This document shows positions 1 to 64,000 of a stretch of DNA of 64,000 bases, one piece after another. The position numbers and the translations under genes were made by a program. The notes under the pieces are model-generated. The model made no database searches and had not been told where the DNA came from. It saw only the letters and a program-made list of their open reading frames with translations. Each line of letters starts with the position of its first letter. Position 1 is the first letter of the stretch. Origin of the DNA: an uncultured virus (IMG/VR IMGVR_UViG_3300031269_000004) (taxonomy: Duplodnaviria > Heunggongvirae > Uroviricota > Caudoviricetes). Where the stretch lies: IMG/VR virus record IMGVR_UViG_3300031269_000004; one strand, written 5' to 3'.

Positions 1-684
1 AAGTTTATCTACGAAGGCAATACTCGTCAATTTTATTATGACAAAATGGAAGACTCTGACTATGAGTACTTACCATTACAATTTTACATGTACAGTCAAG
101 GTCAGGTCAACCCAAGGCTAAAGCTAGCAGATTTCACTCTAGGTATTAGTTCATTTAAGGACAAAACTAGAGACACTATCATTGAGACTGTTAAAGAAAT
201 ACAGAGCGCTGGCGACATAACAGTTAACCTTAGATACTCAATGTATGATGCCATTACCGGTGTAAAAACAAAAAGCACAATCGTAAGCAGGAATGAGTAC
301 TTGCTAGAGGTTTTGGAATCTAAAATCACGCTAGTTGTGCCATCTTATCACATAGATACTTTTAGTATGCTTAGGTTTGTTGAATCTGTAATGCATGATT
401 GTTTACCTTTAGTTCATCAACATGCAATGTGGACACTAATACCTGACATAGAAGTTATGGCTATCGTAGCAAATAACTTACTAGTTGACAATAACAATTT
501 AGAACAAAAGTTGCATGAAATGTTAGACCAAGACAAGTGGCGCGAGGTACTTGACCGTTTGCAGGCAACAAAAATGTTTCAAGACATTATTGACCAGCGT
601 TGGTATACACCAATGATTGCACAATTGGCCTTGACGAAAAGGTCAGCTAACAATTTTGGCACTAATGGTTTAATTAAACTATAA
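1..684 (+). CDS. 5'-truncated ORF, possible glycosyltransferase (T4 beta-glucosyltransferase-like C-terminal domain)
   Basis: Frame is open from base 1 (KFIYEGNTRQFYYDK-M...). The segment KITLVVPSYHIDTFSMLRFVESVMHDCLPLV resembles the GT-B/BGT LR-x-x-E region. Confidence 0.4.
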   Translation, partial: KFIYEGNTRQFYYDKMEDSDYEYLPLQFYMYSQGQVNPRLKLADFTLGISSFKDKTRDTIIETVKEIQSAGDITVNLRYSMYDAITGVKTKSTIVSRNEYLLEVLESKITLVVPSYHIDTFSMLRFVESVMHDCLPLVHQHAMWTLIPDIEVMAIVANNLLVDNNNLEQKLHEMLDQDKWREVLDRLQATKMFQDIIDQRWYTPMIAQLALTKRSANNFGTNGLIKL

Positions 685-756
685 AACAGTTATTTTTTAT
701 TTTCTCTGTCAAAAAGAAAATGAATGGTGGAGTTAGGAATCAATAAATCAGTTCCC

Positions 757-861
757 GACCTTATTAATCTTAGGATTAAGTTTTCTTTGCAATCGAAATA
801 GGTTAAGATTGGCTAGTTGCTACAAGTAGCTAGATGAGGTTCGACTCCTCACTAAGGATCA
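757..861 (+). ncRNA. tRNA-like structured RNA (non-canonical)
   Basis: Perfect T-arm TGAGG-TTCGACT-CCTCA (835-851), 9-bp hairpin 813-833, stem 766-773/803-810, imperfect closing stem 757-763/853-860. No clean D or anticodon arm. Confidence 0.35.
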
Positions 862-1136
862 TTTTTACCGCATTGGTAAATACAAAATTGCATAGCTGTT
901 AGGCTTTCAATGGTTCATTAAGACGAGAGTTCGAATCTCTCCGAGTCCACTAAGAATAACATTTTAATATGGGCTCGACTGGCATTGATTAGTGAGTATG
1001 ATTTGATAGTTAGGATATGTGATACTTTAACGGACAACGTTAGACAATTAAACCCTAATCATGTTGCTCTAAGAGCAGCTGCATAAGGTAAGACATCGGA
1101 GGGCATCTTCAAATAGCCCTCCCCCTTTAGGGGGTT
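862..1136 (+). ncRNA. ssrA: Circularly permuted (two-piece) tmRNA
   Basis: The 3' tRNA-like end (GAGAG-TTCGAAT-CTCTC-CGAGTCC-A, 925-949) lies upstream of the 5' end GGGCTCG (971-977). The 7-bp acceptor stem has the G3:U70 Ala determinant. Tag frame 1033-1086 encodes DNVRQLNPNHVALRAAA*. Outer limits are approximate. Confidence 0.9.
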
Positions 1137-1143
1137 AAAAAAT

Positions 1144-1340
1144 AAAAAGACTTGTGTTAGTGAGGGTGTAAGTCCTTTCAAGATATCCACTAACTGGCTT
1201 TAAACCTACTCTTAAAGTGCCACCTATGTTTTAGTAGGCTAAGGAGGCCGAGTCTTTTACACCATTGAAAGTAACACAGTGAGTACGCTGTTAGATCAAA
1301 TACAGAAAGGGATTCAGTATTTGATAAACCAGAATCCCTG
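1144..1340 (+). ncRNA. Unassigned highly structured RNA with pseudoknots
   Basis: Nested stems AAAAGACTT/GAGTCTTTT, GTTAGTG/CACTAAC, GGCTT/AGGCC, CCTACT/AGTAGG. H-type pseudoknot 1295-1303/1317-1325 plus 1308-1315/1332-1339. No ORF. Confidence 0.5.
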
Positions 1341-1395
1341 AAAAACCCAAAGCTGGTTGCTTTCTTATTTGCTTATTGTTGGTTGTTATTTGTTG

Positions 1396-1427
1396 AAAGG
1401 CTAGTCAATCGTTGACTAGCTTTTTTT
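1396..1427 (+). terminator. Rho-independent terminator closing the ncRNA island
   Basis: GCTAGTCAA-TCG-TTGACTAGC followed by T7. Confidence 0.85.
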
Positions 1428-1479
1428 CTTGTGCCATGCTGGCCGCTAAGTTGTAAAAACTCATCATTACATGCAATGT

Positions 1480-1487
1480 ATACATAT
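1480..1487 (+). promoter_or_regulatory. Putative late promoter ATACATAT (representative copy)
   Basis: ATA(C/T)ATA recurs shortly upstream of structural or leader-tagged genes at 1480, 8365, 13121, 17127, 20279, 23280, 37976, 41883 and 51872. Confidence 0.6.
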
Positions 1488-1510
1488 ATTACTAAAAGTA
1501 AATTTAGACA

Positions 1511-4500
1511 ATGAACGACAATTCTCTAACAGCACAGCTCGAAAACGTAAACTTATATCACGCTAACATAGTAAAATTAGCAAACGGTTATATGCAAGCG
1601 CTTACTACTCAAGAGTCAGAAATTTCTGTTGCACTCGAAAATAAAGACGGTGGCATAACTAATGTCCTTATACCTTCAAATATTGCCTTGTCTAATAAGT
1701 TACAAAGACTATTACAATCTTTTGATAACTTATCAGGCTTAACTGAAAATCAATCTGCTCTGGTCGCACAGGACGGCAGTTTTAGAGAAATATTCGTAAC
1801 TTCTCATCGAAAATCACTGCCTTCTGTAATGGCAAGTGACATTGATATGGCATCTGATGTTAAACTATCAACAAACACAATTATTGAAAGCCTGCTGTCA
1901 CCCCTAACTGAAGTTGAGCTGACACTATCTGCTGATTACCAAAAGACTAGACAGACTAGAGTTACTAAGCTGTTTGTTACTGACGGTGATATGTCAACAT
2001 TTAGCGATGGTATGTCATACTCAGAAGCAAAAAGAATACTTGCAACTGGTGACTTTGTTTGGACAGAGCAAGAATATGATAAGTTAAATCAAGCAACACA
2101 GGCAAGATATTCAGGTGACTTTAATGTTACTAGCTCTGTTGCAACAGCCAACGATACTGTACTTGTAACACTTGAAAGTTTAAGATACAACGACAGTTTA
2201 AATGTAGTTGAACAGTCAAAAAGACTAGATGTTGGTGACGCGCTAACAACAAAAGATGGCTCAGTAAGAATATCAATACAGTCTATTAACGCAAAATCAG
2301 ATGTGCTTACTTGTATTTATGATGCTGGTATTGGTTCAATCTTAACTGGTGAAGCACAGCTTTCAATTCTGTCAACAGAAGAGTCAAAGGCTATTATTAG
2401 AATACCTGTTAGACTTAAAGAGCAGTCAATAATTTTTATTAGTCCAATTAACGATCAAACTGGTTTTGCTAGTTCTAAAAGTACAGCAAAACTTTTTATT
2501 GCTGATAACTTTACAGTTGTACAGGCAGGTGAAACATTTAGATTTAACGAATTCTTTTCAAGTAAAGTGGCAGATGTTGGTCGTTACTTTGAATCTATAG
2601 TTAGAGAAAGCTTAATACCTGCAAATCTTGGACAAACACCAACAAAACCAACACTTATAGCTCAAGACTTTGAAGTTGTTCAAATAAATGCACACCTAAC
2701 AAATTCACCTACGACAGAAAAGTTAAGAAAAATACAAAAAGAAAAAGATGTTATAACTTCACAAATAGAAGTCTTAAACAGTTCTATTTTTACCTTAACG
2801 TCTAAAATCGCACAAGGTAACTATAGCACTGTTTCAAAAAGAGAAAATGATGTTTCAAAACGAACTGCAATTATTAATGATAAAATGCAAAAGACATCTT
2901 TGCTAGGCTCTTTAGTCGGTGACATAAACACATTGCTTAAGAATACATCAGAACAGGCAAGCATCAGTCCTAAATACAGGGTTCGTGGCTTTTGGCCAAT
3001 ACAACGTGACATACCGTCTGACATAACGGACCCACAAAAAATAGTACAATATCAGGCAAGGTTTAGATACGTATCTAATGTAGGTAACAGTGCCAATGCT
3101 ACTCAATTAGTCTATACTGACGGTGAAAATAAAGTTAGTGCTAGCTTTACACCTTGGACTACAGTTAAAACAGAACCCCTTAATAGAGTTGTTGACAAAG
3201 ACGGTAATTCAAAATGGTCAATTAATAGTCCATCTGATAGTGATCAGTCAAACATTAATCAGCTAGATGTCGCAATTCAATATGGTGAAAGTGTAGAATT
3301 TCAAGTTAAGGCAATGTCTGAAGCAGGTTGGCCGGTTGCACCTGTTATGTCTGACTGGTCTGACTTAGTCAGGGTTGACTTTCCAGTTGAACTGCTGCAA
3401 GAATCAGACACTGCAGCAATAGCAAGAAAAAATACAGAAGATGCATTAACAGTTAGAGTGCAGCAAGAATTTAACAATCAAGGCATAACTGAACATCTTG
3501 CTGGCAGCTTTAGAGAACAAGAAAAGTTTTTTGCACACGAGGCTAAACGGATTGCATCTGGTTATGTGACAAACGAACAAACAACGATTTCAATGTTTGA
3601 ATACACTAGCCTGCTAGAAAACAGAATTAAATTACTAGAAGAATTAGTCGATAGAAGATATGCCACCGTTTCAGTACAACTAGTTGATGAAGACCTTAGA
3701 ACATACGATGTTAATAACTTTTCAACTGTTAAGTTGTTTGCTGGTTACTATACAGAAGAGGTTGATCTAACGGAACAATCTAACTGGGGTTCAATAGTAA
3801 CTAAGCAATTTTATCTTAGGTTAATGAATCGTAATGCACAAACGGTTGAATTGCTTTCAATTACGCCTGGTTCATTAAATCAAAATGTAGACAATGCAGC
3901 ATACGATAAATCAGCACTGCTTATTAGTGGTTCGAATGAGGTCATAGACCAAAAACAAGGTCAAATATTTTACAATAGAGCAACAAACATTAATGGTGAT
4001 GCTGATTTATACTTAGCAACTGGTGGTGAAAGCTCTACGTTGGTTAGCCCTGCTGATATTGACACTACTGCAGTAGACTCTGCCAAAAACGTTATACAGC
4101 TAGATGGTGGTCTTGTAGAAAACTTTAAGTTGTTAAGCTCTGCTGCTCTTAATGGTTATGTTGCAATGACTAACTTACACCCTGCATATTTAGAATATAG
4201 AGCACAGCAAGACATTACAATTTTACAAACTGAATTCGATAGAATAAAGCACTTTAACTCTCTTTACAGGGAAGTAATGGTACAAAATGCAAAAAGCAAT
4301 GACTTAATTATTGGCTTTAAACAAGATGACAAATATCTTGTAGGTCAAAATACAGTAGGTGCTGCTGCGTACGTTGACCTAAACAGTCTTAGTTCATATC
4401 AAGTAGAAGGCATAGACTCTAGCGCATCAAAGCAAATATTTTCTGGTGAACAAGATAGCATATTAATACCTATCATGTTCCAATACAGAATGACTGATGC

Positions 4501-4711
4501 TCTAGGTAATCCAAGTGGCGTCAGTGGTAATACGATGAATAGCCAATTTGAATACACTAAAAAAATAGGCTTTGATCTTTTAATTTCAGGCAAGAAGTTT
4601 ACATTTGACGTTAACATAAACGCTAAATTTAGACCAACAACTGCATCAAATACTAGCTTAGGTATTCAACCAACAACTTCTATTAATGCAACGCAAGCAA
4701 ACATAATTTAA
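1511..4711 (+). CDS. Large putative virion structural protein (baseplate or tail associated)
   Basis: 1066 aa, S/T/N-rich beta-type sequence with a central coiled coil; late-type motif upstream; morphogenesis context. Confidence 0.5.
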   Translation: MNDNSLTAQLENVNLYHANIVKLANGYMQALTTQESEISVALENKDGGITNVLIPSNIALSNKLQRLLQSFDNLSGLTENQSALVAQDGSFREIFVTSHRKSLPSVMASDIDMASDVKLSTNTIIESLLSPLTEVELTLSADYQKTRQTRVTKLFVTDGDMSTFSDGMSYSEAKRILATGDFVWTEQEYDKLNQATQARYSGDFNVTSSVATANDTVLVTLESLRYNDSLNVVEQSKRLDVGDALTTKDGSVRISIQSINAKSDVLTCIYDAGIGSILTGEAQLSILSTEESKAIIRIPVRLKEQSIIFISPINDQTGFASSKSTAKLFIADNFTVVQAGETFRFNEFFSSKVADVGRYFESIVRESLIPANLGQTPTKPTLIAQDFEVVQINAHLTNSPTTEKLRKIQKEKDVITSQIEVLNSSIFTLTSKIAQGNYSTVSKRENDVSKRTAIINDKMQKTSLLGSLVGDINTLLKNTSEQASISPKYRVRGFWPIQRDIPSDITDPQKIVQYQARFRYVSNVGNSANATQLVYTDGENKVSASFTPWTTVKTEPLNRVVDKDGNSKWSINSPSDSDQSNINQLDVAIQYGESVEFQVKAMSEAGWPVAPVMSDWSDLVRVDFPVELLQESDTAAIARKNTEDALTVRVQQEFNNQGITEHLAGSFREQEKFFAHEAKRIASGYVTNEQTTISMFEYTSLLENRIKLLEELVDRRYATVSVQLVDEDLRTYDVNNFSTVKLFAGYYTEEVDLTEQSNWGSIVTKQFYLRLMNRNAQTVELLSITPGSLNQNVDNAAYDKSALLISGSNEVIDQKQGQIFYNRATNINGDADLYLATGGESSTLVSPADIDTTAVDSAKNVIQLDGGLVENFKLLSSAALNGYVAMTNLHPAYLEYRAQQDITILQTEFDRIKHFNSLYREVMVQNAKSNDLIIGFKQDDKYLVGQNTVGAAAYVDLNSLSSYQVEGIDSSASKQIFSGEQDSILIPIMFQYRMTDALGNPSGVSGNTMNSQFEYTKKIGFDLLISGKKFTFDVNINAKFRPTTASNTSLGIQPTTSINATQANII

Positions 4712-4731
4712 CACGACAATAAGTAAAAAAT

Positions 4732-7119
4732 ATGAAAGATTTAACATCTTCCGGTTTAGTTTTACGAACACTAGACGCATCAGATTGGCCAAAATTTGTT
4801 GAAGACATGAACTTTAATTTGACTCAAATTTTAAATCTACCTGGGTTTAAAGGTCAGCCTGGTTTATCTGTAACAGGACCAGCCGGTGTTGGTATTAGAG
4901 GATCAAAATGGGTTTTCGTGAAAATGTCAGACATGCAAAATGTTTACAATATTACAGATGCTTCTGAAGTTGACTTAGCGTTTATAAATCAATCATTTGA
5001 CAATGACTCTGCTCTATTGTTTTCTTCTCTTGACATACCTAGCGACGATGAATTAATTATTGGTGATCTTTTAGTTTTGCCAGAAGGTCAAATCATAGAA
5101 TTGTCAGAAGTCGTTAACGGCAACCAAACAACAGTCCAGTTTACAGACACTGGTGTAACATTTGCTCAAGTTTCATCTTTATCAGAATCTAGAGTTCGTG
5201 CAATTTTTAATGAATTGTTTCAAGGCGGCAACCAAACAAACGGTTCGTTTAGAAACTATGCTGCGGTGGCCAAAAATAACACTGATGCAAGCCCAGCAGT
5301 CAATCAAAATATTAACAATGACTCTATTATTGACATATTGGTTAGCAGTTCTGGCCCAGGCGCTGCATTACCGACACATAAATTTGTTGCTGCAACTGAA
5401 CAAGATGTAACAACAGACACTCAAATGTGTTTGATAGCTGGATCACCAGTTAGATATCATGAATTGTTACAAGAAACTCAACGAATACACACTAATAACT
5501 ATGCACCAGGCATAGACGACTTTGCTGCCCAAGTTATATTGCAAAACTCATACAAAAATGGACTTATTTTTGGTCACAGAAACTCAGAATCTATACGACA
5601 ATTTGGTCGACTGTATCGTTCTGTTAATTCAACGATATTAACAAGTTCATATTCACCATTAGAAAATGAATACTCAGATATTCAACTAAGCGATGATGCG
5701 GTAACAATACGAGCAAACAGAGGTGTTATTAGAACGACTTCTCTTGAAATCATGGCTGGTGTCCTAACATCTGAATTTCTTTCTTGGTCTGGTAACACAG
5801 TAAAACTAGCAAACAAGGCAAACGCAAAGTTAGAAATTTGGGCACCAGAAGGCACATATTTAAAATCAATTGTAGATGCAAATGTATTGTCAACCGATGC
5901 AACAGGTAAACTAATTAAAGCATACACAGTCCTAACTGCTATGCCGACAACTGCAACAAATTCTCAACTACTAACAGCATTGGCCGTTGCTAATTATAGA
6001 ATTGCAGTTAATACTAGACTGGATGCATTAGAATCGGATGTAACTGATCTACAAAATCAAGACACATCAACATATTTTAAGAAAACTGTTTGGTATGCGT
6101 CTGCTACTAACCTAAATAGCATTACTGTTCATGGTAACAGCCTCGTTGCTATAGGTACTGCAATTTCTAATTTCTTGCCTAATGTAACAGCTGCACCAGC
6201 AGACATGCATATCAACACTTTTGTCATTGACAATGGTGGCACAAAAAATAGAATGTTGCAAGAAGTAACAATGACTGGCGGCACACTAGGTAACTACATG
6301 CTTGGTGTTAAATGGTTTAGGACTGCTGAAAAGGCAGGTACTGCACAATGGCAATTTTCTGCATGGTCTAAAACAGTCACCAACATAGATGTTCCAACTG
6401 GAGACTCAGCGATTGTTGTATCTGGTTCTTTTGCAGATGAATTAAGAATTAGACATGCAGGAACAACTGCAACGTCAACAAACAATGTACAGCCGACCGA
6501 GGCAGTCAAAAACATTACATTGGATGAATTTGGTCACGTCAGACGTATTGATTCTGAAGACTATGCTAATGTTTTCTTAGGTATTAATGGGCCAGTTAGC
6601 CAATTGCATTGGTCTGCAACAAATCAAACAGCACTAAGCATATATCTTTCAGAGTTTATGCGAATAAATAGACCAATGGTTGTTGTAACAGGAACGTTTG
6701 ATATTTATGACGGTCAAACTACAACTTGGGTGTCATTAGGACAATATACAGCAACGAACTCTTCGTTTGATGCTGTAGGACCCGGTCATACTGTTATAAA
6801 AAGTCTAGTTAAATGGAAAAGAACAAGCCTAGGTGGTCACTATGATTTCGTAGATATTGAAATATACCCTGACGCTTCTGCAACAGCAGCAGAACGAGTA
6901 ACATGGAATGATTTACAAGTTATTGCACTACTTACAGTTAGAGAAGGCAGTGCTGATAGAGAACCAATATTTGCACCACAAGAAACAAGAGCAGTAGTCA
7001 CAGGTTCAGTTAGCGGATCAACTGTTAGAAGATTTGCACTTCATGAAGGTAACGGACCTGTTCAAGAAGTTTCATTAAAAATAGTTGTACAACGAAGAAG
7101 AACGTATTTACCTTTATAG
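4732..7119 (+). CDS. Putative tail fibre or baseplate structural protein
   Basis: 795 aa; short collagen-like GFKGQPG..GPAG..GIRG near the N-terminus, T/S-rich body, short coiled coil. Confidence 0.5.
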   Translation: MKDLTSSGLVLRTLDASDWPKFVEDMNFNLTQILNLPGFKGQPGLSVTGPAGVGIRGSKWVFVKMSDMQNVYNITDASEVDLAFINQSFDNDSALLFSSLDIPSDDELIIGDLLVLPEGQIIELSEVVNGNQTTVQFTDTGVTFAQVSSLSESRVRAIFNELFQGGNQTNGSFRNYAAVAKNNTDASPAVNQNINNDSIIDILVSSSGPGAALPTHKFVAATEQDVTTDTQMCLIAGSPVRYHELLQETQRIHTNNYAPGIDDFAAQVILQNSYKNGLIFGHRNSESIRQFGRLYRSVNSTILTSSYSPLENEYSDIQLSDDAVTIRANRGVIRTTSLEIMAGVLTSEFLSWSGNTVKLANKANAKLEIWAPEGTYLKSIVDANVLSTDATGKLIKAYTVLTAMPTTATNSQLLTALAVANYRIAVNTRLDALESDVTDLQNQDTSTYFKKTVWYASATNLNSITVHGNSLVAIGTAISNFLPNVTAAPADMHINTFVIDNGGTKNRMLQEVTMTGGTLGNYMLGVKWFRTAEKAGTAQWQFSAWSKTVTNIDVPTGDSAIVVSGSFADELRIRHAGTTATSTNNVQPTEAVKNITLDEFGHVRRIDSEDYANVFLGINGPVSQLHWSATNQTALSIYLSEFMRINRPMVVVTGTFDIYDGQTTTWVSLGQYTATNSSFDAVGPGHTVIKSLVKWKRTSLGGHYDFVDIEIYPDASATAAERVTWNDLQVIALLTVREGSADREPIFAPQETRAVVTGSVSGSTVRRFALHEGNGPVQEVSLKIVVQRRRTYLPL

Positions 7120-7149
7120 CATTTTTTCTTGCTAACTATTGGCTGTGAT

Positions 7150-7158
7150 TGTTTAATT
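7150..7158 (+). promoter_or_regulatory. Putative middle promoter TGTTTAATT (representative copy)
   Basis: Identical intergenic 9-mer at 7150, 28002, 30715, 32431, 34107, 55756 and 59947, upstream of SSB, nrdA and other non-structural genes. Confidence 0.6.
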
Positions 7159-7180
7159 TACTAAAATAAAATATTAAAAA

Positions 7181-7825
7181 ATGGCAAAAGCATTCCCAGA
7201 ATTATGTGGTCAGTGGTCAAAAAAGACAAACACTGGCGGCACAGAAGTTATATATGTTATAGAAATTGACGGCAACATGGCTAAAGCGGTAGGCAAAAAC
7301 ATACCAGTCGACGAACTAAAATCAAATTGGACTAAAGTTAATGATGATTTTGGTGATCCATTTAAGTCTATGTCTGGTATGCAAGGTATGGATCGTGACC
7401 TTATCCGAGAACAAAAAGATACGATTGAACCACCTGAAGTCAAAGCAACCAAAGTTGATGACGTAGGGCAACCTAAACCTCTTGTTGATGACTTAGGGCA
7501 ACCTGAAGCAAAAGTTTATGAAGAGACAAAGCCAGAAGAGCCACAACCAATCTCAGGTAAGCATAAATTTATACACGACGCAATTAAAATGCAAGAGTCT
7601 AAGAACAAGCAAAGTAAACTTTCTCTTAATTTTGAATTAGTTATACCTTGTGACATTAACAAACTAAAGATCGTAGCCAATTCTATGGATATTGAATACG
7701 AAGTAGTATCAGATGTTATTATGGAACTATTACAAGGACAAACAGAAGACTTCTTTAATCAAGTAAGTAAAGCAGTTAGCAATAACTTACGTGACGATAA
7801 TGATAGAGCTAAGCAAAGTGTCTAA
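7181..7825 (+). CDS. Hypothetical protein
   Basis: 214-aa ORF after a TGTTTAATT motif; internal repeat VDD(V/L)GQP. Confidence 0.7.
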   Translation: MAKAFPELCGQWSKKTNTGGTEVIYVIEIDGNMAKAVGKNIPVDELKSNWTKVNDDFGDPFKSMSGMQGMDRDLIREQKDTIEPPEVKATKVDDVGQPKPLVDDLGQPEAKVYEETKPEEPQPISGKHKFIHDAIKMQESKNKQSKLSLNFELVIPCDINKLKIVANSMDIEYEVVSDVIMELLQGQTEDFFNQVSKAVSNNLRDDNDRAKQSV

Positions 7826-8303
7826 TGAAACGATTTTTGATCAAAGACTATTTGAAGTTGGTGAATACTGTTATGCTATAGCCGCTAGTGTAACAGAGCC
7901 TTTCTTATACACTAGATTTAGATGTACAGTTGCTAAACGTAAAATAAATAATGACGCAGTAACATACTTTTTAGCCATAGAAGAATTGCTAGAGACTAAA
8001 GAATGGGCTCAGCTGCATGTACATCGTAACCGTTTTAGAACTTGGCATACTGCGGCGAATAGAGGTCAACTAAAGTCGCTAGACTGTTTTGACTTGCTTG
8101 TTGATATGTCAACCTTTGAGCAAAAATTTAGCAAACGATACCGACACTTAACTTTAGTAGTCTCTTCTGTCCATGTTGCCGTGACAAGAGAACACATAAA
8201 TGCTATCTGTGAACAAACAGTAGATATTGTATCTAGCCACCTAAAGAGTTCGTTAGATACAATTAGACTGCGACACGCAGAACTTAACAAAATGGCACAA
8301 TAA
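7800..8303 (+). CDS. Hypothetical protein
   Basis: ORF overlapping the previous stop; ATG at 7800 is the likely start. Confidence 0.65.
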   Translation: MIELSKVSNETIFDQRLFEVGEYCYAIAASVTEPFLYTRFRCTVAKRKINNDAVTYFLAIEELLETKEWAQLHVHRNRFRTWHTAANRGQLKSLDCFDLLVDMSTFEQKFSKRYRHLTLVVSSVHVAVTREHINAICEQTVDIVSSHLKSSLDTIRLRHAELNKMAQ

Positions 8304-8330
8304 CAAAAACATTACAGATTACATATACTG

Positions 8331-8358
8331 AACGCTTGATAAAGTCAAGCGTTTTTTT
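8331..8358 (+). terminator. Rho-independent terminator
   Basis: AACGCTTGA-TAAAG-TCAAGCGTT plus T tract. Confidence 0.8.
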
Positions 8359-8388
8359 CTTGTTATACATATAATAAACAGGATTAGT

Positions 8389-9975
8389 ATGTCGGACAAC
8401 TCAATAATAGAAACTAAAGACACATCACCTTTTTATACATCACCTCATCGAGTAGATGAAGATAAAAAGTCAAAACTGCCTAATGCAGCAAAACGATATA
8501 CTGATGTTGGCCCAACTGAAACACCTAGAGGCTTAGAAGATATTAGAGATGCAGATGGCAATCCAGTTGCAACTAATATTGGTGAATTGCCTAGGTCGTC
8601 AAATCCATATTTTAACCTAAGAGTTAAGTCTAGTGGTTCTAATAACTACCCACTATTTGACGAAGAGTCTAGAGATCAAGCAGACCTGTATGCTAACATA
8701 TCAGCAAAAGACCTAGTCGAGCAACCTAAAGGTGCAAGTGTTTATTCTGCAGATGATTTCTTATATGCTAGTCAATTTGGTAAAATGCCACTAAATAGAT
8801 TAATAACATTAAGACGTTTCGCTTTTGCAACTAATGATGATATTTTTAGTCAAACAAGTCAACCTGAACCAGATATTTGCAGGGCAATAACTTACTTTGA
8901 CCAAGAAAAAAATAAGCTTTCAGATATTTTAACTTTTTCTTCTGGTCTAAAATGGAAGCAATTAGACAGTGCATCGGAACGGGCTGAAATGCTTGGTGAT
9001 CAAAACGGTATTGGTGGTGTTGTGGGTAAAGCAATGAAAGTTGTTGATCCTAAGTACGGTCAAGAGTCATTAGCTGGTGCAAACCGGGTTAATTACGATC
9101 CTCAGCATGACAGCAATAGGGTATATGGTCCAGTTGATAGTATTAGTTCTGCAAGTATAAGAGAAATTGGATTAAAATTTGAACATAACATTGAACTAGA
9201 GTTTTCATATGAAATGCGATCAATCAATGGTGTTAATCAAAAGGCAGCATTCATAGACCTGCTTTCAAACTTAGTCCTAATGTCAACTAACGACGCTAAA
9301 TTTTGGGGTGGCGCAAGGCACTGGGTTGGTGTACAACCATCAAAATATATGAATGACATGAAAGCATTGTCACCTAAAAACTTTAATGATTTTGTCAAAA
9401 CGTCGACTACATCAATGAAATCTCTTTTAGGTACAATGTCTCAGAAATCATCAGCAAAAGATACACTTAAAAACATAGCAAACAATGCTATGAACTTGGC
9501 ACTAGGTAAAATGCTTAATGTGCTTGGTCGACCAGGTATACCTGTTATGAATTCATTACTAACAGGAAACCCAATAGGACCATGGCACGTAACTATTGGC
9601 AATCCAATGAACCCAATACTAGTTGCAGGTGACCTTATTATGGACGATTCAACAATTAGTTTTGGTGATAAAATTGGATATGATGACTTTCCAACAGAAT
9701 TAAAGCTAGTAGTTAAAATGAAACACGCCAAACCAAGAGATAGAGCTGCAATAGAATCTATGTTTAATGCAGGTAAAGGTCGAACTTACATGAAACCTAC
9801 TAATGTTTTCGACAATCAAACAAGGGATCAACTTAATAGTAGCAGTACTAATCCAAGCGTTTTGACTGAATTGCAAACACAAATGATACAATCGACAAAT
9901 TGGGGTGACTTTGGTGAGGCTGATGTTCTAAGAAACAGGGACGCTGTGTGGTCATTTCTTAAAAAAGACGCATAA
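8389..9975 (+). CDS. Putative structural protein (possible baseplate or tail-tube initiator)
   Basis: 528 aa, late-type motif upstream, morphogenesis context; specific function is a guess. Confidence 0.4.
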   Translation: MSDNSIIETKDTSPFYTSPHRVDEDKKSKLPNAAKRYTDVGPTETPRGLEDIRDADGNPVATNIGELPRSSNPYFNLRVKSSGSNNYPLFDEESRDQADLYANISAKDLVEQPKGASVYSADDFLYASQFGKMPLNRLITLRRFAFATNDDIFSQTSQPEPDICRAITYFDQEKNKLSDILTFSSGLKWKQLDSASERAEMLGDQNGIGGVVGKAMKVVDPKYGQESLAGANRVNYDPQHDSNRVYGPVDSISSASIREIGLKFEHNIELEFSYEMRSINGVNQKAAFIDLLSNLVLMSTNDAKFWGGARHWVGVQPSKYMNDMKALSPKNFNDFVKTSTTSMKSLLGTMSQKSSAKDTLKNIANNAMNLALGKMLNVLGRPGIPVMNSLLTGNPIGPWHVTIGNPMNPILVAGDLIMDDSTISFGDKIGYDDFPTELKLVVKMKHAKPRDRAAIESMFNAGKGRTYMKPTNVFDNQTRDQLNSSSTNPSVLTELQTQMIQSTNWGDFGEADVLRNRDAVWSFLKKDA

Positions 9976-10003
9976 CTAGAAACAAATTAAAATTAATACA
10001 ATT

Positions 10004-10759
10004 ATGAAAAAGCAAACAAAACGTGATATTTTTTTATCAGCTGGTCACAGCAATGTAAAGGGAAAAGATAGAGGTGCTGCAGGTAATGGCTATGTAGAAG
10101 GTGACCTAACAGTTGAATTTAGAGACTTAGTATTCAACTTTCTAACTGATGAATTTGGTTACTGCAACGTTGTTACTGATGACAACAGAAACTTTACATC
10201 TCAGACAATTAGACTTTTTAGAAATAAGACAAAGTCAAATTCTATTGTTGTCGACTTTCATTGGAATGCAGCAACACCAGCAGCAACAGGCACAGAGGTC
10301 CTTGTACCACACGACAGTACTGCTCTTGAAAACAGCCTAGCACTAAGCATAGCAAAGTCAATAGGAAGTATCCTGTCGATACCACTTAGAGGTAATCACC
10401 GCGGAAACAAAGGTGTTAAGTCCGAAATGGAATCACATCATGGCCGATTAGGTTGGATGCGCCTTACAGGAGAAAACGTCCTGCCTGAAATTTGCTTCAT
10501 CACAAATAAAAGTGATATGGAAAAGTATCAAGAGAATAAGGTAGAATTAGCAAGGGCTGTCGCAAAAGACATCTTGTCTGCTGCAACAACACCAGTTGCT
10601 AGCAATTCACCAACAAAGGACACTATGCATACTGTTAGTGGTGGTGACACCTTAGGCGCACTTGCAAATAGGTATAACACAACAGTTGCCAATATTAAAA
10701 TGTTAAATTCATTAACGACAGATATGATTTATGTTAATCAAGTCTTAAGGATTAAATAA
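10004..10759 (+). CDS. N-acetylmuramoyl-L-alanine amidase (Amidase_3) with C-terminal LysM; endolysin
   Basis: SAGH...E, FHWNA and EICFITN zinc/catalytic motifs; C-terminal HTVSGGDTLGALANRYNTTV...IYVNQVLRI LysM. Confidence 0.92.
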   Translation: MKKQTKRDIFLSAGHSNVKGKDRGAAGNGYVEGDLTVEFRDLVFNFLTDEFGYCNVVTDDNRNFTSQTIRLFRNKTKSNSIVVDFHWNAATPAATGTEVLVPHDSTALENSLALSIAKSIGSILSIPLRGNHRGNKGVKSEMESHHGRLGWMRLTGENVLPEICFITNKSDMEKYQENKVELARAVAKDILSAATTPVASNSPTKDTMHTVSGGDTLGALANRYNTTVANIKMLNSLTTDMIYVNQVLRIK

Positions 10760-10771
10760 AAAAAAAAAAGG

Positions 10772-12559
10772 ATGGCACAGACAATTTTTGACCCTAGGGT
10801 TCATAGTGAAATAGAAAGTGATGCTCCAACTGGAACAGTTTGGACTTCACAATCTGTGCAGTGGGCATTAGACGCAATACGAGTAGGTCAAAAATTAAAG
10901 GCTTCTCCGTTTTTTGAAAAGAATCCAGACTTAAGAAAAGGCAATCTAGTTTTCCAGTATAGTGACGCTGAAATATTAGAAGTTATCAAGTGTTCTAAGG
11001 ACATTATGTACTTCATTGAAAAATACTGTAAGATTAAAAGACCTGATGGTAAAATAGGTAATTTTAGACTTCGGCCTTATCAACTAAAGCAAATAAAAGA
11101 CTACATAGACAACGACGAAATTATACTTGGGTGGTCAAGACAAAGTGGTAAAACAATTGGTACTTCTTTGTATATTATATGGGCTATGCTATTTAATGCA
11201 GATAAACATGCTGCACTACTGGCTAATAAATCAAGTACATCTGGTGAAGTTTTGTCTAAAATTAAGTCTATTTATAAGGAGTTGCCATTTTTCCTAAAGG
11301 CTGGAATTATTGGTTACAATGGTAGTACTGTTGTATTCGACAATGGTTGTAGAATGTACACCGGACCAACAACTATTGATGCACTTAACGGTAAGACTTG
11401 TAACATACTTTATATTGATGAATTTGCATTTGTTGGTAAAGGTCGAAATAAAGTAGAATACCAAAAAGACTTTTTAGCCAATGCTAAGCCTGTCCTGTCT
11501 TCACAAAAAGAGTCAGGTTTGTGTAAACTTATAATTAGTTCAACACCATACGGTAAGGAACACTTTTTTACACTGTTTAACGACGCAATAAAAGGTAAAA
11601 ACCGAATGCGTGCAAGTAAAGTTTGTTGGTGGGAAATACCAGGCAAAACGCTTAAATGGGCTCAAGATGAAATAAGTTCAATTGGGCTTAGCAAATTTAA
11701 ACAGCAGTATGAAATGTCGTTTGATGTGCATGCTGAAACTTTACTTGCTGCTAAGACTATGCGTAGACTAATGAAGCAAAAGACAGATTACGTATCTGAT
11801 CAATTTGATATTCTTTCGAATTATGAAGAGTTTCTATATGTTCATCCTGAGGTAGAAATTGATCCTGATGTAGACGTGTTTTGCTTAACTGTTGATATCG
11901 CAGAAGGTTTAGGTCAAGATTACAGCACGATTCAAATACTTAGAGTCGGTTTTAACGAAAAAACGAGTAAGTTTTTATATGAGCAAATTGGCTTTTTTGC
12001 ATGCAACACACTCGAAATCAGTGAATTTGCACTTGTTGCCCGTGAACTATTCGCAGCATTGAATCCAGACTATAGCAAACTATTGGTCGAACAAAATACA
12101 TACGGCGAATATTTCTTTAAATGTTTGCAGGATGAAACAACATCAACTATCGAGGTTCCTTTTGAATCTATTGTTAAGTTTAAGCGAAATTCTGACTCAA
12201 ATAAGAAAATAAAAGGTCTTAGAACTAACGTTGAGGTTAAAAAAGTAGGTGTTAAATCGTTTAAGACTTTACTAGACAATCAAGATATGATTATCCACGA
12301 CGCCACAACTATAGAAGAAATTGAAAATTTCCAAAGAAACAGCAAAGGTAACTATGCTGCATCAATCGGACATGACGATAAGGTAATGCCATTAGTAAAC
12401 TTTTCTTATTGGGCTCAGTTAAACGAACCAGAATTTCAATTTTGGCTTGAAGAATATGTGGCACTAAACGAAATACAATATAGACACCCATCCGACATAG
12501 AAAATGAAGACATGTCTGGCCTATCGGAAGAAGTAAAACAAATGCTAAAAAGCGTATAA
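10772..12559 (+). CDS. terL: Terminase large subunit (T4 gp17-like)
   Basis: LRPYQ, Walker A SRQSGKT, Walker B LYIDEFAF, SSTP, RNase H-like VDIAEGLGQDYS and GHDDKVM. Confidence 0.95.
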   Translation: MAQTIFDPRVHSEIESDAPTGTVWTSQSVQWALDAIRVGQKLKASPFFEKNPDLRKGNLVFQYSDAEILEVIKCSKDIMYFIEKYCKIKRPDGKIGNFRLRPYQLKQIKDYIDNDEIILGWSRQSGKTIGTSLYIIWAMLFNADKHAALLANKSSTSGEVLSKIKSIYKELPFFLKAGIIGYNGSTVVFDNGCRMYTGPTTIDALNGKTCNILYIDEFAFVGKGRNKVEYQKDFLANAKPVLSSQKESGLCKLIISSTPYGKEHFFTLFNDAIKGKNRMRASKVCWWEIPGKTLKWAQDEISSIGLSKFKQQYEMSFDVHAETLLAAKTMRRLMKQKTDYVSDQFDILSNYEEFLYVHPEVEIDPDVDVFCLTVDIAEGLGQDYSTIQILRVGFNEKTSKFLYEQIGFFACNTLEISEFALVARELFAALNPDYSKLLVEQNTYGEYFFKCLQDETTSTIEVPFESIVKFKRNSDSNKKIKGLRTNVEVKKVGVKSFKTLLDNQDMIIHDATTIEEIENFQRNSKGNYAASIGHDDKVMPLVNFSYWAQLNEPEFQFWLEEYVALNEIQYRHPSDIENEDMSGLSEEVKQMLKSV

Positions 12560-13066
12560 ATGAAGCACATTGAGTATCGAAGTCACCATCAATTTACAAT
12601 TGGGCATGACGAATCAGAAAAATTAGAATTTGAGATTGTTAGTACTGATAGGTTTAGGCCTCAACTAGGACTTAGTGCAATTGCTAGTAGCGGTCGTTCT
12701 GTTAATGATGCTAATCGACTATACGAAATGGTTAGGTCGGGCATAACAAAAAGCATTAGTGGTCAACAGCAACCGGTACAATTGACGATAAAACTGAATG
12801 TACTAGTTAATACAAAACCAGAAACAAAAAGCTATGACATATCAAACAGCATTTTTACAAGTTTTGACAGTAAAATAATACTGTTTGATCTTGTGCCTGC
12901 TGGTTCAACCAGTTCAATAACTGCTCAACTAGCAAATGGTGACACTGTAGTGCTTGCTGATGGGCTTAACTGCACTCTGTTTATCATAACGTCTCAACTT
13001 AGAAAAGTTCAAATAAGTGACATTGTCCTTACGCTTAAGAAAAATAAGGGCTTAATTTACACATAA
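12560..13066 (+). CDS. Hypothetical protein
   Basis: 168-aa ORF abutting terL. Confidence 0.65.
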   Translation: MKHIEYRSHHQFTIGHDESEKLEFEIVSTDRFRPQLGLSAIASSGRSVNDANRLYEMVRSGITKSISGQQQPVQLTIKLNVLVNTKPETKSYDISNSIFTSFDSKIILFDLVPAGSTSSITAQLANGDTVVLADGLNCTLFIITSQLRKVQISDIVLTLKKNKGLIYT

Positions 13067-13167
13067 GTCACTATTTTAAATTGCATTGGACAAAAAAATG
13101 ATGCCAATTTTCAATAATGAATACATATTCTAAAATAACAAATAATTAATTTAAAATACAAACGAAC

Positions 13168-16100
13168 ATGGCTTTACCGTCTCAATTAACAAGATTTAAG
13201 GCGCCGGGTGTTAAATTCATCACTGATGTTGTTGAATCTACACCAACGGCTGAAGCTCCGCAAGGAGCAAGAGTCTTAGTTATTAACAGTCGCAAAGGTT
13301 CAGTTAATTCTTTAATTTTAGTACGCACAGAAAACGAATATTTTTCAATATTTGATAGTGTTTCTGATGCTGATGAAAGAAGAGGTAACTGGTCTGCAAG
13401 AAGTGCATCATATATGTTGGCCATTGGTCCAATTTATGTAATAAACCTTCGGACTTTTGATAATGAAATCGACCTTGCTGGCTTGCAAGAGTTGTCAACT
13501 GTTGCAAATGTCGTAAATGGCACAGCAAAACAAGTACCTTATACTTCATTGTATAATACTCAACAGTTTTGGAAAATAGACCCTAGTCAACTACTGTCTC
13601 AAACAAACACAGACAAACTATTAACTTTTGCAAATATTGGTGTATCTAGTCTATCAGTTTTCGTCAGAAAATCTAGACAACCTGCACTGTCTACATTAAC
13701 GTTTGAGCGTTGGTACACTACATTAGGAAGAGAAATGCCTGCATATCTTTTACCTCAAGATAAAGTATCAGACTACGTCGTAGATGTTATGATATTCGAA
13801 AACAAATTTGATGCAAGTTCTGCTGCAAATGCAAGTTATGGTTTTTGTTTCAATACAGACGGTACAGTAAAAGACACAGTAGTAAACGGAAGTGGTCAAA
13901 CTGTTGATGCACTTACTCAATTGTCTAGACTACCTGAATCTGGCTTTATGTCAACCGTTACTGGTTCTTTAGTTCAAGGCTTTACCGATGAATTTGGCAC
14001 ACCATTTGATATTGTACGTTCAGTTAATGAACTAGTACAACAAACTGGATTGGTTGCAAAACTAAATGATGAGTTGTTTGATGAGGCTGCAATTTGGTCA
14101 CCTGGCGAAACAGTACTGTCAAACGGACAGAAAAAACCAGTACCTGTTGATTTTGCTGGGCACACAATGTGTAACATTACATCAACTGGTACGTTCGACC
14201 TTACTGCATTTACTGCACTATCTGATGTACTTGCTGCTTCATATAGCTTTGCTGTAACAGCTGGTGAAATTAAACAAACATTCGATACATTCGATCAATT
14301 GCCTAGAACAACAGATGAAAACTCTACTGTTCTTGCACATACTGCACAGTTTGAATCAGTAATGGTTGGTTCAGAACGCACAGCAAATAGAAGCAAGGTC
14401 TTTGTCATTGACAATATTAGACCTGACCTTGGTGATCGTTATGTTTCTGTTGATGGTAACTTAGCATCAATTATTGCAGTAAACGTAATTGGTGAAATTG
14501 ACAAAATATGGGGATATGGTACAGTTTTGGCACCAGTTCAACCATACGGTGATGACACAGACTTTGCACAATCTCATGATTGGGAAGATGCAGACGGTCA
14601 GGACTCTACGTTTACATACGCGAACGCAGGTGTTGCATTTCCATTAGATGGCGGTGGAGATTACTTTGTATACCCAGCAGACCATGTCCTAACAGGCTTA
14701 CCGCTTATGTTTGATACTGCAACAGGCGCAGTAGTACATAATCCAATAGTAGCAAACGTTGGAGATTATACTGCACAAACTGTTGATGGTACTACATATC
14801 CATTAGACTTTACTGACCTACCAATTGCATATGCCCCAACTGGAACTAGTCAACTTATAACCTTAACTGACATAAGCAAAGCAAGAGTACAGGATGACGA
14901 TGCTACAAATACGACAACTAAATATCAAGCATTGTTAACAAGGTTTGGTGTAAAGGAATCAGTATTCACAGTAACTTTTGATAAGCAGCTAGTTGCAAAT
15001 TCAGATCAAGGACAAGGTGTTAATACAAAGTTTGATCCAATTTCTAATACTGGCAATAACATAGAATTAACTAGTGGCCAGTTGGTTGCAACATATCAAG
15101 CAGCACAGCATATATTTAAGGTTAACTCTTTTGACAATTCAGTTGATCAATTTGTACCAACTAACCTAAAGGCATACACTGCACGTACTGCCCAATTTTT
15201 AGACGGTACTGCTACTAGACAAAACGATATTCTTGACCTTTTGTTAGGCGACCTTAAAGGCGCACTTGCAAACCAAGACCTATTTAGTTTTAACTATATT
15301 GTAGATGGCTTCAAGTCATACATTGAACCAAACGTTAAAAGTCAATTAAAAGAAGTTGCTGCAGCCCGAATCTTATGTCGAGCAATCTATAGCATGCCTT
15401 CAATTTATGACTTTCAAAGATCAACCAATCCATATTTTAGAAGTAGAATAGATGGTCGATTTGAACCTCGTTTTATTGCACTTGGTGGTAACTTACAATT
15501 ACCGTACTCTAACTCGTTTAGTTTACCGAGCGAAAACGGTTACTATGCTTATGGTTTCGGACCTAACATCTTATTGTCTGACGGTAAACTGATGCCACCT
15601 GCTGCATTAGTTAGTAACCTATTTGCTAGAAAATACACTAATGGCGCACCGTATGCTACGCTTGCTGGTCCTGGAGAAGGCTCAATAACTGGTAGTGGTG
15701 TTGCAGGTGTTGAATATGTTTTTAACGAAAGCAATGACGGTAATGGTGACAGAGATTTCTTAGACCCATTTGGTTACAATGTTATATTACGTAAGACTGC
15801 AACAGGTTTGCAAATATACGGTAATAGAACATCAAACAATACTGTTGAATCAGCTCTTAGTTCAATACATACTTCTGAAATTGTAATGTATATTCAAGAA
15901 AGAGTTAAGTCACTATTAGAAAGGTTTGTATTCAAATACAACACTGCTCAAAATAGATTAGTCATTAAAGAAGAAGCAGATGGTATATGTGCTGAACCTC
16001 TTGGTGATGGTGCTATTTCTGGTTTTACTAATCAAATGGATGACCTTAACAACACTGGCGAAGTTATACGTAATAGAATTGGTATTTTAGATACTAAAAT

Positions 16101-16185
16101 TATTGCTAACAACGGTATGGAAATACTTGTTCATAGAACAACAATCGATACTGAAACTAACACGGCACAGTTCGAAGTATTGTAA
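13168..16185 (+). CDS. Tail sheath protein
   Basis: N-terminal APGV motif; C-terminal sheath signature (RDFLDPFGYNVI, IYGNRT, SALSSIH, FVFKYNTAQNR, MDDLNNTGEVIRN). Confidence 0.9.
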   Translation: MALPSQLTRFKAPGVKFITDVVESTPTAEAPQGARVLVINSRKGSVNSLILVRTENEYFSIFDSVSDADERRGNWSARSASYMLAIGPIYVINLRTFDNEIDLAGLQELSTVANVVNGTAKQVPYTSLYNTQQFWKIDPSQLLSQTNTDKLLTFANIGVSSLSVFVRKSRQPALSTLTFERWYTTLGREMPAYLLPQDKVSDYVVDVMIFENKFDASSAANASYGFCFNTDGTVKDTVVNGSGQTVDALTQLSRLPESGFMSTVTGSLVQGFTDEFGTPFDIVRSVNELVQQTGLVAKLNDELFDEAAIWSPGETVLSNGQKKPVPVDFAGHTMCNITSTGTFDLTAFTALSDVLAASYSFAVTAGEIKQTFDTFDQLPRTTDENSTVLAHTAQFESVMVGSERTANRSKVFVIDNIRPDLGDRYVSVDGNLASIIAVNVIGEIDKIWGYGTVLAPVQPYGDDTDFAQSHDWEDADGQDSTFTYANAGVAFPLDGGGDYFVYPADHVLTGLPLMFDTATGAVVHNPIVANVGDYTAQTVDGTTYPLDFTDLPIAYAPTGTSQLITLTDISKARVQDDDATNTTTKYQALLTRFGVKESVFTVTFDKQLVANSDQGQGVNTKFDPISNTGNNIELTSGQLVATYQAAQHIFKVNSFDNSVDQFVPTNLKAYTARTAQFLDGTATRQNDILDLLLGDLKGALANQDLFSFNYIVDGFKSYIEPNVKSQLKEVAAARILCRAIYSMPSIYDFQRSTNPYFRSRIDGRFEPRFIALGGNLQLPYSNSFSLPSENGYYAYGFGPNILLSDGKLMPPAALVSNLFARKYTNGAPYATLAGPGEGSITGSGVAGVEYVFNESNDGNGDRDFLDPFGYNVILRKTATGLQIYGNRTSNNTVESALSSIHTSEIVMYIQERVKSLLERFVFKYNTAQNRLVIKEEADGICAEPLGDGAISGFTNQMDDLNNTGEVIRNRIGILDTKIIANNGMEILVHRTTIDTETNTAQFEVL

Positions 16186-16195
16186 AATAATAAAC

Positions 16196-16226
16196 AAGCA
16201 GTCTAGCGCATTGCTAGACTGCTTTT
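16196..16226 (+). terminator. Rho-independent terminator
   Basis: AAGCAGTCTAGC-GCATT-GCTAGACTGCTT-TT. Confidence 0.8.
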
Positions 16227-16239
16227 AATTTAAACACAA

Positions 16240-16452
16240 ATGAAAAATTTAAAAGAATTCACAATTGAAAGCTTAGCTGACATTGAAGAGTCAGTAACAA
16301 AAAAGCCCGGTGTAAAAAAGCCCGGTGTAAAAAAGCCCGGTGTAAAAAAGCCTGAAAGTAAAGCTAAAAAATACGCTAAGAGTAAAGCTAAATCGGCAGG
16401 TAAATCGATTGGTAATTTTGCTAAGTCATTAGCAAACGACAGTCACGTATAA
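16240..16452 (+). CDS. Small basic protein with CTS-like leader and (KKPGV)3 repeat; possible internal head or DNA-condensing protein
   Basis: MKNLKEFTIES start; 15-bp tandem repeat AAAAAGCCCGGTGTA x3; Lys-rich. Confidence 0.55.
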   Translation: MKNLKEFTIESLADIEESVTKKPGVKKPGVKKPGVKKPESKAKKYAKSKAKSAGKSIGNFAKSLANDSHV

Positions 16453-16471
16453 CAAAATAATATCATACTAG

Positions 16472-16696
16472 ATGAAGAAAATTAGTGTAATTTTAGAAAG
16501 TCAAACTCAGGCTATAATAATTGAACGCATTAGTACTGCAAAGCAATTTACTGCTTTTGTCCACGAAAAGCTAAAACTAACTAAAGGCTATACTGAAACT
16601 AGTGCTAGAATGATTGCCGAAGACTTGTTAGACATGTATCCTGACAATTTCAAAAAGGCTGCTGCCAGTTTAGCAAATTTTCAGATGGGCAGCTAG
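16472..16696 (+). CDS. Hypothetical protein
   Basis: 74-aa ORF; MKKISVILES start weakly resembles the leader. Confidence 0.55.
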   Translation: MKKISVILESQTQAIIIERISTAKQFTAFVHEKLKLTKGYTETSARMIAEDLLDMYPDNFKKAAASLANFQMGS

Positions 16697-16698
16697 AA

Positions 16699-17124
16699 TT
16701 GCAGGCTGCCCTAAATACAGAAAATTGTCTACCTATCGAAAGCGATCCCGAAATGCTTGGTACATTCACGCATTTAGATGCGATAAGTGGATTTGTTAAA
16801 CTATACGATGCTTGGTTGTCAGAAAATTCTGAAACTTGGCATAGTAAAGAACTTAAAAAGTCTCTTGACTCTATTGTTAAGTATATTGATCAACTGGCAT
16901 CATACATTTCAGTTGCACATAACGAAATAGAAATTCAAGTCAACGTTGATAGTGCTGCCCTAACGGGCAAGCAATTTGCTACTATTATTAAGAGAACAGA
17001 AGAGTGGAAAGCACTAAAGAAATGGTTAAAGACGGAAATGGCACTAAACAATCAGCCAGTATCAGTAGAAGCAATAGTTAGATGTATTATTGCAGAGACT
17101 AAAAAGTTTGTTAAGAAAGTCTAA
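16699..17124 (+). CDS. Hypothetical protein
   Basis: ORF between sheath and tube genes; start uncertain. Confidence 0.55.
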   Translation: MQAALNTENCLPIESDPEMLGTFTHLDAISGFVKLYDAWLSENSETWHSKELKKSLDSIVKYIDQLASYISVAHNEIEIQVNVDSAALTGKQFATIIKRTEEWKALKKWLKTEMALNNQPVSVEAIVRCIIAETKKFVKKV

Positions 17125-17169
17125 GTATATATACACTAAATAATAAACAACAATAAAAAACACAAATAT

Positions 17170-17712
17170 ATGTTATCACACATTAGAAACTCAGAAGCCG
17201 GAAGACGCTCATATGAGGCTGTAACCGACAATATGTTTAAGGTTACTATAATACCGCCAGTTGGTGTTGTTGGTAGTGAACTTTTAACTGAACAGGTTAT
17301 TAATTGCACAGGATGGCGTGTGCCGGGACCTGAAGGCGTACAACAAATGTTTCAGCAGTCTCGTAGAAACTACGCCAGCACAGATGTTGACGACACCCAA
17401 ACAATTTCAATGACTTTTGAATTGAACTTAAATGATCAATTCCAAAACTACGTTTACAACACAATTATGACTTGGCGTTCAGCAGTTAGAAACCCATTTA
17501 CCGGTGAACGAGGTCTGAAAAAAGACTACATTGGCACAATCATAATTGAAAGTTATGCTGCCGATGGTACAATATTTTGGGTTCGTAAACTTAAAAATGC
17601 ATTTCCGTCCGGTGAATTAAGTTCTATTGGTCAAAATGACGTTAGTAACGCAGAGCCTGTTAAGTTAGAGCAAACATTTATATGCGATTACTATGAAGAG
17701 CAAAGACTATAA
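17170..17712 (+). CDS. Tail tube protein (T4 gp19-like)
   Basis: 180 aa after the sheath; W..AVRNPFTGERGLKKDYIG, NAFPS and F.CDYY features typical of gp19-like tubes. Confidence 0.85.
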   Translation: MLSHIRNSEAGRRSYEAVTDNMFKVTIIPPVGVVGSELLTEQVINCTGWRVPGPEGVQQMFQQSRRNYASTDVDDTQTISMTFELNLNDQFQNYVYNTIMTWRSAVRNPFTGERGLKKDYIGTIIIESYAADGTIFWVRKLKNAFPSGELSSIGQNDVSNAEPVKLEQTFICDYYEEQRL

Positions 17713-17737
17713 AAAGCATAAAAAATAATTTGCAATT

Positions 17738-17768
17738 AAAAACCAGTCACGAGTTGTGACTGGTTTTT
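17738..17768 (+). terminator. Rho-independent terminator
   Basis: AAAAACCAGTCAC-GAGTT-GTGACTGGTTTTT. Confidence 0.85.
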
Positions 17769-17790
17769 CGTGCACTAAAAAAGAAACATT

Positions 17791-18111
17791 ATGAACAGAA
17801 AAAAACCGTTAATTAAAGGGTCAGAAAAAAAATCAGGCAAGACTGGTCTTATGTCAGGTAGAAAGTCAAACATGTCTACAAGAGGTGAACAGAAAACCGT
17901 CGACACTAATGGTGACAATCCATGGCTAAATAGACAGCCAATCAACAATTCAACTATGGATTGGTTCAATAAAAGAAACGAAAGTGGCAAGACTGATAAT
18001 GAAGAACTTAAGCATAGGGATACTGACAAAAGAAAGCTAAACATTATGAATAATGAAGAGTGGGCAATGGCTAACAATAGATTCGGTCGATACAATAAAG
18101 GAAGACAATAA
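17791..18111 (+). CDS. Hypothetical basic hydrophilic protein
   Basis: 106-aa ORF. Confidence 0.55.
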   Translation: MNRKKPLIKGSEKKSGKTGLMSGRKSNMSTRGEQKTVDTNGDNPWLNRQPINNSTMDWFNKRNESGKTDNEELKHRDTDKRKLNIMNNEEWAMANNRFGRYNKGRQ

Positions 18112-18171
18112 TTACTGTTTTTACTACTATGATATATATTTTAATTATATGAAACTTATATAAAAAATGAT

Positions 18172-18465
18172 ATGAAACGATGCTATACAGTAGCAAAGCC
18201 TGCAATGTCTAACATTATCTGTGGTGTGTGTACGAATAGAAAAACACTTTTTAAATTGTTGCAGCTCGCAGCAAACAAAAGTTCAGCAACATTAGCATTT
18301 GATGGCGTTTTGAAATATGAAACTAAAAAGTTTAATTATTTTAATTTAGGCACACTAATTAATAATCTTAATGTTAATGAATCGTTTGGCGTTAAGTTTA
18401 CAACAGTTAAAAACACAAAAATTTACGAAGTCACGATTAAATCATACAATAACTTAGAACTTTAG
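18172..18465 (+). CDS. Hypothetical protein
   Basis: 97-aa ORF. Confidence 0.55.
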   Translation: MKRCYTVAKPAMSNIICGVCTNRKTLFKLLQLAANKSSATLAFDGVLKYETKKFNYFNLGTLINNLNVNESFGVKFTTVKNTKIYEVTIKSYNNLEL

Positions 18466-18476
18466 AACTACAATTT

Positions 18477-19403
18477 ATGGAAACAACAAACAGTAAACCG
18501 ACGTCAGGCGACGCAAAAATGTCTGCACTTACAAAGTCTGAACAAGGATTAGGCAGCGTAAGACAAGAAGAGCCACTATCCGTGGTTGGTTCTTGGATTG
18601 ATTTTGATAGAGAAAAAATATCATATGGCAGTCAATTATACAGTCCACAATACAGATTTCAAATCAGCCCTGCTAAAACAGCGACAATCAAGTATTTTAG
18701 TTCATTAGACGAAAATAACCCAATGTCTATTAATGATGCCCTAACATATGTCATTAAGCATCACGTTAGAGTTTTAGAAGGTAAAAAGCAATTGGACCCT
18801 TTAGACGTAATTTTAGAACACGATAGATTGTTTTTTGTCCTAGTCGTGCATGCATATTCAGGTGCAAGCACATCGTTAACCTTTAAAAAACGATGTGGTA
18901 ACGATCAATGCAAAAACTTGCATGATATTAGCATTACTGCATACAACTTACAGTTTAAAGAGCTGACAGAACAGGCAGAAAGATGGCTAAATCCAAAAAC
19001 AGGCCTGTTTTCAGTTGAGACAAAAACAATGGGTAATCGATTTTATCGACCTCTAACTCTCACTGAATCCATAGAATTGATGGAATTCTTAATGGAGTCT
19101 AGAAGAGAAGAAGTTGAAATAGACAAATCATTTCTTAGACTTGCTGCATTTTTTATGTTAGACAGAAAACCTAACGAAACAATGGACCAGTTGTATCAAA
19201 GATATATGAAAACAACGTCGAGTCCAAAGGAATTATCATTGCTTTTAAAAATAGAATCTGCTGTTACAGCAGAACAAAAATTAGAAGTTTTGTCTGACTG
19301 TCCAAAATGCAAACGGCCCTTTCGCTCACCGATATCGTCCATTGCAGGACTCAGAGATATTTTCTTTGTTCACGATATCGATGACGAATTATCTATCGAC
19401 TAA
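18477..19403 (+). CDS. Baseplate hub assembly protein (T4 gp26-like)
   Basis: DRLFFVL motif, two Cys pairs (CGNDQC and CPKC), C-terminal GLRDIFF; between tube and tape measure. Confidence 0.65.
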   Translation: METTNSKPTSGDAKMSALTKSEQGLGSVRQEEPLSVVGSWIDFDREKISYGSQLYSPQYRFQISPAKTATIKYFSSLDENNPMSINDALTYVIKHHVRVLEGKKQLDPLDVILEHDRLFFVLVVHAYSGASTSLTFKKRCGNDQCKNLHDISITAYNLQFKELTEQAERWLNPKTGLFSVETKTMGNRFYRPLTLTESIELMEFLMESRREEVEIDKSFLRLAAFFMLDRKPNETMDQLYQRYMKTTSSPKELSLLLKIESAVTAEQKLEVLSDCPKCKRPFRSPISSIAGLRDIFFVHDIDDELSID

Positions 19404-19599
19404 AAGACAGCTGCAAAAACACGACGGTTTTGACCCAGTATCTATTGACAGTCTACCATACTACGAATTTATTCAATATCAAATTGAATTAGGAAAAGAC
19501 TTGGAAGCACAAAGACGACAACAAGAAGAACAGCGTCAAAGTCAAAAAGATACAGCAAAGCCAAATTACACAAAACCAAAATTTAAAAAACTAAAATGA
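19381..19599 (+). CDS. Baseplate hub assembly chaperone (T4 gp51-like)
   Basis: Overlaps the gp26-like gene; IDSLPYYEFIQY followed by a coiled coil. Confidence 0.55.
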   Translation: MTNYLSTKRQLQKHDGFDPVSIDSLPYYEFIQYQIELGKDLEAQRRQQEEQRQSQKDTAKPNYTKPKFKKLK

Positions 19600-19656
19600 T
19601 AAAGGGCGCATACATTATTACATGAATGCGCCACTTTTAGTTACAAAAAACTAGTT

Positions 19657-20244
19657 ATGATTAAGAACGATATAATACTTTTCGGTAAACCTGGCGCAGG
19701 TAAAGGCACATTGGCTAAATTAATAACTAAAGGTGACACTGCAGTTTATCATCTTTCAACCGGTGACCTGTTTAGACAAAACATGACAGCTAAGTCAAAA
19801 CTAGGTATAGAAATTGATGCAGTTATGAAATCAGGTGAATTGGTTGACGATGAATTAACAATAGCAGTTGTTGAAGATTGGCTAATTAACAGTAATAAGC
19901 ATGAATTCATAATTTTTGATGGCTTTCCTAGAACAGAAAGACAACTAGATTGGCTTTTGCAGTTCTATGTCGATCTGGATATGACATTCCCTATTATGTT
20001 TGAACTTGAAGTTGAAGACACAACAGCAATGTCAAGAATTAGCAAACGCGCAATGAATGAACAGCGACCAGAAGACATGACTGAAAAGTCTAAGTCAAAT
20101 AGAATTCGTGCATACGAAAAACAAACTGCAGATATAAAGGATAAGTTTATGGAAACTGTTGATAGTCCATGCTATACGCTACAGGTTGACAACTTAGAGC
20201 CTCAAAAAGTATACCGCGAGTTTATGAAAACTATAACTATTTAA
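19657..20244 (+). CDS. adk: Adenylate kinase
   Basis: GKPGAGKGT P-loop, HLSTGDLFR, GELVDDE, FDGFPRT. Confidence 0.95.
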   Translation: MIKNDIILFGKPGAGKGTLAKLITKGDTAVYHLSTGDLFRQNMTAKSKLGIEIDAVMKSGELVDDELTIAVVEDWLINSNKHEFIIFDGFPRTERQLDWLLQFYVDLDMTFPIMFELEVEDTTAMSRISKRAMNEQRPEDMTEKSKSNRIRAYEKQTADIKDKFMETVDSPCYTLQVDNLEPQKVYREFMKTITI

Positions 20245-20299
20245 TTTGGAGACCAAAGTTACCGCTTGTCTTTACATAATACATATATAAATAACGACT

Positions 20300-20587
20300 A
20301 TGAATATCAGCAAAATTAAAACAAGCCTACACTCTAGACTAAGCTCTAGACGGGTACACTATGACTGTTTTGTTTTCGTTGACGGTTCAGTCGTAGTCAT
20401 TACGTATATGCAAGGGCAAAGGGCATCAATGTCTTTACCGTACACAATAAAACCTACATCAGACGGCAATATTATTTTGTCTTCTTTTGACAAGTCAAAT
20501 GAGGTTAAAAGTGAGCAAACAGCAGTATCGTTAATAATTAACGACTTAAAACGTAAAATGGGTAGATTCAAGCAATACCTTTCATAA
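20300..20587 (+). CDS. Hypothetical protein
   Basis: 95-aa ORF after a late-type motif. Confidence 0.55.
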   Translation: MNISKIKTSLHSRLSSRRVHYDCFVFVDGSVVVITYMQGQRASMSLPYTIKPTSDGNIILSSFDKSNEVKSEQTAVSLIINDLKRKMGRFKQYLS

Positions 20588-20596
20588 CAAAAATAT

Positions 20597-23269
20597 ATGG
20601 CTGAAGTTACTGGCATAGACTCGACAGACCCAGAAGGCGTTGGTGATGGCTCACTAGAACCGCTAAAAGGTGTATCTGGTCTATATGCAATACTAGAAAA
20701 AAGTTTAGCAATTCAAAGCACAATTTTAGATGTTTTGCGACCAATTTCAGAAAGGTTTAAAACCTCTGACGTTGGCGATGACTCTACCAGTGCTAATGTT
20801 GATGCATTACAGGCAAATACAATGGCCCTAGATAAACTGTCGTCTACTATTAATACTGCAACACTAGATGTTTCACTTAATGGTACACAGTCTAAATTTT
20901 TCTATCAATTGCTTAAAGCAGTTGGCAACAAGAAGAAGCTTGTCGGTATAGAAAAGTTTGGTGATATCTTTGAGGCAATGGTTGAAAAACTAAACGCTGT
21001 TAGTAAATACGCAGACAACATAGAAACACTTGCAAGTTCATTACTAGGACTATTTGGCACATTTAAAGAATTTGGTAAGGGTATGCTAATGTTTGCTGGT
21101 GGTCTAGCGCTGCTAGGTTTTACATTAGTAACCTTTATGGAAGCAATAACACTAGGTGACATTTTAACATTTGGTGCAATTATGCTTGTTATCGCTGGAG
21201 CATCAAGACTAATAGATGGTAGTGGTTGGGACTTTACTAAAGTTGCAATTGGTATTGCAACGCTTGGGCTTGCAGTATGGGGCTTTACAGAAATCATAGA
21301 TGCTAAAATGGCTGTTGATTTTTTAGTTTCAATTACTGCAGTTGGTGCTGGTATAGCAATACTTAACGCATTCGCTAAAGGTACTGGTAAAAACGCACTA
21401 AGTATAGCAAAAGCAGCAGGTTCTATAATTTTAATTGCTGGCTCAGTTTGGGTTCTTAACAAAGCTGTTTCTGACTTTGATGATGTAGACCTAGTAAAAA
21501 CAGGTGAAATGATACTTGTCACAGCAGGTCTTGCGACAGTGTGGACCCTTATGGGTAAATTTGCAATAAGCATAGCTAAAGGCGCCTTGGCTTCTGCTGC
21601 AATCGGTGGTAGTCTTTATATTTTAGCTAAAGGTATAGATGACATGAGTCAAATTGACTTAACACTAGGCCGAGGTTTAGAATTGGCTGCAATTATTGTT
21701 GCTGCTGCTGGAATTATTACACTTATTGGTAACCCAATTACTATTGGATTTACGCTTGCTGGTGCAGCCGGTGCTGCTGCAATTGGTGCAGCACTATTTG
21801 TATTAGCAGAAGGCATAAAAGCAATAGGCACTGTTAATGTTACTTCTGAACAAGCCAGTCAGTTTGGTATGAGTCTTGGCTATACTGTTGATGCAATGCT
21901 GCAACTAGGTAACCCATTTACACTTGCTGGATTGGCGCTTGCGCTGCCTGCCGGCTTGGCACTTTCTGCTGGTGTTCTGGCAACATCGGCTGCAATGTAC
22001 GCTGTATCGAAACTACCTATTATTAACCAATCAAGCTGGGAAAATCTAGAACTTGGTGTAACTAAAATGTCTTCAATTTATAGTTCCTTTGGGCTTATTG
22101 AAATGGCTAGAATGACAGCTGGTGCTGCAGTTATGACAGTTATATCATTAGCATCTGTTGCTACTGCAGCTGGTATTTGGGCTTTTAGTAAACTATCAGC
22201 TGACCCAGCCTCAGTACAAAATGCAACGTCATCATTAGATATTTTTATTAGTGGTGTTGCTACAACATTCGAGAAAAATAAAAACAAACTAGGTGCAATA
22301 CGGGATAACGTTGATGCGTTTTTTGGTCTTGGTCAAATGGTTGGTGAAATTGCAGATAGTGTACAAAAAATTAGTAACCTAGAGTTCCTTGAAAAATCAG
22401 TAGTTAACGGTAAAGTTGTAACAACAGGCGTCAGAAAATTTACACCAGATGACTTTGCTAAAGTTGGCGCAAGCATTGGTACTATTATTAACTCACTAAC
22501 GGAACCACTTGCCATGATTGGTTCGAAAAAAGACTCTTTTAGTATTGGTGGTATAGCAATAACAAATCCATTTAGTAATAAAGTAGAAAAAGGAATTGAA
22601 GCATTGCAAGGTATTGGTTCTGTATTTTCACCTCTTGCAGACCTTATTAATGTTTGGAGTAAAAATGGTGTAGACAAACAATTTGTAAACGCATTTAGCA
22701 CAAATATTGCTACCTTACTTGGTGGTCTTGGTAAGGCAATGTCAGGTGAAAACTTAGACCTTAATAAAGAACAGGCAGAAGTTTTAAGACATAGTACAAT
22801 GTCAGTAAAGTCACTACTGGCTGATGTTACCAACGAAAAGTTTGAAGCTGGCTCTAAGTCATTCAATAGGTTTTCAAAGGATGTTGTAACAGTAAAAGAT
22901 TCACTAAACGCAATAGACTTGTCTAAAATGTCTAAGTTTAACGATGTATTGTATAATCTTAACGAAATGGGCAAAAATTCAGCAATTGATGAACTAGTAG
23001 CTGTCTTTTCTGAATTTATAGAAAGACTTGCTGATCTCGAATCATTACGTGCCAGCGGAGGCCAAAATTCACAAATGACTCAACCTGTTCAAGTAGTTAA
23101 CAATAACACTGCAACAGAAACTAAAATAGAAACAATAAAGGCTGCTTTCCCTAATATGGAAGAAAGTTTACAGTTTGCAAACGAAGATGTTGTTAACGCA
23201 ATTAATCAAATGTACGAATTCTTAGTAAGTGGTAACCTTAAAATACAAAGAGATAGTTTTAACGTATAA
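20597..23269 (+). CDS. Tape measure protein
   Basis: 890 aa, helical, with a long Ala/Gly-rich hydrophobic centre; follows tube and hub genes. Confidence 0.75.
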   Translation: MAEVTGIDSTDPEGVGDGSLEPLKGVSGLYAILEKSLAIQSTILDVLRPISERFKTSDVGDDSTSANVDALQANTMALDKLSSTINTATLDVSLNGTQSKFFYQLLKAVGNKKKLVGIEKFGDIFEAMVEKLNAVSKYADNIETLASSLLGLFGTFKEFGKGMLMFAGGLALLGFTLVTFMEAITLGDILTFGAIMLVIAGASRLIDGSGWDFTKVAIGIATLGLAVWGFTEIIDAKMAVDFLVSITAVGAGIAILNAFAKGTGKNALSIAKAAGSIILIAGSVWVLNKAVSDFDDVDLVKTGEMILVTAGLATVWTLMGKFAISIAKGALASAAIGGSLYILAKGIDDMSQIDLTLGRGLELAAIIVAAAGIITLIGNPITIGFTLAGAAGAAAIGAALFVLAEGIKAIGTVNVTSEQASQFGMSLGYTVDAMLQLGNPFTLAGLALALPAGLALSAGVLATSAAMYAVSKLPIINQSSWENLELGVTKMSSIYSSFGLIEMARMTAGAAVMTVISLASVATAAGIWAFSKLSADPASVQNATSSLDIFISGVATTFEKNKNKLGAIRDNVDAFFGLGQMVGEIADSVQKISNLEFLEKSVVNGKVVTTGVRKFTPDDFAKVGASIGTIINSLTEPLAMIGSKKDSFSIGGIAITNPFSNKVEKGIEALQGIGSVFSPLADLINVWSKNGVDKQFVNAFSTNIATLLGGLGKAMSGENLDLNKEQAEVLRHSTMSVKSLLADVTNEKFEAGSKSFNRFSKDVVTVKDSLNAIDLSKMSKFNDVLYNLNEMGKNSAIDELVAVFSEFIERLADLESLRASGGQNSQMTQPVQVVNNNTATETKIETIKAAFPNMEESLQFANEDVVNAINQMYEFLVSGNLKIQRDSFNV

Positions 23270-23303
23270 CTTATTAAGTATACATATCTAAAGAAAATTT
23301 AAC

Positions 23304-24038
23304 ATGAAAAAGCATGAATTTTTTGCTGGTTTAAAAATAAAGTCAAACGAACCGATAGACGACAGACTGTATGTTGATGCAATTACAGTTGATGCATTAA
23401 AATCTATTTTTGGTGATTATGGTCAATATGGCTTTGCTAATGCTGTATTGTTTAATCGAGCAGATAATAAATTTTGGTATCAGTCAGCTTGGGCAACAGC
23501 AGTTGACTCTGTTACAGTAGCGAAATGGTCTGCTGTCGGTCTTAATGCTATTTCCTTTCCTGCTTGGTTAGATTCTGAAACATATGGTGTTGGCTCTTGC
23601 ATAACATTTACTGACTCCGGCAACAACACAGGATTTTTTATTGGTCTTTCGTCTATTGCTGCAAACGAGTCACCAGAATCAGATGCAAATTTATGGCTTA
23701 ACGTTAGTGCAAGTCAATCAGTTACTGCTACCGTACTATTCGAACAAATAGACCATAGACTTGACCCCGATACTGCATCAACACATACAATTAGTCATGA
23801 AGTTTCAGAGGTCGTAACCGATAACGGATCTAGAATACCAAACATAAACATATGGGGTGACTTTGGCGAAAGAGTTTCCGGTAACATAGTATGGCACAAA
23901 GTAGAACCAGCCTTTAGGGTTTATACTGAAGCTGGTACATTAAATTGTGAAGTTGCATTTACTGGTGACTTGTCTGGTTTACACTATGATGCAGCACAAA
24001 CTACAGAAAAAAATATTTTAATAACATTTAGTCTTTAA
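23304..24038 (+). CDS. Putative virion appendage protein
   Basis: N-terminal PIDDR motif shared with 25083 (PLDSR); W-rich segment like a carbohydrate-binding module; late-type motif upstream. Confidence 0.5.
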   Translation: MKKHEFFAGLKIKSNEPIDDRLYVDAITVDALKSIFGDYGQYGFANAVLFNRADNKFWYQSAWATAVDSVTVAKWSAVGLNAISFPAWLDSETYGVGSCITFTDSGNNTGFFIGLSSIAANESPESDANLWLNVSASQSVTATVLFEQIDHRLDPDTASTHTISHEVSEVVTDNGSRIPNINIWGDFGERVSGNIVWHKVEPAFRVYTEAGTLNCEVAFTGDLSGLHYDAAQTTEKNILITFSL

Positions 24039-24040
24039 GT

Positions 24041-25081
24041 ATGAAGCCACATCAATTTTTTAAGCCGATAGACCTTAACGGTAACTATTTGTCGAACGCG
24101 AAGGTCCTAATAGCTAATCCAGCAAATCTAGTAGACGAATCAGTCGTAAATAAAGGGTGGTCACTAGCATTGCTTAATTACACGTCTGACAAACTGTCAG
24201 ATAGCAACGCTACAGTTCATAGTATTTTTGGTGTTGAAAAGTCAACACTAGCAACAAAAACAGTTAATGAGATACTAGACGAATTGCTTTTTGTTGCAAT
24301 TGCACACGATTACATACTACCAACACTTTCAGTTCAAACAACAATTATTGACACACTAACGTCAGCAGTTATTCAAGACGTCGACAGGATAGAAATTGGT
24401 CGAAGTGTAAAAATAGGTAACGATGCAACCATAGAATTTAATGACAGTGCTGGACCAATAGACGCTGCTCCATTTACGTCTACTATCACAGGTGGTGGCT
24501 TCACAACTACGACTTCACCAGCCACTTCTGATTTTGAAACATCTGCCTTTATAATACGAAAATCTATGTCATCTATTTTTACAGTAGACTATAAGGCTTC
24601 AACTCCAGCAACAGACAACCAAGGCAACGATGACGAGGTCGGATCAACGGCAAACCCAATTTTTGCTGCGGCTCAATTATCACTACAATATGATTTTACA
24701 TCTGTTTGGCCTAAATTTGTATCTGTTTTTACTGGAACAGTTGCAACACCAGCAGCAGCTCAGCTAATGTCAACAATGGCTTCAGCAACAGTACATAAAG
24801 TAAAACTGATAGAACAAAATGAAACGGTTATACAAACAGACGCATTGCTAACAAACACATTTAAAACTATAATAATAGCAATACCACAAATCGCTAACAA
24901 GGCATGGCAGCTTGATGTTAAGCAAGGTGATGAAACAATATCTGGATTGTTTGAAATAGCAGAAGTTGACAACGTACCAGATGCATTTGGTTCAGGTCTA
25001 GTACAAAACTACACAGCCTTTGTTGTTACTTTACCAATAGCAATAGAAACTGACACAAAACTAACAATTAATCTAAGATAA
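24041..25081 (+). CDS. Putative virion structural protein
   Basis: 346 aa, T/S/A-rich; in an operon with the flanking structural ORFs. Confidence 0.5.
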   Translation: MKPHQFFKPIDLNGNYLSNAKVLIANPANLVDESVVNKGWSLALLNYTSDKLSDSNATVHSIFGVEKSTLATKTVNEILDELLFVAIAHDYILPTLSVQTTIIDTLTSAVIQDVDRIEIGRSVKIGNDATIEFNDSAGPIDAAPFTSTITGGGFTTTTSPATSDFETSAFIIRKSMSSIFTVDYKASTPATDNQGNDDEVGSTANPIFAAAQLSLQYDFTSVWPKFVSVFTGTVATPAAAQLMSTMASATVHKVKLIEQNETVIQTDALLTNTFKTIIIAIPQIANKAWQLDVKQGDETISGLFEIAEVDNVPDAFGSGLVQNYTAFVVTLPIAIETDTKLTINLR

Positions 25082-25082
25082 T

Positions 25083-25574
25083 ATGGCCGGACTAACACAA
25101 ACTAAATGGCAAAAAACGATAATAAAATCGTTTAACGTAATGAACAACAATCCTCTTGATTCTAGGACAACAATTACGCAGCTTTCTGACATTGACGCAG
25201 AGCTACCTATTGCACAAAGATATATTGGTTTACAAATTCACGTTAAAGACGTTGATCGTATGTATCATTTTTTAGGTGGCGTTAATAACTCTGATCTGAA
25301 AAAGGTTGCAATGATAACAACAGTTGAACCGGGTGATACTATTACTTATGACGAAAGTAACCCAAATGACTGGTCTTGGGCACATAACCTGTCAGCTGAA
25401 CTGTTACAAATTACTGCAATAATTGGTGGTCAAACAGTACCAATACTTGTTAAGTTTTCATCAGACGAAGATACAAACGTTAGGTTTAACAACGTTATAA
25501 TAAATTTCGACCAATATTTCACTGCTTCTGGTGAAACATCTATTTCTAACATGACACTATTAGTCACTTATTAG
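25083..25574 (+). CDS. Putative virion appendage protein
   Basis: PLDSRT...RYIGLQIHV N-terminal module and HNL motif of the type seen in phage fibre proteins. Confidence 0.5.
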   Translation: MAGLTQTKWQKTIIKSFNVMNNNPLDSRTTITQLSDIDAELPIAQRYIGLQIHVKDVDRMYHFLGGVNNSDLKKVAMITTVEPGDTITYDESNPNDWSWAHNLSAELLQITAIIGGQTVPILVKFSSDEDTNVRFNNVIINFDQYFTASGETSISNMTLLVTY

Positions 25575-25594
25575 TCAAAATAAATACAAAAATT

Positions 25595-25996
25595 ATGGAA
25601 AATACAGTTACAGTAAAGCAACCAAAATTGCTGTTTATGCTTATTATTGGCATGCTTGGTGCAATATTGGCATTCATGCTTTGGCCAGACTTAAAAGGTG
25701 ACCAAAACGATCGTTTCTTAATAGAACTGCAAACAAAAATTGAAATGCAAACACGGTTGCTAGAGCAGGCACAAGCTGCAAATAGTGCCCGGATTAAAGA
25801 GTCTATTATGTTTCAGGATTCAGTAATAAAATTAATTAGTAAAAGTCAAATAAAAATTGAAACAAGTATTAAAAATGAAAATTATGAAAAAGTCAAACTT
25901 AGCAATGCTAATAACGATAGTAACTTGTACTATTTTAATGCTTACATCGAGCAGTATATGGGCACAGTCAACACCGAAGCTGGACTCAACAAGTAA
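25595..25996 (+). CDS. Membrane-anchored coiled-coil protein (i-spanin-like)
   Basis: N-terminal TM helix followed by a coiled coil; overlaps the next ORF. Confidence 0.45.
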   Translation: MENTVTVKQPKLLFMLIIGMLGAILAFMLWPDLKGDQNDRFLIELQTKIEMQTRLLEQAQAANSARIKESIMFQDSVIKLISKSQIKIETSIKNENYEKVKLSNANNDSNLYYFNAYIEQYMGTVNTEAGLNK

Positions 25997-26387
25997 GCAA
26001 GTAAAGGTTGACTCTGCTGCTGTGAACACAAAAAGTTTTAAATTTACAGGCATAGTCGTTGATTCATTCGTGACAATTAAAATGTCTAAGGTTAGAGCAG
26101 CAAACCAAATATTTGCTGAACATAGTGCCTTGTTGTATAGAGAGTTGCAATACAAAGAAATCAATACTAACCTCGATGCAAGGGTTGCTGACCTGTCAAA
26201 AAATATAACAGCATATCAGTTATTGGCAGAAAGGCAAGGCAGTGTTTTAGATACTCAGATAGGTATGATTTCGTATCAGCAAGAAAAATACGACACAGAC
26301 ATGAAATCTATGAGACTAAAGCTAACTAAAACATGGGTTGGTGGTATAGTTGTCGTGCTAGGTATACTTGCTGCTGCTATATTATAA
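25884..26387 (+). CDS. Secreted coiled-coil protein with C-terminal TM (spanin-like)
   Basis: MKKSNLAMLIT...SIWAQ signal peptide, coiled coil, C-terminal WVGGIVVVLGILAAAIL. Confidence 0.45.
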   Translation: MKKSNLAMLITIVTCTILMLTSSSIWAQSTPKLDSTSKQVKVDSAAVNTKSFKFTGIVVDSFVTIKMSKVRAANQIFAEHSALLYRELQYKEINTNLDARVADLSKNITAYQLLAERQGSVLDTQIGMISYQQEKYDTDMKSMRLKLTKTWVGGIVVVLGILAAAIL

Positions 26388-26438
26388 ACGTCATATTTGC
26401 ATAGCCATATATATCTTAATTAATAATTATCTACGTAC

Positions 26439-26816
26439 ATGAAGTCATTGCAACATTATTCAACAGCAGCATTATTAGCAAGTAAACCAAAGGCTGCAGA
26501 TTTAGAAATGTCTATGAAGTTAGGCGAAAAATACGCCAAAAAGCTATGCATAATGATCAACAAGACATTTAACGTCTTGGACTTTACTTGTAGTGATAAT
26601 GGCATAGTTAAGGAATTTAGTGGCATTATGCCAAACGGAGACCTTCGCATTACTATAGCGTTTGACCCCCTTTTGTATACTAATAGACTAGAAATTAACT
26701 ATTGCGGTCATGCAGAAAATGTCACATATGCTAATTATGGCGAATTTACTAATACGTTGCTAGAATTGCAGTCAAAAATTATTAAGCAAAATGAAGCAGC
26801 AAATAAGCTTTCATAG
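26439..26816 (+). CDS. Hypothetical protein
   Basis: 125-aa ORF. Confidence 0.6.
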   Translation: MKSLQHYSTAALLASKPKAADLEMSMKLGEKYAKKLCIMINKTFNVLDFTCSDNGIVKEFSGIMPNGDLRITIAFDPLLYTNRLEINYCGHAENVTYANYGEFTNTLLELQSKIIKQNEAANKLS

Positions 26817-27159
26817 TAAGGTACACAAATCAACTGATGTAAATATTGACAATAGACTTAAGCAAGTCTGTTTAAAATTCTATACACAATACAGTAAAGA
26901 CACAGTGATTGACATCATGTACAACGACAGTGTAACAATTGCATGGCCTTGCTTTGAGTGTAAAAAAGAAGTCAACGTCAACATAGAATCTCTACTTCGA
27001 CTTGGCCACTTTAGTAGTAGTCAATTATTTTGTACATTACACAAACCTAGTTCTCAGCGGTCTTTACATAGTCATTTATTTATTAGGTACGAAGATGGGT
27101 TCATTAAGCATTTAAAAAGTAACATTTTAGACAAAACTATTAGCCAATACAATAACTAA
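26791..27159 (+). CDS. Hypothetical zinc-binding protein
   Basis: CFEC ... CTLH. Confidence 0.5.
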   Translation: MKQQISFHSKVHKSTDVNIDNRLKQVCLKFYTQYSKDTVIDIMYNDSVTIAWPCFECKKEVNVNIESLLRLGHFSSSQLFCTLHKPSSQRSLHSHLFIRYEDGFIKHLKSNILDKTISQYNN

Positions 27160-27167
27160 CACAATTT

Positions 27168-27785
27168 ATGAAAGCATTTTTAGGATTAGACATTTCAATG
27201 AACTCGACTGGTTGCGTGTTTCACATACATGGACAAGACGGTCAAGCAGACATAACAAAATTTATGAGAATTTGTCCTAGTGTAGAAAAAAACTCAGAAT
27301 CAGCAGAACTAGTAACCTATAACAGAACTTGGGCAAAAGGCAATTATAGCACAATGGACCTAGCAACAGTAGTTGATGCAAAACGATTAGCTGCAAGAAT
27401 TAGTGGTCTAATCAAAAGATTTACTTCACAATATGGCATAACAGAACTGTCTGTTAGAACTGAAGGTCACATTATGGGTGGTCGATTCCAAAAACAGTCA
27501 AGAATGACACAGATGGTTAGTTTTAATACAATAATGAAACTAATGCTATTGTCTAATGATACTGTAACTGACATTGCAACTATTGCCCCAACTGCTCTTA
27601 AAAAATATGCTACAGGTAAAGGTCGTTGCAAAAAAGAAGAAATAGTTAAGCACTTTATGCTTAAGTTTCCAGACTTTGACAGGACTGGTAAAATTGATGA
27701 CATTGCAGATGCCTACTTCTTAGCTACTGCACAACTAACTAAAGAAAAAGGTTGGTGTAAGTCAACAAACGAATATAACTTTTAA
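27168..27785 (+). CDS. RuvC-like Holliday junction resolvase
   Basis: LGLDISMNSTG, EG, IAPTALKKYATGKG and DDIADAY catalytic pattern. Confidence 0.88.
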   Translation: MKAFLGLDISMNSTGCVFHIHGQDGQADITKFMRICPSVEKNSESAELVTYNRTWAKGNYSTMDLATVVDAKRLAARISGLIKRFTSQYGITELSVRTEGHIMGGRFQKQSRMTQMVSFNTIMKLMLLSNDTVTDIATIAPTALKKYATGKGRCKKEEIVKHFMLKFPDFDRTGKIDDIADAYFLATAQLTKEKGWCKSTNEYNF

Positions 27786-27795
27786 TTTAAAACAA

Positions 27796-27969
27796 ATGAT
27801 ACCACTAACGGCAATATTTATACTTTACTTAGTCATTAATATACGAATACTAGTATGGCTTATATTTGAGTATAAATGGACACCAACCGTTAAGACTGTT
27901 ACGGTTTGCTTAATGTTTGGTTTGATTGCATTAACTGCAGCATGGTGTAGTAAATGGTTTGAACGTTGA
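27796..27969 (+). CDS. Small two-TM membrane protein (57 aa, absent from ORF track)
   Basis: MIPLTAIFILYLVINIRILVWLIF...VCLMFGLIALTAAWCSKWFER*. Confidence 0.5.
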   Translation: MIPLTAIFILYLVINIRILVWLIFEYKWTPTVKTVTVCLMFGLIALTAAWCSKWFER

Positions 27970-28076
27970 CGAAAAGTTTGCAGCATAAATTTATTCTTTA
28001 GTGTTTAATTTATATCAATAAGATAATGTAATTAACAGAATCTAAATTAATCTAAATTAATCTAAAAAGAATTATT

Positions 28077-29105
28077 ATGAGTGAACAGGCAAATGACAAG
28101 TTATTAGAAGACATGTTCGGTGTTTTCAACAAAGAGGCTAAAGATATTAATCTTGGCACACAAGAAGAGGGTAGTAGTGACTTCTTTAATCCAGACAGCA
28201 AAAATTCACCAAACCAAACATTTTATGGTATGGTAAAATTTTTACCTAACTTGGAAGGCGAACGTCAATTAATTACTAAAATTAGATATTGGGTACCAGA
28301 AGGTGATCAAGGTTTTATGTTTGATAGTCCTAAGTCACTAGGTAAGTATGAAGACTGTCCTGTTGCAAATACTTTTTGGGCACTTAAAGGTTCCAAAAAC
28401 GTAATGGAACAAGAAAAGGCTAAAAAGATTGTATGGAAGCCTTCAGCCTATGCACTAGTCCAGATTATTATGGATAAGACTACGCCAGCAAATGTTGGTA
28501 AGGTTATGCTTTGGAAAATTCCACAGGCAATTGAAAAGAAAATTAACGCTAAAATGTTCCCAACTAAAGAAGATGTTGAAATGGGCAAAGAAGCAAATAA
28601 CATTTTCGATCCAATTAACGGTGCTCCTATGGCTCTCAAAATTCCAATTGAGAAAAAAGGTGAAGCTGAATATAGAAATTACGATGAATGTAATTTCGTT
28701 GATCGTGTATTACCTATGATCATTGAAGGCGAAAGCAAACCGGCAACGCTTCCTACTGACGCTACTGAATTAAGAGCAGTGCAAATGAAAATGCTTGAAA
28801 CAATCAAAGCTGGCCCAAGTCTTAATGGTCTTGCGTATGAACCTGCAACTGCAGAAACTTTAACAAGAGTACAAAATGCCTTAGCTGCATTAACAGGTAC
28901 CGCAGTTGAAGCAAAGGCTGAAGCAAAGCCGGAAGCAAAGGCTGAAGCAAAGCCGGAAGCAAAGCCGGAAGCTACTGAACCGGAAGCAAAGGCTGAAGCT
29001 ACTGAACCGGAAGCAAAGGCTGAAGCTACTGAACCGGAAGCAGAACAAACAGCAGACACATCAAAGTCTGATGCTGCCTTAATGAAAGAACTTGGCTTAG
29101 ACTAA
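28077..29105 (+). CDS. Single-stranded DNA-binding protein (T4 gp32-like)
   Basis: VKFLP, CPVA, N.GKV.LW, IFDPINGA, YRNYD; acidic low-complexity tail. Confidence 0.85.
   Translation: MSEQANDKLLEDMFGVFNKEAKDINLGTQEEGSSDFFNPDSKNSPNQTFYGMVKFLPNLEGERQLITKIRYWVPEGDQGFMFDSPKSLGKYEDCPVANTFWALKGSKNVMEQEKAKKIVWKPSAYALVQIIMDKTTPANVGKVMLWKIPQAIEKKINAKMFPTKEDVEMGKEANNIFDPINGAPMALKIPIEKKGEAEYRNYDECNFVDRVLPMIIEGESKPATLPTDATELRAVQMKMLETIKAGPSLNGLAYEPATAETLTRVQNALAALTGTAVEAKAEAKPEAKAEAKPEAKPEATEPEAKAEATEPEAKAEATEPEAEQTADTSKSDAALMKELGLD
28908..29043 (+). repeat. Coding tandem repeats (EAKA/EAKP/EATEP) in the SSB C-terminal linker
   Basis: Reiterated GAAGCAAAGGCT, GAAGCAAAGCCG and GAAGCTACTGAACCG units. Confidence 0.85.
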
Positions 29106-29123
29106 GTCTACTCTTAAGTTTTT

Positions 29124-29160
29124 AAAAGGGCATGTCTTAATTGGCATGCTCTTTTATTTT
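29124..29160 (+). terminator. Rho-independent terminator
   Basis: AAAAGGGCATGTC...GGCATGCTCTTTT. Confidence 0.7.
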
Positions 29161-29189
29161 TGTAAACTCGCAGTATAACACAAACATAT

Positions 29190-30701
29190 ATGAAGCTAAA
29201 ATTTATACAACAAAATAGAATACTTGAAATAGTAGAGTGTACTGAAATTGAATTAAAGCAATTAAGACAACTAGCTACAGCGAAATGGTCTAGTTGGGTA
29301 ATGCAAAAAGGTCAAGGTCGAAAGCTAAAAAAGTTTGAAAAAAGCTATATGCACCAGGACAAATACTTACCTGGTGGATTTTGGCATAAAGTACTAGCCT
29401 TAAAGAAAATGGGTCATAGTGTTACTATTACAAACACTGCAGACTTTGTTAGAAAAATAGACTTCGATACATTTGTTGACTGGGCAAATAGCCTAGACAC
29501 AAAACATACACCAAGATGGTACCAAACAAAAGGTGCATTCCTAGCCCTTAAATACCCTATTAGCAGAGGTCAATTTGCAACATCAGCTGGTAAAACGTTC
29601 ATTATGTACATGATATCTAGATACCTAATAGAGCATGTTTTAGCACCAGATAAAAAAATATTAATAGTTGTGCCTGCAGTAATGTTGGTCAACCAAACTC
29701 ACGCAGACTTCTTAGATCACCCCTTTTCAGCAGCACAAATTTTAACAGATAAAATATACTCAGGTAGCAAAAGAAACAAAGATGCACAAGTTGTAATTGG
29801 CAACATAGACTCTTTGGTTAACTATGACAGCGATTTCTTTTTAGACTTTGGTGCGGTTATGTTTGATGAAGGTCACAAAGTAAAGTCTGATAGCTATCAA
29901 GTTATTGCTGCTAGACTAAATCCTTGCAAGCTAAGCCTAATTTATAGTGCAAGTGGTACGTTTTATGCGCCAGAACAGGCAGAAGACTTTCCTGCTATGT
30001 CGATTAGTGGTCCAATTCTTATAGATGTTCCATATGCACTACTGGCGAAAGAAGGTGCAATTAGCCCTGTTAAGATAACGCAAGTTAAGTTAACACACAG
30101 CGCTGAAGTATCAGAACAGTACTATAATCATGAAGATTGTCAAGACAGCAACAAAAGATATCATTTTGACCAAAAGTTCACTAGAAGCCAAGTCCCAAGA
30201 TTCAAGTATATTTTTAAAGTTATTGCTTCATTAGAGTATAATCAACTACTCCTGTTTAAGACTCGTAAGTATTGCGATGTATTCTTTAGATATCTAAAAG
30301 CAAACTGTCTAGACCGACAGGTTATGCAAATTAACGGAGATGTTAGCAGCAATGAAAGAGAGAAGATAAAGCAGGTCACAGAATTAAATGACAACGTTAT
30401 TATTTGTGCTACATACGGCACAATGTCAACTGGTGTTAGTATCAATAACTTGTCTACTATACACTACATGGAAAGCTCTAAATCTTTTATTATGGTTAGA
30501 CAGTCAATCGGTAGAGGTCTTAGACTGCATAAAAATAAAAGCTTTGCGTTGCTAATGGACTATTTTGATCACTATCCAAAATCTAATCGTGAATGGGGTG
30601 GACCAAAAGGCAAAAACATTAGTGTTAAGCATGCAAGTGCTAGAGTTAAAATATACAAACAACAAAAAATGGAGTACACAGCAAAGCAGGTGCTGCTGTA
30701 A
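29190..30701 (+). CDS. uvsW: UvsW-like SF2 DNA helicase
   Basis: PRWYQ, ATSAGKT, DEGH, SGT, STGVSI, QSIGRGLR. Confidence 0.92.
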   Translation: MKLKFIQQNRILEIVECTEIELKQLRQLATAKWSSWVMQKGQGRKLKKFEKSYMHQDKYLPGGFWHKVLALKKMGHSVTITNTADFVRKIDFDTFVDWANSLDTKHTPRWYQTKGAFLALKYPISRGQFATSAGKTFIMYMISRYLIEHVLAPDKKILIVVPAVMLVNQTHADFLDHPFSAAQILTDKIYSGSKRNKDAQVVIGNIDSLVNYDSDFFLDFGAVMFDEGHKVKSDSYQVIAARLNPCKLSLIYSASGTFYAPEQAEDFPAMSISGPILIDVPYALLAKEGAISPVKITQVKLTHSAEVSEQYYNHEDCQDSNKRYHFDQKFTRSQVPRFKYIFKVIASLEYNQLLLFKTRKYCDVFFRYLKANCLDRQVMQINGDVSSNEREKIKQVTELNDNVIICATYGTMSTGVSINNLSTIHYMESSKSFIMVRQSIGRGLRLHKNKSFALLMDYFDHYPKSNREWGGPKGKNISVKHASARVKIYKQQKMEYTAKQVLL

Positions 30702-30742
30702 CTAACTGCACTATTGTTTAATTCTAATAACAAAATAACTCT

Positions 30743-31201
30743 ATGAGCGCACCAAAAGAAGCATTACGTTTTTACGAATCCGAAAGACACAACGTAACGC
30801 TGTCACATAATGACTTTTCGCATGAAGAAACATTCCAAGACATGGACCATAGTGAAGAATTAGTTACGTACCTCCTGTCTAAAAATTGGGATTCGTATTT
30901 CACTACACAAAAAAGCGGAAATGTCATTTGTGACACTGCAATAGTCAATAAAATATTTGAAGATTGTCTATCTAAATTCACAAAAACGCTTGACACTGTG
31001 CAATTGTTTCACATTATTACTGATTTTTATAATATTAGCGGCAAGCAATACTTTGACAAGCTAGTGCAGGCATACAGGAAAAAACTTGTAGTTGATCTTG
31101 AGGCTAGAATGGGCAAAATGAAAACAGAGGAGCCACAAAAAATAGGTAAAGACAGAGTACAAATGGCTTTTAACTTAATTTTTACTAAAGACACATTATG
31201 A
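30743..31201 (+). CDS. Hypothetical protein
   Basis: 152-aa ORF after TGTTTAATT. Confidence 0.6.
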   Translation: MSAPKEALRFYESERHNVTLSHNDFSHEETFQDMDHSEELVTYLLSKNWDSYFTTQKSGNVICDTAIVNKIFEDCLSKFTKTLDTVQLFHIITDFYNISGKQYFDKLVQAYRKKLVVDLEARMGKMKTEEPQKIGKDRVQMAFNLIFTKDTL

Positions 31202-31926
31202 GTACTAAAATAAAGCATGAGTTTTTTGAACTGGCAGGTAAAGCATTTATAGACTACCTCGATCAAATGTTTAAGCCGTTTAGTGACAATATTGGTAGTA
31301 CATTTCCAATTATGATTACGAATACAGGCGATGAAATATTTTTGCATAACATGTTTAACGATGTTGTTGACAATGAAAAGCCACTATACAGTTCAATACC
31401 TAGAATGTCACTCGACGTTAGAGGAATAGGAATACAAAGTGAGCAACTAACAAATTATCATGACGTACTTGCCAATGCTACTGTGCAAGACAGTGCTGGC
31501 TTTAACAAAAGAGTAAAACTACCAGTTAGAAGAATACCCGTGACGTGGACATTTAATACTGAGGTTGTATTCAACAATATTTTTGAATTTCTTACGTTCA
31601 CTGAGATTTTTCTAACAGTCTCGCATCACAATCACACATTTTCTTTTTTCTATGCTGGGTCAGAATATCACTGCATGTTTTTAATACCAACTGATGTAGA
31701 GACAAACGTTAGTCTAAACCTTGCATACGATACAAGCAAAAGAGAAAGAAGATTGCCACTAAACTTTATGTTAGAACTGCAATATCCAGCATTTGATATT
31801 TATCCTGTTGGTAACCATAAGGGTCACGATGGCTTTGCGCCAAATGAGACAATGCAAAGCATAGAACATACGACCAAGGTAGAGTCGATTAGCAGTAAGC
31901 AAATAATAAATAAACCAGAAAATTGA
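31198..31926 (+). CDS. Tail completion / sheath stabiliser (T4 gp15-like)
   Basis: IPRMSL, RIPVTWTF and downstream pattern typical of gp15. Confidence 0.65.
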   Translation: MSTKIKHEFFELAGKAFIDYLDQMFKPFSDNIGSTFPIMITNTGDEIFLHNMFNDVVDNEKPLYSSIPRMSLDVRGIGIQSEQLTNYHDVLANATVQDSAGFNKRVKLPVRRIPVTWTFNTEVVFNNIFEFLTFTEIFLTVSHHNHTFSFFYAGSEYHCMFLIPTDVETNVSLNLAYDTSKRERRLPLNFMLELQYPAFDIYPVGNHKGHDGFAPNETMQSIEHTTKVESISSKQIINKPEN

Positions 31927-32399
31927 TGAAAAATCCATTTAAAGACTTACATTTTAATAGTAGATGGCTACAAAGGCTTATTTTGCCTCTTTGTATCTAC
32001 AACACAATTAATTCGTATATACTTGTTCGAAAAGAGTCTGCGATTCTAAAGTCAGTTATAAATGACAACAATGACTTCTTTTCTGCATTGGGTCATATTG
32101 GGTTTAGACCTTTTGGTCGTTTTGGCCAGTTAACAACAGAAATGCCATACGAAAAAGGCCTAACGATTGAACAAATAAACGAAATAGCAAACAAAACGAT
32201 AATCGGAGTTGTTATGAGATGGGTTGAAGGTGAAAATTTGTTTGGTGTAATATTTTGCAACTGTCAACTTGACGGTGAAAGTGTACGTGCAACAATTTCA
32301 CCTAGTAACCTGCCAGTTTTAGTACGTGACAGCACAGATTTACTAATAGCTTCGGCATTTGTTGCAATGCTTACAGCATTAGGCTTTATTTACGTCTAA
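31926..32399 (+). CDS. Membrane protein
   Basis: N- and C-terminal hydrophobic helices. Confidence 0.55.
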   Translation: MKNPFKDLHFNSRWLQRLILPLCIYNTINSYILVRKESAILKSVINDNNDFFSALGHIGFRPFGRFGQLTTEMPYEKGLTIEQINEIANKTIIGVVMRWVEGENLFGVIFCNCQLDGESVRATISPSNLPVLVRDSTDLLIASAFVAMLTALGFIYV

Positions 32400-32473
32400 G
32401 ACTATTTACAGCGCAAAACAAAAAGTACAATGTTTAATTATATCATAATAACAAAATTACAATTATTAGATTT

Positions 32474-33019
32474 ATGAAAAAAGTAAAAGTATTAATGCCA
32501 TACACGGCAGCAGAAATCAACACACTTCGTGAAAACTTAGGGTCACATGATGAGAAAACTCTAATTGAACGTTTTGATGCCTTAATGGCCAAGCAAAATG
32601 ACACAACGTTTTTACTTGACAAAAAGACACGCACAACTTTAAAGGCATTTTTTGGTTCAACCGGTATTTGGTCTATTGATTTTAGATTAGCAAAAGGTTT
32701 AGCTAGTGTTAACGGAGTTCTTAATGACGCAAAGTCAGAATTAACAGTTTTGCATCTTCGTATCATTCAGGAAACAATTCTGAAACACACAACAATCACA
32801 AGCCTAGAAGCTGCTGGTATTGTTGACAATGTTTTAGTTGCACTAAATCCAATAAATGTTGAAATGTCCAGATTTGAAGAAGAGGCTAAGCATGTTGCAG
32901 AATTCTTAAATAGAATCGAGCAAGTAAAAGAAACTGGCTTGGAACACAAAAAGGACGACACGGCAGAAGATTTACCTGCACCAACTGAAAAAGCAGACAC
33001 GCCACTGACTAAGGTATAA
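32474..33019 (+). CDS. Hypothetical protein
   Basis: 181-aa ORF between a TGTTTAATT motif and a terminator. Confidence 0.65.
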   Translation: MKKVKVLMPYTAAEINTLRENLGSHDEKTLIERFDALMAKQNDTTFLLDKKTRTTLKAFFGSTGIWSIDFRLAKGLASVNGVLNDAKSELTVLHLRIIQETILKHTTITSLEAAGIVDNVLVALNPINVEMSRFEEEAKHVAEFLNRIEQVKETGLEHKKDDTAEDLPAPTEKADTPLTKV

Positions 33020-33035
33020 ATAAATAAATAACTAA

Positions 33036-33075
33036 AAAAAGGAGGCACTTGCATAATTGTAAGTGCCTCCTTTTT
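33036..33075 (+). terminator. Rho-independent terminator
   Basis: GGAGGCACTTGCA-TAAT-TGTAAGTGCCTCC-TTTTT. Confidence 0.85.
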
Positions 33076-33097
33076 ATCACTAACTTAACACAATTAA

Positions 33098-33772
33098 ATG
33101 AAAAACTTACAAAGACAGTCAGACAGGTTTGTTGTTTGGGCCAGAGAGTTAAGCTCTAGAGGCAGCTCATTTATTATTGTTATGTTAGGTGTTATGTTGC
33201 AGGCATCACATACAACACTATTAATGTATGAAGTTGCTGCATTCGATCAGCCGTGGCTTAGGTTTACTGTTGCAATGGGTATTGGCTTGTTTATTAGTTG
33301 TGCACTTGCAGTATTTACTCTAAAGTACGATGGCAAAAATTTACAAATAAAACAAATCATCAACGTTTTCTTTTACTTTGAAGTTTTCACTAACATATTT
33401 TACTACTGGAATTCTATTATCTTGCTAAAAGATTTTAATACACTAGAGATTAAAGATTGGATATATGTAACAGTAGCAATGCCGTTTGCTTACATTATGC
33501 CGTATGCAATCAAACAATTTGCTGGTGTTATTAGTTCAGACAACCGTTTAGAATTTGGAGATATCGACGCAATACAAGAGCAGTCAGACATGTCAACTTC
33601 ACAAATAGCAATACTAGACGAGCGCTTTGCTGCAATTGAACAAGGCCTTAGCGGCATTAACGATACACTGAGTAAAATTAATCCAGACGAGTTCCTTAAA
33701 AGAGGTGAACACGTGCAGATTACAGTTGGCGATGGAGAAGACAAGAAAAAATCAATCATTACATTAGGTTAA
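33098..33772 (+). CDS. Multi-pass membrane protein with C-terminal coiled coil
   Basis: About four hydrophobic helices. Confidence 0.6.
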   Translation: MKNLQRQSDRFVVWARELSSRGSSFIIVMLGVMLQASHTTLLMYEVAAFDQPWLRFTVAMGIGLFISCALAVFTLKYDGKNLQIKQIINVFFYFEVFTNIFYYWNSIILLKDFNTLEIKDWIYVTVAMPFAYIMPYAIKQFAGVISSDNRLEFGDIDAIQEQSDMSTSQIAILDERFAAIEQGLSGINDTLSKINPDEFLKRGEHVQITVGDGEDKKKSIITLG

Positions 33773-33784
33773 AACAAGTCATAA

Positions 33785-34042
33785 ATGAAAAACTTAGTAT
33801 TAGCAATTGTGTTGCTACTTGCAACATCTTGCGCAAGCAGACAGTCAATGAGCACAGTAACAATTACAGGCACAGTAACAAAGATTTCAGGCAATAATTA
33901 TTTTGCAATTATGTTAGATACTGGTGTAAGAATTTGCCTAGTGCCACAAACAGATATAGCAGTTGGTGAGCTCGTGCAATTCTGGGTTCATGATAGGACT
34001 GACGTAAACCAAAAAGATTACGTGTCACATATGAAAAAATAA
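33785..34042 (+). CDS. Putative lipoprotein
   Basis: Signal peptide with lipobox LLATSC. Confidence 0.65.
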   Translation: MKNLVLAIVLLLATSCASRQSMSTVTITGTVTKISGNNYFAIMLDTGVRICLVPQTDIAVGELVQFWVHDRTDVNQKDYVSHMKK

Positions 34043-34086
34043 GACAAAGCAAGACGTTAACATTGTGTTAACGTCTTGCTTTGTCT
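34042..34086. repeat. Perfect 21-bp inverted repeat with 3-nt loop
   Basis: AGACAAAGCAAGACGTTAACA-TTG-TGTTAACGTCTTGCTTTGTCT. Confidence 0.9.
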
Positions 34087-34147
34087 AGTATGCTTATGCA
34101 TATAAGTGTTTAATTGATCAAAAGGACAAACAAAAGATAAATAAAAT

Positions 34148-36409
34148 ATGGAAGAAACAAATACAATGTCTGTTACTAAGATGAATGTCATTAAACGTAA
34201 CGGCTCGTCAGAAAAATTAAATGTAGATAAAATAAACGCAGTAGTCAATTGGGCATGCGAAGGTCTAGTAGCCAATCCGTCAGATGTTATAATGAATGCC
34301 AAAATAAAAATTTATGATGGCATTAAGTCTACAAAAATACATGAAATCTTAGTCAATTCTGCATATGACCTCATTAGTGGTCGCACACCTGACTATCAAT
34401 ATGTTGCAGGTCGGCTACTTAACTTCTACACTAGAAAACAGGTGTTTGGTGTTTTTAGAGATGAAGACATGCCACACATCTTAGACGTTGTTAAGTCAAA
34501 TACAGCAATAGGTCTATATGACACTGCACTAGAAGACAAGTATACAACCGAAGAGTGGAATAAAATAAACTCTATGATTGATCACTCTGCCGATGGTAAG
34601 TTAGAGCATGCTGCATACAAAAAAATGACAGATACGTATCTTGCTAAAAACAGGCACAGCAATTACATATATGAAACGCCGCAAATAGCATTTATACTTA
34701 TTGCTGCAACAAAGTTTGATGATCTTGCTGATATTAAAGATTATTATGGTATGCTAAAAGGTCGTTGGCTAAATATACCAACGCCAGTTATGGCTGGTCT
34801 TAGAACCCAAACAAAGCAGTTTGCATCATGTACGCTTATTGATATTGCTGATGATCTTGATTCAATTTACGCTTCAGCGCATGCAGTTGGTCGTTTTGTT
34901 AGCAGAAAGGCTGGAATTGGTCTTAATATGGGTGCGATTAGAGGCCTTGGTTCACAAATACGAGCAGGTGAGGCAATAACAACTGGTGTTATTCCGTTCC
35001 TAAAGTTTCAAGAAGCAGCAACAAAATCATGCTCACAAGGCAGTATTAGAGACGGTGGTGCAACAGTTGCATTTCCTATATGGCATATTGAAATAGAAGA
35101 CATACTTGTACTTAAGAACAACAAAGGCACTAGTGAAAACAGAGTACGTAAAATGGACTACTCAATTCAAATAACCAGGTTGTTTCTTATGAGAATGGTT
35201 AAAAACGAAAAAATATCTTTGTTTAGCTCTTCAGATGTTCCTACCTTATACCCATTATGGGGTGGTCCTGGTTTTGACGCAGAATACATCAAATTTGAAA
35301 ATGACCCAAGTGTCAAACGAAAGGTTATACAGGGTAGAGACTTACTAATGTCCCTCGTCAACGAAAGAATCAATACTGGTCGAATTTACATTTCTATGCT
35401 AGATAATGTAAACAACAATAGCCCTTGGGTAGACCTTATACAAATGAGTAACTTGTGTCAAGAAATAAAGCTACCAACAAAGCCAATTTATGACATAAAC
35501 GATATCAACGGTGAAATTGCACTATGTATGTTAGGTGGTGTTAACCTCGGTAAAATTAGTGGTCCTGATACTTTTCATAAATTAGAAAAACCACTATCAA
35601 TGTTGGTTAAAGGTATTGACAATATAATTTCAATACAAGAATACCCGGTGCCAGCAGCAGAAAAACAAACTAAACGAAGAAGCATTGGCGTTGGCGTAAC
35701 AAACTTTGCATATTGGTTAGCAAAAAATGGCCTAGCCTACGGTGACTCTGCAACTCTACCTTTAGTTGATGAACTATTTGAACACATTCAGTACTACCTC
35801 ATCAAGGCATCTGTACAATTAGCAAAAGAACGCGGAAAGTGTGAATTTTTTGACCAGACTAAGTATGCACAAGGTATATTACCTATCGATAGATACAACA
35901 AAAACGTTGATGAACTAGTCATGCGTGACTACACATTAGACTGGGAAGCCTTAAGACTAGAAGTTTTAGAACATGGAATGCGAAACTCTGTACTTTCTGC
36001 AATAATGCCTGCTGAATCATCGTCACCAGTTACAAACTCGACAAATGGCATAGAGCCACCAAGAGCATTGGTCACTACGAAGACAAATAAAAACGGTAGC
36101 ATCAAAGTCGTAGTGCCATCTATAAAATCACTAGGTGCTAGGTATACGACAGCTTGGGACCTTAAGTCTAATAAGCCAATTAACGATATATCTGCAGTTA
36201 TACAAAAGTGGATAGATCAATCAATATCTGTAAATCATTACTATAACCCATTATCTTTTGAAGGTAAAAAGGTACCAGCAAAAGTTGTTATTAATGACAT
36301 CATAGACTTCTTTAAGTATGGCGGTAATAATTTGTATTATGCAAATACACTGGATGCAGTGGTAGAGGATGATACTAATGATTGCGAAAGCGGTGCATGC
36401 ACACTATAA
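34148..36409 (+). CDS. nrdA: Ribonucleotide reductase class Ia alpha subunit with ATP cone
   Basis: VIKRNG ATP cone, PTPVMAG, QFASC, SNLCQEI, MPAESSS, TNGIEP, LYY, C-terminal CESGAC. Confidence 0.97.
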   Translation: MEETNTMSVTKMNVIKRNGSSEKLNVDKINAVVNWACEGLVANPSDVIMNAKIKIYDGIKSTKIHEILVNSAYDLISGRTPDYQYVAGRLLNFYTRKQVFGVFRDEDMPHILDVVKSNTAIGLYDTALEDKYTTEEWNKINSMIDHSADGKLEHAAYKKMTDTYLAKNRHSNYIYETPQIAFILIAATKFDDLADIKDYYGMLKGRWLNIPTPVMAGLRTQTKQFASCTLIDIADDLDSIYASAHAVGRFVSRKAGIGLNMGAIRGLGSQIRAGEAITTGVIPFLKFQEAATKSCSQGSIRDGGATVAFPIWHIEIEDILVLKNNKGTSENRVRKMDYSIQITRLFLMRMVKNEKISLFSSSDVPTLYPLWGGPGFDAEYIKFENDPSVKRKVIQGRDLLMSLVNERINTGRIYISMLDNVNNNSPWVDLIQMSNLCQEIKLPTKPIYDINDINGEIALCMLGGVNLGKISGPDTFHKLEKPLSMLVKGIDNIISIQEYPVPAAEKQTKRRSIGVGVTNFAYWLAKNGLAYGDSATLPLVDELFEHIQYYLIKASVQLAKERGKCEFFDQTKYAQGILPIDRYNKNVDELVMRDYTLDWEALRLEVLEHGMRNSVLSAIMPAESSSPVTNSTNGIEPPRALVTTKTNKNGSIKVVVPSIKSLGARYTTAWDLKSNKPINDISAVIQKWIDQSISVNHYYNPLSFEGKKVPAKVVINDIIDFFKYGGNNLYYANTLDAVVEDDTNDCESGACTL

Positions 36410-36426
36410 TTTAACAAAAAACTAAA

Positions 36427-37509
36427 ATGGGTTCAACACAAACAAAAAAGATTATCAACACAAACATAGTAGACCAGTCAACGCAACCAATTTTCTTTGG
36501 TGAGCCCATGGGGTTTCAGCGATATGACAATCCTAAGTATACACAAATTGACGAACTGTATGAAGCACAATTGTCTATGTTTTGGCGGCCACAAGAAATA
36601 GACCTAACAAAAGATCGTGCAGATTTCCATACTCTTACCGAGCATGAAAAGTTTATTTTTACTAAAAACTTAGGTTATCAAATATTACTAGACAGCATAC
36701 AGTCTAGAGGTATTTTACACTTATTAGAAGACTGTTCAAACTTAGAATTTGAATCGTTCTGTGAAGAATGGGCTTTCTTTGAAGGCATACACGCACGGTC
36801 TTACACTCACATCATAAAAAATGTATACCCGAATCCGTCTACAATATTTGATGAAATATCAACTGACGAAGAAATCATAAAGCGTGCCTCTTCAGTGACA
36901 CAATACTATGACGACTTAATCAACAATATTGGTAATGAAACCCAGTACGACAAAAAGAAAAAATTGTATCTTACTCTTGTTTCAATTCAAATTTTAGAGT
37001 TTGTTAGGTTTTACATATCGTTTGCGTGTTCATACTACTTTGCTGAGCAAGGCAAAATGATTGGTAACGCAAGCATTATTAAGTTAATCAACAGAGATGA
37101 AAACATTCATGGTTCATTAACAAGGTTTGTAGTCAAGCAATTAAGAACAAGAGAAGACGAAGGCTTTATCGAAGTTGCAAAAGATTGCGAGGACATAGTA
37201 CAAAAAATGTGGTCTGATGCTGCCCAAGAAGAAATAAAGTGGGCTGAATACTTGTTTAAAGACGGAGACCTAATGGGTCTTAATGCTGAAATACTAACAA
37301 AGTACATGAAGCATTTAGTAAACCTACGAATGAAAAATTGCGGATTTACACCTATTTTTGAAAAAACAAAAAACCCAATAACTTGGATTAACAAGTATGT
37401 TGATTCTGGTAGTGTTCAAGTAGCACCGCAAGAAACAGAAATTACTTCGTACTTGTCAAATTCAATGGACGGTAATATACAAGACGGTGAAATAAACGTT
37501 GACTTCTAG
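36427..37509 (+). CDS. nrdB: Ribonucleotide reductase class Ia beta subunit
   Basis: FWRPQE, LLDSIQ, EGIHARSY, ILEFVRFY, RDENIH, VAPQETEITSY. Confidence 0.97.
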   Translation: MGSTQTKKIINTNIVDQSTQPIFFGEPMGFQRYDNPKYTQIDELYEAQLSMFWRPQEIDLTKDRADFHTLTEHEKFIFTKNLGYQILLDSIQSRGILHLLEDCSNLEFESFCEEWAFFEGIHARSYTHIIKNVYPNPSTIFDEISTDEEIIKRASSVTQYYDDLINNIGNETQYDKKKKLYLTLVSIQILEFVRFYISFACSYYFAEQGKMIGNASIIKLINRDENIHGSLTRFVVKQLRTREDEGFIEVAKDCEDIVQKMWSDAAQEEIKWAEYLFKDGDLMGLNAEILTKYMKHLVNLRMKNCGFTPIFEKTKNPITWINKYVDSGSVQVAPQETEITSYLSNSMDGNIQDGEINVDF

Positions 37510-37540
37510 GAACCTATTGAGGTTAGGATAACTCAGTTAG

Positions 37541-37571
37541 AGGGCAGGAGACTTAATGTTTCTTGCCCTTT
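37541..37571 (+). terminator. Rho-independent terminator
   Basis: AGGGCAGGA...TCTTGCCCT-TT. Confidence 0.65.
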
Positions 37572-37657
37572 ATTTGTTTACTACTACTGAAAAGTTTATA
37601 CAATGCAACAATTTTCTGTTGAAAATTTAACATTTTAGATTGCTCTAAAGAGTCTAA

Positions 37658-37679
37658 TTGTTATATATTTATATAACAA
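37658..37679 (+). promoter_or_regulatory. Palindromic putative early-promoter element, copy 1
   Basis: TTGTTATATA-TT-TATATAACAA, a 10-bp inverted repeat 14 nt before the ATG. Confidence 0.75.
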
Positions 37680-37693
37680 TAAAAACAACAATA

Positions 37694-37882
37694 ATGCAAA
37701 CAGTAACAACAACAGCATCAGAATATTTAAAATCTATTAGACTTGGCTATTATGAACCAGTGCGTTGCATATCTTTAAGAGAAAAACTAGTAATGCATCA
37801 CAAACCCGGTCATGCACCAGTTGAAGTTTTAGTTAGAATATCAAAAACAGAAAATACACAAACGATGCAACCGAAAAGCTAA
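37694..37882 (+). CDS. Hypothetical protein
   Basis: ATG at 37694 just after the palindromic element. Confidence 0.55.
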   Translation: MQTVTTTASEYLKSIRLGYYEPVRCISLREKLVMHHKPGHAPVEVLVRISKTENTQTMQPKS

Positions 37883-38002
37883 TTATCAAACTCATGCCTG
37901 GTCACCTATTGTCTAAATAGTTTCGTTAGCATTGCAATACGTAAAATAATTTAACTTAGCAATTACCTAACTGTAATACATAATACATTAAAAAAAAAAA
38001 AA

Positions 38003-38371
38003 ATGAAATCATTAAAATCTTACATTAACGAAGCAGCAACAGTAAAGTTTGACCTTGATGTTATTGCACCTTTCGATGCTGCATCAGAAAAAAATGCACA
38101 ACGAAAGTTTAAAATTACGACAGAAATTACTATGTCTGAAGTAACTGGTACAATAAGCGACAGTGAAACAGACGTAACCGTTACATTTAGTAATGGCGAT
38201 ATGATAGAATATACAGCAGACAGAAACGTAACAATGTCAATAGAGACTGCAGTAGGTGAAACGGTTAAACTTGACAATAAGGCTGATGACTACATGGGTT
38301 CTACTGGTTCTGTTGTTGGTGATCTTGCTCTCGTCTATAAAGACTGGAAAGCAGGAAAAATTAGAGCATAA
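38003..38371 (+). CDS. Leader-tagged putative internal head protein
   Basis: MKSLKSYINEA leader; late-type motif upstream. Confidence 0.65.
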   Translation: MKSLKSYINEAATVKFDLDVIAPFDAASEKNAQRKFKITTEITMSEVTGTISDSETDVTVTFSNGDMIEYTADRNVTMSIETAVGETVKLDNKADDYMGSTGSVVGDLALVYKDWKAGKIRA

Positions 38372-38416
38372 TACAAACGCATAAATAAGAATAGTAATAT
38401 ATTTTAATAATAAGAC

Positions 38417-38869
38417 ATGAAATCACTAAGCACACACATCACAGAATCGTTTGTTAACGAGTCTGTGATGTGTGTGCTCGACTTAAATATTGTAGTTGAT
38501 CAGCAAATTAACAATATTAATCGTGTTATTGCTGACCTATCTACTAAAAAATCAAAAGAAGAAGACATCAAGTCTTTAAACGTCGACGTAGACAAACTGC
38601 AAGCAGTTAAAAAAAATAGGAAAGCAGTCGATGCTAATAATTCGGTGGTCAAATATGTTAATAGTAGACAGGATGTCTTTAAATCGTTATCATTTAAATT
38701 GTCAACCGCAGCAAACGGTAACCCTGCTTTATATCTAAAATTTAAGTCATCCAGAATGTCTGATGATGAGATTGAAACAATAAAAGATGAGATGACAGCA
38801 GTTAAAATAGATAAATCTAAAATGCAATGGTCTGCAAAGACAGGAACTCTTAGTATAGATTTAACCTAA
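38417..38869 (+). CDS. Leader-tagged putative internal head protein
   Basis: MKSLSTHITESFVNES leader. Confidence 0.7.
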   Translation: MKSLSTHITESFVNESVMCVLDLNIVVDQQINNINRVIADLSTKKSKEEDIKSLNVDVDKLQAVKKNRKAVDANNSVVKYVNSRQDVFKSLSFKLSTAANGNPALYLKFKSSRMSDDEIETIKDEMTAVKIDKSKMQWSAKTGTLSIDLT

Positions 38870-38880
38870 AACTTTACAAT

Positions 38881-40143
38881 ATGAAGGCATTAAGTAAACA
38901 TCTTACTGAATCTCTTGTCGCAGAAGGTCAATGGTCATCATACTATGATGACCATGAGCCAGAAGGAAAACTGGCAGCATATGTCTATGACGCAAGTGTT
39001 GGGTTCATTGACCCGGCTGCACTAAATTCTTTACTAAAAAAGTACCCAAATCAAAAAAAGATGCTTGCTTTCAGAGGTCTATTTTTTAGGGATATTGAAA
39101 GTTACAAAGGATTTGTTGCTGACATCAAAAGTAACAAAATAGACCTGTCAGGCTATACTAGCTGGACTCGATCTGTCGACACTGCACAACAGTTTGCCTT
39201 AACATCACCAACAAATAACATTATGCTGCTTGGTCGTGAATTTTTTAAGTCTGAAGATCAAAGAAGAAAAGTAAAAGACTATACGCAAGGATATGGTGTT
39301 ATCATTGAAACGGTTATTAGGCGAGAACAGGCAATAGACGTTAGTCTAGTGCCACACGTTAGTCAAGAAGACGAGCTTATACTGCCAGCTGGTAACTATG
39401 TTGTTAAGATTTTAAAAACGTTTAAGCCACACAGACAAGGTGTTAAAGATATTGTAGACCTAAACGAATATGTCATGAAACAGCGAAAGATAAAAAGTGG
39501 TCTTGGTCAACAAATGGACTACTCAATGCTAGAACATATTTTAGCTAATTATGAAGAGCAATTGAATGACGATTCTAGAAAACACCTATTTCAAATGTTT
39601 TCTGGTGGCATGACAAGTGCAAGTTGGGTGATTAAAACGGGCACAATGGACAGTTATGACGCAATAACTAAAGCAGGTCAATTTTTAGAACCAGAAAGAG
39701 ATGATAAGTATTCAAGTGAATATGGTACAGACTCATTGCTTAAAGATAAAAAGCAAGTTAAGGCTATACTATTTGCTAAAGGTTTTAATAGAAATCTTTT
39801 GGCGTATTTGCATCTATTTACTGATGCAGACCAAGAAAAAGTTAAACAGGCAATTGATCAATTAGGGGGCAGTCTCGTTCAAGAATTTGAAATGCTAAAC
39901 TTATCAACCGAACAAGACTACTTTTTTCGAGTTGATGGATTAGAAATGATGTCTAAGTTTATGGACACTAAATTAGCAAGCAAAATTGGTCGACTTTTAA
40001 ATATTAAAGTTGGTGAATACTACAAAGAATTAAATAGCAAGGCGTCAGTCGATAAAATAAATAGCCTTATTGGTAAAGAACAAGCTGTTGCAATTGATAG
40101 CATGGTTAACAACATGAAAAAACTGTTTAAAAACTTAAACTAA
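38881..40143 (+). CDS. Leader-tagged ADP-ribosyltransferase (R-S-E type, Alt-like)
   Basis: MKALSKHLTESLVAE leader; AFRGL, YTSWT and QEDELILPAG motifs. Confidence 0.7.
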   Translation: MKALSKHLTESLVAEGQWSSYYDDHEPEGKLAAYVYDASVGFIDPAALNSLLKKYPNQKKMLAFRGLFFRDIESYKGFVADIKSNKIDLSGYTSWTRSVDTAQQFALTSPTNNIMLLGREFFKSEDQRRKVKDYTQGYGVIIETVIRREQAIDVSLVPHVSQEDELILPAGNYVVKILKTFKPHRQGVKDIVDLNEYVMKQRKIKSGLGQQMDYSMLEHILANYEEQLNDDSRKHLFQMFSGGMTSASWVIKTGTMDSYDAITKAGQFLEPERDDKYSSEYGTDSLLKDKKQVKAILFAKGFNRNLLAYLHLFTDADQEKVKQAIDQLGGSLVQEFEMLNLSTEQDYFFRVDGLEMMSKFMDTKLASKIGRLLNIKVGEYYKELNSKASVDKINSLIGKEQAVAIDSMVNNMKKLFKNLN

Positions 40144-40207
40144 AAACATTTCTTTTTTGACACTAGACTTGAAAGTTTAACACTTTAACTAGTCCAGTGT
40201 CATTTAT

Positions 40208-40229
40208 TTGTTATATATTTATATAACAA
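40208..40229 (+). promoter_or_regulatory. Palindromic putative early-promoter element, copy 2
   Basis: TTGTTATATATTTATATAACAA. Confidence 0.75.
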
Positions 40230-40248
40230 TAAAAAACAAATAGAAATT

Positions 40249-40482
40249 ATGAGAGGATATGAAGACTTTAAATTTGAAATGAGTAATGCAGAGGCTAACG
40301 GTATCATCGATATAGATGATTTAACGGGAATTAGAGTACAAGACACATCAACAAATGAAATAATTGATGTTAGGATAAAAGATTCTTTTAAGAAAGAACA
40401 AATATTGCCAATTTTGATGCAGTACACTTTTATAGTGTTTTACGATAAATACGGTAACGGTCATGCAAAAATCACACTATAA
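40249..40482 (+). CDS. Hypothetical protein
   Basis: 77-aa ORF after the palindromic element. Confidence 0.6.
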   Translation: MRGYEDFKFEMSNAEANGIIDIDDLTGIRVQDTSTNEIIDVRIKDSFKKEQILPILMQYTFIVFYDKYGNGHAKITL

Positions 40483-40492
40483 TAAAGCAATT

Positions 40493-41071
40493 ATGAAACC
40501 AATCGAATTTATCAAGCGTTACGGGTTAGACAAGGGCACTAACTTTGACAGGTCTGCATTTAAAGAAGACCTAACATCAGAATTCATTGCATTCTTAGAA
40601 CTAAACAAGGCCAAGGATAACATTAAAGGTTTTGACAACTCAGTTAAAGTTATCAAAATGAAATTCGATGCAATTAACAACAAAACTCTCGGTGACATTA
40701 GTTCTTTTTGGGGTTTCTTTTTTGCAGCAGTTATTGTACCTTTACGAGAACAGCTTTGTCCAGCAGTGACTAAAAGGAGGCAAGACGCAAAGGCAGAAAG
40801 ACAAAAGCAATACGAAGATAGGAAAAAATTCAACGATGAATACTATGGTGACAGTTGGTCTAACTTAAGTATGGCATTTATGTCAGTACTGGTTACGCCA
40901 ACAAGTTCTTTTGTCCAACTTGGTCTTACTATTGATGCAACGTTACAAGATGTTAAGTCAACATACAGAAAGTTGTCAATGAAGCATCATCCAGATTGTG
41001 GAGGCAAACAGGCAATGTTTATACAAATAACTGAGGCAAAAAACAAATGCATTAAGTACTTAAGCAAGTAA
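40493..41071 (+). CDS. J-domain (DnaJ-like) protein
   Basis: C-terminal VKSTYRKLSMKHHPDCGG...FIQITEAK; ATG 40493 is the likely start. Confidence 0.85.
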   Translation: MKPIEFIKRYGLDKGTNFDRSAFKEDLTSEFIAFLELNKAKDNIKGFDNSVKVIKMKFDAINNKTLGDISSFWGFFFAAVIVPLREQLCPAVTKRRQDAKAERQKQYEDRKKFNDEYYGDSWSNLSMAFMSVLVTPTSSFVQLGLTIDATLQDVKSTYRKLSMKHHPDCGGKQAMFIQITEAKNKCIKYLSK

Positions 41072-41145
41072 CAACTTCTTTAAAATTTATGCAAAGTAAC
41101 AACTTCTTTAAAATTTATGCAAAGTAACAACTTCTTGAAAATTTA
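41066..41145 (+). repeat. 28-bp tandem repeat (about 2.8 copies) upstream of an early element
   Basis: AAGTAACAACTTCTTTAAAATTTATGCA at 41066, 41094 and (partial) 41122. Confidence 0.85.
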
Positions 41146-41173
41146 ACACTTTAAGTTGTCACGTAACAACTAA

Positions 41174-41195
41174 TTGTTATATATTTATATGACAA
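41174..41195 (+). promoter_or_regulatory. Palindromic putative early-promoter element, copy 3
   Basis: TTGTTATATATTTATATGACAA (one substitution). Confidence 0.75.
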
Positions 41196-41213
41196 CAAAA
41201 AGTAAACAATATT

Positions 41214-41741
41214 ATGCAAGTACTATATTTTCACGGTCTAAACAGTGGACCTCAGTCACCTAAATTTTTAGCAATACAAAAGCAATGGCCTCAGGCAAAA
41301 TGTTTTTATTGGACACCAACAGAAAAGCAACTAAGTCAAAGAATTAAAACTTTAGCAGTTGAAATGTCAACGTCTACTAAAGATGTATTGATTATTGGTG
41401 ACTCTGCTGGTTCAAACCTCGCTTTACAATTTAGAACTGAAATAACAAAGGCAAACTCATGGTGTAAGTTAATAATAATTGCACCAATTTTTAATACAAA
41501 ACAGCTTATTGACTCTTCTATTCTACCCAAAAACATAATTGATCAAATTGTCACAGTTGCAACATTAAATGATGCTATGCTATTGCTGCCAAGAGAGGAT
41601 GAAATATTAGACTATTCAGAAATACCAGGTCAAGTATTACGGTCAACTGAAGTAAAAAGAATACCAGGAGGCCATGCAGTACTCGGTTTTAGCCGCTATA
41701 TTAAAGACATGGTACTGTTTAGTAATACAATAGCTGTTTAG
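41214..41741 (+). CDS. YqiA/UPF0227-like alpha/beta hydrolase
   Basis: YFHGLNS, nucleophile elbow GDSAG, DEIL, GGH. Confidence 0.8.
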   Translation: MQVLYFHGLNSGPQSPKFLAIQKQWPQAKCFYWTPTEKQLSQRIKTLAVEMSTSTKDVLIIGDSAGSNLALQFRTEITKANSWCKLIIIAPIFNTKQLIDSSILPKNIIDQIVTVATLNDAMLLLPREDEILDYSEIPGQVLRSTEVKRIPGGHAVLGFSRYIKDMVLFSNTIAV

Positions 41742-41864
41742 TAATACAATAGCTGTTAGTAATACAATAGCTGTTAGTAATACAATAGCTGTTTAGTAAT
41801 ACAATAGCTGTTAGTAATACAATAGCTGTTAGTAATACAATAGCTGTTTAGTAATACAATAGCT
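41716..41864 (+). repeat. Tandem array of eight 18/19-bp units
   Basis: AGTAATACAATAGCT starts at 41721, 41740, 41758, 41776, 41795, 41813, 41831 and 41850. Confidence 0.95.
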
Positions 41865-41904
41865 TTTAATTACAACCTATTGATATATAATCTAAAAAGA
41901 AAAA

Positions 41905-42498
41905 ATGAAATCACTAAGAGTTAGACTTAACGAATCATTAGTTAATGAATCTGTTCAAAATTTATTAGCTGGTGATCTAGATAAAAAGACAGCAATGGTT
42001 GACCAAGTTTGGCAATTGCTTAAAGATGCATATGCCAGTCAAGGTGGCATAAAAGGTTCTGGTTTTGCGTCTAAACAAGACATGTTACGTATTCCATTTT
42101 GGAAACTTGACATTGTAGACGGTAAAGTACTTGCTGTGATTTTGTACAAATTTAAGCAAGAATCCCCTAACGGTGTCACATTTAGAAAAATGGCAGCAGG
42201 TGGAATACTAAGAGACCCTGAAACTAAAGCAATGGCAAAAAAGAAATTTTCGAATATGATTAAAGACGACTTTAAACGTAGTATTATGGAAGTTTCTGGT
42301 GGCATGCTTGATTTTTTACGTAAAGGTTTTCCTCAGGAATTTAAGCAATATAGATTAACTGTTAAAGAAGCTCAAGCTATACTGACCAGTAGGGAACTAA
42401 CTGCACATGATGTGTATACTTATAGTAGAATTTTAGGTGGAGCTGGCAAAGAAGTCCACAAGAAAATGATGTTTGGCACAATACAACCAAAAAGATAG
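41905..42498 (+). CDS. Leader-tagged putative internal head protein
   Basis: MKSLRVRLNESLVNES leader; late-type motif at 41883; own terminator near 42568-42593. Confidence 0.65.
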   Translation: MKSLRVRLNESLVNESVQNLLAGDLDKKTAMVDQVWQLLKDAYASQGGIKGSGFASKQDMLRIPFWKLDIVDGKVLAVILYKFKQESPNGVTFRKMAAGGILRDPETKAMAKKKFSNMIKDDFKRSIMEVSGGMLDFLRKGFPQEFKQYRLTVKEAQAILTSRELTAHDVYTYSRILGGAGKEVHKKMMFGTIQPKR

Positions 42499-42662
42499 AT
42501 AGCGTATAGGCATCGTTAAAAGAATTGTAGTTACGCCATAGCTACAGTATTTGTTTTTGTTAAAATAAAGGGTTGATTCGAAATCAGCCCTTTATTGATG
42601 TTAACAACTTACAAAAAATGTTAACAACTACACCATATAAAGTTGTCAAGTTATGAATAAAA

Positions 42663-42684
42663 TTGTTATATTTATATATAACAA
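42663..42684 (+). promoter_or_regulatory. Palindromic putative early-promoter element, copy 4
   Basis: TTGTTATATATTTATATAACAA. Confidence 0.75.
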
Positions 42685-42696
42685 AAAATACATACA

Positions 42697-43062
42697 ATGG
42701 CATTACCGACTACGAAAAAACAAATGATGACACTGGCATCATTTGTAACGACTAAACTGTTTAGTTCTGATTTACTACGTGACTTAATAAACGACCAGCT
42801 AATTATTATTGACGATACATATGCAATAGATGGCTTGGCAAACGCTATAGCCTGTATACACTCAGGTCTTAGTCATCCACCAATTCACGTCATACAGGGT
42901 CAAGACCAGCTAAGACTAACAATTGTTACTGGTCAAACGGCATTACTTGCTGCATCACATGTTAACAATACCAACGTTACTGTAACCGTACTGTCAGCAA
43001 CTGCTACAGAAGAGGCACAGGCTCAATTTATAGAACTTGCAAAAACAGCAACCAATGGATAA
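42697..43062 (+). CDS. Hypothetical protein
   Basis: 121-aa ORF after the palindromic element. Confidence 0.6.
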   Translation: MALPTTKKQMMTLASFVTTKLFSSDLLRDLINDQLIIIDDTYAIDGLANAIACIHSGLSHPPIHVIQGQDQLRLTIVTGQTALLAASHVNNTNVTVTVLSATATEEAQAQFIELAKTATNG

Positions 43063-43336
43063 CTTGAAAGAACAAAGCAGTGCACAGTATAAGAATAACA
43101 TAGCAAAACGGTTCACTGCTGCAGTTAATAACAATAGACACTTTGTTGGTCTTAACAACTTTGACAAGGCCAACATATTTTTAGACATGATTGCAGTATT
43201 TGTGCCAGAGCAGCACTTAAAGGGTGAACAGTACATGTCAACATATTACGATGGTATCTTTATGGCACCACTAGGCACCACATCAGAAGCCAGAAAGTCA
43301 GAAATGCTAAGACAAGTGCGATCATGGTTAGATTAA
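43055..43336 (+). CDS. Hypothetical protein
   Basis: ATG 43055 overlaps the previous stop. Confidence 0.55.
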   Translation: MDNLKEQSSAQYKNNIAKRFTAAVNNNRHFVGLNNFDKANIFLDMIAVFVPEQHLKGEQYMSTYYDGIFMAPLGTTSEARKSEMLRQVRSWLD

Positions 43337-43584
43337 CTAAAGATATTAAAGCACAACTATTGAATGACATTGAGACTATATTTGATGAAAGTATTAGTAG
43401 GCAATAAATGAAAAAACTTAGAACTTGTGTATGAAACGAATTGAAATTAAGATAAAAATTAAAAAATGGCAAAGGTCATTTATAAGAGATAAATGGGGCA
43501 GTTTAACAAATTGTTATTGGAATAGCATGGCTAAAAAAGAAATAATTAAATTGCAAGGCTTAGAGGTCATTTAAAAGAAACAAC

Positions 43585-43851
43585 ATGAGGTTAATGCAAA
43601 ATTTTATAAATAACGAAACTGGTCAGATACACTACGAGCCTGTTAAATCAAACATATACAGTCTTATAGGGCGTTTTTTTGCTTGGACACGAATCCACTT
43701 TTGGTCTTTTTGCCCTGAATGTAATAGTGACGCACCAAAATTATATGATTGTAAGGTTTGTCAATGGGATACGAATTCCCCATTTAATGGGGCAAAAAAG
43801 AAAGAGTATTGGAACAACTGGAAATTGCAAGATTACTTAAATGACTTATAA
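43585..43851 (+). CDS. Small zinc-ribbon protein
   Basis: CPEC...CKVC. Confidence 0.55.
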   Translation: MRLMQNFINNETGQIHYEPVKSNIYSLIGRFFAWTRIHFWSFCPECNSDAPKLYDCKVCQWDTNSPFNGAKKKEYWNNWKLQDYLNDL

Positions 43852-43903
43852 CAACGGATAAACAGGACACAAGCAATTAACAAAAATAAATAAAAAAACT
43901 ATT

Positions 43904-44650
43904 ATGAATGAAATTCAACAAGAAATAATCGACAAAGTGGTCAAAGCACTAGACAGACACGTACATACTTTCCTAGTCAAAAATGGCACTAAAATAAAAA
44001 CAAAGCCATTTGGTGCCCTGTATACAGATGTAGCAAAGGCACTAGGTTTGGATATGTCAGAAACCGCTGAACATAACAGTACTATGATGCCTGTATATCC
44101 TATGCGGCTAGATGACTTTACACGTAACAGACTTGCAACAGCAGACAATCACCTTGTCGTTGATGTCAACTACATGTACCCTACGATATTTAGGCACATG
44201 TTTATCAACAAATTATTAGAAACAAACAGACCAAATTTTGACAAAATGTATATTTGGCTACTAGACAACATACAAATACTAAAGGTCCAAGAAAACGCTG
44301 GAGCATACTATGTAGCAAGATACATACTCAACTCTTTATATGGTGTTATTGCTGCAGCATCGTATATAATTGGCACAGACATGCCACTTCGTGTAAACAG
44401 TAAACAAACTTCTGCTATGAAACAATGTATGGAGGACATATCATCATTAGTACTATACAAACCATACACCATAGCAGTAGACATCGACATTATGTGGCTA
44501 AAAGACACAGCAGAAGCACATATAATGCTAAAAGAGCTACAGGATAAATACGGCTTTACAATTGCATCAAAAGTAGTTGCAGACAAAAATGTAGACTTTA
44601 GACCTAGCAAAAGCACAAATAGAGCATACGAAAAATTCATAAAAGGCTAA
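43904..44650 (+). CDS. Minimal family-B DNA polymerase-like protein (palm and fingers only)
   Basis: Motif A VVDVNYMYPTI, motif B RYILNSLYG, motif C AVDIDIMW within 248 aa. Confidence 0.65.
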   Translation: MNEIQQEIIDKVVKALDRHVHTFLVKNGTKIKTKPFGALYTDVAKALGLDMSETAEHNSTMMPVYPMRLDDFTRNRLATADNHLVVDVNYMYPTIFRHMFINKLLETNRPNFDKMYIWLLDNIQILKVQENAGAYYVARYILNSLYGVIAAASYIIGTDMPLRVNSKQTSAMKQCMEDISSLVLYKPYTIAVDIDIMWLKDTAEAHIMLKELQDKYGFTIASKVVADKNVDFRPSKSTNRAYEKFIKG

Positions 44651-44662
44651 AGACAAAACATT

Positions 44663-44854
44663 GTGACAACATACGTTAGAGATATTTACAAAGGTGGCCG
44701 ACGAAACGATGAATTTCTAAAAGCAATTAAAGATGCTGATGGGGACAAGAAACCAGGTTTCTTCGCTTCAGATTTAGAAAAACACTTATTTGCAGGCGTA
44801 TATTATGGATGGTTAGTTAACAAATACGGCAATGATTGGGCACAAAATCTCTAG
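44663..44854 (+). CDS. Hypothetical protein
   Basis: 63-aa ORF with GTG start. Confidence 0.5.
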   Translation: MTTYVRDIYKGGRRNDEFLKAIKDADGDKKPGFFASDLEKHLFAGVYYGWLVNKYGNDWAQNL

Positions 44855-44902
44855 CACCCCGAATTAGCAACTGACTTAATTAACAAGACAAGTAACAAAC
44901 AA

Positions 44903-45334
44903 ATGAAGACTCAAAGGATTATTTTTAGCATGGAAACATTACCTAGCTTGCAAGACACAAATATTATCGTACCAACAAAAGGTGTTGGCAAAGGCATGCC
45001 TCACTTTAGGGAATACTATGGCAGTGCACAAAAGGACATGAACGATGAATATCATGACTTGTTTACATTATCATCAGAAGAAATTTTGCCTGGTGACGTA
45101 TTCTATTGTCTAAAGGCTAAAAAGATTAAAATACGTGCAATAGATCACGAAGTCACTAAATGGCACAATGCTACAAGTCTTTACGATAGAAAAGTTATTG
45201 GTACAACAAGCAAGGTCATACATAGCCTAGTCAGTTGCCATAGTGACATTAAATTACTGACAAAAGGGCAAGAATTAATGTATTGTCAAAACGAAGACAT
45301 ATATGAAATACTAGGCATACAAAAAACTTTATGA
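44903..45334 (+). CDS. Hypothetical protein
   Basis: 143-aa ORF. Confidence 0.6.
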   Translation: MKTQRIIFSMETLPSLQDTNIIVPTKGVGKGMPHFREYYGSAQKDMNDEYHDLFTLSSEEILPGDVFYCLKAKKIKIRAIDHEVTKWHNATSLYDRKVIGTTSKVIHSLVSCHSDIKLLTKGQELMYCQNEDIYEILGIQKTL

Positions 45335-45442
45335 AAGACAATTAAGTATGAGTAATTAAATGTAACAACTTCTTGAAATTTTATGCAAAGCAACAATTTT
45401 CTTTTGAAAATTTAACACTTTAAGTTGTCATATAACCACTAA

Positions 45443-45463
45443 TTGTTATATATTTATATAACA
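45443..45463 (+). promoter_or_regulatory. Palindromic putative early-promoter element, copy 5
   Basis: TTGTTATATATTTATATAACA. Confidence 0.75.
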
Positions 45464-45485
45464 CCAATAAATAAATACAACTATT

Positions 45486-45845
45486 ATGAGTACAAGTCAA
45501 AAGCACAACGTCATACAAATTGCAAAAACTGCACATGCTGCACATCGTGCATTTTGTATTAATGTTGAACAGTCAAAACAACCAACTTGGCCGGAAACGA
45601 CACAAAGCCACAAGTTAACAGTTTACAATTCTATTAAGAAAATACTTTCTGGTGAACTACGGTCACCACAAGAGGCTCACGAAAACTTTGTTAATATGAA
45701 ATTAGAAGGCGGTTGGGTTTGGGCTCCGGTTCACAATGTAGAACTAAAACACAATCCTAGATTAACAGCATTTGACAAGTTAACACCAGCAAACATATTT
45801 AAAGACATCATGTTTTTCGATATCGTTATGTCATTCAAAAAATAA
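45486..45845 (+). CDS. RyR-domain protein
   Basis: HENF...GWVWAPVHNVELKHNPRLTAFDKL...KD pattern. Confidence 0.75.
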   Translation: MSTSQKHNVIQIAKTAHAAHRAFCINVEQSKQPTWPETTQSHKLTVYNSIKKILSGELRSPQEAHENFVNMKLEGGWVWAPVHNVELKHNPRLTAFDKLTPANIFKDIMFFDIVMSFKK

Positions 45846-45855
45846 GGAAAAACTC

Positions 45856-46611
45856 ATGAAAATATCAATTAAATTTTTCGGTGTGTCATACAATACAGGA
45901 AAGAGTAAGACCTTTAAGCATGAGTTTGAAACTGGTGTAGAGTTTAGTGACATAACAAAAAAGGTAAGTGGCAAGCTCAAGGAAATACTTCTAAAATACA
46001 ACCCTAAACTAACATCATTACCTGACGACTATACGATTGACGTTTTTGAACAAGCAATGGACTGGGTTGATGAACGTGATAATACTGACATTATTCATCA
46101 GTATGAATTACAAAGCATAACTAACTACAAAGTAGTGTCCGTCGGTTTAGTAAAACAAAAATCAGCAGAAAAAAAGTTTGTTCAGGAACACGGAGACAAA
46201 AGAATAGCTAAAGGTTCTATATATCACATACAGGGTCACGACATAAAGGCTGAACAAGTATTAGTTTTTCTTGACTCAGCAATATCTGACCCGCAACTAA
46301 AACTTGACATGCTTGCTGTATACAAAAAAATGTATAAGTCTATCAAGTCGTTAGGTTACAAAAAGCAAGTTAGTATAGTCTTGGATTCTACAGCTGTTGC
46401 ATATACTGCCGCTACAGCTACTCTGGCTAAACTTTCTGACTACAACAAAGAACTTAATGCATTACCATCTTTTGTATGGAAAGCAGCAATATACCAGGAC
46501 GAAGTCGCAACTTCTGTTTTTGTTAATCAATTTAAAAGTGGCAAGCTTAGTGAAAAAGGAAAATTGATACTAAGTAGTTACGAAGACCGATATAAAAAAT
46601 TACAAGGATAA
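45856..46611 (+). CDS. Hypothetical protein
   Basis: 251-aa ORF. Confidence 0.65.
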   Translation: MKISIKFFGVSYNTGKSKTFKHEFETGVEFSDITKKVSGKLKEILLKYNPKLTSLPDDYTIDVFEQAMDWVDERDNTDIIHQYELQSITNYKVVSVGLVKQKSAEKKFVQEHGDKRIAKGSIYHIQGHDIKAEQVLVFLDSAISDPQLKLDMLAVYKKMYKSIKSLGYKKQVSIVLDSTAVAYTAATATLAKLSDYNKELNALPSFVWKAAIYQDEVATSVFVNQFKSGKLSEKGKLILSSYEDRYKKLQG

Positions 46612-46637
46612 TGAAAAATAAAACGCAAACATAAAAG

Positions 46638-47486
46638 ATGCCAGAAATAGCAGAAGTTAGATTAGTTTCAGATTACATTAATGAGGTTAGTAGAGGTCAA
46701 CGATGTAGTGGCATTACTAAAAGCCAAGTACATAAAGGTCTTGATCTTGAGCCTTGGTACAATGACAATTGCAGTTGGGGTATAAGTAAGCTTAGCTCAG
46801 AGGCAAGAGGCAAAGAACTGCATGTTATTATGTCACACCCACAAGACACCAATTTGTCATTAAGGGTTCGTTTTAATCTTGGTATGTCTGGTCACTTTGT
46901 ACTGCATGACACTACGACTAGACCAAAGCATGCACACATAACATTTAGTCTCAACTATGACGATCAGCTTAGCTTTGTTGATCCTCGGCGATTTGGTACA
47001 TGGAAACCTATTCAAACATGGCATCCAAACCGAGGCCCTGATGTTATTACTAGTCCAGCACTAGTCAAGCAACATATGGAAAAACTGCTAATGCATAAAG
47101 ACCGTTTAAAATCTGCACCAGCAATGCTATTGAATCAGTTTTGGTTTAACGGCATTGGTAACTATCTTAGGAGTGACCTCCTTTATATACTTGATGTCAG
47201 CCCAACTTGGACTATTGAGCAGGTTATTGCACATCATGGTGTTGATCATTTTGTTGATGTTATGGCTGGTCTATGCATTCAAATGTATCAGGTTGGCGGT
47301 GGTCGACTTCAGTCATTTAAAACTCCAGGTCTCGAGTATCAAAAGTTGACAAAGTTTTATTGTTATAGTCAACGAGGTATGTGCCATGTTTATGACCCAT
47401 CTGGTCGCAGGCTTTGGTTCCATCCTAAATGGAAAGAACAGGTTGCAATGGCTTGGCCAACCAAGACAATTGGCGAAAAGGCATAA
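46638..47486 (+). CDS. Fpg/Nei-family DNA glycosylase (NEIL1-like, zincless finger)
   Basis: N-terminal MPE..EV, RGKEL, LGMSG, FVDPRRFG, H2TH LLNQ.WFNGIGNYL, C-terminal GRRLWF without a C4 zinc finger. Confidence 0.9.
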   Translation: MPEIAEVRLVSDYINEVSRGQRCSGITKSQVHKGLDLEPWYNDNCSWGISKLSSEARGKELHVIMSHPQDTNLSLRVRFNLGMSGHFVLHDTTTRPKHAHITFSLNYDDQLSFVDPRRFGTWKPIQTWHPNRGPDVITSPALVKQHMEKLLMHKDRLKSAPAMLLNQFWFNGIGNYLRSDLLYILDVSPTWTIEQVIAHHGVDHFVDVMAGLCIQMYQVGGGRLQSFKTPGLEYQKLTKFYCYSQRGMCHVYDPSGRRLWFHPKWKEQVAMAWPTKTIGEKA

Positions 47487-47536
47487 ACTGCAGCAATAGT
47501 GTTATATTTAAAATACGGTAAATTTATCAAAAGATT

Positions 47537-50500
47537 ATGAAAATACAAATGTTGCATTACGCAGATATTCAAATAGAAGTTAGAACCAGCGGTACTGGTG
47601 CACAAAGATATGATGAATTTGCAAGAGGTCTTCAAGACATCGAAGCAGTTGCTCAAAGGATGCAACCTGACATTATAGTTATTCCTGGTGATATTTTTGA
47701 ATTTCAAGATGCTAATGCTGAAGAGTTAAAATTGTTTACTCAACACTTACATGCTATTTTACCCACTTGCAAAAGAGTCATCATCATACCTGGGAATCAC
47801 GATGTTAGACAAAGAGGTATTGCACTAACGACTAGCACAGAAAAAAGAAACTTAACCGATGCTATTGATCTTGCTGTTACTGCAGTAAAGTCACCTAAAA
47901 TATCATATTACCAAAAAACCGGACTCTACGAGGACACTACTTTTGACATTACCTGGGCAGTTTGGTCACAATGGACCAAGCATAGTATGGCTGACGTAAA
48001 ACCAGCATATAGCCCTTGGGTAGACAATGACATTAAGTCAGTAAAAACATCTTCTGTTATTGAATTGTTTCACGATCCAGTTATGGGTTGCAAACACTTT
48101 GACGGTCAACCTAGTAAGCATTTCGAAAATTACAAAATTACGATGGCAGACTTTCAGGCACCAACAGTACTTGCTGGTGATATTCATGCACCTGACATTG
48201 TTAGAGACGGTGACAAGACATTTACATATTGTAGTTCACTAGTACAGCGTAATTTTGGTGAAGGTGACTATTACGATGGTCACAAATTGACAGTAAAGGG
48301 TAACTGTCAGCATGGCTACAACATTTTGACTTTTGATACTGACATTAACCGGGTTGTTGATATTGAATTTTTTAGTCTTAATCAGGTTGTTAGTAGGCAT
48401 ACGATATACCTGTCTGACAAGTTTGATTATGAAACTATGACTGCATTACTAAGTATTGAGGCTACAGAACTAAATAAGATTAGACTGGTTTGCAAATCTG
48501 GCCTTAGTGAATTTACTAAAAATGAAGAGGCCCTAGTTCGACACTTTAAGTCTAAGTATACTTGCTCTGTTGAAACAGACTGGGCCAAAGATGTCCTTAG
48601 TGTTGAGGTTGATACTACGGAATATGCTGACTTATCACAAATAGTTGATAAGGACAAAATGCTAAAGATTTCAAAAAAGTACATAGACACTATTGTTAAA
48701 CAGTCAACAACAATTGAAACAGAAGATCGTGAAGCATCAGCAGCAATGATATATGAAATGTTTGAAGAACAATTGCTTGCTGCAGACTTGACTAACAAAA
48801 AATTAAGCATTGACATTATCGGCGGTACTGTTAGTAACTTTATGTCATTTACAAAAGATGTACAAATACGATTTGGTAATGCACCAATTACTAAGATAAC
48901 GGGGGCCAATGGTGTTGGCAAAACAAAACTGTTTGACTTTTTAAAATGGATGACTAAAGATCAAATAAGTAGTAGTCAAAATCTAAGAAACAAACGATAT
49001 AACTACGCCCTGTATTTTAATGATCATTCAGAAGCTGACACTGTTAGTGGTGAACTTAAGTTTATTGTTAACGGTAAACCACACAAATTGGTTAAGACGT
49101 TAACCCGTTCTTGGAAAAAAGGCAAAAAAGACATATTTGCTAAAAATTGGATAGACAACCTATCTGGTACGCCAACGATGTCATTAACCCTAACTTCGTC
49201 TAACCTTACAACTGATAACACACAAGAAGTTGTGGAATACATGGACAGTTTATTTACTTTTCAAGAGTTAGAGCAACTTGTATTCATTAACAGCTTTTCT
49301 TTCGATCGTCTAATTAATATGAAGCCTGAAGACTTGTCTGCTAGATTCTTAAACATTATTGGTCTTGATGCAATGACAGACCTACTGGGTCAAATAGAAG
49401 ATGTTAAGGCTGCAAAGCTTGGTCCGTTGGCTAAACCTGCAATGACAGTAAATCAAATTGTCGAACAAATAGCACAGATTGAAACCAAAGCTCAAACTTT
49501 AGAGCATGATACCAAGGCCAAGCGGTCAGAAGCAGAGGCAATTGAGACAGAGGTAGACGCGAAGACTAAAGACACAAACGGGTTACGTTCTAAACTGCAT
49601 CAGGTAGACAAGACGCACATTATAGACGCACAAATAGAAGTCATTAACGCAAATGTGGCAAGGCGACAGGATACAATTACTGAAAAACAGGCTCGTCTAG
49701 ACCTCTTACTGGCAACCAAAGATTCAATGTCAATTGACAAGTTAAAAGACGGTAGTCATGCCTTAGAACTTAAACTTGTTAACGCTAGGCATAAGGTAGA
49801 ACAAAGTGAACAAAGGGCAGAGTCAATAAGGCAAACTATTGATGCTAAAAAGTCTGATGCAGTACTAATAGTTAAAGACGTTACGTTTGAGTTAAATAGT
49901 GAAATAGCAATACAAGAAAAGTCAATTTCAGCAAAGAGAGAATTAATACTAGAACTTAAAGGCAAAAAGTCAGCCCACGTGGCTTCTTGGTTAAATGAAG
50001 TACAGCGTAGCAAAAATGCAGTTGATGAATTACTCAACAAGTCTATTACAGTTGGCTCAGGTCTTAATGATGCACTGTCAGCAATAAAAATTGTAGCCGC
50101 AGAAGTCGCAATGGCAAAAAAGACAATTACTGAAAAGATAGAACGTGCAGAAAAAAAGGTTGCTGACTTAGTAACATCTAAGGTTTGCCTAACCTGTAAG
50201 CAAACAAAATCAAAAAGTGCACAAGAGGCAATTGACAAACAAATAGTAACAGTAAAGAAGTCAATAGTAGACCAAGAAGCAGAAATGCTATTGCTAGGCG
50301 GAAAGGTTGACACCATAAAGGCAGATTGGTCACAGTGTCAGACAAAGATTGAACTAAACAAAGCCATACAGGCAGAGCATAACAAAGAGTCGATAAAGCT
50401 TAAAGCCTTACTTTTAGGTGAAACAGTACCTAATATTTCAGAATGGCAACAGGCTTTTGCAATGGGTCAGGCAATAACAAAGGAGTTAGCAGACCAAAGT

Positions 50501-51511
50501 GAACAGCTAGAGACTCTTACTGCTGAAGTTGTTCACTTTGGTGCAGAACTAGGTGCAAAACTTAAGCAACACGATCGTGTTATTGAAGCAAAGTCACAAA
50601 TAGTAAAGGTTACTCAAGAACTTGAAGAGCACAAGGGGTCAGAGGCCTTGCTAAAACAGGCAGTTATAGACATTAAGATTGATATGGCTAAAATTGAAGC
50701 CAAGCTTGCAGAACTAGCCACAATTGATGACAACATACAGGAACTTAATGATGCGGTTAAGCTTCACTTGGTAGACAATGAAAAAGAAAGGGGTACACAA
50801 CAACTGCTTACACAAAGGCTAAGATGGTCAATAGAAAATAAAGAAACACAATTAAAGATAGACACGCAAGACAGGTTGCTAGGTGACATGAAAGAACAGG
50901 CAAGGTCAGTTAATGAAACACTAGCCGCATTCGCGCAAGAAAAGGCATCAGGTATTCAACAGGTTGAAATACTTAACGGCAAAATAGGAGAAGTTAGACA
51001 ATGGAGACTAGTTGAATCAAGTCTTAAATTGTATAAACGACTGCTTGGTAAACATGGCCTGCCTCAGTACATATTTGCACATATTGTTGGTCTAATTAAT
51101 ACTAAGCTAAACGAAAGCCTTGAAGGCGTAGACTTTAGACTACAATTCGATCAAGACACATTGGAGCTTAAATTTATCGATCTTAAGCAAGATGTTATGA
51201 GACCAGTACAATTTGTATCAGGTATGCAAACGACAGTCATAGCCCTGGCCTTGATTAATATTATGAGGCAGTTAAACGGTAGCAAACAATTTAATGTCTT
51301 AATGATTGATGAAATATCTGGTAAGCTAAACGACGGCAAAGACCTTACATACGAGGCAAGAAATTACAAAGAATTGGTTCAGCAATTTATAGCAACTATT
51401 AGTAAGGGCTGCCAGGTTGTCATTGTTGACCACACGCTAACATTTAAGGACTCTAAGGTTATAGAAGTCTTTCCTGACACAGGCGGTTCAAACTTAAAAT
51501 ACAGAAAATAA
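47537..51511 (+). CDS. Fused Mre11/SbcD nuclease and Rad50/SbcC ATPase (gp47-gp46-like)
   Basis: ADIQI, PGDIFE, PGNHD and GDIH phosphoesterase motifs; Walker A GANGVGKT; CLTC zinc hook; signature VSGMQ; Walker B LMIDE; VDH. Confidence 0.92.
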   Translation: MKIQMLHYADIQIEVRTSGTGAQRYDEFARGLQDIEAVAQRMQPDIIVIPGDIFEFQDANAEELKLFTQHLHAILPTCKRVIIIPGNHDVRQRGIALTTSTEKRNLTDAIDLAVTAVKSPKISYYQKTGLYEDTTFDITWAVWSQWTKHSMADVKPAYSPWVDNDIKSVKTSSVIELFHDPVMGCKHFDGQPSKHFENYKITMADFQAPTVLAGDIHAPDIVRDGDKTFTYCSSLVQRNFGEGDYYDGHKLTVKGNCQHGYNILTFDTDINRVVDIEFFSLNQVVSRHTIYLSDKFDYETMTALLSIEATELNKIRLVCKSGLSEFTKNEEALVRHFKSKYTCSVETDWAKDVLSVEVDTTEYADLSQIVDKDKMLKISKKYIDTIVKQSTTIETEDREASAAMIYEMFEEQLLAADLTNKKLSIDIIGGTVSNFMSFTKDVQIRFGNAPITKITGANGVGKTKLFDFLKWMTKDQISSSQNLRNKRYNYALYFNDHSEADTVSGELKFIVNGKPHKLVKTLTRSWKKGKKDIFAKNWIDNLSGTPTMSLTLTSSNLTTDNTQEVVEYMDSLFTFQELEQLVFINSFSFDRLINMKPEDLSARFLNIIGLDAMTDLLGQIEDVKAAKLGPLAKPAMTVNQIVEQIAQIETKAQTLEHDTKAKRSEAEAIETEVDAKTKDTNGLRSKLHQVDKTHIIDAQIEVINANVARRQDTITEKQARLDLLLATKDSMSIDKLKDGSHALELKLVNARHKVEQSEQRAESIRQTIDAKKSDAVLIVKDVTFELNSEIAIQEKSISAKRELILELKGKKSAHVASWLNEVQRSKNAVDELLNKSITVGSGLNDALSAIKIVAAEVAMAKKTITEKIERAEKKVADLVTSKVCLTCKQTKSKSAQEAIDKQIVTVKKSIVDQEAEMLLLGGKVDTIKADWSQCQTKIELNKAIQAEHNKESIKLKALLLGETVPNISEWQQAFAMGQAITKELADQSEQLETLTAEVVHFGAELGAKLKQHDRVIEAKSQIVKVTQELEEHKGSEALLKQAVIDIKIDMAKIEAKLAELATIDDNIQELNDAVKLHLVDNEKERGTQQLLTQRLRWSIENKETQLKIDTQDRLLGDMKEQARSVNETLAAFAQEKASGIQQVEILNGKIGEVRQWRLVESSLKLYKRLLGKHGLPQYIFAHIVGLINTKLNESLEGVDFRLQFDQDTLELKFIDLKQDVMRPVQFVSGMQTTVIALALINIMRQLNGSKQFNVLMIDEISGKLNDGKDLTYEARNYKELVQQFIATISKGCQVVIVDHTLTFKDSKVIEVFPDTGGSNLKYRK

Positions 51512-51521
51512 ATAAAACAAT

Positions 51522-51833
51522 ATGAATTACACGAAAGAGCAACAAGACTTATGGCATAATGGTGATATAGATGAAATTCTAGCCTATTGCGCAAAGAGTA
51601 ATGGACACAAAAAGATTACAATTTCAATCCTATTAGAAGATAGTGATAACAAGGAAAGAGAAGAGACAAGATGTCAACTGCTAACGAGTACAATTAGTGC
51701 TAAGCCTCCTGGTGTGGACCTGACAAGTAGCCTTTTACGGTCAATGTTTGAGCAAATGTTTATTAGGTCGACGGACATTGCTAATCAAGGCCTGACGCCG
51801 TTAGAGGTTAATGCAACACATACCGAGGCATAA
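51522..51833 (+). CDS. Hypothetical protein
   Basis: 103-aa ORF. Confidence 0.55.
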   Translation: MNYTKEQQDLWHNGDIDEILAYCAKSNGHKKITISILLEDSDNKEREETRCQLLTSTISAKPPGVDLTSSLLRSMFEQMFIRSTDIANQGLTPLEVNATHTEA

Positions 51834-51900
51834 TGAGCTAGCATAAAAACTTTACGTTATTTCATTCTTGTATACATATAATCTAAACTAAGCATAAAGG

Positions 51901-52953
51901 ATGAAAAGTATAACTTCATACATTAACGAAAAATTGGCTACACAAGATGTTGATGCTACCCGTTTTCCGAACGGCGGCAAAACTGATCGTGACTTTTTCA
52001 GCAAGGGTCAACGAGATGGTAACAAGGTCGATGACATTGTTAAGACAGTAAAAGTTAAAATATCAGCAAAAGAGCTTCTTGCTTCACAAGATGCTGTTTA
52101 CTTAGGTAAATCTTTAAGCATGGCGATTGGTGGTGTTTCTGGTGGTGATCTTGGCAGTATTGTTAGTAAAGAAAATCGTATACTAGACGGTCACCATAGA
52201 TGGGCTGCTACGATGTTTAATAATCCTAATGCAATACTAGATGTTAGCAAAGCTAACATGACAATTGGTGATCTTATACCAGTACTTCGTGCAGCTGGTG
52301 ACAATTATGGTAACAAAAGAGGCAACGATCAGGTTTCTGGTGACCTTAACGTATTTAAGGCGACAGTTTCAGATATTGAAGACAGCATTTACAAAGGTAA
52401 AGGCATGGATGTTGCATTTTACAACCAACAAAAAGCAATTGATTGGTACGAAAGCATTGGTGCCAGTACTATATCAAAAAGACTTTCTATGCTACAAGCT
52501 GCAAAGCCTCCAGTTGGTGCACCGGCCCGAAAGGACATGCCAAAAATAGAACCAGAACAAGTTGATAAAGTTACTAAGTCAATGTCCAATGGTGATATTG
52601 ATATTAGAGACCCTTATGTTGCTGAATCAAAAAATAACAAAAAGAAAAAGAAAACTATAAAATCATTAAGCACACATATCACCGAATCATTAGTTAACGA
52701 GGCTAGTGAAATGGTATCAGGTTGGCCTAGATATTACAACAAAAAGTCATCTCAAACGTTTGTATTGACAAAGTTACAAAATGATCGAGCTACGTATATG
52801 GCATACTTTCGTGGTTATGAAACAGATGGCCCTGTAATATTTAACAGTGTACAAGAGCTACATAAATTTGAAGCAGGCACAAACGTCTCAAGACAACAGG
52901 CAGAAACATATCGATTTAGTAAAGAAATAGCATTACCTGAAGCAATAAAATAA
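51901..52953 (+). CDS. Leader-tagged ParB/Srx-like domain protein fused to a second leader-tagged module
   Basis: MKSITSYINE leader; ILDGHHRWAA ParB-like motif; internal IKSLSTHITESLVNEA at 52657. Confidence 0.7.
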   Translation: MKSITSYINEKLATQDVDATRFPNGGKTDRDFFSKGQRDGNKVDDIVKTVKVKISAKELLASQDAVYLGKSLSMAIGGVSGGDLGSIVSKENRILDGHHRWAATMFNNPNAILDVSKANMTIGDLIPVLRAAGDNYGNKRGNDQVSGDLNVFKATVSDIEDSIYKGKGMDVAFYNQQKAIDWYESIGASTISKRLSMLQAAKPPVGAPARKDMPKIEPEQVDKVTKSMSNGDIDIRDPYVAESKNNKKKKKTIKSLSTHITESLVNEASEMVSGWPRYYNKKSSQTFVLTKLQNDRATYMAYFRGYETDGPVIFNSVQELHKFEAGTNVSRQQAETYRFSKEIALPEAIK

Positions 52954-52970
52954 CACACAAAAAAACAACT

Positions 52971-53420
52971 ATGAAATCATTAAGCGCACACATTACAGAA
53001 TCATTTAGTTTCAGCAAGGTTACGGCTCCAAACTATGAAAAATGGTTATCAGATAACCCGGCTGGTCTTGACAATAAAAACGACCCTAAATATATGAATG
53101 CTGGTCGCTGGTTATCACACACTTTAGAAATTGTTTGGCGAACTGACGAAATACAGGCTGCTGCAGATTTATATAAATTAGCTATTGTTTCTTTTCCAGA
53201 GTTTAAACAAATTAGCGCTTCGGATCGTAAGCACTTCGACACAATAGTCGGTTGTATAATGACGCAAGAGACTGATGATTCTGACCTAGCAGGCTACATG
53301 AAAGCATTGCCACAACAAGCAAAGACTTACATTAAAGATCAGCAAGGTTCACCAGTAGGTGATGACAGTATGTTTGACTACGGTTTAGAATGGTTTTGTA
53401 TGTCCGTACTTAACATGTAA
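52971..53420 (+). CDS. Leader-tagged putative internal head protein
   Basis: MKSLSAHITESF leader. Confidence 0.7.
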   Translation: MKSLSAHITESFSFSKVTAPNYEKWLSDNPAGLDNKNDPKYMNAGRWLSHTLEIVWRTDEIQAAADLYKLAIVSFPEFKQISASDRKHFDTIVGCIMTQETDDSDLAGYMKALPQQAKTYIKDQQGSPVGDDSMFDYGLEWFCMSVLNM

Positions 53421-53438
53421 TAACACACAAAAACAACT

Positions 53439-53795
53439 ATGAAATCATTAAGCACACATATTACAGAATCATTCGGCGGTTTGCTAAACGAAATGAAAGA
53501 CGATAATTTTACAGAAGCACAGAACGGTAATCCTACACATAATTTTAAAGTATACAAAGAGATCATACAAGTTTATCCACATATGCAAAGTATTATAGAA
53601 GATAGTTTTAAAGTAGGTAGCCCAGACTATAGTATACATGGTATATGGGATGCAGGTAAGCAAATCGTTTTTTATTTTGATAGATCATGTGGTATTAGTT
53701 TTAAAAGACTAGGTAATGACTTGGCAAAGCATAACGTAAGTTTTCAATTACCTGGTAACACTGATTATAACTTTAACATATCAATAGATAAATGA
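53439..53795 (+). CDS. Leader-tagged putative internal head protein
   Basis: MKSLSTHITESFGGLLNE leader. Confidence 0.7.
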   Translation: MKSLSTHITESFGGLLNEMKDDNFTEAQNGNPTHNFKVYKEIIQVYPHMQSIIEDSFKVGSPDYSIHGIWDAGKQIVFYFDRSCGISFKRLGNDLAKHNVSFQLPGNTDYNFNISIDK

Positions 53796-53812
53796 CACAA
53801 ATAAAAACAACT

Positions 53813-54136
53813 ATGAAATCATTAAGCACACATATTACAGAATCATTTGTCAACGAGTCAAATAGCATGTTTGCTGTTATGTTAACAGGAGGCTCTATAG
53901 GCGACAAGCCAAGACCGTCAAACGCTAGGGAATTTAAGGGCATGCCGGTACCAAAAGATGAACAGCTGTTCAGTAAGGAAGACGCCACGGCGAAAGCAAA
54001 AAGAATGAATAAATCAATGTCGCCCGGAGAACGTAAGCACTATCGTTTAAAATACGTTGTTGTACCAGTTAACGGCAACCTGTTTGAATCTGATAGCAGT
54101 AGGACTGTTGTTCTAAGTTCTGGTTTTAAGGAATAA
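53813..54136 (+). CDS. Leader-tagged putative internal head protein
   Basis: MKSLSTHITESFVNES leader; start reassigned to 53813. Confidence 0.7.
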   Translation: MKSLSTHITESFVNESNSMFAVMLTGGSIGDKPRPSNAREFKGMPVPKDEQLFSKEDATAKAKRMNKSMSPGERKHYRLKYVVVPVNGNLFESDSSRTVVLSSGFKE

Positions 54137-54154
54137 AAAACAAAATGAAAAAAT

Positions 54155-54754
54155 ATGAAATCATTAAGCACCCACATTACAGAATCATTCGTCAACGAAG
54201 CTGTCCAAGATGTCAAGTCAGCAGCCAAAAGTGGATTTGATTTAGTCATTACTAAAGACTTAAGAGAAGGCACAGACTTTAAAGAAATCTCAGAAGAAGA
54301 CTTCGACAGATATGATGAAGTAGTCGTTAGCCCTAATCCATTTGGTGTTGTACCTACTATCATTGAAAAAGGAACAGTAGTTAAAAATGTAAAACCGCAA
54401 GGCAATTATATAATGGGTGAATTGTTTGCTGTCTCTAGTAGAAATGGTCGAAATAAATTCGTTGGTAATATTACGTTGACGTTAGATTCTATATCGATAC
54501 TTAAAATACCTGAACCAGTTAGAGGTATTAGCGCTTTAGATATTAGCAAGGCCTTGTATGACGCTGTAGTGTATACAAGTTTTATCGTAACAGACGGTGA
54601 CAACACTATTGGATTTGCTCTAGGTCGTGGTTACGATGACGAAATGGCAGATAAGATCATTGCGGCCCTATCTCAGTTTGGGAATAAGTTAAACATACAA
54701 ATAGGCGCGAGTGCCGGCGGTGATAAGGGCTCCGAATGTGTCTACTATAGCTAA
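54155..54754 (+). CDS. Leader-tagged putative internal head protein
   Basis: MKSLSTHITESFVNEA leader. Confidence 0.7.
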   Translation: MKSLSTHITESFVNEAVQDVKSAAKSGFDLVITKDLREGTDFKEISEEDFDRYDEVVVSPNPFGVVPTIIEKGTVVKNVKPQGNYIMGELFAVSSRNGRNKFVGNITLTLDSISILKIPEPVRGISALDISKALYDAVVYTSFIVTDGDNTIGFALGRGYDDEMADKIIAALSQFGNKLNIQIGASAGGDKGSECVYYS

Positions 54755-54805
54755 ACAAAAAAGAACAAAAAAGAACAAAAAATAACAAAAAAAAAAAAGA
54801 AAACT

Positions 54806-55210
54806 ATGAAATCATTAAGCACACACATTACAGAATCGTTTCAAATTGATGAAGCAGGGCAAGAGATTATCAATCTCTATGTCTATACTGAAATGATTAA
54901 CATTATGCGTCCAGGTCAAACTAAACCGACAGGACGTAAACCTGTTAGCATTGCTATTGTACCGATCACGTCTAATAACAAACGTAATCTTGCCAGTTTT
55001 GTTAAGCAAGACAAAAAAGGTGGTGCAGAATCCATAATTATTAAAGATTTGGACAAGGCAGGACAAGAATTAGCAGACTTTGCTAAACGATTCCCTAATC
55101 TCAAAATTGATCCACGAGATACTTTGCAACTAGATAATACTACGCTATATAGCATCGACGATAATGTCATACAAGACATAAAGTCAACTATTGATAAAGT
55201 CAACTATTGA
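54806..55210 (+). CDS. Leader-tagged putative internal head protein
   Basis: MKSLSTHITESFQIDEA leader. Confidence 0.7.
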   Translation: MKSLSTHITESFQIDEAGQEIINLYVYTEMINIMRPGQTKPTGRKPVSIAIVPITSNNKRNLASFVKQDKKGGAESIIIKDLDKAGQELADFAKRFPNLKIDPRDTLQLDNTTLYSIDDNVIQDIKSTIDKVNY

Positions 55211-55241
55211 TAAACACACGAAATTACTAGGCAAAACAACT

Positions 55242-55718
55242 ATGAAATCATTAAGTAAACACCTTACAGAGACCTTGGCGACAACCGTTAACGAGTCTGA
55301 CATTCTTGGCAATCGTTTTACAATAATGCCACATGAATGGCGTACATTTGTTAAAATAGCCAAGGCAACAAACAGGTCTTTGAGAACAGTTACCGACAGT
55401 GGCCTTGATATTTTATTAAGTATTAAGACAAAACAGGCGGTTGCAAAATGGGACGAAGAGACACTTGAACTGTGGACTGATATGTCAAAGTCTGACTTTC
55501 AGGCAATAATATCAGGCAGGGCTAAACAGTCAGGGCGTTGGTTGCAAGACCCGGTAACAGAAGCGGTAACAGAAGGCATAGGTCAAGGTGACACAGTGAC
55601 TGTAAAGATGGGTAAATGGTCAGGCCAAAGTGGCACAGTTACACTAATATTAAAAGACAGTTACATGCTTGATTTACAAGATGGCAATAGTGTAGAAGTC
55701 AAAAATTCAGAAATTTAA
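55242..55718 (+). CDS. Leader-tagged putative internal head protein with C-terminal KOW/SH3-like module
   Basis: MKSLSKHLTETLATTVNES leader (start 55242); VTEAVTEG then GDTVTVKMGKWSGQSGTV. Confidence 0.65.
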   Translation: MKSLSKHLTETLATTVNESDILGNRFTIMPHEWRTFVKIAKATNRSLRTVTDSGLDILLSIKTKQAVAKWDEETLELWTDMSKSDFQAIISGRAKQSGRWLQDPVTEAVTEGIGQGDTVTVKMGKWSGQSGTVTLILKDSYMLDLQDGNSVEVKNSEI

Positions 55719-55795
55719 GCAAATGCTGCAACGGTGCATATATTTTATGCATCGTTGTTTAATTTAATTATACAACTAAAAAAATTACACAATTT

Positions 55796-56032
55796 ATGCC
55801 TAAATCAAAGCACCGTAAAGGATTCAAAGCGAAAGCAAACAAACTTAAATCTACTCAGCTTGCACAAAAAAAGCAAGACGCACATAACCTCAAACGTCGA
55901 GTTAACAAGATTATGCTTGAAGAGGAACAACGAAAGCAGCTTGCGAAAAAGGCTCAACGAGACACCCAGCTTAGTGTGCTGAATGATGCAGAAGACAACA
56001 AGACTATGACGTCTAAGTTGTTAGAACCATAA
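55796..56032 (+). CDS. Small basic protein
   Basis: MPKSKHRK start, after TGTTTAATT. Confidence 0.6.
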   Translation: MPKSKHRKGFKAKANKLKSTQLAQKKQDAHNLKRRVNKIMLEEEQRKQLAKKAQRDTQLSVLNDAEDNKTMTSKLLEP

Positions 56033-56042
56033 CACAAACAGC

Positions 56043-56813
56043 ATGCAAAGAAATTCAACATTATTTCAAGAGCTTAAACGAACAGGTTGGGACAACAGAA
56101 CGGCTTGGCAAAATGCCCATCCAGACCAAAAGCTATTGTCTACGTATGCAATTAACAAAGCACTACAAGAGCCAAAAGATTGGGATGCAATAGCACTAAA
56201 ATGTTCAAATAATCCTAATCATGAAATGTTTGGTCTTACAGTTGAAGCAATCAGACTTGAATGGTCGTCGAGAGGCAAAAAAGGACAAAATCGCGGACTA
56301 AAGTTAGAGGACTACATTGACTCAAAATTGGCACACGGTGGTCAAGTAGACATCGCAGGTATTGAAGACCCCAAACTATTGTCAAAAATGGGTCACTTTG
56401 ACAACCTATATGATACTGTGCTTAGCCGCATGCATTCTTGGATTGGCACAGAGATTTGGCTAACATCTAAAGTGCTAGGTCTTAGCGTTCGATGTGACAG
56501 CCTGTTCCTAGCGAAAGACAGCCCACAAATTTGTCTTATTGCTGAATGGAAAAACACAGAAAGTATTGCAACCTCGAACAGATTTGAGAAACTTATCGGC
56601 CCAGCATCACACCTTGATGATTGCGAATGGGTTAACTATACAATACAGTTTCAAATTTATCAATACATACTTCTAGAATATGGTATATTTGACGAGATTA
56701 TAGCTCGATGCTTTCAATTTAAGACAACGGGCTATGAAACATTAGGTCCCGCATTTGATTTTGATCCTACTTTTATTGAAGCAATCGTTAACTTTACAAG
56801 AATAGAAAAATGA
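56043..56813 (+). CDS. PD-(D/E)XK exonuclease-like protein
   Basis: TE..., RCDSL, IAEWKN, Y.IQ.QIYQYIL. Confidence 0.7.
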   Translation: MQRNSTLFQELKRTGWDNRTAWQNAHPDQKLLSTYAINKALQEPKDWDAIALKCSNNPNHEMFGLTVEAIRLEWSSRGKKGQNRGLKLEDYIDSKLAHGGQVDIAGIEDPKLLSKMGHFDNLYDTVLSRMHSWIGTEIWLTSKVLGLSVRCDSLFLAKDSPQICLIAEWKNTESIATSNRFEKLIGPASHLDDCEWVNYTIQFQIYQYILLEYGIFDEIIARCFQFKTTGYETLGPAFDFDPTFIEAIVNFTRIEK

Positions 56814-57352
56814 AAAACTTACTTTGTGTACCTATTAATGGTATGGCCGGTTCGGGCAAAGACACCTTTGCAGCAATGGCAGCAGAACACGTTGAGTCAA
56901 TTGGCGCAGACATAGTAGTACATAATGTGTCATCAGTAGACCGGGTTAAACAGGCAGCACGCTTACTAGGGTGGCATGGTGATAAGGACAACAAGTCTAG
57001 GCAGTTCTTGTCTGACATAAAAGACCTTGCAACAGCGTACAGTAACAGCCCATTTAAGTATATGACAGGCCACGTTGAACGTGCCAACAGGGCAATAGTA
57101 TTTCTACATATTAGAGAGCCAGAAGAAATTACAGCAATAGTGGAATGGTGCAAGACGCATATGATACATTGCCAAACTTTAAAGATATCACGTACTTCAG
57201 TTGACATCGTTGACAATAATACAGGAGACGTTGGCTCTACTTTACCTTACGACTATGACATACAGGTCAACAACAACTTGGCACTAGCTGAACTTAGACT
57301 AGCAGCTGAAGAGGTTGTAAACACCTGGATAGAAAAATACAAACTTACATGA
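56810..57352 (+). CDS. Deoxynucleoside monophosphate kinase-like P-loop protein
   Basis: INGMAGSGKDTFA, RQFL, HIREPEE, YDYDIQVNN. Confidence 0.75.
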   Translation: MKNLLCVPINGMAGSGKDTFAAMAAEHVESIGADIVVHNVSSVDRVKQAARLLGWHGDKDNKSRQFLSDIKDLATAYSNSPFKYMTGHVERANRAIVFLHIREPEEITAIVEWCKTHMIHCQTLKISRTSVDIVDNNTGDVGSTLPYDYDIQVNNNLALAELRLAAEEVVNTWIEKYKLT

Positions 57353-57897
57353 CAAAAGTACAAGAAAATAAACTGTTAATTGAATTTGAATTACTAAAAT
57401 TGTCACAGCTAGGCATTAAAAATTGTACAGGTCAACACTACGAGTTGTGTACTATTGACGCCGCACAACTTTGTATTTCAATTACATCTGTACGCGGTCA
57501 AAATATGTGGTACGAGACGTACAGGTTCTTTGACGGCAAAAAAACAGGTCTGTACAAACAAAAAGTATGGGGCTTGCAATTAGCAAACATAGTAGAAGAC
57601 TTTGTATCTTTGCTTTCTGAACACGAAATAAAAACGGCTACCAATATTTTACTAAAACGAAAGACTGCAACAGCAACAAAGGCTAAGACTGATACTAGCA
57701 CAATGGCTCAATCTTCAAAGAGACCAACAAAGTACAAAAGAAATACAAGAGGCCAAACTTCACCAAAAGAGCCATTGCTGCAACAAACAAAAGACAGTAC
57801 AGGTCTAACTAGACCTAGCAACCAAAAAGAGAGGGACCAGGCTAAACTTGAACGTAAACTATTTAGCAACCCAAAAATGTGGACGTTTAGCCTATAG
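57349..57897 (+). CDS. Hypothetical protein
   Basis: 182-aa ORF with overlapping start/stop. Confidence 0.55.
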   Translation: MTKVQENKLLIEFELLKLSQLGIKNCTGQHYELCTIDAAQLCISITSVRGQNMWYETYRFFDGKKTGLYKQKVWGLQLANIVEDFVSLLSEHEIKTATNILLKRKTATATKAKTDTSTMAQSSKRPTKYKRNTRGQTSPKEPLLQQTKDSTGLTRPSNQKERDQAKLERKLFSNPKMWTFSL

Positions 57898-57932
57898 TGC
57901 CAACATGAAAACAGTAACATAACTTAAAACCC

Positions 57933-58121
57933 ATGCCAAAAAAAATCACAAAAAGAGGTGAACCTAAATGTAAAATGCAAGACTTACCTTTTTGGGATCG
58001 AAAAATTAATCCAATTACAGGTTGGCCTACTGCACAAGTGACTAGACTAGACGATGAAAGTAATGAAATGAAGTATTGGCAACAAAGTATAAGCATTGCA
58101 GGAGATAAGAATAGAAAATAA
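57933..58121 (+). CDS. Hypothetical protein
   Basis: 62-aa ORF. Confidence 0.5.
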   Translation: MPKKITKRGEPKCKMQDLPFWDRKINPITGWPTAQVTRLDDESNEMKYWQQSISIAGDKNRK

Positions 58122-58184
58122 TCAAGCGTTTTTGTTAACAAGTTATTGAAAAGTTAACAAATTAAGGTGTCATTTATGCACTAA

Positions 58185-58206
58185 TTGTTATATATTTATA
58201 TAACAA
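58185..58206 (+). promoter_or_regulatory. Palindromic putative early-promoter element, copy 6
   Basis: TTGTTATATATTTATATAACAA. Confidence 0.75.
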
Positions 58207-58227
58207 TAAAAAACTAATACATCTATT

Positions 58228-58632
58228 ATGAACACGTCAATCTCAATATTATCCACCTGGGGCGAATTATTTAGCCAAAACGTTATCGATAACAACAAAA
58301 ACATTGATAATTTTGTTGGAACATTTAGCCATACTGGTACTACCGAAAAGTATTCAATGTATATGTTACATAGACTGTCAGAAATAGACCAAGAGTTAAC
58401 AGGTCACATTCAGTTACCTGAACATCAAATGATATTCACTGTACAAACAAAAAGATCTTCAATTTTTGGAACATCTGCTTTTGTTATAATAGACTTTAAA
58501 TCAAAACGAGTATTTTTTACCACAAATGGAGAAAATAACCCAATTAGTTTTAGTAAAGTTGGTAACAGAATACGCACCATATCAATAATGTGGCTCTATG
58601 AAAATATGATTAACACAAAAGCAATCGCATAA
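58228..58632 (+). CDS. Hypothetical protein
   Basis: 134-aa ORF after the palindromic element. Confidence 0.6.
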   Translation: MNTSISILSTWGELFSQNVIDNNKNIDNFVGTFSHTGTTEKYSMYMLHRLSEIDQELTGHIQLPEHQMIFTVQTKRSSIFGTSAFVIIDFKSKRVFFTTNGENNPISFSKVGNRIRTISIMWLYENMINTKAIA

Positions 58633-58964
58633 TGGCACTAAAAGATAGACTAGGTAAATGTTACATGTTGGCATATCAACATGTAACAGAAAAACAAGAT
58701 TGGACATTGTGTCACGGCTTTATTACAGATAATATTTTTGGCACTGGCAATACAATAGATCATGCATGGTGTGAACACAATGCAACTGGTAAACTATACG
58801 ATCCAGTACTACAAAAGCATTACAGTAAGGAAATGTTTATTGCAACATTTTCACCAGACACAACAGTAAGATATACTAAACAGGAAGTACTACAACATGC
58901 GTTTAAATTTAAACATTATGGACCGTGGCACGAAATTGACAATTCTAAAATAAAATTTAACTAA
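58632..58964 (+). CDS. Small transglutaminase/papain-like fold protein
   Basis: GKCY ... HAWCE ... YDP putative Cys-His-Asp triad. Confidence 0.55.
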   Translation: MALKDRLGKCYMLAYQHVTEKQDWTLCHGFITDNIFGTGNTIDHAWCEHNATGKLYDPVLQKHYSKEMFIATFSPDTTVRYTKQEVLQHAFKFKHYGPWHEIDNSKIKFN

Positions 58965-58976
58965 ACAAACAACACT

Positions 58977-59300
58977 ATGAATTCACTTAGCAAACACATA
59001 AACGAATCTTTCAGACCGCAAAATAACATTAAGATTGACAGCTTAAGTTTAGCAAACGGTCTGAAAAAGAGTGACTTTGGTGACTTAGTCACTAGCATAC
59101 AAGACCTAAAGCTAGGAGACAGCATAATTATAGTAAACAGATCAGACAACGAATGGCGAGATCAGGTTGAATTTTTAGGTGATTCTGGTAATGCTGTCCA
59201 ATTATTGTTTACTTATGGTGGCAATAATGAAAAGGTGAAAATAAGATACAGTTGGTTCTTAGAAGACATTAGTCTTGGTTTCGTATACAAAAAGAAATAA
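58977..59300 (+). CDS. Leader-tagged putative internal head protein (paralogue of 59597)
   Basis: MNSLSKHINESF leader. Confidence 0.7.
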   Translation: MNSLSKHINESFRPQNNIKIDSLSLANGLKKSDFGDLVTSIQDLKLGDSIIIVNRSDNEWRDQVEFLGDSGNAVQLLFTYGGNNEKVKIRYSWFLEDISLGFVYKKK

Positions 59301-59596
59301 TGCGTCAAATTATGCTTGACTATTTTAACGAACTTATTTTTAAGTTTGCTAACAAACAATGGCGGGTTGACTTCCCTGACTATACCTTGCTAGACAAACC
59401 TGATCATATTAATAGCGATATGATTAATGGCAGCTTTGGTGCAATAGCAGTTAAAACCTAAACATAATGGAACACGTAATAAATTGCAATCACGACTTTC
59501 CGCTTAGAGTTAAAAACTTTTTATTTTGGCAGTGTCCTAACTGCAATGCAATAAAGTCTAGATTTTTTTGGTCAAAACATAAAAGAAAACAAAATA

Positions 59597-59905
59597 ATGA
59601 AGTCACTAAGCAGTCACATTAACGAATCATTTGAGGCCATCGATCTAGACGGAATGAGCATAGGCCCTGGCCTAACCAAGGGGCAATTTGGTCAACCTGT
59701 TACCAGTCATGTCCAGTTACAAATGGGTGATAAACTAATTGTTGTTGACAAGGGCGAATGGCGAAACAGCTTTGAATTTTTAGGCTACAGTGAAGGCATT
59801 ATTCAGTTTTTAGACTATCTTGGCACAAAGAAAGAAAAGATAACTATGGGGCTGTCAAAGTTTCAGTCTGCCATTGAGGCCGGCCACGTCAGGAGAGAGT
59901 TGTAA
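59597..59905 (+). CDS. Leader-tagged putative internal head protein (paralogue of 58977)
   Basis: MKSLSSHINESF leader. Confidence 0.7.
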   Translation: MKSLSSHINESFEAIDLDGMSIGPGLTKGQFGQPVTSHVQLQMGDKLIVVDKGEWRNSFEFLGYSEGIIQFLDYLGTKKEKITMGLSKFQSAIEAGHVRREL

Positions 59906-59972
59906 CAAAAGAGGACAGTACGACTTTGCACCATCTTCTTTTTTAGTGTTTAATTTTAAAATAATACAACAT

Positions 59973-60326
59973 ATGAAAAGTCAAGAAGAATTAGCAATGC
60001 TTGTCGAGTTAACAAAGAGACACTATGCCCTAATGACAACTAGGGATGTTCTTATTAGCGTTTATACTAATGCTTCAGGTTTTTTGTGGTCAGCAATGAT
60101 GGTTAGAAGTGGCACCGAACTAGGGTATTCTGATCATAATGGTGACAATGTGTGGTCAGGCACATTTTCAACATATAACAAGGCATTAGCTGATGCAGTA
60201 GACCTTATCGAAAGTTGTAGTTTAAAAAAGTTTAGGCATGTGACAAGTTCAGATACGTTTCATTGGGGTAACTACGTTGACTTTCTTTACGCACGTCGAA
60301 ATAGACTCAAAAAGACAAGAGTGTAG
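59973..60326 (+). CDS. Hypothetical protein
   Basis: ATG 59973 after TGTTTAATT. Confidence 0.6.
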   Translation: MKSQEELAMLVELTKRHYALMTTRDVLISVYTNASGFLWSAMMVRSGTELGYSDHNGDNVWSGTFSTYNKALADAVDLIESCSLKKFRHVTSSDTFHWGNYVDFLYARRNRLKKTRV

Positions 60327-60406
60327 GAAAGCAACTCAATATTGAACTGCAACATGTTAACAACTTTGCCTATTTTTAACTGTTTAAGTTGTCATTTAAC
60401 CACTAA

Positions 60407-60428
60407 TTGTTATATATTTATATAACAA
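60407..60428 (+). promoter_or_regulatory. Palindromic putative early-promoter element, copy 7
   Basis: TTGTTATATATTTATATAACAA. Confidence 0.75.
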
Positions 60429-60443
60429 ACAAATATAAATACT

Positions 60444-61493
60444 ATGTCACAATCAGACTACAAGGCTAAAGTTGATCTATACTATATAGCAAAAGATGCA
60501 TATTATCAAGGAGAAGCTATTATATCAGATGATGAATTTGACTCTTTAGAAGATGAACTTATAGAACAAGGTTTTGATCCAACGGTTGGTTACCAAGAGG
60601 TATCAACAGAAAGAAAGGTTAAGCATGGCCATCGAATGTTAAGTCTTTCTAAGACTAAAGTGGAAACAAATGGTATGTCAAATGAAACTGCACAGGCCTT
60701 ATTTGATCGTATTGGTCCAGGCCAACTCAGTTGGAAATATGATGGTGTTGCAATTGAAGCCAGTTACAAAATGGGTAAACTAGAAATGGTTTCCACCAGA
60801 GGTGATGGCAACATGGGTGTTAATGTCCATGCAAAATTGGCTTCATTATTTCCACAATGTATTGGTTACAAAGACCATGTTGGTATTCGTTTTGAAATGG
60901 TTATGAATCAAAGAGTATTCGAAAGTAAATATTCAGATAAGTATTCACACTCTAGAAATCTGGTTGCTGGCATAGTTAATGACATTAACAAAGATGATGT
61001 TAGAAAACATGATCTTATACCAATTATGTTAGAGTCTGTTACACCAACTGGTGAAATATTAGACTTAGACATGTTTCCTGAATTTACCTGTAAAGAAATA
61101 ACCAATTGCACCACCCCGGACCAATTAGTAACATCATTTGCCAGTATGGCACAAAGACGTAAAGAGTACCAATTTGGTACAGATGGTATTGTTTTTAACA
61201 CAATAGGTGTCAAAAAGGTATTACATAACGGTACATATCCTAAGCATGCAGTTGCTATTAAATTTAAGGCACCAACTATGCAGTCAACCGTTACTGATAT
61301 TAAATGGAATATGAATAAGACAGGAAGATGGACCCCAGTAGTTTATTTTATGCCAATCATAGTTGATGGTAGAAAAATACAAAGAGCATCAGGTCATCAC
61401 CTTCAATACCTGGTTGTTAACGATATCCAAATTGGATCAAATGTTACAGTTACACTGGCTAATGACATAATCCCAATGATCAAAAAAGCATAA
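60444..61493 (+). CDS. ligA: NAD+-dependent DNA ligase, N-terminal half (Ia, adenylation and OB domains)
   Basis: YY...ISDDEFDSL, MLSL, KYDG, STRGDG, RN..AG, DGIV, AVAIKF; ends just after ANDIIP (motif VI). Confidence 0.9.
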   Translation: MSQSDYKAKVDLYYIAKDAYYQGEAIISDDEFDSLEDELIEQGFDPTVGYQEVSTERKVKHGHRMLSLSKTKVETNGMSNETAQALFDRIGPGQLSWKYDGVAIEASYKMGKLEMVSTRGDGNMGVNVHAKLASLFPQCIGYKDHVGIRFEMVMNQRVFESKYSDKYSHSRNLVAGIVNDINKDDVRKHDLIPIMLESVTPTGEILDLDMFPEFTCKEITNCTTPDQLVTSFASMAQRRKEYQFGTDGIVFNTIGVKKVLHNGTYPKHAVAIKFKAPTMQSTVTDIKWNMNKTGRWTPVVYFMPIIVDGRKIQRASGHHLQYLVVNDIQIGSNVTVTLANDIIPMIKKA

Positions 61494-61495
61494 CT

Positions 61496-61786
61496 ATGGA
61501 ACACACATCAATCATGTTACATTTTACAGAACAAGAAATGCAATTGTACCTGACTAAACGAGACTACAGAATTGTTATGACACAGCTTAGCATTTGGTGC
61601 CCAGGCGAACTGGGCTATCCAGACGTCATAAAAACAAAATGTGTACCTGTACTTTACTATGATTGTGGTACCAGTAATGAAATTGAAGTATTCCATCCAG
61701 CAACAATGACGCAAGGTTCACACCAAGAACTAATCACAGCAACATTTACAAAAGAACTAAAAAAGACTTTATTGTTAATAACTTAG
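61496..61786 (+). CDS. Hypothetical protein between the ligase halves
   Basis: 96-aa ORF with no ligase motif. Confidence 0.55.
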   Translation: MEHTSIMLHFTEQEMQLYLTKRDYRIVMTQLSIWCPGELGYPDVIKTKCVPVLYYDCGTSNEIEVFHPATMTQGSHQELITATFTKELKKTLLLIT

Positions 61787-61814
61787 TGACCAATTAGTGT
61801 CATATAACAATTAA

Positions 61815-61835
61815 TTGTTATATATTTATATAACA
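61815..61835 (+). promoter_or_regulatory. Palindromic putative early-promoter element, copy 8
   Basis: TTGTTATATATTTATATAACA. Confidence 0.75.
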
Positions 61836-61851
61836 CCAATAAATAAATATT

Positions 61852-62679
61852 ATGCTTCAAGAGATACCAGAACCAACAGATATTGCAAGAATTGCAGGTA
61901 AAGACATTACATATGCACAACTTAGGTCTAATTTTAACTTACCAGAAATGGCAATAGTTAAAGGTTGCAATGCAATGGTTATTGATGATGGTCAAGCAAT
62001 GCAAAGACTACAATTTTATCATTTTATGGCATGCTTCCCAATACGAGGCTTTAGCGGTAAATCATTTAAGCGATTAATGCAAGTTGATACATTACTACAA
62101 AGTCCAATAGGTTTTTTCGATCCTGTAATTGTAAATGCAAAAGTATTGAATGAGGTTGGCTTTGGACCAAGACAAACAGAATTACTGCTACATGGCATAC
62201 TAAAATGGAGAACAAAAGGCTTTGAACTATTTAGAATCATTAGGTCACTAGGCATTAATAATTGTGGTAACCGAATTGCAAAAGAATGGTCTAAGAAACT
62301 AGCAGGTATTGGTTACAATTTCGATAGTATGGCAGGCAAAGTACTCGAAGAATTAGAAAATTCAGACCATCGTATTAACAACATGCAAATGAGGTTACGT
62401 AATATGGGTTACACTATACACTTGCCAGTGGAAGACACGGCACCAGCTGCCAATACTGTAAAGTTTTTAATGACTGGTTCACCAAAAAGTTTTGGTTACA
62501 AAACAAAGGCCTTGTTTAAGTCTGAACTGGTAACATGGCTTGAGGTTGACAAGCTTAAAGATGCACAGGTACTGATTACAGATAACCTACAATCTACATC
62601 ATCAAAAATGAAACAAGCCAAGTCACTTGGTATTGAAACAATAACATACGGCATGGCTGTATTAAAAGCAAAGGCATAA
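61852..62679 (+). CDS. NAD+-dependent DNA ligase, C-terminal half (HhH and BRCT)
   Basis: IRGFSGKS, GFGPRQ and SLGINNCGNRIAK HhH motifs; BRCT FLMTGS...SSKMKQAKSLGIETI. Confidence 0.8.
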   Translation: MLQEIPEPTDIARIAGKDITYAQLRSNFNLPEMAIVKGCNAMVIDDGQAMQRLQFYHFMACFPIRGFSGKSFKRLMQVDTLLQSPIGFFDPVIVNAKVLNEVGFGPRQTELLLHGILKWRTKGFELFRIIRSLGINNCGNRIAKEWSKKLAGIGYNFDSMAGKVLEELENSDHRINNMQMRLRNMGYTIHLPVEDTAPAANTVKFLMTGSPKSFGYKTKALFKSELVTWLEVDKLKDAQVLITDNLQSTSSKMKQAKSLGIETITYGMAVLKAKA

Positions 62680-63218
62680 TGGAACAAGGCAAAGAGTTAG
62701 AAAAAATAGGTAAACTAGTCTCATTATGGCGAGGTGGTACTACTGAGGCAGAAATTGCTAACGCACTAGACAAAATAAAAAGAGTTTGTAAACGTCACGG
62801 TATTAACCCTGACCGTGTCATGTCTGACGATGATGCAACTAGCAAATACGAGTTTCAATTTAAAACACCAGAAGACAGACGTTTGCTAATGCAATTATTG
62901 TCAATGCTAACAGAACTTACAGTTTTTGCGACATTCAAAAACGGTGTCAAGCGCATAGAGGTTGAACTAACAGCAAAAGAATTTATTAACGTTAGAGAAT
63001 GGTATATCTTTTACAGGTCTTTACATAAAGAAGAATTGGCAGAACTTAGAGAAAACTTTTTTCTTGCTTTTATATCTAGACATGGTCTATTTTCTGACAA
63101 AAAGCGTGGCAACAAGAGTAAACCAAACGATGCTATCGACTTTGATCTTATTAATAATCTGGCAGGCAGAAAGCCAAAATTGACACCAATGACTAAAATA
63201 GGAAAAGAACAAAAATAA
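62679..63218 (+). CDS. DUF2786-like protein
   Basis: LEKIGKLVSL...TEAEIANA...KRHGI N-terminal pattern. Confidence 0.55.
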   Translation: MEQGKELEKIGKLVSLWRGGTTEAEIANALDKIKRVCKRHGINPDRVMSDDDATSKYEFQFKTPEDRRLLMQLLSMLTELTVFATFKNGVKRIEVELTAKEFINVREWYIFYRSLHKEELAELRENFFLAFISRHGLFSDKKRGNKSKPNDAIDFDLINNLAGRKPKLTPMTKIGKEQK

Positions 63219-63223
63219 ACAAC

Positions 63224-63715
63224 ATGGTAAGAGAAGAGAAACAAATAAAGGCATTGTCAGATTGGGCAACAGCTTTTAGTAAATTTACACCAACTATGCT
63301 AACGCTTGAAAACTTTAGGCTATTTAGTGCCTTGCTTGTATATGAAAACGAAACGCAAGACTTGGCTAAAATGTCAGATATCGTAGACGAGGAGACCTTT
63401 ATGATTAAGATCATACAGGTAAAGCTTACAGGTTTTGAAAATATGACAATGTCACCTTCTGCTATAGTTTGGCTTTCTAGTCATTGTTCAACACCCGGCA
63501 TTGCTGTGATGCTGCTCGCGTATACGTATTGGCGAGCTAAAAATGCCTTGTTAGAAAAAGTTACTATTTCAAATATGGGACACACGATTTTTCCAGATGG
63601 TATACCAACGCATGAGTGGCTTGTTGCAATGTGGGATAGACAAAAACTGTCACCTGGTTCAGAATCAACAAGCGACAACTTGCTAGATGCAATAATGGAC
63701 ATGCAACATGACTAG
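63224..63715 (+). CDS. Hypothetical protein
   Basis: 163-aa ORF. Confidence 0.6.
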   Translation: MVREEKQIKALSDWATAFSKFTPTMLTLENFRLFSALLVYENETQDLAKMSDIVDEETFMIKIIQVKLTGFENMTMSPSAIVWLSSHCSTPGIAVMLLAYTYWRAKNALLEKVTISNMGHTIFPDGIPTHEWLVAMWDRQKLSPGSESTSDNLLDAIMDMQHD

Positions 63716-64000
63716 CCAGTGGTCAACTAAAATGACCAAGGTATTGGATCACATAGAGGCCCAGTCCGGCACTTTACGAGATGAACGGTCACTTGTCCTG
63801 GCTGGTAAATCAACATTGCCAAGGTCACTTCGTGACTTTGTAATTGAACAATTTAAAGACTAAGAAATGAAAATACTGAAAAGTTATAATGTGCAAATAT
63901 GGGTTGGTCTTGGTCAGCATTACAATCCAGACACAATAGTCCATCCCGAAGTGGTTAGGTCACTATGTCAGACTTGGACTGACGATGTGAAAGATTGCGT

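Follow-up and report, generated by a model that had tools for sequence, protein, structure and literature searches.

A shared leader on genes with unrelated bodies

Why should proteins that have little else in common begin with the same ten or so residues? The question is raised by a stretch of DNA of 64,000 nucleotides from an uncultured virus (the window), in which a leader of the type MKSLSTHITES stands at the start of 13 ORFs and recurs once in frame inside an ORF, at 52657 (Table 1). These copies had been claimed in a preliminary description of the DNA; a six-frame pattern search of the window found all 14 on the + strand, and no others. The family size of about 13 given in that description holds for the window but falls short as a total, only because the family extends outside it. 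Public contigs could be joined to give 144 kb of this phage. On them the six-frame scan hit the leader 28 times on the + strand and never on the - strand, and at least 28 leader ORFs, about one-sixth of the ORFs seen, are present there. A loose form of the leader ([KRN]-x-[LIVM]-x3-[ILV]-x-E at residue 2) opens 25 of the 179 genes called there, versus 0.11 predicted from its rate at non-initial positions (26 in 41,679), which excludes chance. The leader on these cargo ORFs is real, and far beyond chance.

Behind the leader, the bodies are unrelated. All-against-all BLASTP of 28 cargo proteins, run without the first 16 residues of each, gave only two related pairs at E <= 1e-3: the single paralogue pair already described, 58977/59597, and a second that lies outside the window. 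Many cargos are no longer than 74-200 aa, belong to no family and range in pI from 4.5 to 10. The 38003 product matched no Pfam or PHROG family, and searches of the cargos against Pfam and PHROG gave no family match that would tie any of them to the T4 internal proteins (IPs).

Table 1. Leader-bearing features in the window; a slash marks the predicted cut.
Feature	Position	Strand	Remark
Leader ORF, 122 aa, MKSLKSYINE/A	38003..38371	+	First of three-gene run
Leader ORF, 150 aa, MKSLSTHITE/SFVNE/S	38417..38869	+	Pattern search
Leader ORF, 420 aa, ADP-ribosyltransferase-like domain and helical C-terminal part	38881..40143	+	
Leader ORF, 197 aa, MKSLRVRLNE/SLVNE/S	41905..42498	+	Pattern search
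Predicted two-module polyprotein, 350 aa	51901..52953	+	Leader, ParB/Srx-like module, second leader, small module
Internal in-frame leader copy, IKSLSTHITE/SLVNE/A	52657..52701	+	Inside 51901 ORF
Leader ORF, 149 aa	52971..53420	+	Opens a tandem run of six cargo genes behind 51901
Leader ORF, 118 aa	53439..53795	+	
Leader ORF, 107 aa	53813..54136	+	
Leader ORF, 199 aa	54155..54754	+	
Leader ORF, 134 aa	54806..55210	+	
Leader ORF, 158 aa, MKSLSKHLTE/T	55242..55718	+	Second site VNE/S at residues 16-19
Leader ORF, 107 aa, MNSLSKHINE/S	58977..59300	+	Paralogue of 59597
Leader ORF, 102 aa, MKSLSSHINE/S	59597..59905	+	Paralogue of 58977 (38% identity)

Codon comparisons point to selection on the peptide

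Across 29 copies, the leader is about 10 residues long and ends in [IL]-x-E before a small residue. Glu10 and [ILV]8 are kept in 29/29 copies, Leu4 in 28/29 and Ser/Ala11 in 27/29, and a second site, [FL]-V-N-E, follows five residues on in about 13 of the 29. The codons vary beneath these residues: Ser11 is written as TCN (19) and AGY (6), Leu4 as TTA (18) and CTA/CTT (10), and Ser5, like Ser11, is kept across both serine codon families. Single-base codon differences in codons 2-11 were 760 synonymous versus 457 non-synonymous, as opposed to 112 versus 563 in codons 21-30. The earlier reading of synonymous variation as a sign of selection on the peptide agrees with these ratios; judged by codon comparison, selection on the leader is shown to act on the peptide and not on the DNA. 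Upstream of the ATG of the leader genes there is no conserved base beyond A-richness, and these A-rich regions lack a Shine-Dalgarno sequence. Within the tandem array, adjacent genes have as much as 51 nt in common across their junction.

The leader ends in the probable cutting motif of the head protease

Among cultured phages the jumbo myovirus described here is related to Tenacibaculum phage PTm1, and the two sheaths are 49% identical. Its head module lies 11-20 kb upstream of the window, on an IMG/VR contig that matches the window at 10,060/10,060 overlapping bases, and contains genes for the portal, a protease fused to the scaffold, and a gp23-type capsid protein. The protease-scaffold gene (L011:4819-6480, about 12.9 kb upstream of the window) encodes 553 aa, of which residues 29-139 match Pfam Peptidase_S77 (PF03420; E 9.2e-10, 38.8 bits, cutoff 27); a match to S80 is weak (E 0.002, below cutoff). 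BLASTP aligned the protease domain with T4 gp21 (28% identity over 115 aa, E 3e-9), including the motifs GE-x-x-HP and SSR-x-x-G. The counterparts of gp21 His85 and Ser140, which we take to be catalytic residues, are identical, and the third lies beyond the aligned part.

The tetrapeptide at the leader end is the same as the motifs in the capsid propeptide and the scaffold. The capsid protein (Gp23 family, 605 aa) has ITE/S at 19-22, LTE/S at 45-48 and INE/S at 53-56, and the scaffold part of the protease protein has eight [ILV]-[TN]-E-[SA] sites. Throughout the 179 called proteins this motif occurs 63 times, versus 9.9 +/- 3.1 (maximum 18) in 200 shuffles, an enrichment of about six-fold, and in 23 genes it starts at residues 5-13. 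PTm1, the nearest cultured relative, keeps ITE/S and INE/SYGSQGPEAVPGMG in its capsid protein; no more than two of its ORFs are leader-like, and none of the cargos has a homologue there. The ten-residue format is that of T4, whose record reads MKTYQEFIAE/A for IPII and IPIII and MKTFKEF...STITE/A for IPI. Each part of the T4-like reading proposed earlier that sequence can test came out as predicted: the leader gains a Peptidase_S77 protease, a matching tetrapeptide in capsid and scaffold, and the T4 format, with loading itself argued by analogy.

Gene context of the leader genes

Two leader genes directly precede the protease gene. Most leader genes sit among genes for replication and nucleotide metabolism, outside the head module. 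A promoter-like sequence, ATACATA[TA], has 28 copies on the + strand and four on the - strand. Genes with it upstream include those for the portal, the protease-scaffold and the sheath, further virion genes, and six leader genes, before which it stands at -25 to -39. The promoter-like motif ATACATAA lies 27 nt upstream of the 38003 ORF, and ATACATAT lies 29 nt upstream of 51901. A late-type motif, with a function that we infer, is found upstream of only nine leader genes, and many of those that lack it belong to tandem runs, a short distance behind the preceding leader gene. The 21 class A repeats stand before replication-type genes, and none is immediately upstream of a leader gene. One such repeat is at 58185, with the pair 58977/59597 downstream of it; 58977 has no late-type motif upstream, and this pair may be expressed differently.

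Enzyme-like and widespread cargos

The 38881 cargo is ADP-ribosyltransferase-like over about residues 18-185, an assignment with scores in the middle range (Z <= 8.0, Foldseek E >= 5e-3). In this protein and five homologues R65 (YRGLFF), S94 (Y-[ST]-S-W) and Q162-E163-x-E165 are invariant (6/6 sequences), and from their positions we take these to be the R-S-E catalytic motifs. The AF2 model has a mean pLDDT of 67.5. In a second look with VIA, 50/50 rows were ADP-ribosyltransferases at Z 6.3-8.0, a range in which Z <8 can be a common arrangement, with 119-140 aligned residues nearly throughout and 90 in one row. Foldseek gave no match at E <= 1e-3 (all E-values >= 5e-3), no Pfam family was found at E <= 0.01, and the 38881 profile had no match among PDB sequences at E <= 1.

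For 51901 there are 427 homologues. Its module 1 has no Pfam match, and D96-G97-H98-H99-R100 of this module is invariant in 65/65 sequences. The AF2 model of 51901 has a pLDDT of 89; the top Foldseek rows are the ParB N-domain and sulfiredoxin, yet at E >= 0.02. At the internal leader, 52657, ATA replaces ATG and a poly-Lys linker precedes, and we predict that this is an internal cutting site of the 51901 polyprotein. Directly before the conserved domain, 112/119 homologues of the module have [ILVMFY]-x-E, 83 of them in N-terminal leaders and 29 in internal linkers; leader-like linkers stand before or after the domain. The 41905 family has 227 representatives. Of the 147 listed homologues with an initial Met, 129 show [ILVMFY]-x-E within residues 5-18, against a background of 39/154 ORFs. 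Atlas structure rows pair 41905 with GNAT clusters at a TM of about 0.5, a lead that the protein possibly has a GNAT-like fold.

Both families are nearly confined to uncultured phages: among 50,697 records of cultured phages, 0 and 2 contain them. Cargo homologues in other phages have different leaders, in nucleotides and in peptide, of which just the length and the [ILV]-x-E end are retained. Within these alignments, the [ILV]-x-E leaders and linkers are shown to be lineage-specific. The two cargo families carry [ILV]-x-E-type tags in hundreds of uncultured phages, on nearly all of the homologues.

A capsid address and its alternatives

We consider it likely that the leader is a T4-type capsid targeting sequence (CTS) and that about 30 precursors are packaged, cut and injected, although sequence alone cannot separate targeting from mere cleavage. 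Since the tag ends in the predicted cutting site of the head protease, the roughly 30 tagged proteins are probably loaded into the capsid; loading into the prohead, leader removal, ejection and any anti-defence role are steps that we infer by analogy. The leader genes would be transcribed together with the structural genes. On the T4 model, the leader would tether the precursor to the scaffolding core through its N-terminal part (Leu4, His7) during prohead formation, and after shell closure the prohead protease would cut behind Glu10, with a second cut after [FL]-V-N-E in the copies that have it. The same enzyme would cut the capsid protein at each of its three motifs, the last of which defines a propeptide of 55 residues, and would also act on the eight scaffold sites and on the leaders inside two-module polyproteins. 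Mature cargo would remain in the head with the DNA and enter the cell at infection, where any enzymes among it, for example the ADP-ribosyltransferase-like protein, would act on targets of the host.

It is unlikely, in our estimate, that the tagged proteins are instead of prohead-core or scaffold type, and that after targeting and cleavage they are degraded, expelled or retained in a structural role inside the head (DNA condensation, inner body) and not injected as effectors. Scaffolding is hard to square with 28 unrelated bodies, and enzyme-like cargos, whether ADP-ribosyltransferase-like or ParB/Srx-like with an invariant DGHHR, fit it poorly; small cargos of widely ranging pI and no family, and the two cargo genes directly before the protease gene, would suit it. 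Passages of PMC9026906 bear on both sides: in T4 this protease also cuts gp67, gp68 and gp22 of the core, which for the most part are then lost from the head, while the T4 proteins with such a leader format (IPs, Alt) are ejected. More improbable still is that the leader sends the proteins elsewhere, whether by acting as a degron or export signal or by directing them to the tail or another phage compartment, and resembles the protease site only incidentally; the position of most leader genes outside the head module is in keeping with this, but the leader has no hydrophobic stretch, its end is a motif enriched in the proteome and concentrated in capsid propeptide and scaffold, and homologues in other phages retain just that end and the length. 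We give very little credence to the repeat acting as DNA or RNA (a translation-initiation or regulatory element, or a gene-conversion recombination junction) with a peptide that has no role: A-rich upstream regions without a Shine-Dalgarno sequence mean that the first codons might matter for initiation, and tandem neighbours share sequence across their junctions, but Ser11 and Ser5 persist across TCN and AGY, the synonymous excess is seen in codons 2-11 and not 21-30, in-frame internal copies are retained without a start codon, and other-phage homologues reach the same [ILV]-x-E end with other nucleotides and peptides.

Within the capsid-targeting reading, a bolder proposal is that the tag marks a large injected proteome of at least 30 enzymes and small proteins, some made as polyproteins that the head protease would cut inside the capsid. 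They would arrive together with the DNA and serve for takeover and counter-defence in the first minute. The homologue families suggest, further, that lineage-specific address tags of this kind are a general feature of uncultured phages whose heads are of T4 type. We offer this tentatively, as a possibility falling slightly short of an even chance. If true, a ten-residue tag and a protease motif would predict packaged, injected phage proteins, giving a sequence handle for listing injected effectors from metagenomes alone, and a capsid could act as a processing chamber for cargo polyproteins. Packaged, injected proteins are the likeliest source of new host-takeover and anti-defence functions, otherwise invisible in sequence.

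Comparison with known systems

The T4 CTS is the textbook portable capsid address, carried by few proteins in close T4 relatives. Short address peptides also load unrelated proteins into an HK97-fold shell in the cases of the phage P1 Dar antirestriction proteins and encapsulin cargo, but these are different shells without gp21-type trimming of a common N-terminal tag, and encapsulin tags are C-terminal.

In phiKZ-like giant phages (SPN3US), a prohead protease distantly related to gp21 trims many head-internal proteins at x-x-E sites, and these proteins are ejected into the host, as passages of PMC5694885 describe; the propeptides given there are mostly >100 residues and not one shared short tag. 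The best Pfam match here is S77, with S80 only weak, which also differs from the SPN3US type.

Likeness to T4 is closer. As in the CTS of IPI, IPII, IPIII and Alt, a 10-residue M-K leader ends in [IL]-x-E before a small residue; the protease is of the gp21 family, and its putative cutting motif recurs in a gp23-type capsid propeptide; and unrelated bodies follow the leader, with an ADP-ribosyltransferase or a protein like one among the cargo. According to passages of PMC9026906, residues 4 and 7 of the T4 CTS serve targeting and residues 8 and 10 processing, and Alt is a packaged ADP-ribosyltransferase trimmed by gp21. A conserved CTS carrying diverse, fast-changing injected proteins that counter defences is described for T-even phages in parts of PMC3012670 and PMC9026906. 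T-even sets of internal proteins are small and confined to close T4 relatives, whereas here the set makes up about one-sixth of the ORFs seen, with no fewer than 28 tagged ORFs in the 144 kb versus a handful in T4, in a PTm1-like jumbo myovirus lineage. A second site five residues on is frequent, protease and scaffold are fused in one gene, and internal leaders join two-module polyproteins, all unlike T4. The sequence comparisons therefore support the view that a CTS and internal-protein system already known from T4 is here much expanded, in a distant lineage of jumbo phages.

A conserved N-terminal peptide heads a family of otherwise unrelated proteins

The preliminary description placed the leader, a shared N-terminal tag with the consensus MKSLSTHITES, at 13 ORF starts and one internal site. 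All 13 starts were confirmed when the ORFs of the window were listed and its six frames searched for the pattern, as was the internal copy at 52657, which is in frame, lies behind a lysine run and carries ATA instead of ATG. All copies in the window are on the + strand, and the six-frame search found no others there. The 29 copies in this phage give the consensus M-K-S-L-S-x-H-[ILV]-[TN]-E-S-[FL], with Leu4 kept in 28 copies, [ILV]8 and Glu10 in all 29 and Ser11 in 25, and between 11 and 13 of them go on to a second V-N-E. Similarity starts with the ATG and stops at codon 12 to 15, while the sequence 5' of the ATG shows A-richness only. Since Ser11 is encoded by both codon families (TCN, n = 19; AGY, n = 6) and single-base codon differences are largely synonymous in codons 2-11 (760 synonymous versus 457 non-synonymous) but not in codons 21-30 (112 versus 563), it is the peptide that is conserved and not the DNA, which bears out the selection on the peptide proposed earlier. 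The bodies behind the leader had been described as unrelated apart from one paralogue pair. When 28 cargo proteins were compared without their first 16 residues, only two related pairs were found, namely that pair (58977/59597; leader ORFs are named by their window start) and one more.

Other pieces of the same phage were located by searching public viral contigs for exact patterns. The overlap of one such contig with the window is identical at 10,060 of 10,060 bases, and this contig extends the window 18 kb upstream; a second extends it 18 kb downstream, and the end of a third equals bases 1-127 of the upstream contig. The combined pieces comprise 143,955 bases, roughly two thirds of the genome by CheckV estimates, or about 63% if the CheckV value of 19% for 43.8 kb is right. 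Five DNA sequencing runs, all with the label salt lake metagenome, contain the stretch, with no RNA run among those listed. The host is probably a member of the Bacteroidota, judging from the relatives of the phage and from its starts without a Shine-Dalgarno sequence. On these 144 kb, M-[KRN]-x-[LIVM]-x3-[ILV]-x-E heads 28 ORFs of at least 50 residues, every one of them on the + strand, and the earlier figure of about 13 members thus holds for the window but not as a total. This loose pattern starts 25 of the 179 called genes, where 0.11 would be expected from its rate at internal positions; the remaining three matches begin within longer called ORFs. The looser candidates MRKFTTKINES and MKPLSFFMNES (the latter on the - strand) were left out of the count. 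Three ORFs, 51901 in the window and two beyond it, are tandem leader-body-leader-body fusions.

The leader ends in a predicted prohead-protease site

Within the head module (see table), the Pfam match of the 553-aa protein is to Peptidase_S77, the family of the T4 prohead protease gp21, and exceeds the curated cutoff (E = 9e-10); the 605-aa protein has a Pfam match to Gp23. The protease part shares 28% identity with T4 gp21 over 115 residues and keeps the counterparts of His85 and Ser140, which we take to be the catalytic residues of gp21. Protease and scaffold form one 553-aa gene both here and in Tenacibaculum phage PTm1, whereas genes 21 and 22 of T4 are separate. The scaffold-like region behind the protease part contains [ILV]-[TN]-E-[SA] eight times, and the capsid protein carries ITE/S at residue 19, LTE/S at 45 and INE/S at 53 (a slash marks the predicted cutting site), with none later. 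The PTm1 capsid protein likewise has ITE/S and INE/S, with an identical SYGSQGPEAVPGMG after them, and T4 gp23 has LTE/A at a near-equivalent place in the alignment. Among all 179 proteins the tetrapeptide occurs 63 times, versus 9.9 +/- 3.1 (maximum 18) in 200 shuffles, and in 23 genes it starts at residues 5-13. Given this pattern in the capsid protein, the scaffold and the proteome as a whole, the leader by every sequence sign ends in the prohead-protease site of this lineage.

Two further observations were made in this region. The first predicted cut in the 553-aa protein, VITE/S at residue 194, falls just past the protease domain, which covers residues 1 to about 193. Upstream of the window, a gene between those for portal and protease has a product with a poly-Asp run and a DGHHRH motif, in which LDE/TYGQQAPSAVPGIGAV...GSGD is similar to the N-terminus predicted for the mature capsid protein, INE/SYGSQGPEAVPGMGPV...GSGD; this product may be a minor protein that associates with the shell and is cut at a similar site.

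Upstream elements and expression class

The class A repeat, about 100 nt long with the near-palindromic core TTGTTATATATTTATATAAC, is intergenic and present in 21 + strand copies on the 144 kb. Most copies end 34-76 nt ahead of the starts of non-structural genes (ligase and others), and none of the 21 lies directly ahead of a leader gene; the 58977/59597 pair sits downstream of one. The repeat probably serves as an operator-bearing promoter of the early or middle class. The motif ATACATA[TA] was found 28 times on the + strand versus four on the - strand, with 19 copies at most 80 nt from a gene start. Virion genes preceded by it include those for the portal, the protease-scaffold and the sheath. 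Upstream of six leader genes it stands at -25 to -39, and a close variant precedes three more. Many other leader genes closely trail another leader gene, for example in the runs 38003-38881 and 51901-55242. We regard ATACATA[TA], which is unlike the TATAAATA of T4, as a candidate late promoter. The ATACATAT copy at position 22709 of the 144-kb assembly was rejected as a promoter because it overlaps the start codon. Most leader genes sit among replication genes, which we counted against a role of the leader in capsid loading; the placement of the candidate motif and the tandem runs would fit co-expression of leader and head genes.

Location of the features discussed (L011, L013 and L021, public viral contigs of the same phage; L050, contig of another phage)
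Feature	Location	Strand	Remarks
Class A repeat, spans	window 37591-37688, 40169-40240, 45364-45463, 58146-58230, 60375-60446, and further copies	+	
Class A repeat, cores	window 37658, 40208, 41174, 42663, 45443, 58185, 60407, 61815	+	
ATACATA[TA]	window 1480, 8365, 13121, 20279, 23280, 37976, 51872		20-50 nt before virion genes and some leader genes
Head module	11 to 20 kb upstream of window		order: portal, 395-aa protein, two leader genes, 553-aa protein, 605-aa protein
Protease-scaffold gene	L011:4819-6480		553 aa
DGHHRH protein gene	L021:2-1069		
DUF5824 leader protein gene	L013:8153-8476		107 aa
Mre11/Rad50-like fusion gene	window 47537-51511		1324 aa
Leader-like genes of another phage	L050:2446-2841, 4837-5172		

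Cargo proteins and their homologues

No PHROG family was matched by 26 of the 29 leader proteins, and only one of the 29 passed a Pfam cutoff, for DUF5824 (E = 1.3e-10). This protein has a divergent leader, MKPLQELVFE/SLANE, and has a further match to the C-terminal end of a PHROG whose annotation is cytidyltransferase.

In the 420-aa 38881 protein, R65, S94 and Q162-E163-x-E165 are kept across five homologues. A second-look structure alignment of its model (pLDDT 67.5) returned ADP-ribosyltransferases in all 50 matches listed (Z 6.3-8.0). The protein had no Pfam match, its family profile had no PDB sequence match at E <= 1, and a Foldseek search of the PDB with the 38881 and 51901 models gave nothing at E <= 1e-3. 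An ADP-ribosyltransferase-like identity has moderate support. Distant 38881 homologues carry other leaders of similar length, which end in LLE/N, IVE/D or LTE/D. On a 6.3-kb contig from another phage, two neighbours of such a homologue start with MFKLENILIE/V and MKLQNILNE/W, and that phage may have a leader family of its own.

The first module of the two-module polyprotein 51901 has 427 homologues (E <= 1e-3) at about 50% identity, with an invariant DGHHR, and the best matches of its model (pLDDT 89) are weak ones to ParB N-domains and sulfiredoxin. By pattern match, 112 of the 119 homologues listed carry [ILVMFY]-x-E immediately before the conserved domain, 83 of them in N-terminal leaders (28 in exact T4 format) and 29 in internal linkers that follow another module; visual inspection shows the motif in at least four of the seven sequences that the pattern missed. 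Some homologues are fused to CTP_transf_like domains, and a cluster look-up of eight homologues yielded no informative names. The 41905 family, for which a GNAT-like fold is no more than a lead, has 227 representatives, and the motif lies within residues 5-18 in 129 of the 147 Met-started homologues listed versus 39 of 154 non-leader ORFs of the present phage. A tblastn search of 50,697 phage records gave no match to the 51901 module and only two records for 41905; cultured phages almost entirely lack the two families. Thus uncultured phages commonly have leaders that are specific to their lineage and end in [ILV]-x-E, as well as polyproteins joined by such leaders.

Comparison with PTm1 and T4

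A megablast search of cultured phages with window 38000-56000 gave no match, and none of them is closely related to the window at the DNA level. The gene order of the window parallels that of PTm1, a jumbo myovirus of 225 kb, and the tail sheaths of the two (1005 aa in the present phage) share 49% identity. The window also encodes a protein in which an Mre11-like phosphoesterase N-terminus is joined to an SbcC/Rad50-like body, matching PHROG 35725 (E = 6.5e-202) and PHROG 77. PTm1 has the same type of fusion, annotated as metallo-phosphoesterase, whereas the Mre11-like and SbcC/Rad50-like proteins of T4 are encoded by separate genes. At most two PTm1 ORFs are leader-like (MGLLDHVNE/A and MKLFETINE/SF). 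Since no N-terminal leader family emerged when 1,490 PTm1 ORFs starting with Met were clustered by their first 10 residues, and tblastn with all cargos found no homologue there, the leader expansion is specific to the present lineage. This near absence would count against the capsid-loading reading, for which PTm1 offers no check.

In the T4 record, internal proteins IPII and IPIII start with MKTYQEFIAE/A and IPI with MKTFKEF...STITE/A. According to passages of PMC9026906, the first 10 residues of IPIII are enough for head loading, and positions 4 and 7 of the T4 capsid targeting sequence (CTS) act in targeting and positions 8 and 10 in processing. The leader of the present phage matches the CTS in length and conserved positions. 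With a gp21-family protease, a shared site and the T4 format, the earlier reading of the leader as a capsid-loading tag is supported as far as sequence goes. The same data would fit targeting or cleavage alone, and the cargo could be injected effectors or discarded core proteins.

A capsid-loading tag has precedent in T4. The same source describes Alt as a packaged ADP-ribosyltransferase from which gp21 removes a short propeptide, and suggests that the CTS may be a general route for varied proteins into the capsids of T4-like phages (passages of PMC9026906). The internal proteins of T-even phages are described as diverse defence proteins with the CTS alone in common (passages of PMC3012670), and this kind of system was therefore already known. 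Titles and passages of the open-access 'capsid targeting sequence' literature mention no comparably expanded leader family outside T4 relatives. The comparison supports the view that the leader family would be an unusually large case of the T4 CTS and internal-protein system.
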